A stretch of 64,000 nt of DNA from Ginglymostoma cirratum (GCA_024137785.1 JAHRHZ010000084.1:6736321-6800320), one strand, 5' to 3'; counted from the first letter of the stretch, positions 1 to 64,000 are shown. Notes: generated from the letters alone by a model not told the origin. Translations and numbers: made by a program.

Positions 1-12257: not shown

Positions 12258-13470
12258 AAACCTCAATATACAGAAAAGCACCCCACACTGAACAAATCCT
12301 CATCTTCCACAACAACGCCTCAACGTCCACAAACAAATCTGGATTAGGATACTTTTCAAATGGGCCATGACACACTGCAACAATCCAGAACTCCACAGGA
12401 AAGAGGAAGCGCACCTGTACAAAATCTTCACTATGAACGGATACCCCCGCAACTTCATCCACAGATGCCTATTATACTGACAATAACAGGAGGACACAGT
12501 ATGCCCTAAAACACTGGCCACATTGCCTGACAGGAACAACATACCATAACTGACAACAATTCTCCTAAAACCACGAGGAATCATGGTAGCACACAAGCCC
12601 ACAGCCCCTGTATGACAAACGCTCACAAGAATTTAAGACCCCATTCCCACAACATGCAGAACCAATGGTTTACAAAATACCATGTAACAAAATTAGGGCG
12701 GCACGGTTGCTCAGTGGTTAGCACTGCAGCCTCACAGCGCCAGGGTCTCGGGTTTGATTCCAGCCCCAGGTGACTGTCTGTGTGGAGTTTGCACATTCTC
12801 CCCGTGTCTGCGTGGGTTTGCTCCGGTTTCCTCCCACAGTCCAAAGATGTGCAGGCTAGGGAGATTAGCCATGCTAAGTTGCCCATAGTGTTCAGGGGTG
12901 TGTGGGTTAGAGGGGGATGGGTGAGGGTGGGATGTTCCAAGGGTCAGTGTGGACTTGTTGGGCCGAAGGTCCTGTTTCCACACTGTAGGGATTCTAATTC
13001 TAACTGCTCAAAATATTACATAACACAGACAGGATGGAAACTAGCTATCAGAATACATGAACATCGGCTAGCTGAAAACAACATGATGAACTTTCCTTCA
13101 TATCAGTACACTCAGACAATGAAGGTCATCGGTTTAACTTGGACAATGTAAACATAGTAGCCCAAGCCAAACATAGACACGCACGGGAATTCCTAGAGGC
13201 ATGGTTCTCAACCTGTAATGTAATCAACAAACATATAGAATTGGACCCCATATACAACTCATACTAATCAAAACTGGAAATGACACTACTCACCATAATG
13301 GACCAGACAGTACAAATTCCAAGCACTGTAGAACAACATCACTTCACCGGAGGCTTCACTGATGATGCCACCTAGCATGGTGATGAACCGTCTGAATGAA
13401 AACAAGCCAGCTCGGTGAGCAAATCAACAACATCACCCACAACTCGAGGTACAAATCTTTGCTTAAACTT
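12258..13470 (+). mobile_element. Second, inverted copy of the same Penelope fragment, interrupted by an HE1-type SINE
   Basis: Reverse-complement match to 11380-12240. YYITQTGWKLAIRIHEHRL resumes after the SINE. Confidence 0.92.
12696..13002 (+). mobile_element. HE1-like tRNA-derived SINE with CR1-derived tail
   Basis: gggcggcacggttgctcagtggttagc A-box, ggtttgattcc B-box, conserved core tgtgtggagtttgcacattctccccgtgtctgcgtggg, attcta tail. Confidence 0.92.
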
Positions 13471-13799
13471 TAAATATATATTGATTTTTCCATACTTGTG
13501 TATAATGGCTGCAGTGCATACTACCTGAGAACTCACAGCAGCAATTCTCCAAAGATTCTTCAACAAAGCCTGCAGAAAGTAGCAAGTCAAGGTTGGTCAG
13601 TCTAAAGAAATAATGTGATATCTAAATTTCTCTCAAAGTCATTTACTTTTTTGAGCTGTATATATAACAAATAAATTTCATCAACTATAAATCAAAATCC
13701 TGTAATACCCTGCAAAGCAGCATTGAGGAGATAGAATAGTGTGCAAGATCCAACCCTTATCAGATGCTTGATAAATTACTTTCCCTCTATTGTAAAGTT

Positions 13800-14830
13800 G
13801 GAAGTGGGGACATTGGCTGATTGTTCGGTGTTCACCACCATTCACAACTCCTCAGATACTGAAGCAGCCCATGGCTCAATTGCAGCAAGATTGGGGTAAT
13901 ATCTCATTTGGCTGACATTTGGCAAGTAGTATTAGTGTTAAGCAATACCTATCTCCAACAAGAAGGAATGTAATCATTGTGCTTTTACATTCAGTGGCAT
14001 TGCCATCACTTATTCCTCAATTAACAATGTCCTGGGGTTACCAATGATCAGAAACTGAACTGTACAAGCCATATAAATACCTTGACTATCAAAGCAGGAT
14101 AGAGGCAAGCAATCCTGCAGCATATTCTTCACTTCTTGACTCCCCAAATCCCGTTTATCTATTACTAGTTCAACATCAGCAGGAGTGTTCCCTCTGATTT
14201 TCTTTTGGGTGCATTAGCACCTAAGACCTGTGCACAACAGAAGATTTCAGAACCAGAATTCAATGCTGGGACCAACATGCTGAAGACAATAGCCACGTGC
14301 TAACACTGAAGCAGCTGTGCACGTGCACAGGAGGGATCATTGATCAGGAATGTAGTGGAATACTCCATACTTGCCTGGGTGAGTGCAGTTCAAACAACAC
14401 TCAAGAAGCTTGATACCATCTGGGCCAAAGCTGTTTCATCGATTGATATCAAACCCACAAACTTTCTCCGCCTCCAGTACAAAAGTTCAGTTGCAGTAGT
14501 ATGTACCACCTTCAAGATAAAGGACAGAAATCCACCAAGGCTCCATAGACAGCACTTTCCAAGTCAATGACCATTCCCATCTAGATGGATAAGGAAACAA
14601 AATACATGCGAATACCACAACCTGCAATTTCCCCTCTAAGCTACTCCACATCCTGACTGAAATTTATCCTTGTATCTTCAGTGTCCATGGGTCAAAATTC
14701 TAGAGTTTCTTCCCAAACAGCATTGAGCCCTACCTATACCAAATAGATTGATCACCACCTTTCCAAGAGTGACTAGGGATGAGCAATCAATCTTGGTCTA
14801 GCCAGCAATATCAACATCCCATAAGTGATT
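13800..14830 (+). mobile_element. Degenerate LINE 3' fragment (CR1/L2 clade)
   Basis: ORF 14340-14570 (EYSILAWVSA..TTLKKLDTI) is typical of a LINE RT C-terminus. Confidence 0.65.
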
Positions 14831-14895
14831 TTAAAAAAAACACAAATATGATTGTTTGGATGGAATTTGTTCTGCACAATGAATGTTGCAGTGAT

Positions 14896-16397
14896 TGTCA
14901 CAAAATCAGCTTGTTGGACTGCATAGAATATGAAATCCCTGATTGGGATCGTTAATCTGGTCCAATCAGGGAGCCCTGGCTGATTAATATAAGCAAAAGT
15001 GTCAGAGGTTCAGTTCACTCTGAGATCTGGCTCTGAGGGAGCTGAATCAGTATCAAGGACTCTCCATGTGTAAATAAAGAATAACTTGGTGACTGGATAC
15101 CAGCATCTGTAGAGTTATTTCAATGGTAATGAGAGAATCCTGAATAAATTCACTCACAACAGTTGTCTTCGAGTTTAGTTAAGCATTTCTGGCATCATGC
15201 CATTCCTTAGAAATCTTGATGCATTGCATCCTGCCATCAAAGACCAGGCCCAGTATGTGGAAAGAAGTCATTTGCCCAGAAAAAGAATTGCAATTAAGGC
15301 AGATGAAAAACAATGAGTAATTCTCCTGCCAGCCTGTGGACCCATTGCTTTTTCAATTACTGGGACCCTAGCATTCCCAGAGCCACCAGATGTAAAAACT
15401 TTTTCAAGCGTAACCAAGTTTAGTTAAGGAATATTACGACCCTTAGTCTCCTCAACTTCAGAGATATTATCAGTTTTACTTGGCAGTTCAAGAATCAGGG
15501 AATTCCACATCAGGATTTTTGGCCACTTTAAGACAACTTACAGAGTCATGTGATTTTGGTTAACGCTTATTATGATGCTGAGAGATTTTTTGGTATGTGG
15601 GATTAATGATGTATCCATGCAAAAGCACCTACAAGCTGACACCCAACGGACTTTAAACAGGCACTATGACAGACTTTATCATTGGAAAACATGGCAAGTG
15701 GACCATATGAGCTGCAGGGTATGCCAATGGGAGTGGACATCTTCATCAGTTTGATTAAGTTTGGGGAACACCACTTGAGTGAAGGCAAATGCATAGCCTC
15801 AGTCAGGACATATCCTGAACAGAGGGTCTCTAGGTCAGTCCAGAGCAAAATGCAAAAACATAGACAAGCCTTGGCCAAACAGCTGGAATTTTCTTCAGGA
15901 GTCAGGTCAACAAACCATTGTAGTTGCTGTCAGAATGTGGACTTGAGACAGCAAAAGAGTCCCACTAAGCCAAAGTGGAGTAAGACAACTCATAGGCTGG
16001 TACCCAGGAGAGTGCACACCCTAGAAAGTCCACCTACATCTGGTTTGGAACAGTTAAATTGCTTAGCAAGTTCGAAATCAGAACAAATCAAAGTAAATAT
16101 CTGGTTAAATGGTCACTCGGTTCTAAAGGCAGTAAATACCAGTGCAGCTGTTTCAGTGATCACAGGTCCAATGATTAACAAAATTCACCGTCCGTTCCAA
16201 TCCTCAACTTTATACAAGACCTCTGCTAGGCTGAGAATCTATACCAGGGAAATTTAACAGATATAAACAGGAGTTTAAGAGGTTCTGTTCACTCTGACAG
16301 CTGGCTCTAAGAAAGCTAGATCAGAGTCAAGGACTCTTAACGTGTCCAATAAATAGTGATGTAGTGAGAGGCTACCAGCCAGTGTGGAATTATTTCT
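14896..16397 (+). mobile_element. Internally deleted Gypsy/Ty3-type LTR retrotransposon (5' LTR 14896-15122, gag and protease relics, partial 3' LTR ~16260-16397)
   Basis: TG...CA LTR followed by PBS-like TGGTAATGAG, gag-like LRDFLVCGIND, protease-like VNTSAAVSVI (DTGA motif decayed). The LTR sequence recurs at 16260-16397. Confidence 0.85.
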
Positions 16398-17224
16398 GAT
16401 GCTACCTAACTATGTACTTGCATTCTAGAAACACAACATTAGACATGATTTGGGCAGATTCCTCTGTACTGTGCTTAATTCTGTACTGTTCTTTGGCACC
16501 TCTTTCAGATATTCCCTTGATGGCCTGTGATCTCCACCAGTTCCTTTACGGCTGTGTCTAGAGGCCCATCAGTGCAGTGCACCATCAGTGTTTCAAGTGT
16601 CGTTTGTCCTTGAGTAGACATCTGCCTCAGCACTGTGCTTAACACAATGTGATCCTGAGCTTTCTGTAGATAGACTACACATTAAGACTAAATTTTCTGC
16701 CCTGGTGGAGGTAGTTTGCTTTGGGGGTTGTATGGGTGGTGATGGTTTGCTGAAGGCCTTGATAGATCTCACCTTCCTTGTCAGAGGTGCTGGTACAGAT
16801 AGGCATGGATGCTGCAGCTTTTTTTTTGGTCCTGACTTAGGAATTGGATCTGGAACCAGCATTTTAAAGAAAAGAACGGTTGTTAGAATCAGGCCCTATC
16901 ATGTTTTTCCAAGGTTTTGTTGAGATTTTGGTGCATGATGTGCAGCTGTGACCAGCTTTTAAGAGGCTTTCTCTCGAGATGATTGTAGATACTTGATCTC
17001 CTCTTCATCAGCCACATTCCCCTTGTTCTCCTGCTAACTCTGTGGCCTGTTCCTCAAACAGGGTGAGGACCCTTACGTGAGACATTTGGACCACCCACAC
17101 AATAATCGGTACATGTTTGCTGCTGCTTGTTCATGGTCTTTTTCTGCAGAAGGTCATCAGCATTTCTACAAACAGAGTAGGAGGTGTCTTTGCTTTCCTG
17201 ATGCAGTGAGAAGTATAGATAAAT

Positions 17225-17670
17225 TCAATGGATGAAAGGCTGGTTTGCATGATGGACTGGGCTATGTTCACAACTCTCCCTAGTTTCTTTCAGTCTTGGG
17301 GAAAGCAGTTGCCATACTAAGCTGTGATGTATCCAGATAAGATGCTTTCTATGATGCATCTGTAAGAATTTGTAAGTCTTAATGGACATGCCAAATTTCC
17401 ATAGTGTCCTGAGGACATAGAGGCATTGCTGTGCTTTCTTGACCATGGTATCAACATGGTGGACCAGGTCATATTGTTGATCATCAATCCCAAACATGAT
17501 TGTCTCAAACATCTCCACCTCAGCACTGTTGATACAGACATGGGTGTGCCCTCCAATCTACTTCCTGAAGTCAAAGACCAGCTCCTTCATTTTGCTGATG
17601 TTGGTGGTAAGGTTGTTGTCTTTACATCGTGCCATTAAGCACTCTCTCTCCTTCTTGTATTCTGTCTCTG
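17225..17670 (-). mobile_element. Rex1/Babar-type LINE 3' fragment
   Basis: VKKAQQCLYVLRTL and YRCIIESILSGYITA motifs. Confidence 0.8.
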
Positions 17671-18829
17671 CTGGGGAAGCACATGGTTAGAAGGAGCACA
17701 AAATGGCTGCCCATTGGCATAAAAATGGCTGCAATAACAGAATTAGCTTGCCTGGTCTAGCATTAGAGTGAGGTCATAAGTTAAGCACAAAGGTTACTTT
17801 GAGAAGGAGGGAACCCAAGGTAACAGGGTCTATTTTGAATAAAGAATCATACAAGTGAATATACAGAGAGTTCCGCATATGCAACAACTGGGTATCTCTA
17901 AGAATTAGTTCAGAAATAGACAGCACAATGTTGTAAATAAGCAAGAATTGGAGAAAAGCATGACCCCACAATAACAGATAAATGATAAATTGAAAGAATG
18001 ACAATGTTATGTCCTGCAAAAAACATAGGAGCTTAGTCAAGTTCATTGTACTGAGAAAGGTGATTGAGTTTAATTTTTATTAATGGAATAAAAGTTGTTT
18101 TATTAGGTAAACAAGTTAGTGTACAATATTCAGAGTCAGTAAATTTCATCTTAAAAGACAGCATATGATTAGAATGAGTTACAGTGAGGCTGCAAGAAAG
18201 AATGATAGTGTTCACCTGACTTTCCAAGGGCAGCTATGAGAACTGCTCAAAACTCATTTGCTAAATAATTCTAACAGCATGTGTAACCATCCAACTTTAT
18301 ATATAACTAACTTCATCATAGAAGTAATATTATGAATATCATAGCAATTAGTATGAATTAATATCCTTTGGTATTTCCTGTGATGAGAATAGTAGGAAAT
18401 ATAAGATGAGCAACAGATTTTGATAAAGACAGGAATTAATATAATGAATAACAGAATTTGACCATTCCTTAAGGATATGCAAGTCTGGGAAATGTCTGGA
18501 AAAGAATGTCTGGAAAGTGAATTTATGGGGTGACTTGTATGATCTGAAGGTGTGATGATAACAATGTCTGGTAACCATCATGAGATCATGGGGAATCATG
18601 TATAGATTAAGGGGGATGGAACAATGACAATTTTGCATGTAATTACTAAACCACAAAACGTAAAATAATGTTGTATCCCACTGGGGAAATCAGAGCAATA
18701 TGAACATCTTCTCCAACTTGAGCCATCATTTAGAGTGATCTCTGGCCTCTCCCACATGTGGTAGAGAACTTGAATAAAGATCAATTGTACTACTGAACAC
18801 AGAACTTGAGGCTGCTTTTTGACACTTCT

Positions 18830-19210
18830 CCTCAACAATCTTGTTGCTGTTTGAGATCCAACTTACAATGGTGGTGTCATCAATAAACTTATAGTTCAGT
18901 TGGTGTGGAATTTGGCCACACAGTCGTGTGTGTACAGGGATCATAGTAGGGGGCACTGGTGTTGAGGATTATCATGGATGAGATGTTGTCGCCTATCAAA
19001 TATACTGTGGTCAGTTGGTCAGGAAGTCAAGAATACAGTTGCAGAGTGGGGAACAGAGACCTAAGTCCCTGAGTTTGGAGATAATTTTGTTTGGAATTAT
19101 GGTGTTGAAGGCAGAACTGTAGTCAATAAGTAGGAGTCTGACATAGGTATCCTCGTTGTCCAGAAGTTCCAGGAATGAGTGCATGGCCAGGTAGATGGTT
19201 GATACCATGA
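18830..19210 (-). mobile_element. Rex1/Babar-type LINE RT fragment
   Basis: [18 protein letters not shown] and YKFIDDTT motifs. Confidence 0.85.
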
Positions 19211-19299
19211 GACTTTTGTTCTGTGTTTGAAAGAGAGAGCACAAATAAGGTCACAGAATTTTTAAGGTATCACCCAGTTAGTTAGAGGGCAGAATTGAA

Positions 19300-19715
19300 G
19301 GAAAGCAGCATGAGTAAGAAAATGGTGCTGAGAAAATTAATGGAGTTAAAGGCTGACAAATTACCATGGTCTGATCATTTACATCCTAGCATATAAAGGA
19401 AAATTGCCTTGGAAATATTGAATGTATTGGTAGTCATCTTCCAAAAATCTACAAATGTGGAGCAATTCCAAATTGAAGGTAACAAATGTAACCCCATTAT
19501 TTAAAGGAGGAAATGAAAAAGAAACAGTTTTACAGACCCATTATCTTAACATCAGTAGTGGAGAAAATCCTAAAGCTTATTAGAAAAGATGTGATAGCAG
19601 AACATTTGGAATGTATTAATTGGATTGGCAAAAGTCAGCATAAGTTTATGAAAGGCAAATCATGCTAAACAAATTTTGAGGATGTAACCTATAAAATAGA
19701 TAAAGGATCAGTGGT
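19300..19715 (+). mobile_element. Degenerate CR1 fragment
   Basis: aaagtcagcataagtttatgaaaggcaaatcatg-type CR1 RT segment. Confidence 0.7.
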
Positions 19716-20819
19716 TGATACTGATGGTAAATTTGGTAGAAATGAGGAAGGATTGAATACTTTGGACCTGTTACATGGAGTTTTTGTATTGCAGTTTCTT
19801 TATGAAATTGCTTCCTGTTTGAATCAGGAGTCTGACTTTCTGTGTGGAGGACATCATGATTTTTAAGAATGTGATCTTAGAATTTTTGTGTGCATCCTTG
19901 AATTTTCCGTGTGATCAGTGTTTATTTTATTCCATTTGACAGAGGAAGTTTGTCTCCAGCACCAAATGGTTGGACATTTTGTTTAAAGTTGACGAAACTA
20001 TGTTTTTATGATTATAGTGAGGGAAGGTGATGCTAAGGAAAGGAAAGGGCATGCATTTTATTTCTGTTGTGTCGCAACAAAGTGACCTCAATATTTGACC
20101 ATTTGCTTAAAGCTGAGTAGCATGAGATTATTTTCCTTCTTTCACTAAGATAAATATCTCCAAACAATAGGTATGAACAAGTCAGAAGGCCTCTGAAGCA
20201 GAACACAAACCACATAAGTTGAAACTGCAGCTGCTTCCTTTTTTTGACAAATGACCGCATTTTACAACAGTAAAGGGAAGTATATTATGACATTTAACTT
20301 GTTTGTCACTAGAAAATAAATACAAAAGGAAAATTTATTCGGGTAACCTCTACTTGAAACCTTATTTTTTATCATAAACCTTTCAAGTACCAACTGCTGT
20401 GCAGTTTCCTTATTATTCATTCTTGGGAGGTAGACTTCTATAGTAAGGCCAGAATGTCTTCCACAATGATCATCTCCCTGAGAATGTGATTATGGGCTTT
20501 TTCAAATTACTAGAATTCTTTGTAACAGTTTGATATGACTGAATATGTGCCAGGTTATTTTAGATTGCTGTTAAGAGTCAACCACAATATTAGAGAATTG
20601 GACTCAGTTGAGATTAGCTGAGATAAAGACATTTTGACTTGTACAACAATCCAACAGCTTCATTGTCTCTATCACTCACTCAGATTTCATTCACTTACTC
20701 CTCCCATTGTTTAGCTTATAAATATCTATGAAATCTAAACTATGTGGAATAAAAAGGTCTTAAGTTGAATACTTGGTGTTACAATATCCAAAATTATCTC
20801 AAAAAAAGTAGGTTCCATA

Positions 20820-20918
20820 TCTGAGATAACAAGGCGTAGAGCTGGATGAACACAGCAGGCCAAGCAGCATCAAAGGAGCAGGAAAGCTGACGTTTTGGGC
20901 CTAGACCCTTCTTCAGAA
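20820..20918 (-). repeat. Penelope-terminus-derived short repeat
   Basis: gctggatgaacacagcaggccaagcagcatc...cctagacccttcttcaga. Confidence 0.75.
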
Positions 20919-23397
20919 TTTCTCAGAAGAGAAGTATTCACTGTTTTCTATACTTAATGTTATACACAGACCATTTTGCTGGTTTTTGAGTGGTAACTGG
21001 CTTTCACATTTGTCTTATCCAGCATAACATCTTCAACATGAAATCTGTCCCATGTTTTAGCAGGGAAAGTAACAACACAGCGTTTCAGCAAATTACATTT
21101 CACAATAAGGTCATGATGCAGCAGAAGAAATGGGTTTGGTTGGACTAATTGGGCTTTTCTGTAGACAGAAAGCACACATTCAATGGGACAAACTGGCTCC
21201 ATTTGTGACACATATGAGATATGACAAAGTTTGTGGAAGGGTGAAGCAACTTGGTTCAGCAATTTCTGGATTTCCATGTTTAGCATGTGTATGGGCCAGA
21301 AACTGTTGTTTAATTTGCCCCATAATAGCAATCACTTCTGTTCACTTCATGGTTAATCTGCATATAAAACTAAGACCGGCATCTATGGTAAATTTGTAAT
21401 ACATAAAAATTGGTTAACAAACATGTGGAGAATGTAGTCCAGTTTGCCATAGAGAAAGGAAGGCATAAATGCCAACTGGAATGACTGTCAATGGCAAATG
21501 GTAATGATACATCTGACAAAGCTGTACCTTGCTTTGTCAGGGCCAGGGTTATTCTTCAAGCAATTTTTCTGCATTTCAAAGAAACTGAAATCCACTTGTA
21601 GATATCAGCCTCTGATTTTTATTCAATTCACCCCGCTTCAGTATCATGACAGTAAAATCCGATTCTGTGCAAGTGAAGTCACATTCCACATAGTATAATT
21701 ATAGCTTAGTTTGCAGAATCAATGTTTGAGTTATCTTCTCTTTTTATTTTAGATGCAGAAAACTATCTTGACAATGCTGACACTTTAATACTCCATTTTG
21801 GTTTATTTTGACCCTGTATGAACTTGGATCTAAAAATGAACATAACTGTGAACACAGTACAAAATATCTGGTTCCTTTTTTTTGGTTTTTCAGTTGTTTT
21901 TCTGCATCCATCAACAAGATTGGGAGTATACATTGGGTATGCTACACTACATCGAATGTATACTTTGATGATTTAAGTTAGATTGATAGCTTTGAAGCAG
22001 AAGATCTATTCATATTATGTTCAGTTTAAGCCAGAGTATAACAAATGTCTCCATTAAAATAATAGGCAAAGTGTTTTTGCACACTCTTCTAGTTTAGAGA
22101 CACATTTTAATGAGTTTATATTGCTCAATCTTAGCAGCAGAGTGGCAGGAAACATTAGTGTGATACCTGACCTACAAATGTTCAATTGCACAATCTCTCA
22201 TGTAAATTATTGCAATTTCGCAACCTCTCATTCTACCAAATTCAGATAATAACAGTGAAAGAATTCAAGTGGTTTCATTTTTTTGCACCACAACCATGTT
22301 TCAGCCTATCCAACATGCCAAAATATTTTCCATTCAGTCATAACATTTACGCGGAAAGAAGGTCAGAATTAATCATGATGGCACTCATGATGGAGGAGCC
22401 AGTTGAATTGACTGCTAGCATTGTTCAAGAACAATGCCAACCCTGCTAAGTTAATACAGTGTACAGAATTCAAATGATTTTTTTTTCAGTTACTATACAT
22501 TACACAACATTTAACTGCCCTAGTCATTCACACTATGTTGAATTTCAGTTTTTTTTTGTGCTCAATAGAGCAATTCTTTTACCTTATTAGTACCATGTGC
22601 ACAGAATTCCAGTACCCATTCATATCGCTGTCCAGAATTCTCTACTCTTTATTTTCAGTTTGCAGGATGCAGTGGACAATTTTTATCAAATTTGGCTATT
22701 AATTTCTGTCACCAAATATACACGTTTTATTGCATTCTAAAACTTCATGGTGCAATTGCTTCTATTGTATGTTAAAACATATTATACCATTATGCTAACT
22801 TAAAAATTGCAATCATTGTCAGGGATAACATACTAAGTAGTATTTATAAAAAGAGCACAGACAGAATAACATTTTACAATCTGTTCACCTTAGCAGAGGA
22901 GTCAACATGCAGACTTTTGGAAATAAAGCTGGCAGAAAAGGATATTGGTAATCTGAGATTCACTATCTTAAAGATGTTTGTAACAGCAAATTACACACTG
23001 GGCAAGTATTTGCATGCCTGTTTGACAAACTACAACCTGCAAGACGAGGAAGCAGATGCAGGAAGGGGTGATGAGGCTGAGTAGCTTCTTGTTGGTTGGC
23101 ACAGTCAAGAGAGTTCAAACGTTCCCCTTCTGTCTCACAAATTTTCTCTGATGTTACGTATATTATTCTTATATTCTGGTGCATGTATCATTAGTACATT
23201 ATTTATACAGCTATCTTGTACCAACTATAACTTGTTATAATCAATTAGATTTCAAATACATAACTTTGTCCAATAAAATTATGGTAATTGAACAAAAAAT
23301 AATGAAAATATAATCAACTTTGTTTCAAAAATGTGTCAGTGATGAAATATGGTATAAGAATTCACAAATAAAAACAAAGTGCTGGAGAAATTCAGCA

Positions 23398-26352
23398 GGG
23401 GGGGTGGGAACCTGAATTGTAGCTCCAGTGAACAGGAGGCTGAGAGTAGTGAGGTCATGAATAAGGTTTCAAGGTTGCAGGAGTGTGCCGGCAGGCAGGA
23501 AAATGGTTTGAAGTGTGTCTACTTCAACACCAGGAGCATCCAGAATAAGATGGGTGAACTTGCAGCATGGTTTGGTACCTGGGACTTTGATGTTGTGGCC
23601 ATTTCGGAGACATGGATAGAGCAGGGACAGGAATGGTTGTTGCAGGTTCCGGGGTTTAGATGTTTCAGTAAGATCAGGGAAGGTGGTAGAAGAGGGGGAG
23701 GTGCGGCATTGTTAGTCAAGGACAGTATTACGGTGGCAGAAAGGACTTTTCTGATGAGGACTTGTTGACTGAGGTAGTATGGGCTGAGGTCAGAAACAGG
23801 AAAGGAGAGGTAACCCTGTTGGGAGATTTCTACAGGCCTCCGAAAAGCTCCAGAGATGTAGAGGAAAGGATTGCAAAGATGATTCTGGATAGGAGCAAAG
23901 GTAACAGGGTATTTGTTATGGGGGACATTAACTTTCCTAATATTGACTGGAAACGCTATAGTTTGACTACTTTAGATGGGTCAGTTTTTGTCCAATGTGT
24001 GCAGGAGGGTTTCCTTACACAGTATGTAGATAGGCCAACAAGAGGCGAGGCAACATTGGATTTGGTACGAGGTAATGAACCAGGCCAGGTATTAGAATTG
24101 GAGGTAGGTGAACACTTCAGAGATACTGACCACAATTCGGTTAAATTTACTTTAGCAATGGAAAGGAATAGGTATACACCGCAGGGCAAGAGTTATAGCT
24201 GGGGGAAAGGCAATTATGAGGCGATTAGGAAAAGTTCAGGATGCATAGGATAGGGAAGGAAAGTGCAGGGGCTGGGCACAATTGAAATGTGGAGCTTGTT
24301 CAAGGAACAGCTACTGCATGTCCTTGATAAGTATGTACCTGTCAGGCAGGGAGGAAGTGGTCGAGCAAGGGAACTGTGGTTTACTAAAGAAGTCGAATCT
24401 CTTGTCAAGAGGAACAAGGAGGCTTATGTAAAGATGAGGCGTGAAGGCTCAGTTAGGGCACTTGAGAGTTACAAGTCAGCCAGGAAGGACCTAAAGAAAG
24501 AGCTAAGAAGAGCCAGGAGGGGACATGAGAAGTCTTTGGCAGGTAGGATCAAGGAAAACCCTAAAGCTTTCTATAGGTACGTCAGGAATAAAAAAATGAC
24601 TAGAGTAAGATTAGGGCCAATCAAGGACAGTGGTGGGAAATTGTGCATGGAGTCTGAAGAGATAGGAGAGATGTTAAATGAATATCTTTCATCAGTATTC
24701 ACAAAGGAAAAAGACAATGTTGTCGAGGAGAGTACTGAGATTCAGGCTATTAGACTAGATGGGATTGAGGTTCATAAGGAGGAGATGTTAGCAATTCCGG
24801 AAAGTGTGAAAATAGATACGTCCCCTGGGCTGGATGGGATTTATCCTTGGATTCTCTGGAAAGCCAGGGATGAGATTGCAGAGCCTTTGGCTTTGATCAT
24901 TATGTCGTCATTGTCGACAGGAATAGTGCCAGAAGACTGGAGGATACCAAATGTTGTCCCCTTGTTCAAGAAGGGGAGTAGAGCCAACCCTGGTAATTAT
25001 AGACCAGTGAGCCTTACTTCGGTTGTGGGTAAAGTGTTGGAAAGGATTGGATAGGATTTATAATAAACTAGAAAGGAATAATTTGATTAGGGATAGTCAA
25101 CACGGTTTTGTGAAAGGTAGGTCGTGCCTCACAAACCTTATTGAGTTCTCTGAGAAGGTGACCAAACAGGTGGATGAGGGTAAAGCAGTTGATGTGGTGT
25201 GTATGGATTTCAGTAAAGCATTTGATAAGGTTCCCCATAGTAGGCTATTGCAGAAAATACGGAGGCATGGGATTGAGGGTGATTGAGAGGTTTGGATCAG
25301 AGATTGGCTAGCTGTAAGAAGACATAGGGTGGTGATTGATGGGAAATGTTCATCCTGGAGTTCAGTTACTAGTGGTGTACCACAAGGATCTGTTTTGGGG
25401 CCACTGCTGTTCGTCATTTTTATAAATGACCTGGATGAGGGCATAGAAGGATGGGTTAGTAAATTTGTGGATGACACTAAAGTCGATGGAGTTGTGGATA
25501 GTGCAGAAGGATGTTTCAGGTTACAGAGGGACATAGATAAGCTGCAGAGCTGGGCTGAGAGGTGGCGAATGGATTTTAATGCAGAAAAGTGTGAGGTAAT
25601 TCACTTTGGAAGGAGTAGCAGGAATACAGAGTACAGGGCTAATGGTAAGATTCTTGGTAGTGTGGATGAGCAGAGAGATCTCAGTGTCCATGTGCATAGA
25701 TCCCTGAAAGTTGACACCCAAGTTGATAAGGTTGTTAGGAAGGCATATGGTGTGTTAGGTTTTATTGGTAGAGGGATTGAATTTCAGAGCCATGAGGTCA
25801 TGTTGCAGCTATACAAAACTCTAGTGTGGCCGCACTTGGAGTATTGCGTACATTTCTGGTCACTGCATTATACGAAGGATGTGGAAAGGTGCAGAGGAGA
25901 TTTACCAGGATGTTGCCTGGTATGAAGGGAAGGTCTTATGAGGAAAGGAAAGGGACTTGAGGCTGTTTTCATTAGAGAGAAGAAGGTTAAGAGATGACTT
26001 AATAGAGACATACAAGATGATCAGAGGGTTAGATAGGGTGGACAGTGAGAGCCTTTTTCCTCGGATGGTGATGGCTAGCACAAGGGGACATAGCTTTAAA
26101 TTGAAGGGTGATAGATATAGGACAGATGTCAGAGGTAGGTTCTTTACTCAGAGAGTAGTAAAGACGTGGAATGTCCTGCCTGCAACAGTAGTAGACTTGC
26201 CAATTTTAAAGACATTCAAATGGTCATTGGATAAACATATGGATGATAATGGAATAGTGTCGGTTAGATGGGCTTCAGATTGGTTTCACAGGTCGGCGCA
26301 ACATCGAGGGCCAAAGGGCCTGTACTGCGCTGTAATGTTCTATGTTCTACGA
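23398..26352 (+). mobile_element. Young near-full ORF2 CR1 (HER1-like) LINE, AP endonuclease plus RT, with stops and frameshifts
   Basis: ORFs with AISETW, MGDINFP, TDHN, NYRPVSLTS, DFSKAFDKVPH, GVPQGSVLGP and KFVDDT; (tctatgt) tail. Confidence 0.97.
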
Positions 26353-28186
26353 ATCTCTGCAGGTTTGGCAGCCATCTGTGGGGAGAAACAGACATAACAG
26401 TTCAGTGTTATTCTTGTCCAGAAGAATGGCCATTCAGGACTCAGCATTAGCACTGTTTCCCTCTCCCCAGATGCAGCTGGACCTGCTGAGTTTCGCCAGC
26501 AGTTTGTTTTTATTTCAGTTTTCCAGTATCCACAATAACTTGCTTTTATTTACAAGAATTTAGAACCAGTTTTTTGGTTGCAGTAAGTAGTCCCTCAGAG
26601 GCTTTCAGTATTCCTTATTTTGGGATGTTGACCCAAGAATAAAGAGCAATGAGCAATTAATTGACCAATAATTTATGCAAAACAGTCGCTTTTATCTGTG
26701 AAACATACTTCATAAAAGGCTACATTCAATGCAACTTCTTAACACATTACTATTTTTTTCTGTCGCTTTCCACAGAAAGGAAAGTAGGCCCTCGGTTATA
26801 ATGATTACTCTCTTACCTGAGTGGTGAAATTTTCCTGTGTGAGCCTGTGGTTTCAAGAGTGGCATCAAAGCAGATGTAAATAGCTGTGCACATTCTCAAA
26901 TTGGGTCAGTGCTTAACAACAGAATACTATGTTGTTTTTTATTCCAAAGCCTGGAAGTTCCATGATAGATTTGTCAGGTTGATAGCTTATGGAGATCGAA
27001 CCACTGTTTAAATCTGGAAGTTTACTTTTCTGCCTAAGTCCTACCTCACTGTTTGATTTCCAACCTAGTGAGATACATTGTTTCATGGAAAGACATAGGA
27101 CAGAATTTTTTGGATGGTGGGAACTTTCTTGACCTGCCTCCTGAAGTATCTGCAGGGCATTTTCTTTGCTGAAATGGGCTTCCCTACAGACATTTGATGC
27201 TCTAATGCTCTAAAGAACATTAATTAGAAACTTCCACATCTCACTTGAGAGGAGCTCCATGACTGGCAACACAATTAGAAGTAGTGGCCAGGACTGGGAC
27301 TGAAAGCATGACCAGATAAATGGGGGTAGTTTCATGACAAAGAACTCATATGAAATTAAGTAAAGCCCTTTTTGACCACAGACATTGGACTGGGGTTTTC
27401 TGGTATCTGTTAGAGCACAGAGGGTGGGGTTTCTATTGCGTCCATATTTAGAAGAAACAAAGGTAAGAGGACAATCGCAGTGTCTTACAGACTGCCATTG
27501 AAATAGAAGGGAAGAAGGCATTCTTGAGGGATGTAGGATCAAGGACACTTCCTGAAAATAAAGGACAGTTGGTCACCCTGATATACATAGGGGTAGGGAG
27601 AGACGGGTGCAGGCATTGATAGACTAGCCTGGGGATTTGGAAGAAACAGTCATGCTGGACATAGCTTGTCTGGGAAGTGAATATCTGCTGTGGAAAGCAG
27701 GCCATTGAGTGAGGTGCAAGCCATGTCCCACCTGAGAACTGAACAGAATGTGTGCATCCCCATTCCCTTAAACACCACCTGCCAGCCTCAAAATTGAGGT
27801 TGCAGAAAAACAATCCTAACTGGTCATCAATTGACAACTGAAGAGTCTCAATTGTTGAAAGAGAAGTGGGCCCAGGATACGCTTCACCCATCTCTGATAT
27901 TCCTGACAGAGTGGGTTGGATAGGTGGCTGTGACAGCTATTCTTGGAATTCTGTGTGCATATCAGCCTGCAAACCCACTGAGGGAGAACTGCAACCTCTG
28001 CCCTTTAGATACTCATTTAAATGCCTTCTTGAAAGCTCTCAGATGTTACTTTCATAGGTTCCAAACTCTAACATTAAGCTGCCAGTGTTAGTGTAAACGT
28101 GCTTTGTCCATGTGAATATGAGTCACCTGATAAGACTTGCAGATAGGTTTGTAAATGGGTGAGCATCCTGCCTATGGTTATTTGAG

Positions 28187-28388
28187 ATAAAAGGTACTGC
28201 AGATGCTGGAGAATCCAAGATAACAAGCATGGGGCTGGATGAACACAGCAGGTCAAGCAGCATCATAGGAGCAGGAAAACTTGACATTTCGGGCCTAAAC
28301 CCTTCATCAGAAATGGGGGAGGGGAAGAGGGTTCTGAAATATTTCAGAATATTTCTGAATATTCCTGCTGTGTTCATCCAGCCCCATG
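28187..28388. mobile_element. Penelope-derived short element with 13-bp target-site duplication and hammerhead core
   Basis: ATGGTTATTTGAG at 28174-28186 and 28389-28401. The insertion is absent from the other duplication arm. Confidence 0.85.
28283..28310 (-). ncRNA. Minimal type-I hammerhead ribozyme motif
   Basis: CUGAUGA-A-GGGU/UUAG/GCCC-GAAAU-GUC matches the conserved hammerhead core with helix II and a GUC cleavage triplet. Confidence 0.6.
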
Positions 28389-29024
28389 ATGGTTATTTGA
28401 GGTTTCTTAAACTTGCAAAATAAGTTCCTTTGTTGATCCGAGAATACCAAGTCTAATTTTGAGATATCATTGAGTGAGCATGGTTGGCCAAGTTCCAACA
28501 ATGTTAATGGCATAAACTTCTGGTGGCTTCTTCTCTCACAGGTACACTTCAACAGTCTGCCAACTGCTGATGTTATTTCGATTTTGTGTTTATTATTTCC
28601 AATCCTATCTCATCATGGATTGGGTAAACTTTAATTAATATCAATCTCAGGTATCCTAAGATACTCTGAAGTTTTTGAGCAGCATAATTGGACCTAAGTT
28701 GTGCATTCAAAAGTTGGCTGAAGCTGTTCTTTTCAGAACCAATAGACCAAACCACCTCGTGCCAGTTTGCTGAAGAGATCTGCCTAATCCTTTGATATGA
28801 CACACAAAGCCATGAGCACAGTTATTAACAGGGCACACACAGTGTGTTTGGCTTTAATGCGTGTTCTAGCAATGTGAATTAGCTGTAACACAATTGAGAA
28901 ACGGGAACAGCATTGCTAAAATGCGAACATTGTGCTGGCTATAATGTGAACCCATCGAATACTTATTATTTAACGCACCCATTTAAGAGGCCGATTGCAA
29001 CCACTGAGGAGGATCAGGACAGTG

Positions 29025-31577
29025 TTGTTCAAGAACAAAGAACAAAGAGCAAAGAAAATTACAGCACAGGAACAGTCCCTTCAGCCCTCCAAGCCTGCGC
29101 CGATCCAGATCCTCTATCTAAACCTGGTGTCTATTTTCCAAGGATCTGTATCCCTCTGCTCCCTGCCCATTCATGTAACTGTCTAAAAACATCTTAAATG
29201 ACGCTATCATGCCCGCCTCTACCACCTCCACTGGCAACACATTCCAGGCACCCACCACCCTCTGCGTAAAGAACTTTCCACACATATCTCCCTTAAACTT
29301 TTCCCCTCTCACCATGAAATCATGACCCCTAGTAATTGAATTCCCCACTCTGGAAAAAAGCTTCTTGCTATCCACCCTGTGTATACCTCTCATGATTTTG
29401 TAGACCTCAATCAGGTCCCCCTCAACCTCCATTTTTCTAATGTAAATAATCCTAATATACACAACCTCTCTTCCTAGCTAGCGCCCTCCATACCAGGCAA
29501 CATCCTGTTGAATCTCCTCTGCAACCTCTCCAAAGCATCCACATCCTTTTGGTAATATGGCGACAAGAGCTGTATGCATTATTCCAAATGTGGTTGAACC
29601 AAAGTCCTATACAACTGTCACATGACCTGCCAACTCTTGCACTCAATACCTCGTCTGATGAATGAAAGTATGCCATATGCCTTCTTGGCCACTCTATCGA
29701 CCTGCGTTGCCACCTTCAGGGTACAATGGACCTGAACACCCAGATCGCTCTGTGCATCAATTTTCCCCACGGCTTTTCCATTTACTGTATAGTTTGCTCT
29801 TGAATTGGATCTTCTAAAATGCATCACCTCATGTTTGCCTGGATTGAACTCCATCTGCCATTTCTCCGTCCAACTCTCCAATCTATCTATATTCTGCTGC
29901 ATTCTCCGACAGTCCCCTTCACTATCTGCCACTCCACCAATCTTAGTGTCATCTGCAAATTTGCTAATCAGACCATCTATACCTTCCTCCACATCATTTA
30001 TGTATATTACAAACAACAGTAGTCCCAACACGGATTCCCGTGGAACACCACTGGTCACTGTTCTCCATTTTGAGAAGCTCCCTTCCGCTACAACTCTCTG
30101 TCTCCTGTTGCCCAGCCAGTTCTCTATCCATCTAGCTAGTACACCCTGGACATCATGCAACTTCACTTTCTCCATCAGCCTACCATGGGGAACCTTATCA
30201 AACACATTACTGAAGTCCATGTATATGTCATCTACAGCCCTTCCCTCATCTATCAACTTTGTCACTTCTTCAAAGAATTCTATCAAGTTGGTAAGACATG
30301 ACCTTCCCTGCACAAAACCATGCTGCCTATCACTAATAAGCACATTTTCTTCCAAATGTAAATAGATCTTATCCCTCCGTATCTTCTCCAGCAGCTTCCC
30401 CACCACTGACGTCAGGCTCACGGGTCTATACTTATCTGGATTATCCTTGCTATCCTTCTTAAACAAGGGGACAACATTAGCAATTCTCCAGTCATCCAGG
30501 ACCTCACCTGTGCTCAAGGATGCTGCAAAGATACCTGTTAAGGCCCCAGCTATTTCCTCTCTCGCTTCCCTCAGTAACCTGAGATAGATCCCATCCAGAC
30601 CTAGGAACTTGTCCACCCTAATGCCTTTTAGAATACCTAACACATCCCCCCCTACCTTATGCTGATTTGACCTTGACTAATCAAACATATATCCCTAACC
30701 TCAACATCCATCATGTCCATCTCCTTGGTGAATACCGTCGCAAAGTACTCATTAAGAATCTCACTCATTTTCTCTGACTCCTTGCATAACTTCCCTCCTT
30801 TGTCCTCGAATGGGCCAATCCTTTTTCTAGTTACCCTCTTGCTCCTTATGTACGAATAAAAGGCTTTGGGATTTTCCTTAACCCTGTTTGCTAAAGATAT
30901 TTCATGACCCCTTTTAGCCCTCTTAATTTCTCGTTTCAGATTGGTCCTACTTTCCCAGTATGCTTCCAAAGCTTCGTTTGTTTTCAGTCACCTAGACCTT
31001 ATGTATGCTTCCTTTTTCCTCTTTGTTAGTCTCACAATTTCACCTGTCATCCATGGTTCCCTAATCTTGCTCTTTCTATCCTTCATTTTCACAGGAACAT
31101 GTCTGTCCTGCACTCTAATCAACCTCTCTTTAAAAGCCTCCCACATATCAAGTGTGGATTTACCCTCAAACAGCTGCTCCCAATCCACATTCTCCAGCTC
31201 CTGCCGAATTTTGCTATTCTTGGCCTTCCCCCAATTTAGCACTCTTCTTTTAGGACCACTCTTGTCTTTGTCCATGAGTATTTTAAACTTACGGATTTGT
31301 GATCACTATTCCCAAAGTAATCCCCTCCTGAAACTTCAACCACCTGGCCAGGCTCACTCCCCAACACCAGGTCCAGTATGGCCCCTTCCCGAGTTGGACT
31401 CTTTACATACTGCTCTATAAAACCCTCCTGGATGGTCCTTACAAATTCTGCTCCATCTAAACCCCTAAAACTAAGTGAATCCCAGTCAATGTTGGGAAAA
31501 TTAAAATCTCCCATCACCGCTACCCTGTTGCTCCTATATCTTTCCGTAATCTGTCTACATATTTGTACCTCTATCTC
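29025..31577 (-). mobile_element. Young 5'-truncated CR1 LINE ORF2 (different subfamily from 23398-26352)
   Basis: 341-aa RT ORF 29618-30643 (KFADDTK), endonuclease C-terminus (MGDFNFP, SDH), (gaacaaa)n tail. Confidence 0.97.
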
Positions 31578-33569
31578 AATTTTGGAAGACCTTTAACATC
31601 AGAATGAGTTACCTAACAAAAGGATGACTATCATTTCCACAGAATACAATGCAACAGTATTTTATACCTGAGTAGACAGAAAATGAAATGTCAGGAGAAG
31701 GTGATATTGAACATTTGATGTGGATGATAAACTGGAGACCTGGAGATAAAACCATATATGGCATCTCCTGGGCAGCTTTCTTTTTGGAAAGCAGTTGCAA
31801 AGGACTAGAATTTTCCTTAGTCATAAGACAACTGTCAGCATTCATTATCATGTCGTCTCTGAAACTGACAGCGACTTTCTGAATCCATGTTAGCAGTTAA
31901 CCAGACTTGCCTTTAGTGGTTCTAGACTTCTCCATTATGTGCACTGTTTAACCCCCTCAAACTGTCACTGATTAGAAATCATTTAACTGATGAGAACTTG
32001 CTCTTTTGTGTTATACCGTTGCCCAGTAAAAGAAAATCCTTGAATGAGCTGTAATTAGGTTTATTGTTGAAGAATGTCTCTCATCTTGAAAGGCTAATTT
32101 CCTACTTATACACTATCAAACTTCTCCATTATAATAAAAACATTGAAACAACTTCTTTGTTAATCTTTGTCAACCATGTTTCAGCTTCTAACTTAATGCC
32201 ATGTGTTCTTCCTGTTTATTTTACTCTCTGCAAAATGTAATAAATATTGAAGAAAAATGACAACATTTTACATCCTTGTTTCCTGCCTTTTAGTGCACTT
32301 CAATGTTATTGCCTTCTTACTCCTTTGATGATCTCAATGCTGCTATGCACATTGAGATTCATTTGATGCCAGATTCAAACCAACATTGGGAAGGGGAAAT
32401 CCATGTCAAACATACGATGTTAACTGGTACCTAATTTAGGATATTAATCTAAAATTTGCTAGGTTAGTCAAAATGAGGTTAAAATAAATGAGAAGGAGAA
32501 ACCATATTAAGTCTGGGGTTGATCTAATGATTAGAAAGGTCACTGGTTTTAAAATGTTTTTATATTTTGCTGATAGAAGTTTACACCAAGTTTTATAACT
32601 CAGCAGTAACAAACTGAAATGCCACAGTAACTCCGAAAAAATGTTTTATGGGTAAATTTTTTGCAGTATTTTGATAGTGTGCTTTGCTTTAACGACAACC
32701 ATTGGATATATGCTTTGGAGCCATGTTGAGTGCTTTTTTGTTTTGTTGGTCTGCCCCCTAACCTCCCCTTTACTCATAGGCACCATTATTTCTCTTGCAT
32801 GATTTTCTGTAATGCGTCATTTCACAGGAATGCATCTATCATGTTATAGCAGAACCCCTGTAACTTATGTGTGTGTACATGTGGAATATCAGCATTGTGC
32901 TGAATCATCTGATCATGAATGGGTTTTGATGGCAGCCAGGTTAGGTGAAGGATGATTAATTTGCCAGTTCACTCGAGACACTTTCTGTTACAGAGGACCC
33001 ACATTTGAAACTTAAGGACTGAGCAAGCCATCAGAGTGTTAATGGAGAACTGCTTGGTGCATTTCCTGGCATGTAAGGAGCATGGCAGAGTCTGCCCTGA
33101 TCATAATAGAGGGTATCAAGCAAAATTGACCTCCACGTAGCCTTGGATCTAACATCTTGTTGCCTCTGTGGCAGCATCACACCTCCACAGATGACAACCT
33201 CACTCAGGTACAATGGTCAGCTATTCCTCCACCTCCTCCTCCACCCAACAGGGATGAAACAACACTCTCTGGAAACCTCAGCACCCACAACATCCAAAAT
33301 GATTCTAGATTACGCCACACACATTATAATAACGGAAATTTTTCACAAACATCTTACCTACAACTTCTCTCTAGTTACTTAAGAAATGCCAGTGCAGGGC
33401 ACAGTCATGTAGCTTAACATCTGGTAGCTTGCAATGTAGTGCAAAAGTTCACTTCATTTGGATTCAAATGAGAATTTAGGCTTTGTAATACTGGCCATTC
33501 AGTGTCACCAGAGATTGCCAAAGTGGTTATCCTTCTCAAGAGAATGTATTATGTCAGAAGGGGCTTGAA

Positions 33570-36500
33570 GGGCATGTCCCTTCAGCAAACTGGCACTTGG
33601 TAGTTTGGTCTACTGGTTCTGAAAAGAACAACTTCAGCCAATTGTTGAATGCACAATATAGATCCAATTATGCTGTTCAAAAACTTCAGCATATTCTAGG
33701 GTACCTGAGATTGATATTGATTAAAGTTTATTTCCAATCCCATCCCATAATGGATTGGGTAATCAGTGAAAAATGGAAATACCATCAGTAGTTGGCAGGC
33801 TATTGAAGTGTATCTGAGAGAAGAAGCCACCAGAAGTATAACAGGGGCAATCATCAACTTCCACTCAAAACAGTAGCAAAGATCTTTAGGCCTAGACCTC
33901 ACTTAGGTGCAAGTGGAGGGATACTAATGGTACAGCTTGCTAGTTATGCAAAGATAGGCAATCCATTGGCTCCTGTGCTGAGCAATTGCAGCACAGGAAA
34001 GTGTGGGGAGGTGTGGGGAGTGGGGTTGATGTTGCAGTCAATGGCATTCATATAGCCAACCAAGTGACAAAATAGTTTGGGCGCAGAAGGTGCTTAACTA
34101 CTATTCCTGGGCTCACAAAAGATTTAACGTTTATTTCACCACATATTCAGTAACATCCAATTGATAATTAAAGGCGGTTCAATGAATACCATTAATATTG
34201 ATAGAATGTGTTCAATAATGCTCACTGAATGACATCTCAAAATTACAAATTGGATGCTCGGATTAACAAAGGAACTTATTTTGAAAGTTTAAAGCAACCT
34301 CATATAAAAATATACCAGATGCTCACCCAGTTACAAACCCATCTGCAAGTCATATCAAGGTGGAGAGCTGGATGAACACAGCAGGCCAGGCAGCATCAGA
34401 GGAGCAGGAAAGCTGAAGTTTCAGGTTTGGACTCTTCTTCAGAAAATTCATTTTCTAAAGGGTCCAATCCCAAAAAGTCAGCTTTGCTGCTCCTCTGATG
34501 CTGCCTGGCCTGCTGGGATCATCCAGCTCTACACCTGGTTATCTCAGACTCCAGCATTGGTAGTTCTTACTATCTCTGCAAGTCATATCAGGTGACTTTT
34601 GTATTCACATGGACAAAGCACATTAACACTAACAGTGGCAGCATTAATATTAGAATTTGGAATTTATGAAAGTAACATCTGAGAGCTTTCAAGAAGGCAT
34701 TCAAATGAGTATCTAAAGGGCAGAGGTTGCAGCTTTCCCTCAGTGGGATTGCAGGCTGATTTGCAAATAGAATTCCAAGAATAGCCTGTCACAGCCCTCT
34801 ATTCAGCCCACTCTGTCAGGAATATCAGAGATAGATGAAGCTTATCCTGGGCCCACTTCTCTTTCAACAATTGAGACTCTTCAGTTGTCAATTGATGACC
34901 ATTTAGCATTGTTTTTCTGGAACCTTAATTTTGAGGCTGGCAGGTGGCGTTTAAGGGAGTGGGGATGCACACATTCTGTTCAGTTCTCAGGTGGGATCTG
35001 GCTTGCACCTCTCTCAATGGCCTGCTTTCCACAGCAGGTATTCACTTCCCAGACAAGCTATGTCCAGCATGACTGTTTCTTCCAAATCCCCAGGCTAGTC
35101 TATCAATGCCTGCACCCGTCTCTCCCTACCCCTATGTATATCAGGGTGACCAACTGACCTTTATTTTAAGGAAGTGTCCTTGATCCTACATCACTCAAGA
35201 ATGCCTGCTTCCCTTTTATTTCAATGGCAGTCTGTAAGGCTCCATGCTTCGCCTCTTACCTTTGTTTCTTCTAAATATAGTCACCATAGAAGCCCCACCG
35301 CTCTTACAGTTACCCGAAAACCCCAGTCCAATGCCCATGGTCGGAGAAGACTTTAATTTATTTCATACAGTTAGTTGCCACGACACCTCTCCTCTTTATC
35401 TGGTCCGGCTTGCAGTCCCAGTCCTGGCCACTGCATCTAATGGTGTTGCTGGGACTACAGAGTTGCTAGTCATGGAGTTCCTCTTAAGTGTAAAAGTTCC
35501 TCGCCAATGAATTAATGCTCTTTGGAGCATCAATTGTCCGTAGGGCAGCCCATTTCAGCAAAGTGCACATGCTGCAGATACTTCAGGAGGCAGGTCAAAA
35601 AATCTCCCACTATCCAAAAAATTCCACCCCACGGTCTTTCCATCTAACAACATATTTAACTGGGCTGTAAATCAGACAGTGAGGTGGGACTTAGGCAGAA
35701 GAGGAATCTTCCAGATTCAGTGACTCAGTTGATCTCTAGAAGCTATCATTAACACAAATCTATCGTGGCATTTTCACATTAAAAAATAGGATTCTATTGC
35801 CAATCACAGTAGGCTGACAAATTTGAGAAAGTGCACAGCTATTTAAATCTGCTTTGATGTCAATCTTGAAACCACTGACTCAGAGGAAAATTCCACCACT
35901 CAGTTAAGAAAGTAATCAGTATAATCCAGGACCCTTTTTTTATTTCTGTGGAATGAGATGGAACAAATAGTAATGGGTTATTAACTTGCATTGAAAGTAG
36001 GCTTTTATAGAGTATGTTTCACAGATGAAAGCAACTTTCTTTTTTGCATAAATTATACATCAATTAATTGATCATTGCTCTTTATTCTTGAGTCAATATC
36101 CCAAAGAACTTGGTTTGAATTTCCTGTCTGTCAATTCCTCTGCTGACATTGCTCTGGATCGGTATTTTCCAATTCAGCGACTGTGGTTACCCTGAGACTA
36201 GATAAAGCCTCTCCACCCACTTCGTGAACTTCCAATTTACTCTATTTCTAACTTTCTCTTTTCAATCCTTTATCGCATTATCACTATTCACTAAAGGATA
36301 GTGAAAACCTTTGAGGGACTACTTCCTGCAACCAAAAAGCTGGTTCTCAATTCTTGTAAATAAAAGCAAGTTATTGTGGATACTGGAAATCTGAAATAAA
36401 TAATTGCTGGAGAAAATCAATAGGTCCAGCTGCATTTGTGCGGAGAGAAACAGAGTTAACATTGAGTCCTGAATGACAGTTCTTCTGGAGAAGAATAACA

Positions 36501-37470
36501 CTGAGGTTGAACTGTTATGTCTCCCCACAGATGGCTGCTAAACCTGCTGAGTTTCTCCAGCGTTTTGTTTTTATTTGTGAATTCTTGTACCATGTTTCAT
36601 CACTGACACATTTTTGAAACAAAGTTGATTATATTTTTATTATTTTGTTCAATTACCATAACAGTATTGGACAAAGTTATGTATTTGAAATATAATTGAT
36701 TATAACAAATTATATTTGGTACAAGATAGCAGTGTAAATAATGTACTAATGATACATGCACCAGAATATAAAAATAATATGCACAGCATCAGAGAAAATT
36801 TGTGATACAGAGGGAGAAAACTTAACCCATTTTGACTGTGCCAATCAACGAGAAGTTACTCAGCCTCATCCCACCTTGCTGGATATGCTTCATAGTCTTG
36901 CAGATCACAGTTCTTCAAACAGGCATCCAAATGATTGTCAAGTGTGTAATTTGCTTTCTCAAACACCTTCAAGACAGTGACTTCCAGATTTCTACCATCC
37001 TGTTCTACCAACTTAAATTCCAGCAGTCTGCACATTGACCCTTTGCTGAAGTGAACAGATTGTAAAATGCTATTTTATCTGTGCTCTTTATAAATTGTAA
37101 AGATTACTTAGTATGTTATCTCTGACAATGACTGCAATTTTAAATTTAGTATAATGGTATAATATTTCTTAACATAACAATGCAAGCAGTTGCAACATGA
37201 AGATTTAGAATGCAATAAAATGTGTATATTTGGTGAAAGAAATTGATAGTCGAATTTGATTAAAAAAAACTGAGCACTGGATCCTGCATACTGAAAATAG
37301 AGTGTAGAGAATTCTGGACAGTGATGTAAATGGGTAATGGAATTCTGTGCACATGGTACTAATAAGGTAAAAGAATTACTCTGTTAAGCACAAAAAGAAA
37401 ACTGAAAGTGTATATGACTAGGGCACTGAAATGTTGTGCAATATATAGTACCTGAAGAGTCAGTTGAATT
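33570..37470 (-). repeat. Right arm of large inverted duplication (partner 22465-28785)
   Basis: See left arm. Arm-specific insertions at about 33850-34210, 34358-34574 and 36105-36295. Confidence 0.92.
34358..34574. mobile_element. Palindromic Penelope-derived short element with 16-bp target-site duplication
   Basis: TCTGCAAGTCATATCA at 34342-34357 and 34575-34590, with internal inverted arms. Confidence 0.85.
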
Positions 37471-37869
37471 CTCAACGCTGCATGTGAAAGACTGAATAAA
37501 ACTCCAAATATTGGCTGAAAATAAGAACACACGTGTATGAAATTGTTGTAGAAGGTCATTCAGCTCCAGAAACCTGTTTCACCACTCAATAAGTTAAAGG
37601 CTGGTTTGTTTGTTTAGAATTCAACATTCCTCTATACCATCAATAACATTTGATTTATTCATCTCACAAGTGTCTACCTAATGCTGCCATTAAAACAAAA
37701 TCCAGTGGTCCTAGTTTAATTACTTTTTGAGGCTGAGATTACAAAAGTTGCAGAACAAGAACTCAGAGAAAAATAAATCTTTATTCAAGTTACCCTCACT
37801 CTTCGAAACCCCAATGAAAACAAGTGCTGCCTGTTGAACGTAACCGTAAAAGACAATGTGGCCATTCAA

Positions 37870-39240
37870 GGTATCAATCTAGTACATCTCCTCTGAACTA
37901 CTTCCAATACATTTATATCTTTAACATCCTTACATACTCAAATAAAGAGACCAAAACTACACATGATGTTTAAAATGTGGTCTCAGCAATGCCCTGAGTA
38001 ACTGAAGCATAACATTCTTATTTAATGTTAAATTTTTCAGGATAGCATTCCATTAGTCTTAATTACTTGCTGTACCTGCAAACTAACTTTATGACTCATA
38101 TTCGGGCACCTAGATCCCTCCCCACGTCAGAATTCTCCAGTGATTCTCCATTTAAATAGAACACGGCATTTTTAAAAAAAAAACCTACCTGCCAACTTCA
38201 CATTTTTGCACATTATACTCCATCTGTCAGTTATTTGCCCACTCACTCAATCCACGAACTTCTGATCGCAAGTTCCTTATATCCTCTTTACAACATAATT
38301 TTCTGAATATCTTTGTCACACGCAAACATAACTATCAGGTTTTCACTTCCCTCATCTGAGTCATTGATATGAACTGTAAAAAGATCAAGTCCCAGCATAA
38401 ACTAATACAGAACCCCACTTATCACATCCAGCCAATCAGAAAAAGATGCATGAAAGCATTCTTTATTTTTTGCCTGCCAGCTCCTCATCTTCTATCCGTT
38501 TTAGCCATCGATGTAATCACTAAACAATTCATTCCTACTTTACACAAGAGTCTTTTTTGTGGCACATGGCCAACCTCCTTCTGGAAATCCAAGAAAATTA
38601 TATCAATGGGTAGTTTTTTTTAATCCACAGTCATACTACTGCTTCAAAGAACTCCAATAAATGGATTAAACATAACCACTCTTCACAAAGCCAATCTCAT
38701 TTTCATGCATTATCCTGTTTTTTCCTAATTTCCCAGCTATAAACTCCTTAACGACATACTGTAACATCTTCTTCCATGATGGATGTCAAGCTAACTGGCC
38801 GGTAGTTCCAGTTTTCTCTGCCTCCCTCCCTTCTTGAGTACAGACATTTTGTTTGCTACTTTCTAGTCTGATGAAAGTTTCCAGAATCTTGAGAATTCTA
38901 AAAGACTAACACAAACACACCAACTTCCACATTAGCCTCTGCTTTTAAGACCCCAGGACGAAATCCAAGCCTTATCAACCTACAGCTCTAATAGTTTTCT
39001 CGGCACTGCCTCCTTTGTAATTGTAACTTCATGAAGTTCCCCTCTTCTCTTCACCTTCTGATTAACAGCTATTACTGCAATGCTTTCTTTATCCTCTATA
39101 GTGAATTTAGACGCAAAACATTTGTTAATTTTGACCACTATTTCCTTAATATCAACTGTTAACTCCTAATTCTCAATTGCTAGAGGACCAACATATGCTT
39201 CACTGACTTTGTTTTCCTTGATCAATATCTGTAGAAGCTC
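37870..39240 (-). mobile_element. Old degenerate CR1 LINE
   Basis: Reverse complement shows CR1 RT segments (gaactaccggccagttagcttgacatcc). Confidence 0.7.
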
Positions 39241-39407
39241 TTGCTTGCATTTTCTACAATCTGTGTAAATATAAATTGAGATAGGGAATTGGCAGGCCAT
39301 TTTGCCTATCACCTATTTTAAATTATCAAACAATTCCCAAATTATCAAAAGCAGGGGCGAATATGTGCTTGAATTCCACAGAAGGGGTAATGAATAAAGA
39401 CTGAAAT

Positions 39408-39473
39408 TTTATTTACAGGCTATCAATGGTGGATTCAAACTCTGTATCCTGGAGATGAATGAGGCAATTTATT
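39408..39473 (-). terminator. Candidate polyadenylation signals (AATAAA at 39468-39473 and 39408-39413) of the V-C1 gene
   Basis: TTTATT on the plus strand about 420-490 nt downstream of the stop codon. Confidence 0.35.
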
Positions 39474-39893
39474 CTATAACCTCTTGAGGAATGGACACTG
39501 AAGATACACAGAATGAGTGTGGCTGGGGAACAAGCATTAAATTAGATTTCCGTTCGTTGTACTTTCCTAAATACGGGGTTCCTTCAAAAAACAAAATGAA
39601 TGAACTCACAATGATTACAGAAAACTGTGGATACCCAGTGAAGATGTTGGCCTAATTACCAAAATTCATCAGAAATAAGGGTATTATCAATTTGGAGATA
39701 CTGACTTACAGAAGAAAAGTAATGTTTAGTGAGTTAACAAATGCAGTTAAAACAGAAACTTTCGGACTTTGCAACTCCCCTGGATTATCTCATAACCTCA
39801 TTTATGAACGTACGCTGCCCATAACAATATTGGTGCTCTCCAAAGAGAATCTATGGTCATTATAAAATACACTTCAGATTGCTTCTTTAACCA

Positions 39894-40096
39894 TCAAGGA
39901 CACTCAGGACCCCTCTCCTTCTTACGGTGTTTCTTGTGTTTTGATGCAGCTCCATTAACATTTGGTCCAGCTCTTGGGTTCACAGCTGGCGTTGAACGAT
40001 TATCTTTTCTTAATCCTTGTTCTTTGCATTTGGGATTCATTGGTATTGGCTCAGAGCATCGAACACATTGTCTCGTTCGAATATTGCCTTTAGGAG
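39894..40096 (-). CDS. Exon 5, cytoplasmic tail APKGNIRTRQCVRCSEP...KHKKHRKKERGPECP*
   Basis: Acceptor tgtttttcttacAG, open phase-1 frame of 67 residues ending in TGA. Joining across the 9.4-kb intron is inferred. Confidence 0.72.
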
Positions 40097-43000
40097 CTGT
40101 AAGAAAAACACCATTAAATATAAGGAGCAGTATATCTGGAATGGAATTGGACAGTATCGGTCAAGATAAGGTGTTTGTTTTGTCAAATTAATGAATGGAC
40201 ACATTTTCTAAAAATAAATCATTTATATAGTAACTTTCACATCATCCCAAAATACTCCACGTCCTATGAAATACTTTTGCAAGTGCAGTCACCATTTTAT
40301 GAATACACACAACAGAGTTGCCTTTTGAACCAGTAATAACACAGTGATCAATTAATCTCCTGCAGCATTATTTCAATTTGATACCCAGCATTCATTATCT
40401 TTCATGACAAAGATTAATTCCCATTATTGAGTTCATGACAAATTGGTTTTTCACATGTTGTATCGCAGTTAACTAGAAAGATTCTGGGTGTATAATCTAC
40501 ACTGAAATATCATTGTGAGCAAGTGCTGCAATGTATGGTGTGCCATCATTGGGTGGCATGTTAAAAAAAAGCTTCATCTGCTCTGTAAGAGGCACATGAA
40601 AGATCCCAAAACACAATTTCAAGAAGAGCAGAGATGGTCTTACATGGCATATTACAAAACAGAAAATCTAGCCAACGCATAGCTTCAAACAAAAGCAAAA
40701 CACTACGGATACTGGCAAATCTGAAATGTAAACAAAAAGGCCCAAAGAAACTCAGAAGGTCTGGCAGCATCTGTGGAGAGAGAAACAGAGTTAATGTTTC
40801 AATTCTAATATGACTCTCCTTCAGAACTTCAAAAGAATCATATGGGAATTAAAACATTTAACTCCGTTTTTCTCTCTCGGGAAGCTGTCAGACCTGCTGC
40901 TTTTATGTATACATTATGAATGCATGCATTAACCTACAAACCAGATATCAATTTGTTTAATTTACAAAACAGAGGACCATTTCCATTTTAACAGATGAAT
41001 AAATGGCAAGTAACAGTCACATTATACAAATGCCAAGCAATAACCATCTCCAATAATGTGGTGGTGCCGGTGTTGGGGTGGACAAGTTCAGTAATCACAT
41101 GACACCAGATTATAGTCCAAACAGATTTATGTGAAATCACAAGCTTTCAAAGCACTGTTTCTTCGTCAGGTATCGTCTTCACCTGATGAAGCAGCAGCGC
41201 TCCGAAAGCTTCTGATTTCAAGTAAACCTGTTGGACTATAACCTGGTGTCATGTGATTTCTGACCATCTCTAATCAGAGAGCACCTAACCATCTCCCTTT
41301 GAAATACAAAGGCATTAGCATTAATTAATGTCCTACTAGCAACAACCTAGAAATTAATGTTGTCTAGAAACTGAACTGTACCAGCCACCTAAGTACTATA
41401 GCTAGAAAAGGAGATCAGAGGCTTGGAAGTCTGCAGCAAGGAACTCATCTCCTGACTCTCCAAAGCCTGTCCACTGTCTGCATCAGAGATAAAAGGTACT
41501 GCAGATGCTGGAGAATCCGAGATAACAAGGCGTGGGGCTGGAATGAACACCAGCAAGCCAAGCAGCATCATAGGAGCAGGAAAACTTGATGTTTCGGGCC
41601 TAGACCCTTCATCAGAAATGGGGGAGGGGAAGAGGGTTCTGAAATAAATAGGGAGAGAGGGGGNNNNNNNNNNNNNNNNNNNNNNNNNNNNNNNNNNNNN
41701 NNNNNNNNNNNNNNNNNNNNNNNNNNNNNNNNNNNNNNNNNNNNNNNNNNNNNNNNNNNNNNNTTGAGGTGGGAGGAGGGGATAGGTGAGAGGAAAAACA
41801 CGTTAGGGAGGTGGAGATGAGCTGGGCTGGTTTTGGGATGCGGTTGGGGGAGGGGAGATTTTGAAGCTTGTGAAATCCACATTGATCATCCAGCCCCCTT
41901 GACCTGTCCGTCCTCCCTGGACTGACCTATCTCCTCCCTACCCCCTCACCTACACTCACCTTTACTGGCTCCATCCCCGCCTCTTCAACTTGTCTGCCTC
42001 CTCTCCACCTATCCTCTCCTCTATCCGCCTCCCCCTCTCTCCCTATTTATTTCAGAACCCTCTTCCCCTCCCCCATTTCTGTTGAAGGGTCTAGGCCCGA
42101 AACGTCAAGTTTTCCTGCTCCTATGATGCTGCTTGGCCTGCTGTGTTCATTCAGCTCCACACCTTGTTATCTCAGACTGCAAATGTTGGCCGTATTAGTG
42201 ATGTCACATCCCATGAAAGAATAAAAAGCTAACATCTATATAAAAAGAAGCAATTATTTAAAAACCTCCGTTTTGCTGCTCAAGAATCTTTAAAGCATGA
42301 AGATTTCTACAAACATGAATCAAGGATATGCTGGCTAACATTCTTTAAGTTCTCCATACAACTACTACTATCATCATGGGACAAGTTTGTATTATGATGT
42401 CTGGCTTGGTTATCCATTCAATGTTCTCCAGAAATGCCAGATAGTGAACAGACCTTAGTGAGCAATTTGATGTAATATGCATGGCCACAACGACACTTCA
42501 CTCATAGACCACCAACTACTGGCTGCCTTGTCGATACCCAATGCAAATTTGGGAGATGAAGATCAGGGGCTTTTTGATGACCACCTATATTTGGCCTCCC
42601 TGTGTATGCAAATTCATTGGGAGTTTACCAGCTAATATCATCACTCAAACCTTTGATTCCCTCAAAGTTTAAAAATCTGTCTACCACAGCCTTGAATATA
42701 ACTAATGATCAAGTCTCAATAGCCCTCTGTGGTAGGTGCAGGAGAAAAACTAAATGCAACAATTAAAAATCAGACTACATTAATTACAAATATTAATTAT
42801 AATTAACTTGAGACATTTTGAGCTATGAGCCAATGGTAAATGGAACATTGGATATTTTTGATTCTACAGATTTTGACTGAAAAATGAATTAACAGCTGAA
42901 ATAAATCAGCTGTCATTTCAAACAAACCTATGGGATTTGGTTTCCATTCTGCGCATTCAATGGATTTTTATTTCATAACCTGAAGGAATGCAAAATAAAA

Positions 43001-46000
43001 TTTAAGAACAATACTGTGACAGCAGAAAGACCACTTTATAAATTGGTGAAAGAAGTTTACAGACTAAGACTCACTGCAGGATACAACTAAAGTTGGAGTC
43101 AGTAAAAGTGAAACAATCCAGTTTAAGGAAGTAGCAATTCGTCAATGTGAAAGTTGGCTTTCAAGTCCTTCTGATTTTTAAGAGGAAGCAAAGACTATGA
43201 GGGGTAGTGAGTTCCCACGGGTTCAGCTATTAGAATGAAGCAGTTAATAATGGAGGAATTGGTCATTTAAGGAAGGGGTTTCAGTATGAATGTTGGCTTA
43301 TTGGGAAATTAGGTTAAACAGATGAGAATACAGTAGACAAATAGCCATTGTAGTATCTTACAACGACAAACAAGTCAGAAAACAGTTGGACAGAAGAGGG
43401 AGAAAACAATGCCCTAAGAGGTTAAACTGTATGCCGAGACTTAAAGGAGGCTATTTTAATATAGCAATAGGATCGAATCCAAGATAATACTTAAAACATG
43501 GAATTGTTGAAGATAACATACATATTCAATCTGAAAGTGGACTTAACTTTCTTGAAAGCAACATTTCGCGCTCAAGTCTTACGGACTTAGTGAACAATGA
43601 AGATGAATAATTCAGTGCATGAAGGTCTACAGATTGAACAAGCAAGAGACTAGACTTTGTTTAATTGCAAGTAACATAAATAATAAAGTAGCTCTCTGAA
43701 CAACTGAGAACCAATTTACTTGCTGCACTGGAAGTTCTGTCATGAATTCATCTGCATAATTATTTATAAGAAATGTTGAGTTAAACAGGTGCAAAAGGTT
43801 AGTAATGGTGGGAGAGGAAAATTTATGTAACAGAGATTGAAAGGAACAATTAAGGGTTGTGTCACAATAGATGACAAATATTCAGAAAGCCAAGAAGCAA
43901 TTTCAAACACTTAGAAATCCTTGGCAAGACTTAGAGAAAAAGAATTAAGAAACAGTCTGAAAAATAAAGGAAAAGGGATCCCAGGTGTAGCATGACCCTG
44001 CAAGCAAATGGCAGGGATACTAACACCCACCCCTTCATTAGAATATATGGAATAGGAGCAGGAGTAGACTGTTTGGTTTCTCAAGCCTGCTCCAGCATTC
44101 AATAAAATCAAGATTATTCTGATTGCGACTTTAATTCCACTTCTCGACTACAAATCATTGTCTCCCGACCCCAATGAGTCAACTTGGCCATTAACGTTTG
44201 ACTGCCTCATAGATCAAAAGTCTGTCTAACTCAGTCTTAAGTATATTCAATGATCTAACCGCCACAGCTCTCGAAGTAAAGAATTCCAAAGTTTAGATTG
44301 CCTTCTGAAAGAAAAACAAATCTTCTTCATCTCCATCTTAAATGAAAAACCCATTACTTTTAAACTGTGACCCTTGTTCTTGATTCTCCTATGGGGGGGT
44401 AACATATCTTCAAGATCTAATATGTAAACCCACCCTCAGAATCTCATATGATTTAATATCATCACATTACACTCTTCTAAAATCCAATGAGAACAGTCCA
44501 ACCTGTTCAGTGTTCTGTCATAAAACAACTCTTATATACCAGAATTAAATTGAGTAAATCTTTTCTCTACTTCTTCCATTGTAAGTACATCCTGTGCTGC
44601 AACTGCCCAAAACTGAAGTTGACAAGAAGGCCACCTGGGGTTTTTTAGCTGACAAAAGATGGACAAACGGGTTGACAGTTACATTCAGCAGATGTTCACA
44701 GCCAGACTTGTGGCTTCTATTCAAGGTCACTGGATAGGTAGGACAATGAAATATCTCAGTGAGACAAGACAGAGGAGTGTTAGCAGTGAGGCAGCCCTGA
44801 TAAGGGAGGCACAGATGAGCAGCTTTTTAGCAAACTACTGTTAAAGCTCCATGTAATATAGAGCAAAAGGGGAATCTGGACCCATGCAGTTAAAAAAAAA
44901 AATTCAGGTAGTTGTAACTTACACAAAATACACTCTTAGAGATGTGTATTTGTACAATAATAGTGTTAGTTTTATTTTTACCATATTAGACATTCATGAA
45001 TTTAATTAAATTTCTGAAAACAGGCAGCTCTAAGCACACAAGCATTTTTGATAAGAAAGCATCCTTGAAAAATCTAGATGAGAGATGTTGAGTCACAACC
45101 AGTCTGAAGTTTATGGTTTAACAAAAGCCAAAAGAAAAGTATGATCCCAAAATAATCTAGCATGCTTGGGCAATAGTCATTACATATTAAACATAGGCGT
45201 ATGAGCAGTGTGAAAATAAAGGTGTAAACCTTAAAGTATCCATATAAGGATTTAATTGAATTCTTATAAGCAGCTAAACATAGCCAGTCAAAAGACATCT
45301 CCTCATGAGCAGGGAAGGCAGAGCAACAAATGGTGTAAACAATCAACCTCTAAGAGAGCAAAAAAGGTTGCAAAATGGAAAATAAACAATTGCAGCTTCA
45401 CAGCTCTGCATGCAAAAAGCTGTGAAAGTAATTGAATTTCATCCTTAGGAACGGAGTTTGACTATGTGCTAGTTGGTGGGCAAACTTATGTGAAAGGTAT
45501 TTGAAGTAAAGACAATGAGGGGAGGAGTGTGGGTGTCTTGAACCAACTCGCAGCTGCAAAATAAAAAGACTGTGTATGTTTGATCTCCCCACTTTGTTAG
45601 CCTTGTTCAAGAACTTCAAGATTCGGTGTAACTACATAACTTTATACACCTAACTAACTGTATATTTTAAGTGATAGTACAAATTTCAGAATAACTGGTA
45701 GAAATTACCATCCTTTTGTATCTTTTATATTGACAGAAGTAAAATAGTTTGCGTAACAGAATGTGAAAGGTCCTTAGTGATAAATTATTGTTAATTAATG
45801 CGATGCAGCTGGCAAGCACCTGAGAAGGAGTGTGGTAATCAGTATACTGAAATATGAATAAATGCAGCATCCATTGTAAGATTCCAAAGACAAGAGATAA
45901 AGATGTCTGGGAATGTCGTGAAATCATGGGAAGACCTTCAGCTGTCCACAGAGATGTCAATCACGGATTGTGTGTTTGCAGGATTGGATGCATAGACTGG

Positions 46001-49000
46001 GGGGACATGGCTAATAACGAGATCAATCTTGTATGTAATCGTTGTAATGCAAAATATTCAAAAATGCTGTACTTGAGTGGGAAGGGCAGAATGGACACTA
46101 TTCCACTCCCATGCTGCACGGTAAAGAACTCTGAATAAAGACTGACTTGTGCTGCTATATACAGGACTGGAGACTTCACTTTGACTTCTCTCTCTCCCCA
46201 ACATCCTGCTTAAGTAATGAAACCAAATTGTACACGGCACTCCATATGTCTTATCAGTACTTTGCACAGCTGCATCTAGACTTCGAGATAGTAAGAACTG
46301 CCGATACGGGAGTCTGAGATAACACAGTATGGAGCTGGAGGAATACAGGTGGTCAGGCAGGGTCCTGACCCAAATCGTCAGCTTTCCTGCCCCTCCCCCA
46401 TTTCTGAAGAAGGGTCTCTACCTGAAATGTTAGCTTTCCTGCTCCTCTGATCCTGCCGGGCCTGCTGTGTTCCTCCAGCTCCACACTGTGCTCTCTGCAT
46501 CTAGACTTCCGTACTTTTATAGCCCACACCACTTGTGATAACGGCTAACATTCTATTTGCCTTTCTAATTATCTGTTGTATCCATGCAGTAACTATTTTT
46601 GATTTGTACACACAAAAACTCAGATCCCTCTGTACCATAAGCATTCTGCAGTCTCTTTCCATGGAAATAATATTCTGCTATATGATTGCTGCCTAACTTG
46701 TGGAGATGTTGCATGAGATGGTCAAGAGATGACTGCCCCCTGTATTACATTATCATCTTTCCATAGACCAGCATTGCAAATCTACCATCTTTAAAAGGTG
46801 ACAATGCATTCCAGTAGCAGTGTAAAAAGTCTTCCATGTGCACCATTTTCAAAGCACTTCCACAGCTAGTCTTGCCCCATAGGCATCTGAAAATCTAATC
46901 CTTTGAATTGTATTCTATCCATGTGGAGAGAAGGCAAAACATTACTGTGCATTTAAATGTACTCACCTAATCTGGATGTTCTTGGTGCTTACAAAAGTTT
47001 TCTGTTCACTAACACACTTTACATTAATGAACTCAAAAGTAAATTGTATAAAATGTTAACTATGTATCCAAAAATGAGCTATTGCAGATTTATCAGAGAG
47101 AGCAAGAACTGTACATACTGAAGTCAGAGACCACACAGTATGGAGCTGGAGGAACACAGCAGGCCAGGCAGCATCAAAGGAGCAGGAAAGTTGATGTTTC
47201 GGGTCGGGACCCTTCTTCAGAGAACAGATTTATTATAGTTTTGAGGGTCATACGGCATGGGAATAGGCCTTTAGGTCTAACCAGTCCATGCCAACATAAT
47301 CCCAAACTAAAGTAGCCCCACCTGTATGCTGTCAGTCTATATCCCTCCAAACCTTTCCCATTTACGTAATTATCCAAACGTCTTTTAAATTATATTATTG
47401 GGCCCACATCCACGACTTGCTCAGAAAGTTTATTCCACATGCAAACCAACCTCTGTGAAACATTTGCCCCTACGTTTTTCTTTAAAATCTTTCTCCTCTC
47501 ACCTTAAAAATGCCCCTCAAGTCTTGAAAGCCTCTATCTTAGGGAAAAGACACCTAACATTAAAAACTGAAAGAACTGGGATGCTGTAAATCAGGCGCAG
47601 AAACAGAAGTTGCTGGAAGCTCAGCAGGTCTGGCAGCATCTGTGAAAATAAAACCAGAGTTCACATTTGGGTCCGGTGATCCTTCCTCAGAATCCAGTTC
47701 TGAGGAAGGGTCACTGAACACAAAACATTAACTCTGAATTTTTCTTCACAGATGCTGCCAAGACCTGCTGAGTTTCCAGCAACTTCTGCTTTTACACCTA
47801 CCATTAACCCTATCCATACCCCTCATTATTTTATAAAAACTTCTATATGGTCACCTCTCAGCCTCTTACACTCCAGTGAGAAAAGTCCCATCCTACTTTG
47901 TAACTCAAACCGAGCAATATCCTGGTAAATCGCTTCTGAAACCTCTCCAGGTTAATAATATCCTTCCTATCACTAGGCAACCAAAAGTGAACACTGTTTT
48001 CCAGAAGAGGCCTCACCAATGTCCTGTACAACCTCAAAATGACTTCCCACCTCCTATTATTCAAAGGGCTGAGCAATGAAAGCAAGTGTGTGAAAACATC
48101 TTTTTAATCACTCTGTCTAGATGTGATACAAACTTCAAGGAATTGTGTACCTTAACCCGTAGATCTCTCTGTTCTACAGCCCCACAATTAATTGTATAAG
48201 TCCGACCCCTGTTTGTGGTACCAAAATGCAATAGCTCGTTTTATCCAGATTGAACTGCATCTGCCATTTTTCAGTCCTCTAACCCATTTGATCAAGATCT
48301 GTCTGTAATCTTAAAAAAGCCATCTTCACTGCCTACTACACCACCAATTTTGGTGTTGTCTGCAACCATGCCTTCTATCATCTCATCCAAATCATTTTTA
48401 TTAATGACAAACAAAAGAGGACCCAGGAGCAATCCCTGTGGAATGCTGCTGGTGACAGGCCTCCAGTCCGAAAATCTACGCTCCACCACCACTCTCTGTC
48501 TCCTGCTGTTCAGCCAATTATGTATCCAATTGGCAAGCTCACTCTGAATCCCATGTGACCTAACTATACTGATTAGTCTATCATATCAAAGCTTGTTGAA
48601 GGCTTTATTCAAATCTAAATAGATAACATCTACTGCTCTGCCCTCAATGTTTTTGGTAGCTTCCTCTAAAAACTCAAATCAAGTTTATAAGACACGATTT
48701 TCCTCGCACAAAACAATGCTGACTGTCGCTAATCAACTTTTACCTCTAAGTATTTCCACAATAAACAAAAATGATACTGCTGGAAAACTGCATTTGCTAT
48801 AATGTAGCAAACAATATGTAATTTGTTTGTGAACACTTTGCTCTTACTTCCGAAGAAATTGCAAATATGTCTGCAGAGAACACAAGTATAACTTCACTAG
48901 AAGCTCTGAACAGAATAGGTCTTGGAAATGCGATTTGTCATTTGATATGTAACTATGACATGCTTCAATCCAACAGTAAATTTTCTTAACACATACTAGA

Positions 49001-52000
49001 GTAGTCAAATGTTGAATTATTATTTAAAAAGAAATCACATGATTAATTTGGATTCTTGTTTTTTTTCCCTATCTATCCTGCTTTTTTACAATCCTATTTT
49101 TTTACATTCACCCCTAACAATTTACCCACAACCAATTTCAGATACAAAGGTCTAAAGTTCCTGGTTTCCCTTACAATCCTTCTTAAACAAGGGTACAAGA
49201 TTAGCCAGCCTCAAGTCATCAGGGACCTCACCCATAGTTATAGATGATGCAAATATTTCTGCAAGAGGTCATGCAATTACTTCTCACAATGTTCTGGCAT
49301 AAATTAGTTTAGGTCTTATCCACCATTAATATCCTCTAAGACCTCCAGAACTTCCGCTTCTGTAATGTAAACTATTTTTTAAAACATCAAAATTTATTTC
49401 CCTGCCTTCTCTAGCCTCCCTTTCTCCAGAGTAAAACTTCTCAACTTGTTGTCTTTGTGTATTTGCATAACTCATTAATATTAAATCTAGAAGTTCTAAC
49501 TATCATGTAACTAGATGGCTACTTACCTTTACGTTTACAGCATTTACAACAAATGACCACCACAATAATAATCAGAAGGAATGAAGATATTGCTACACAG
49601 ATGTAGATCCACCAAGGAAGAAGAGATTCACTGAAACTAGGATCTGCAAGAAACACACAAAAAGAAAAAAGGTATTCAATTTTAGTAGAAACACACTGGT
49701 ATGTTAGAACAACAGATGCTTACTTAATTCAGACTCCAGGTTATTCTGATGGCACTTTACAGATGATATTGTGAACTTAAGTTGCCTGCACAATAACGGC
49801 ATGGCAGGCTTTACATCCAACATTCCAATGTGGGCCATAACAGTACTTCAAACATATATGCTTCCTCTTCAAATATGTTAGGTGTGTGTTTGAACATTTG
49901 AATGCAGTTCCTACACAGTTTGGTTCAGAATAGCAATAGATTGGTTATATCACATACAGAATCCATAAGACTAGAAGTGAAAAATTGGAGAATTGAACGC
50001 GTCAATGACTGCGCTCTTCAAAAGATGAGGTAAGAATTTTATTCTCTGCATCTTATCTACATCATATTTAACTTGGATATATTTGCACAAAAAGAAAATG
50101 TTATTCTTCAGAACATTCATCTTTGTTCAGTTAGAATAAGCTATCCTCAAATATGAAAAATGCAAAAATATTTCCACGATAAACAAAAATAATGATACTG
50201 CTGGAAAACTGCATTTGCAATAATGTAGCAAAAATATGTAACTTGTTTTGTGAACAAATTTAATTGCTCTTACTTTCAAAGAAACTGCAAATATGTTTTC
50301 AGAGAACACAAATCTCACTTCTCTAGAAGATCTAGAGAATAGAATAGATCTTGGAAATTTGATTTGTCACTTGAAATGTAACTACAACGTACACCAGTCC
50401 AACAGTAAATTTTCTTAACACATACTACAGTAGTCAATGTTGAATTATTAGTTATTTAAATAGAAAGCACATGATTGATTTGAATTCTTGATAATTCTTG
50501 ATAATCTCTCTTTCCATCTATCCTGCTTAATGAATTTATATATGGTATCTGTCGCAACCTTGGGATTTTGGAAGTGCTTTGCAGCCAGTTAAGGACATTT
50601 AAATATGCAGCCAATTTGTGCGCAGCAATGAGCACAGTGGAAAGTAAGCCAGGGCTATTGAAACAGAAATATGAATTTAAATTACACCACAGCTGCAGGA
50701 GAATTAGCATTCAATTAATCAATTAAATTTAACATAAAAATGATACCATGTAGTAACTTCTGGATTATCATAAAACCCCTACTGGTTCACCGAGGTCTTT
50801 CAGAAAAGGAAATAAGCCATCCTTTCCCTTTCTGGCTAATACGTACACCTAGATTAATGCAACTCATTCTTATCGTTTTAGAATATCATGGGTAATTTGA
50901 AATAAATATTGTCAGTGATATTCACATACTGTGAATGAAAAGCACGGTGAGGCTTCAGCTCATTGTGCTAACCTCTTGTTGACTTTTGATCACAGTGCAT
51001 TATCAGATCTGCCTGGAACTGCAGACCTATCAGCCTTACATCAGTAGTCAGGGAAATGCTACAATTAGAAAGTACATGAAAAATGAACACTTACATAAAA
51101 ATTCTTCGTTTGGTCGCATTCTGCATGGACAAATTTGTTGATTTTGTTTTGAGGATGCTGGTAGCAAAACTGGTAAAGGGGAGTCAATGTTTGTACTACA
51201 TTAAGATTAATGGTAAGGTCCCCCACAGACATTTAGTTTGAAAAATTAAAGCATATGGTACAGAAAGTAATGTACTGGCATGGAATTGAGATTATGTTCT
51301 GTGTTAGCCGATATAGGAAGAAGTGGGTTATTCTCAGATTGACAGACTGAGACGAGTGGGATACTACTGGGTCCAGCTGTTCACAATACAGAAAATGATT
51401 TGGCTATCTGAAGCGAACATAATATTTTCAAATTTGCAGATAATACAAAGCTAAGCAGGAACGTGTGTTAAGAGGAAGATATGAAACATTTTCAGGAGGA
51501 TTTGGTCAGGCTGTGATTGGGCAACAATGTGCCAGATGGAATAAAATGTGGAAAAAAAATCAGGTTATCAACTTTGGCAAGAAGCACAGGTGTGCAGAGT
51601 ATTTCTTAAATAGTGAGAGGTTGGAAAATGTAGATGTTCAAAGGTGACTAGCTGTCCTTGTCAATAAATCACTGACGGCTAACATGCAGGTACAATAAGC
51701 TTGTAGGAAGGCAGAAAGAACATTAGCAAGAGGATTTGAGTACTAGTGAATCTTTGCTTTAATTATGAAAGAATTTAGTTTAGATTATGGATGAATAATA
51801 AATGCTGGCCCAGCCAGTGACATCCTCATCCCCTGAATGAGGAAGATAAAAATGCCACACCTGGACTACCGTGTGCAGTTTTGGCCTTGTTATCTCAGGA
51901 AAGATAATATTTCCATTATGGGAGAACAACAAAGTGTTACCAGACTTGCTCCAGGATGGCTGAATTGTCTTATAAACACAGATTGGGCAAACTGGGCCTA

Positions 52001-55000
52001 TATTCCATAGAGTTTCACTCAAGAAGTGACCTCATTGAAAACTACAAAACACTTAAAAGGAATAGACAGTGTAGATGCAGGTAAGATGTTTCTCCTGGCA
52101 GGGGAGTCTAGAATCAGGAGATACAATTTAAAAATAAGGGAGATGCCACATAGGTCTGTGGTGAAGATAAACTTTTTTTTCTACTCAAGAGGTTGATTAT
52201 CCATGGAATTCTCAATCACAGAGGGCTGTGGAAGCCCAGTCTTTGAGTATGTAGACATTGAGAAATTTCTGAATCCCCACAGATGGTTATGGGGATGGGG
52301 TAGGGAGCTGTTCAGGAAAGTTAATATGCATCTTGTTCTCTGGTTCAGGTTGGAGGGACGAACTTGTTGATCTTTTTGATGTATTAGAGTCGTTATTTAA
52401 AAACCAACAGTTGTATGGAATGTTGATAAGACCACAATAAAGGAGGGGATGGGATATTCTAGATGTGAGAAGGAGAATAATAAAAGAATAAGGGACATGG
52501 GTTTATTTTCTGTGTGGCCACGTATGCATGGAGCTGCAAGTATAAATAACAATACATTATCGTATTGAAATGTCCAAAGAATATCCCATAAATAGACAAG
52601 GAAATTTTTGAACTGTCAAGATGCCTCTTGAAACGATCTGAGGATACTCTCCCCAAATGCATTTTTGTAATCAATAAGCTGTTGTTTGATTTACTTTGCA
52701 GTTTACTTGTGATGATTTTACAACAGAAATATATTGAGTAAAATTAATCTTTAAAATTGGTGAAAAATTGCATCACTGAGGATGGTAGTTGCAGTTGATA
52801 CACCAGGCCATCAGGCTTGATCAATTTCACCAAATTTTTCAAAATCACCAGCCCTGCACTTACAGCCTCTCAGGCATTTATGGTGAAAACGCTTCCAACC
52901 AAATGCAGTGAAGCCACAGCATGCTCAATTTCACAACTAAATAAGCATTGCTCTTACCTGGAATGCCAACAGTGTAATTGGCGCTAGTTGGATCCTGGAG
53001 GGTAGAGTGTGATACCTCACAGACATAAACAGTTCCAGTATGAACCGGCTGAGTTTCTACCAAATAACTGGTAACTTCATAAAGTCCCTCAGCATTCTTT
53101 GTTCTGGATGTCTTTATTCCCGTTCCAACATTTTGACCATCTTTACGCCAAGCAATAGTGTAATCATCAGGATAGAACGCAGATGTTTTACACATACATG
53201 TTAGAAAGCCGTTTGCAGAAAACTTTGGAATAATCTTCAGAGGATGTGGAGAAGCTATAGAAAAATTTAAAGAAAGATTTCTTAATTTCCAAGTTAGACT
53301 GCATTTACAGTATATTTCTTTGGGTAATGTTTAACATCAGTGTACTTGTTTTTTTACTTATTACCTGGTTCATAGAATCCTTTTTTGATACAATCGTGAT
53401 TTACTCTGTATTAATTTTAGAGCCTGGCTGTTGAGAAAATTCTGACATAACATTAAATAGAAATGTGGGGTATTTGCAACACGTTGTAGTGTAATAAGAC
53501 TGCATACAAAAATGTGGATTATACAAGAATTTACTGGATGAATATATTATTTGTTGGTTCAATCTCTGGTCAGCATTGGATTAATTAGTGCCATTTTTCA
53601 TGATAATAATTGGCTTAGGTTCAAGTCTGATATGCTCCAGAGATGTGTCATAACATCTCTGAACAAGTTGATTACAAATATCTCTGAGACTAAGTAGGGA
53701 AAATTAAATGAGCCATGTTTCAAATTGCTATCCAACGGTGCCTGTGAAAATGTTTACTGAGAATATCCACTCAACGTAATTGATTTTGTTGGAAATATTT
53801 TGTGAAATTCATTGTTCATGCTAACTGACAGGATACTTTAGCGCTATCTCTGCTCAACAGGAAAAGGAGAATGATAATCACTATGTCAGCTACTTGCATG
53901 GAGTACGTTAAATTTTATAAGACAAAATACTGCAGGGCTGAACGGGGAGGATACTGAGAGGTCCTATTGCAGAGACCTGGCACAAACATAAAGGCTGAAT
54001 GGCGAAGTATTATTCTGTAACCATCGTATGATTTAATTTTACATTTCTCAGTATTCTGGAATCAAGAATATAATTCTGACAATTTCCCCTGGAAAAGGTT
54101 TCAATAAAAATAATCATTGCTCGTTTCGAAATCTGGCACGTATTACTGCAGAAAAGATCCCAACAGAAGAACCAACATGACAAGTACAACACAGGAACAA
54201 TTTGTTTAGGGAAACTAGAACATGTGCATGTTTGCATTTCTTTTTGGTCATTTGTGTAACATGAGCATTTGGCCAGCATTTTCTGGTTGTTCTCAGTTGT
54301 TCTTGAGAAGGTGATGGTGAGCTGCCTTCTTGAACTGCTGCAGTCTATGAGCTGTAATTGGGCTGAAAGTGCCCTTTGGGAGATAACTTCAAGATTTTTC
54401 CCCAGTGGCAGTGAAATACGTTGCCAAGTCTAGATGGTGAGTGGCTTCAAGGGGAACTTGCAGATAGTACTGTTGCAGTTTACCTGCTGCCCTTATCTTT
54501 CTAGATAGTAGTGCAAATGGGTTCAGAAGGTGCTGTCTGAAGATCCTTGGCAAATTTATGCAGGACATCTTGTAGATAATCCAGTGTGAGCATTGTGATG
54601 GAGTTACTGAATGCTTACGGATGTGTTGCCAATCACGTAGGCCACTTTGCCCAGGCAAGTGGCGAGAATTCCATCATTTTGGAGAATCTGGAGGTGACTT
54701 ATTCTTTGCAGTATTCGTAGGCTCTGACCTGCTAACTAAACTAGAGATAAATAGCTTTAAAAGCAGGATGAAAAAGATGGACCTTGAATTTAAACATTTA
54801 ATTTGCTTTTAAATGGACACTGCATTTATCTATGCCTGACCTGATGTGGGACTGTTTGATGTTAGCACTGGGTGCCTGAATTGAAACATTGCCATCTTAT
54901 TCCGTTAACCTATAGGTGATTCATTTAATGCAATATTACGAAATGAGACAGTTAAATGGCAAATTTGCAACAATTTGGATTGACACAAAAGCTGTTGACA

Positions 55001-58000
55001 TCAGTATGATCAACAGCTGACTAAACTAACCATCCCTCAAGGAGACTAAGTTGCTGTGGCAACATGCACAGAGCTATGGCAGAGGCTGTAGGTTTCTCAC
55101 CTTCACCTGGATGTGTGATCAGACAGTTGAACAGGGATCTCTCTTGCTGTTACTTCTCTTACTGGTGTGTGTTGAATGAATTTATAAGTTGATGCTCATA
55201 CATTGCTTGCCATCAAGACATGGAGTGCAATTTGAACCAGAAGAATCTGGCTCAGAGGCAACAAAACTGCCATTGTACCATAACACTTCCAGAGAGGAAT
55301 CAGGGAAAGTAAATGTAGGCCCATTAGAAGCAGAAACAGGCGAAAGTATAACAGGGAATGAGGAAATGGCAGAAGCATTGAACAGATACAATGCATCTGT
55401 TTTCACAGCAGAAGACAAAACTAAAGGCTGCAAAAAGGGGCAACCAAATGCCCTGTAAAAACTAGAAAATTAAAAGAAATCCATATCAGTAGAAAATCTA
55501 ATGGGACTAAGAGGTCATTAGTCCTCTGTTCCTGAAAAATCTGTATCATAAAGTTTTAAAAGGGGTAGCAGCAGAGATCATTGGTGCATTATTTTTATTT
55601 CCAGAATTCCTTAGATTAAATATAATTCATAAGAATCAATAGGTAGCTGACATAAACTCTATTACTTAACAAAGGGGTAAGGGCTAAAACCGGAACTGTG
55701 GGCCAAATAATTGAGTATTCATAGGTAAATGCTAGATGTTATTGTTAGAGGCAGGGTAACAGAGCTCTTAGAAAATCATATGATTAAGCAAAGTTGACAT
55801 GAAATGAAACAGTTTCTGTTAGGATCTTTTTGAGGATGTAACTGCAAAGATTGTTCAGGTCGTTGGATTTTTTTTTTGTTCTGAGGTTTCCAAAATGTAT
55901 TCAATAAGGTTATGAAACAAAGTTAGTATTCATAAGATTTGATGTCACATATTAGCATGGATTGAGAGCAAGTGAAAGACAATGTGAAAAGGGAAGTTAT
56001 TCCCTTGGTAGTTATTCCGCTAGCCTGAAGTGCAGTGTAGTTTTGGTCTCCTTACTTAAACAAGGACATGAAGGTTCACAACAGAAGAAGGGAATTGTCC
56101 TTTGATGAGGTTGAGTTGGCTCATCTGTTACTGTCTAGAATTGGGAAGACTGAGAGTTGGTTTAACTGGAACATGCAAAATATTTTGAAGAGGGTGCCCA
56201 GGATAGAAAGTGTTCCTCCTGTCTGAGGTCTATGAACAAAGGTCAACCATTTTGGAATCCTAGGGGCAGTGGATGTTGAATGTGGTCAAGATTGAGATCA
56301 ATAATCTCGGGGTACCAAGGGAGTAAATGGATATTGGGTCCAGGAATGAAACGATTAGTGATATTCTGTGTGAAGGTGCCTTTGGTGCATATCAGTCAGG
56401 ATATTGTTGAATATTAGAGTAGTCTTGACGGGTCAACCACCAGCTTCTACTTCTTAACGTCCTTGTTTTTAACATGGTCTAGCCGTGAGCCGAACGGCCT
56501 ATTTCACTGTTCCATCTATGGAAAATCTATGCTATAAATATTTCACATTCAGCAATGTAAAACATTTTTATATTCTACCATAACTTGCAGCCATGGGCTA
56601 GAGACTAACAACAAGGTTAACTGCAGAGTCTGCCAGTTCTTCACATTTCAAACTGCCGATAAAACCCAAAAATGAAGTCAGTGATTGGATTAAACTCATC
56701 ACATCCCACATTCATAACGAAGGTTAGATTTCGGGCAGGTTAGCCTCAAGCCACTGACCTGACTGCATTCTAAGCCACACCAACATCACAGCTTATAATG
56801 GAAGCGAGATTTTACTTTTTAGAAAAACCTGGTTGTTAGCTTAGATAATAAATTATAGGGCACGGGGAGGACCGCAAATAGCCAGTCTGACGGCTGATTC
56901 GAACGACGTTAAAAAGTTACAAGGTCCTAAAATCAGACCTTGCGTTTTCTTACCCGATTGTTATCTACTCGTTTGAACTGTTCCTCTGGAGTTAGGTTAA
57001 GCTTTGAAACGCTAATGTAAAGCGAGTAGCTGGGCTTGAATCCTCTGAATTGTTGACGATTTGGGAGGAACATGCATTTGACATGAAATTGAATCGTTAA
57101 ACATTTTTGCCATTTAGAAACTAAATATTCTGTTTTGAAAGTTATGGCTTCTTACTTTCAGGGGTTCGGATTGTTGTTATCTAGATTTGAGACCGATCTG
57201 CATTTCACTTAGAGCACGGGCAGACATGCTCAGACATGGTTAAAAAGCTTTTCAAATAAATAAAACAAAGGACAGCGGATGAACATCTGAAACAAAAGCA
57301 GAATTGTTGGCGAAACTCTGGCAGGCATTTGTGGAGACAAAGTACAGCTAACGTTTCCAGTCCAGTGACCCTCCTTCAGAACTGACGCCTTTCGTACCAT
57401 TTTTATGCGGGGCGACTCGCCCGCTCTTAACCATCGCTCCCGAAATAATAGCCGCAGCTTCAGCACGGCTCAAATGGCGTTCATATGACTACGTTTTGGG
57501 AATGCAGTTCTGTGATGTTCAATCTTGGAACTTCAGTATTTCCTAATGTGATTGTTGCAATATAAGGGTTTGGGCAGTCATAGAGTCATAGGGATGTACA
57601 GCACGGAAACAGACCTTATGTCCAACTCGTCCATGCTGACCAGATATCCTAAATTAATCTAGTCCCATTTGCCAGCATTTGGCTCATATCCCTCTAAACT
57701 TGTCCTATTCACATACCCATCAAGGTGCCATTTAAAATGTTGTAATTGTACCAGCTTTCACCACTTCCCCAGCAGATAATTCTATACATGCACCACCCTT
57801 TGCGTGTAAAAGTTGTCCCTTCCGTCCTTTTAAAATCTCTCTCGTCACTTTTACTGTGATTTGTAACTTGGCGCATGATCCAACATGGTTCATTTTACAC
57901 AGAGGCAAACAATTCAGTTACTACGTGTACAGCCAACATGTAATAGCGCTTCAGCGTGCGCAATTCGCGTCTCTGCCAAATTGTATTATCGTTGAGATTA

Positions 58001-60298
58001 TCCGTTTAATACAACCGCACCAATTCAGAATCACTTCCAGCGGCCCTCAACTGTTATTGCGAATTAGCTGCTGTTTCTTCAATAATTCGCAATAACAGTT
58101 AAGGGCCGCTAGAAGAGATTCTGAATTAGTGCGGTGGTGTTAAACGGATAATCTCAACGATAATACAATTTGGCAGATACGCGAATTGCGCACACAGAAT
58201 CGCTATTATATTTTGGCGTACGAACAGTAAATGAATTGTTATCCTCTGTGTAAAATAGACTACGTCGGACCCTGTGACAAGTTATAAATCTCGGTTTAAA
58301 AGCAAATGAAGTCAAGACAGAAGTGCCGCAGATAAAATCAACATCGTGGGTCCCTGCTGTTCAAGAGTCAAGCTGTGACTCAGGTTGGCGGAATACCATA
58401 ATCTGACTGCAATTACTTTTAAACTCCTTCATATTTCCGAGTGCGATTATACTGCATTCGGGAGAATAATGTTGCGGACTAGCTGGAGTAACTCGTTAAA
58501 AAAAAACAATCATTTCGGTCCAGAGATCCTACCACAGAGAAACGAAAACCTCAACTTGTTTCTACGGTCAGGATTAGAAAAGCTCTCCACGGTATTCTAT
58601 AAACTCAAACATTCTTCACCTTCCCATGCTCATGTTATTCATACCGTTTAAAAAACAACCGGCTTAAATAATAGCCCCAGAATTTCTTCAATAAATCCTG
58701 GACAAGAACCGTAATTTCTTTTTCACTATTTCACGTTTATCGAGCGCGAGATTCTTTCTCTCTCACTTGTAGAAGGATGAGGATGTAACTCAACACGGGC
58801 TGATTTATCTAAACCGCCAATGTACATAAAATGGTGCAGCTTTCCTTGCAAAAATGATTGAAGGTTAGTCGGTAGAAGTTTTTTCAAAAAATTTCGACCC
58901 GCAGACATCTAGCTTTGGTGTTGGCAAGTCCGCAGTTTTAATTTCGGAAATTCCCCGACAAAGGGTTAGCAATGAAGTGGTTGAACTGCGTCCGAAACTC
59001 GCAGATGTCATTACCGTGTAGAGGGAGGTCGAGAATAAGTTAGAGATTTCACTGGATGGAAGGTGAACGATAATGAGAAACTCAGTTCACGATAACGATG
59101 CAAAATGTAACATCAGAGCAGATTGCGAAATGTGTATTTTGAAAAATGTATTTGACTTCCGGCAGTAAAAGATTTCGAAATCGCAGCTAAAACAGAAGCG
59201 TGCTGTCGCTACTCTCCCCTTGCTGTACCCCACTGACAAATGCCGAATATTCAGTTTTCGGCTCTGAATTTTCAGCAACAAGAGCGCATACTTCCCGCGG
59301 CCAGTGAGTAATGTTGGTTAAAGCTGCACCCAAGTTGTTCCATTTTCCCGGATACGAAAGCTTGTTGCACACTGGGTGTTCAATCAAACATCTGCATTGA
59401 ATCATAGAATCCTTACATTGTGGGTAAAACGCGTTTTAACCCATCGAGTCTGCACAGACCCTCTAAGGAGCATCGCAACCAAACCCAGGACCGACCTGTA
59501 ACCCTGTATTTACCATTGCCAAGCCACCTAACCTACACACATTTGGACTCTGAATCTACGCTACAGGAGAGAAAATGCCCATTATTTGCATTATCCTTCC
59601 CAGCCGTCCTCTCGTTTCAACTTTCCTGTCCCTCTAACTGCCGTGTATTCCACGTTGCTGAGAGTGATTACTCACCGTTTACATTCAGCCGTTGGCCAGT
59701 TCCATTTCCAGTATATTCACCCTGCACCCTGCAATAATAGACGCCAGCGTCTCCGAAACGCACATTGTGAATGCGCAGAATGGCGCTGGCTTTGCTGTCA
59801 ATCTGGAACTGTCTCCTCGAATCCTGTTTCGAGCTCAAGAATTCGCGGTCGCCCTCTTTCCACCAGTGCACCGTGATTTGGTTTGGATCTCGGAAGAGCG
59901 GGAACGAGCAGTAAAATGTCACTGTCTGTCCTACGATCGGATCGGACGGTGTCAGAAATTGAGACACTTTAGCGGCCGCTGTCGCGAAAACAAACAAAAA
60001 CACCAAACGTTTATTTACAGGAGGGCGGCGGCGAGGGGAAAACTTGTAGCAGCAAATAAGGAAACAACTAGGGCTCAGCAGCGGCGCTTATGATTGCTTA
60101 GAAATTTTTTTTTCGAAAGGCTAGAAATTCCATAAAGAACATGTATTTACAATTTATGGCTTAAGTTGTTACAAGTCATGCCCGTACATAGAAAAAGTTG
60201 TAAACTGTACACGCGAAATAATCTACGTAGCAACCACTGAATTGAAGACACTTACCTGTACAAGAAAGGATCAGGACGAGCACAGGGCGAAGTTCCAT
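39894..60298 (-). CDS. Five-exon IgSF receptor gene, leader-V(J)-C1-TM-cytoplasmic, 320 aa (exons 60298-60256, 59978-59676, 53254-52958, 49643-49527, 40096-39894)
   Basis: All introns are GT-AG and phase 1. Exon lengths 43+303+297+117+203 = 963 nt give one open frame ending in TGA. Domain hallmarks are listed under the individual exons. Confidence 0.88.
40690..40900. repeat. Palindromic short element (ctggcagcatctgtggagagagaaacagagttaa family)
   Basis: Inverted arms. Same family as 26360-26530, 36380-36560, 47560-47795 and 57270-57385. Confidence 0.7.
41060..41265. mobile_element. Palindromic Penelope-derived element with hammerhead-like cores on both strands
   Basis: Plus 41183-41211 CTGATGA...GAAAGCTT; minus 41141-41169 CTGACGA...GAAAGCTT. 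Confidence 0.75.
41485..42180. mobile_element. Young Penelope-type element with inverted termini spanning the assembly gap
   Basis: 41520-41663 is the reverse complement of about 42030-42175. Hammerhead cores at 41588-41615 (-) and about 42079-42106 (+). Confidence 0.8.
41664..41763. other. Assembly gap (100 N)
   Basis: Run of n characters. Confidence 1.
44040..44540 (-). mobile_element. Degenerate CR1 3' end
   Basis: ataggagcaggagtag...cctgctccagcattcaata-type CR1 3' UTR. Confidence 0.65.
46285..46495. repeat. Palindromic Penelope-derived short element with target-site duplication
   Basis: ctgcatctagacttc occurs on both flanks (~46270 and ~46495), with inverted arms. Confidence 0.75.
47235..49440 (-). 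mobile_element. Degenerate CR1 LINE with nested palindromic element (47560-47795) and a captured local duplication (48752-49085)
   Basis: ORFs 47858-48085 (LYRTLVRPLLE) and 48292-48492 (PQGLLLGPLLF). Confidence 0.88.
48752..49085 (+). repeat. Direct repeat copy 1 (partner 50170-50528)
   Basis: Shared aatgatactgctggaaaactgcatttgc ... ccaacagtaaattttcttaacacatacta ... atctatcctgctt. Confidence 0.9.
49527..49643 (-). CDS. Exon 4, transmembrane exon DPSFSESLLPWWIYICVAISSFLLIIIVVVICCKCCKRK
   Basis: Strong polypyrimidine acceptor (ttttctttttgtgtgtttcttgcAG), 117 nt, about 22 hydrophobic residues then a Cys/basic stop-transfer, donor AAG|GTAAGT. Confidence 0.92.
50170..50528 (+). repeat. Direct repeat copy 2 (partner 48752-49085)
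   Basis: As for copy 1. Confidence 0.9.
51130..52290 (+). mobile_element. Old degenerate CR1 LINE
   Basis: aaatttgcagataatacaaagcta (KFADNTKL) followed by downstream CR1 motifs. Confidence 0.75.
52958..53254 (-). CDS. Exon 3, Ig C1-set domain
   Basis: ASPHPLKII...LTCMCKTSAFYPDDYTIAWRKDG...NAEGLYEVTSYL...YVCEVSHSTL shows the C1-set FYP, Trp, GxY and YxCxVxH motifs. Acceptor tttttctatAG, donor CAG|GTAAGA. Confidence 0.95.
55300..56530 (+). mobile_element. Old degenerate CR1 LINE
   Basis: KVNVGPLE..TGE.ITGNEEMAEALN motif typical of CR1 ORF2. Confidence 0.7.
57577..57842 (-). mobile_element. CR1 3'-end fragment
   Basis: (gtcataga)n tail and 3' UTR matching the reverse complement of about 10270-10530. 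Confidence 0.85.
57850..58299. repeat. Long near-perfect inverted repeat / hairpin (arms ~217 bp, 16-nt loop 58067-58082) in the V-C1 intron
   Basis: 57850-58066 is the reverse complement of 58083-58299. The inner ~110 bp have about 7 mismatches. Confidence 0.95.
59398..59555 (-). mobile_element. Partial HE1-like SINE
   Basis: catagaatcc tail and cacctaacctacacacatttggac core, reverse orientation. Confidence 0.65.
59676..59978 (-). CDS. Exon 2, Ig V-set domain with germline J-like G strand
   Basis: AAAKVSQ...GQTVTFYC...VHWWK...LRIHNVRFGDAGVYYCRVQGEYTGNGTGQRLNVN shows the B-strand Cys, C-strand Trp, DxGxYYC and GxGT motifs. Acceptor ttttcgcgacAG, donor ACG|GTGAGT. Confidence 0.95.
60256..60298 (-). 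CDS. Exon 1, signal peptide MELRPVLVLILSCT(A)
   Basis: ATG in GAGGAATGG context, hydrophobic core, donor CAG|GTAAGT. Continues into AAA-KVSQ (plausible cleavage site) in the V exon. Confidence 0.85.
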
Positions 60299-61879
60299 TC
60301 CTCGGGACGTGATGATATATGGAACAGAGGCCCAACTGAGTACCTGACCCCCAACTGGTTTGAGCGGGATGGCAGGGCGAGGGTGGTCACTTCGTTTTTT
60401 TTCCACTCTCTTAAGCTCATGTGAAGTGCAATCGTTCAGTGTCACGCTTGCAGTCTTGCGGTTTCAGTACTGTTTTGGTAGGCAAGGTCTACAAACCACG
60501 ACGTGTATTTGAAACAGAAATAACCGATGGTTTCGTTTCGTACCAAGCGTTGAAAACTTTTTATCTGAAGCAGAAATCAAAAGTCATATCCATATGAGAC
60601 GGCAATATGTGTCTGTGGGGCGTTCTGACAAAGTTGAGGGAGCGAACTGTAACGTCCAGTCAGTTTCCTCTACTCTAGAGTGTGATATGCTACCTCCAGA
60701 CACAGACCTACAAGGTTAATGCTTCACAAAAGCTTCAAGCACTAGAGAATCCCCAACCCCACCCAACTTGGCGCTTCCTCAATACCCACTAACTTTATCT
60801 GCAAACGCCACCTCACCCTCTGGCAATTGGCCTCCAGCTATCTCAAGGTGGAGGGATTAAAAGTGGACCTCGCAAAACATTCAAGCAACCCTCTCATCAA
60901 ATACCTACACACGCCCGTTTTCCTGTCTCACCAACCTGCCGCAAGCCAAAAAGGAGAAAATAGTTTGATTTGCTGATTGGAACGGAAGTAATTCCCACAA
61001 TAGTAGTTGTTCAGGGACGTTTTTACTCAGACTTAACACTCACCATCTTTTACATTCACTGTTTCAGTGCCTTGTATAATGCATAGCACCAGAAACATGT
61101 CATTAGGGCGAACCAGCCCACACATTTATGCTCCGTACAAGCCTTCCAAACCCATTGAAATAAAATGCTCTTGCATTTTCCTTCATACATTTAATAAGTT
61201 TTCCTCTAAAATGTGTCCATTCCATTCGCCTCAACTCCACTGTGGTCGCAAATTATGGACTCCACTCTCTAGATAAAGAAGTTTTTCCTGAGTTACCTGT
61301 CGGAGTTAGCATTCAGGGTCTCATATTTACGCCCTCGAGACCAACTCGCCCCACAAGTGGCAATGTCTTCTGAAACAGCCTTAATCTTATTGATTTTAAT
61401 CATTCACCAGACTTCACAAAAGTTGTTTGATCCAAGGACAGGAATTCCGTGAAATGTGAGGCGCGCCCTCAATAAGCAGAAACGTGAGGAATCACTGTCG
61501 CCAAAATTGAACCGGAAGAGAAATCTCTCAAGTGATGAAATGAGCGAGAACCATAATAAAATGAACTAGGTTTAACAATTACAGGATTTCGTACCATGAA
61601 ACGTCTGTAAATTTTCAACCAATCCCAATAAAACCAAGCGGTGAAACATGATACTGACCTTTTCTTTCCAGGTCCTTACAACCATTTCCGGTATCCCCTG
61701 CAATCTCGACTTGTCTCTCGTATCCATCAATTGCATTTCTCATTTTAGTTTTTGTACAACTTTGAGTGAGATGTTGAGATTATCAGACCCTGCTGACTGT
61801 ATGTTAGGACAGAATATTGGAATCCTAATCCTATGTCCCTTAGTATTTAGTCTTCCAATATCAAAGCCTTTCTTAGCCA

Positions 61880-62185
61880 AGGCAGTCCATGGTCATCATT
61901 CACTCGAGCAGAAGCGAAATGGGAATCTTTGAACGTTCCCAGCTCTCCAAGATTGCTCTGAAGTACTCCAGCTATTGAATAATTATTTCCCGAATACTGC
62001 CAAAAGCGCCGGTTGGGGGTACAAAAACGTTTCTTCACCAAGTTTCTTCCTTATGTTATATATCCGTTAAAGAAATTTCGCAAAAGGGAAAATTAGGCTG
62101 TTTTAGTGGGGCGGTTGAAGGTTGCATGGCGAAGCCTAGTGGAATCGGATCTTACCAAAGTTGGCAATTCTTACCACTTAAATCT
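61880..62185 (-). pseudogene. Possible heavily decayed V exon paralog
   Basis: Frame-broken fragments ATFN(R).. / FSLLRN.. / KLGEETFL / TFKDS..FC.RV occur in the same order and roughly the same spacing as VTFYCSFPLFRD / KEGDREFL / RFGDAGVYYCRV of the intact V exon. Confidence 0.3.
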
Positions 62186-64000
62186 ATGTAAATAATACAC
62201 TTAAGGTAAAAGTACATAAGTATGAGAGAAGGAAATAGAAGGATCCGATGATAGTGAAATGTTGTAATGTGAGTGAGCATTAATCTGTGGACAACTGACA
62301 TGTTCCAGCGCGATATAATGTGTGTTACACCAAAGATATTCAAGAGAATTCTGACGGGCTAATAGACATTGACCAATGAAGGCAAAATGCTGACTGAGCA
62401 ACTTGTAGCAGTTAGAACTGTCTTCAACATGGAGGTAAGTTCCCACAAGTAGGGTCCATCACAATAAGCAGTGCTGATAATTAAACAACACTATGTTCAA
62501 ATCCTCCTCTGCCAAAAAAAATTCTCCAAGGAAATGGAGGAGACAAATACAAAAAAAAAGGTTTAGAACAATTTAATTGGGGGAAAGTAAAAGGACTGTT
62601 CAACAGCCTGACATAATCAAAACATAGGTCCAGGAAACAACAATGAAAATGAAACAAATTGCCCAACATGCCTCATACGGCACAGTATCTCAGCACAGTC
62701 CTAAAGTAAAGCCATGGTAGTGGAGGTGGGGTTTCCATCAAAATTACACAGAAAGAAGCAACGTTGGTGTGAAATAGGTTCAAGAATATAACCTTTAAGT
62801 ACTTTCTTCAAATTACATGAGTTGATGGGGTAAACATTGTATCATATCATTAACTATAAGAATCATTTGCGAAATTAAATTGTGCAATCGTAATTTAACT
62901 CCTAGTTCAAAGCACGATCCAAAACTTTTTCATTCATGGAACTGTTGATCACACTAACACACGGTTGATAGATTTCAGTGTAAAATAATGCTCTAAGCAT
63001 AAGGAACGCTGTTCGTAAGGTAGATACATAGAAAAGTGAGTGGTCCATCTTACCCTAAAGACATCCAGAGGCACAATGATCCTTCAATCAAACTAACCAA
63101 TTGATTCTTAAATTAAATGGGTTTCAGCATATTGACCAAAGCATGTTATGTAAAAAAAAACACCAAAAAGAATGCAATGTTTAGCATCCTGAAAACATTG
63201 CAAAGTACCTTAAAAGCAACTACATTTTGAAATCTATTTCAATCATGGAAATAAAACAACATGATGATTTGTTTTTGGTGGTGTTGGATAGCTGAGGGTT
63301 AAATTTTGACCAAGATATGGGGAAACCTCTGTGAACAGAAATATTTGAACATGGTGACAGGATCCCAAAAAGGCAGACGGAGCTCTGGTTTAATATTTCA
63401 TTCAAAAAGAAGATGGCTACAACATTCAGTATTGTTGACTGTTGAATACAGTACTGTATTTAAATCAATCAGCTATTTTTACGTTAATGGCTGACTGATT
63501 CTTCTATTTGTGGCTGAGCTATTGGAAGTGTTTTGCAGTTTATACTGTTACTTAAAGTTGGTGAGTCCACTGAAATGGATATGGCACATGGTGAAGGCTT
63601 CAAGAGTTTTGTTCAGGCAATGTGCCCTTGATGTAACAGGAGAGTCAGCGGAACTGGAACGAGGAGGGCAAGCTGCTTGAAGAGACAGATGAAGGAGGAG
63701 AGGGAGAAGTCCACCTCATCTTCAGGAAACACTGTTCTTAACACAATATCACTGAGGAGGAATGTGTACAGTGTCTTCAGTTTTTCAAGCAAATGCTCAC
63801 AACAATCAGGTGTCTCCTGTCAGCAGTCCAGAAAACTCAGAGCAGGCGTGGAAAGTATTGTCAGTGGCCATGGCCACAAATGTCATACATCAGGATCCTT
63901 CAGAACAAAGCAGGCAAAATCTTTACCATCTCCTAGTTTGTCTTCAATTGCTGTGCAAGAGTGGTGACTGATACTCATAATGCCAGGTGAAGGTGACTGA

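What the first reader, a model, noticed from the sequence alone, without database searches (positions are those of the whole stretch)
39894..60298. Intact non-rearranging antigen-receptor-like gene: germline VJ-C1-TM receptor in a shark-like genome
Seen in sequence: five phase-1 exons splice into a 320-aa type I membrane protein. One exon encodes a complete V domain including the J-like GxGT G strand (CRVQGEYTGNGTGQRLNV), followed by a C1-set domain. I found no RSS heptamer/nonamer pairs near the V exon. Established: C1-set domains are restricted mostly to Ig, TCR, MHC/b2m, tapasin, SIRP and B7H6-type molecules, and germline-joined VJ domains with a GNGT strand occur in NCR3/NKp30. Inference: leader-VJ-C1-TM is the layout predicted for the pre-RAG ancestor of TCR/Ig light chains, so this may belong to a poorly described chondrichthyan receptor family. 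The ORF track shows only disconnected pieces of it.
Basis: partly seen in the sequence, partly recalled or inferred. Interest (0 to 1): 0.88.

Follow-up and report, generated by a model that had tools for sequence, protein, structure and literature searches.

The report
Shark germline V-C1 receptor, tyrosine-less tail
This is a real, spliced and transcribed shark gene for a small membrane protein built like one pre-joined antibody light chain; it is the conserved, tyrosine-less member of a large SIRP-like receptor family of cartilaginous fishes that public annotation predicts but no paper I could reach describes.

Summary
Five GT-AG, phase-1 exons on the minus strand (60298-39894) add up to 963 nt, or 320 aa: leader, V-like domain with a J-like strand, C1-set domain, transmembrane segment and a 67-aa tail. 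RNA contigs and poly-A RNA-seq reads show the V-to-C1, C1-to-TM and TM-to-tail splices. The N gap (41664-41763) lies in intron 4, and the mRNA joins straight across that intron. No RSS is present.

The gene is not an orphan. Near-colinear proteins (318-328 aa) are predicted in sharks, rays and a chimaera under contradictory automatic names: Ig lambda-like, SIRP-alpha-like, B7H6-like, CD276, tapasin-like. V and C1 trees put the window gene in an orthogroup that follows the species tree. ITIM-bearing paralogues form the other side of the tree and lie on the same chromosomes.

This scan has already found the wider SIRP-like V-C1 family on other DNA of this genome. New here is the conserved member without a tyrosine motif or a charged TM residue, but with a CCKCC cluster, an invariant CxRC motif and a polybasic end.

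The V domain is short (no C'/C'' strands predicted) and no closer to Ig/TCR V than to other Ig domains. The "pre-RAG ancestor" reading is therefore not specifically supported.

The parts
60256..60298 (-). Exon 1: start codon and signal peptide (MELRPVLVLILSCT plus the first base of the next codon). The donor is GTAAGT.
   Evidence: Read. It is colinear with the orthologue N-termini. The X1 RNA contig has 436 nt upstream of exon 3, which equals E1+E2 (346 nt) plus about 90 nt of 5' UTR.
59676..59978 (-). Exon 2: V-like Ig domain (101 codons, phase 1-1), including the J-like G strand.
   Evidence: Read. Pfam gives Ig_3 5e-11, V-set 1e-8 and I-set 3.5e-8. The AlphaFold model has pLDDT 86. The donor is used in RNA: the loose end at 53255 equals the end of this exon.
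59680..59709 (-). J-like motif G-N-G-T-G-Q-R-L-N-V. It reads as GxG..LxV in the register GTGQRLNV and overlaps an N-G-T glycosylation sequon.
   Evidence: Sequence read. GNGTG is invariant in 15 orthologues and nearly invariant in the wider family.
52958..53254 (-). Exon 3: C1-set Ig domain (99 codons, phase 1-1).
   Evidence: Read. Pfam C1-set 3.9e-11. PDB matches Ig C and UrIg2 at 1e-20 and 5e-20. The orthologue model matches C1 domains at Z 13-15, rmsd 1.3-2.0 A. The FYP motif, the 13-residue Cys-Trp spacing and the EVSH motif are all present (criteria from PMC2785349). Both splice sites are used in RNA.
49527..49643 (-). Exon 4: short stalk, transmembrane helix (about 49546-49614) with no charged residue, and the juxtamembrane CCKCC cluster (49537-49551).
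   Evidence: Read. The orthologue model has a helix at 228-254. The joint 49643/52958 appears in four runs. This exon is absent from the 284-289-aa isoforms predicted in five other species.
41664..41763 (.). Assembly gap (N), inside intron 4.
   Evidence: Located. The mRNA joins 49527 directly to 40096, so the gap touches no coding sequence.
39894..40096 (-). Exon 5: cytoplasmic tail (67 codons plus TGA). It has no tyrosine, a CVRC motif at 40056-40067 and a polybasic C-terminus (KHKKHRKKER).
   Evidence: Read. Its first 30 nt are found joined to exon 4 in four RNA runs. The tail is colinear in 15 orthologues, with invariant C-x-R-C.

Best explanation
This is an intact, expressed, non-rearranging gene for a 320-aa type I membrane glycoprotein. 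It has a signal peptide, one short V/I-type Ig domain whose G strand carries a J-like GxG..LxV motif, one genuine C1-set domain, an uncharged transmembrane helix and a 67-aa basic tail without tyrosine.

It is the window species' copy of a one-per-genome orthogroup found in sharks, rays and a chimaera. That orthogroup is the conserved branch of a large chondrichthyan V(J)-C1 receptor family. The family's other members carry ITIM-type tails and sit on the same chromosome. Its nearest named relatives are the SIRPs.

Shown: gene structure, splicing, transcription, domain types, orthology, and absence of RSS.

Inferred mechanism:
- The V-like domain, whose F-G loop CRVxGExxGNGTG is almost invariant over the shark-chimaera split, binds a conserved, non-polymorphic ligand.
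- The C1 domain acts as a spacer or as a cis-pairing module.
- The CCKCC cluster is palmitoylated.
- With no ITIM, ITAM or charged TM residue, the protein does not signal through SHP phosphatases or DAP12-type adaptors. It would act as an adhesion, ligand or decoy-type family member, comparable in role to SIRP-gamma.
- The conserved CxRC and polybasic tail may add something not yet understood.
- Skipping of the in-phase TM exon gives a soluble form in other species.
For: Structure and expression:
- Exons and phases were read directly.
- RNA joints and loose ends confirm three of the four splices in up to four runs, including raw poly-A RNA-seq reads. One run holds a 4066-nt contig at depth 182.

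Domain types:
- Pfam C1-set 3.9e-11.
- The three C1 hallmarks named in PMC2785349 are met.
- Structural matches to C1 domains at Z 13-15.

Orthology:
- Orthologues of 318-328 aa are colinear end to end, tail included.
- V and C1 trees place the window exons in an orthogroup (17 rows, SH-aLRT 96, in the V tree) that follows the species tree. The nearest sequence is Rhincodon, at 85% identity in V and 95% in C1.

Family context:
- ITIM paralogues form the other side of the tree and lie on contigs of identical length to the orthologue's in six species.
- Earlier scan notes place such genes 61-549 kb from this window.
- The tail has no tyrosine in 14 of 15 orthologues and an invariant CxRC.
- TM-less isoforms are predicted in five species.
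- The best non-chondrichthyan profile hit is a SIRP-alpha-like protein, E 1.7e-25.
Against: - Function, ligand and cell type are untested.
- The SIRP lead comes from SIRP having two C1 domains. Per domain, SIRP scores no better than Ig kappa C (33-45 against 32-35 bits), and SIRP d1 scores below Ig kappa V. 'SIRP-like' is therefore a label of convenience.
- A 67-aa tail conserved for more than 400 My argues against a purely passive role.
- The homodimer prediction gave no answer.
- The TM-less isoform was not seen in this species' reads. The reads table hid five loose ends.
- E1-E2 splicing was not checked with reads.
Confidence: 0.75

Rival explanations
1. It is a B7-type ligand (B7H6/NCR3LG1, CD276 or PD-L-like) rather than a receptor: a conserved V-C membrane protein recognised by the fast-evolving receptors encoded nearby.
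For: - NCBI names several orthologues 'NCR3 ligand 1-like' or 'CD276 homolog'.
- Two-domain structural matches with the lowest rmsd are B7-H6, PD-L1, PD-L2, B7-H3 and butyrophilin (Z about 14, rmsd 3.4-5 A over 184-193 residues).
- The Atlas feature search returns CD80-like/BTN, CD200, HHLA2 and PD-L1 clusters.
- One-to-one conservation and a tail without signalling motifs are typical of ligands.
Against: - In both trees the orthogroup is sister to the ITIM receptors and shares their GNGTG strand and C1 domain at 35-50% identity.
- The profile match to B7-H6 in the PDB covers only the end of V plus C1, and is no better than the match to Ig or SIRP.
- The interdomain geometry of an AlphaFold model is weak evidence.
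Confidence: 0.12
2. It is a surviving relative of the non-rearranging VJ-C1 gene that the RAG transposon invaded. On this reading it is specifically close to Ig light chains and TCR chains.
For: - It has the V(J)-C1-TM layout in phase-1 exons.
- Foldseek's best matches are Fab light chains (4e-16, 21-25% identity).
- The profile matches an Ig chain over V through C (2rcj_C, 2.4e-30) and UrIg2 (2.9e-25).
Against: - The V domain lacks predicted C'/C'' strands.
- Its sequence neighbours are I-set domains.
- The orthogroup V profile matches Ig kappa V only over FR3-J.
- An N-glycan sequon sits in the J-like bulge, where Ig and TCR V domains pack against each other (inference from the sequence).
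- It is probably not on the MHC chromosome.
- The literature's candidates, UrIg and UrIg2, are linked to the MHC and to the Ig/TCR cluster (PMC12227049).
Confidence: 0.08
3. It is the cartilaginous-fish NKp30 (NCR3) gene, here carrying an additional C1 domain.
For: - NCBI labels the V-only isoform of the sawfish orthologue 'NCR3-like'.
- NKp30 is the V-domain structure with nearly the highest identity to the window's V model (27% over 99 residues, Z 12.1).
- From memory, NKp30 also has a GNGT J-like strand.
Against: - From established knowledge, NKp30 has no C domain, has an arginine in its TM helix and is MHC-linked. This protein has a C1 domain and an uncharged TM helix, and its white-shark orthologue is on a 193.5-Mb chromosome, not chromosome 19.
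- Z 12.1 is tied with about 50 unrelated V and I domains.
Confidence: 0.04

Closest known systems
SIRP family (SIRP-alpha, -beta, -gamma; structure 2wng)
   Same: N-terminal V-type domain with a J-like strand, followed directly by C1-set domains, on a type I membrane protein. Not rearranging. The family has inhibitory members and members without signalling motifs. It gives the best non-chondrichthyan profile hit (E 1.7e-25), and 2wng aligns colinearly over V and C1.
   Different: There is one C1 domain instead of two. This member has no ITIM and no basic TM residue. The V domain is shorter. Per-domain scores are no better than for Ig kappa. No orthology was shown.
UrIg / UrIg2 (shark non-rearranging antibody-like genes; 9dmx)
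   Same: Elasmobranch genes that do not rearrange, with a single-exon VJ followed by C1. The UrIg2 C domains are among the best PDB matches of the C1 exon (5.4e-20).
   Different: UrIg2 was crystallised as V-C1-C2-C3 and is a disulfide-linked dimer with an Fc-like part. It is linked to the Ig/TCR cluster, and UrIg to the MHC (PMC12227049). Here there is one C1 domain, a TM helix, no stalk cysteine and a different chromosome context.
NKp30 (NCR3)
   Same: Non-rearranging V(J)-type domain with a short, I-like fold and a GNGT-type G strand. The structural match has 27% identity.
   Different: NKp30 has no C1 domain and has a charged TM residue for adaptor pairing. It is MHC-linked in most vertebrates.
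B7H6 and other B7-family V-C proteins
   Same: Leader, V, C, TM and tail in phase-1 exons, with an extended two-domain ectodomain. NCBI's automatic names point here.
   Different: The sequence match is confined to the end of V plus C1. This protein shares its J-like strand and its C1 hallmarks with the ITIM receptor paralogues.
PRARP (chicken and bony-vertebrate 'putative remnants of an antigen receptor precursor'; Fu et al. 2019, cited in PMC10751288)
   Same: From memory of the abstract: non-rearranging VJ plus C1 plus TM, with ITIM-type tails. That is the layout of this gene's paralogues.
   Different: No comparison was possible. This member has no ITIM.

Membership tests
C1-set Ig domain (PF07654) | Profile match above Pfam's gathering score | tested here: met
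   43.6 bits against a cut-off of 21, E 3.9e-11.
C1-set Ig domain (PF07654) | (F/Y)(F/Y/H)P at the BC loop, exactly 13 residues between the B-strand Cys and the C-strand Trp, and xVxH after the F-strand Cys (criteria from PMC2785349) | tested here: met
   The exon 3 product has MC-KTSAFYPDDYTIA-W (FYP, 13 residues) and VC-EVSH.
C1-set Ig domain (PF07654) | Fold matches solved C1 domains | tested here: met
   In the orthologue model, residues 118-217 match MHC II, Ig CL, IgNAR C, CH3 and TCR C at Z 13-15, rmsd 1.3-2.0 A.
Rearranging antigen receptors (Ig light chain, TCR) | Separate V and J segments flanked by RSS heptamer-nonamer signals | tested here: not met
   V and the J-like strand are in one exon that is spliced to C1 in mRNA. 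There is no heptamer within 1 kb and no heptamer-spacer-nonamer pair in the window.
Rearranging antigen receptors (Ig light chain, TCR) | Full V-set domain with C' and C'' strands | tested here: not met
   There are 58 residues between the two cysteines. AlphaFold/DSSP shows strands A, A', B, C, D, E, F and G only. Pfam scores Ig_3, V-set and I-set about equally.
SIRP | V domain followed by two C1-set domains | tested here: not met
   There is only one C1 exon between V and TM, and the mRNA joins C1 directly to the TM exon.
SIRP | ITIM tail (alpha) or basic TM residue (beta) | tested here: not met
   The tail has no tyrosine and the TM helix has no charged residue. By these two features it resembles SIRP-gamma.
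SIRP | Sequence closer to SIRP than to other V-C1 proteins | tested here: inconclusive
   The whole-protein profile gives E 1.7e-25 for SIRP against 1e-10 for Ig kappa. Per domain, the scores are SIRP d2/d3 33/45 bits against Ig kappa C 32-35, and SIRP d1 13 against Ig kappa V 16-18.
NKp30 / NCR3 | Single V(J) domain with no C domain, and Arg in the TM helix | tested here: not met
   A C1 exon is present and the TM helix is uncharged.
NKp30 / NCR3 | MHC linkage | tested here: inconclusive
   The white-shark orthologue is on a 193.5-Mb contig. That shark's MHC is on chromosome 19.
B7 family / B7H6 | V plus C ectodomain, and sequence affinity over both domains | tested here: inconclusive
   The architecture and the two-domain fold match. 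The profile match to 3pv6/4zso covers profile positions 84-225 only. No B7 sequences were available for a tree.
UrIg / UrIg2 | V-C1-C2-C3 antibody-like chain | tested here: not met
   There is one C domain followed by a TM exon.
PRARP | Homology to chicken or bony-fish PRARP VJ-C1 genes | not testable with these tools
   The paper is not held and no PRARP sequence was reachable.
Chondrichthyan SIRP-like V(J)-C1 receptor family (unnamed) | V and C1 domains cluster with the family, and the gene lies in the family's chromosomal neighbourhood | tested here: met
   V is 34-45% and C1 33-55% identical to the paralogues. Paralogues share chromosome-size contigs with the orthologue in six species. A decayed family C1 exon lies in the window itself.

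The most novel reading that the evidence does not exclude
The tyrosine-less orthogroup is not a passive family member. It would be the ancestral, functionally distinct founder of the chondrichthyan V(J)-C1 receptors. Its invariant juxtamembrane CxRC motif would form a zinc-clasp-type link to a cytoplasmic kinase or to a CxC-bearing co-receptor, as CD4 and CD8 do with Lck. That would be a signalling mode not known for SIRP-type receptors. Its invariant F-G loop would recognise a conserved self ligand, making it a living model of a pre-RAG V-C1 receptor.
Probability: 0.08. Interest if true: 0.75.

Novelty: new member of a known kind. Interest (0 to 1): 0.45.

Why it matters
Non-rearranging V(J)-C1 genes are the raw material for models of how antibodies and T-cell receptors began. 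The literature I could reach discusses SIRP, NKp30, PRARP and UrIg/UrIg2.

This gene shows that cartilaginous fishes also keep a strictly conserved, single-copy V(J)-C1 membrane protein beside a fast-evolving inhibitory receptor cluster. Its binding loop is almost unchanged since sharks and chimaeras split, and its tail motif (CxRC plus a polybasic end) is not one of the usual immune signalling motifs.

That makes it a tractable handle on the family. It has one orthologue per species, it is clearly expressed, and it should have a conserved ligand. It also flags that public annotation gives the same gene five unrelated names.

It does not, on present evidence, bear specially on the RAG-invasion question.

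Tried and rejected
- **Joined product.** The exons were searched one by one by reference, and the 80%-identical database orthologue P0003 stood in for the whole protein.
- **The search for homologous proteins with the 20-row family alignment A2.** It timed out. The smaller A1 worked.
- **Homodimer prediction (P0003 residues 20-222, two copies).** No verdict, score 0.00. This is evidence neither for nor against pairing.
- **Foldseek against the PDB.** Swamped by Fab light chains and not discriminating.
- **VIA searches.** They confirm the folds, but dozens of families are tied.
- **Atlas feature search.** It returned only generic V-C clusters.
- **Papers.** PMC3709836 and PMC4594805 (shark NKp30/B7H6) and the PRARP paper are not held.
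- **Search from the teleost hit P0200.** It found only three elopomorph 'hypothetical proteins'.
- **Pseudogene reading.** Rejected on RNA evidence and conservation.
- **Missing exon in the N gap.** Rejected, because the mRNA joins exon 4 to exon 5 directly.
- **3' end of the transcript.** I looked for a poly-A signal about 3.2 kb past exon 4, where the X1 contig would end. I saw none, so the 3' end is left unmapped.
Full report

Yes. The gene lies on the minus strand. I read each exon and its splice sites directly.

| Exon | Coordinates | Length | Content |
|---|---|---|---|
| E1 | 60298-60256 | 43 nt | ATG and signal peptide, donor GTAAGT |
| E2 | 59978-59676 | 303 nt | V-like domain with J-like strand |
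| E3 | 53254-52958 | 297 nt | C1-set domain |
| E4 | 49643-49527 | 117 nt | stalk, TM helix, CCKCC cluster |
| E5 | 40096-39894 | 203 nt | tail, ending in TGA |

All introns are GT..AG and all junctions are phase 1. E4 was found independently as the only strongly hydrophobic open segment between E3 and E5.

The scan program asked me to test the assembly gap at 41664-41763 first. It lies inside intron 4 (49526-40097).

**2. RNA evidence**

Public runs of the same organism hold the C1 exon. I laid three contig runs and one 2026 poly-A RNA-seq run of raw reads on 49400-53350.

- **E3-E4:** the joint 49643/52958 (CT..AC on the plus strand, so GT..AG on the gene strand) is present in all four runs, with 4 raw reads.
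- **E4-E5:** the loose end at 49527 is the reverse complement of the first 30 nt of E5, in all four runs (6 raw reads). The mature mRNA therefore joins E4 to E5 directly, and nothing coding is hidden in the N gap.
- **E2-E3:** the loose end at 53255 is the reverse complement of the last 30 nt of E2, in two runs. The V(J) exon is therefore spliced straight to C1.
- **Transcript size:** one contig is 4066 nt at depth 182. It has 436 nt before E3, which equals E1+E2 plus about 90 nt of 5' UTR. It has about 3.2 kb after E4, which points to a long 3' UTR. I could not place the end of that UTR.

Intron depth is zero or near zero in three runs. That junction rests on the splice sites, on phase and on orthologue colinearity.

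**3. Domains**

*C1 exon.* This is a textbook C1-set domain.
- Pfam gives 3.9e-11.
- The best PDB sequence matches are Ig constant domains and shark UrIg2.
- It has the three hallmarks listed by Hatherley et al. (PMC2785349): FYP at the BC loop, exactly 13 residues between Cys and Trp, and EVSH after the F-strand Cys.
- In the AlphaFold model of the orthologue P0003 (ectodomain pLDDT above 90), this domain matches MHC II, Ig CL, IgNAR C, CH3 and TCR C at Z 13-15, rmsd 1.3-2.0 A.

- Pfam scores Ig_3, V-set and I-set about equally.
- There are only 58 residues between the two cysteines.
- Both models show strands A, A', B, C, D, E, F and G, with a loop where C' and C'' would be.
- The best sequence matches in the PDB are I-set domains (Robo, titin, NCAM, contactin). 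The best full-length single-V match is shark IgNAR V.
- A structure search with the window's own V model ties B7-H4 V, VH, TCR V-beta, contactin, IgNAR V and NKp30 at Z 12-12.8. NKp30 has 27% identity.

*J-like strand.* It is real. GTGQRLNV fits GxG..LxV, and the orthologues have the perfect GTGTRLNV. It overlaps an N-G-T glycosylation sequon that is invariant in the orthogroup. A glycan at that bulge would sit where Ig and TCR V domains pack against each other. This is an inference from the sequence.

*RSS.* There is none. CACAGTG occurs 9 times in the window against 10 expected, none within 1 kb of the V exon, and no heptamer-spacer-nonamer pair exists.

**4. Relatives**

The exons were searched by reference.

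A full HMMER scan with the V exon found P0003 (323 aa, 80% identical) from Hemiscyllium. It is colinear with my model from the signal peptide to the last residue. Searches from P0003 and from the orthologue profile, plus cluster look-ups, give:

- one such protein per species in Hemiscyllium, two Chiloscyllium species, Stegostoma, Rhincodon, Heterodontus, Carcharodon, Cetorhinus, Mustelus, two Scyliorhinus species, Heptranchias and Pristiophorus;
- the same in four rays (Pristis, Hemitrygon, Hypanus, Narcine) and in the chimaera Callorhinchus.

Their automatic names contradict each other: immunoglobulin lambda-1 light chain-like, NCR3 ligand 1-like, CD276 homolog, SIRP-alpha-like, tapasin-like. 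The V-only isoform is named NCR3-like. There is therefore no curated identity.

Separate V and C1 trees (IQ-TREE quick search) place the window exons inside this orthogroup (17 rows, SH-aLRT 96, in the V tree). The topology follows the species tree. The nearest sequence is Rhincodon, at 85% identity in V and 95% in C1, so the genome is an orectolobiform shark outside Rhincodon and Stegostoma. In the C1 tree the chimaera row is on a long branch and its position is unsure.

**5. The wider family**

The remaining V-C1 hits are all chondrichthyan wherever I looked them up. They form the other side of both trees. Most carry ITIM-type tyrosine motifs.

In Carcharodon, Mustelus, Heterodontus, S. canicula, Heptranchias and Callorhinchus, these paralogues lie on a contig of exactly the same length as the orthologue's. 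In Callorhinchus their accession numbers are 8-9 away from the orthologue's.

The window itself holds a decayed family C1 exon at about 5918-6226 (minus strand). It has an in-frame TAA, Cys changed to Arg and Trp changed to Gly.

Earlier notes of this scan describe SIRP-like V-C1 ITIM receptor genes 61, 397 and 549 kb beyond this window on the same sequence piece, and several more elsewhere in the genome. I did not check those notes. The family has therefore been found before by this scan on other DNA. What is particular here is the member.

**6. What distinguishes this member**

Across 15 orthologues:
- The F-G region YYCRVxGExxGNGTG is nearly invariant.
- The membrane entry WW(I/V)YxC is invariant.
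- The TM helix has no charged residue.
- A cysteine cluster follows the helix (CCKCC in the window).
- The tail keeps an invariant C-x-R-C, a conserved Asn and a K(K/E)H(R/H)K-type polybasic end.
- 14 of 15 tails have no tyrosine at all, and 15-20 of about 65 tail residues are Lys or Arg.
- Pfam finds nothing in the tail, and AlphaFold predicts it to be disordered.

Isoforms of 284-289 aa are predicted in Hemiscyllium, Chiloscyllium, Heterodontus, Heptranchias and Callorhinchus. They lack exactly the E4 segment. Because E4 is 117 nt and phase 1-1, skipping it keeps the frame and gives a soluble protein with the basic tail. I could not see this isoform in this species' reads.

**7. Closest known kinds**

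Outside cartilaginous fishes, the orthologue profile's best hits are a camel SIRP-alpha-like protein (1.7e-25), an echidna SIRP-like protein (2e-13), a teleost hypothetical protein (1.5e-12) and Ig kappa chains (about 1e-10).

Per-domain HMMs show that the SIRP lead comes from its two C1 domains.

| Query HMM | Target | Bits |
|---|---|---|
| C1 | SIRP d3 | 45 |
| C1 | SIRP d2 | 33 |
| C1 | Ig kappa C | 32-35 |
| V | Teleost P0200 V | 30 |
| V | Ig kappa V (FR3-J only) | 16-18 |
| V | SIRP d1 | 13 |

The relatives of that teleost protein are three elopomorph hypothetical proteins only.

Against the PDB, the whole-protein profile gives similar E-values for Ig chains, UrIg2, SIRP-alpha (colinear over V and C1) and B7-H6. 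Two-domain structural matches of lowest rmsd are B7-H6, PD-L1/L2, B7-H3, butyrophilin and Neph1.

The honest statement is therefore this. It is a V(J)-C1 IgSF protein of the SIRP, B7 and antigen-receptor neighbourhood. 'SIRP-like' is the best available label, and orthology to a named gene is not demonstrable. PRARP, which I recall as VJ-C1-TM-ITIM genes of bony vertebrates and which PMC10751288 cites as an MHC-linked VJ gene, could not be compared. Neither the paper nor any sequence was reachable.

**8. Linkage**

The white-shark orthologue is on a 193.5-Mb chromosome. The white-shark MHC is on chromosome 19 (PMC10751288).

**9. Mechanism**

*Shown:* a transcribed type I membrane protein with a V-like domain, a C1 domain, a TM helix and a tail. 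It does not rearrange and it is conserved one-to-one.

*Inferred:*
- The near-invariant F-G loop and the conserved V domain argue for a conserved, non-polymorphic ligand. V is 56% identical to the chimaera's over 85 aligned residues, against 41% for C1.
- The absence of an ITIM, an ITAM and a charged TM residue argues against the usual inhibitory or adaptor-coupled signalling. This makes it the SIRP-gamma-like (adhesion, ligand or decoy) member beside inhibitory paralogues.
- The cysteine cluster is a likely palmitoylation site.
- The conserved CxRC and polybasic tail suggest an additional, unknown interaction. It could be zinc-mediated or involve acidic lipids or the cytoskeleton.

A homodimer prediction gave no verdict, so I make no claim about pairing.

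**10. Verdict**

The architecture, the lack of rearrangement and the poorly described family all hold. The special link to the pre-RAG ancestor does not.
- Novelty: a new, distinctive member of a known kind. It is predicted by automatic annotation in related species and is undescribed in the papers I could search.
- Interest is moderate.

Noticed in passing
window 5918-6226 (-): A decayed C1-set exon of the same receptor family. It is 40-44% identical to the paralogues and 32% identical to this gene. It has an in-frame TAA, the B-strand Cys changed to Arg and the C-strand Trp changed to Gly. No matching V exon was detected anywhere in the window.
   Followed up: partly
window 30-254 (+): An open frame ending ...SLDSQQCYDCQSTPNN...NAYIYKVDEIKQNLNVA*, with a QCxxC motif and tyrosines. 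It may be the tail exon of a plus-strand family gene that starts before the window (compare scan note s1-879631). I found no homology support for it.
   Followed up: partly
window 60299-60313 (-): Some orthologues (Stegostoma, Hemiscyllium and others) start four or five residues earlier (MSRxxELRP). Here that codon is ACG, so translation must start at the Met of MELRP, as it does in Rhincodon.
   Followed up: partly
window 40088-40090 (-): Run X4 carries GGC>AGC (Gly>Ser) in the third full codon of exon 5. This is a coding polymorphism between individuals.
   Followed up: no
window 51776-51907: A short stretch inside intron 3 has RNA depth in all four runs, with loose ends on both sides and a C>T difference at 51870. 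It looks like a repeat transcribed from other loci, not an exon of this gene.
   Followed up: no
window 23379-26397 (+), 29118-31517 (-), 9333-9874 (+), 47858-48492 (-): LINE-type endonuclease and reverse-transcriptase open frames and fragments fill the intergenic region and intron 4. The two largest copies are in opposite orientation.
   Followed up: no
proteins P0200, P0204, P0205 (Aldrovandia, Synaphobranchus, Albula): Elopomorph fish 'hypothetical proteins' have a V domain ending in GNGTELxVLAPPSAPQ, then a C1-like domain with a long insertion, then a TM helix. They are the nearest non-chondrichthyan match to this V domain (30 bits), and I found no name for them.
   Followed up: partly
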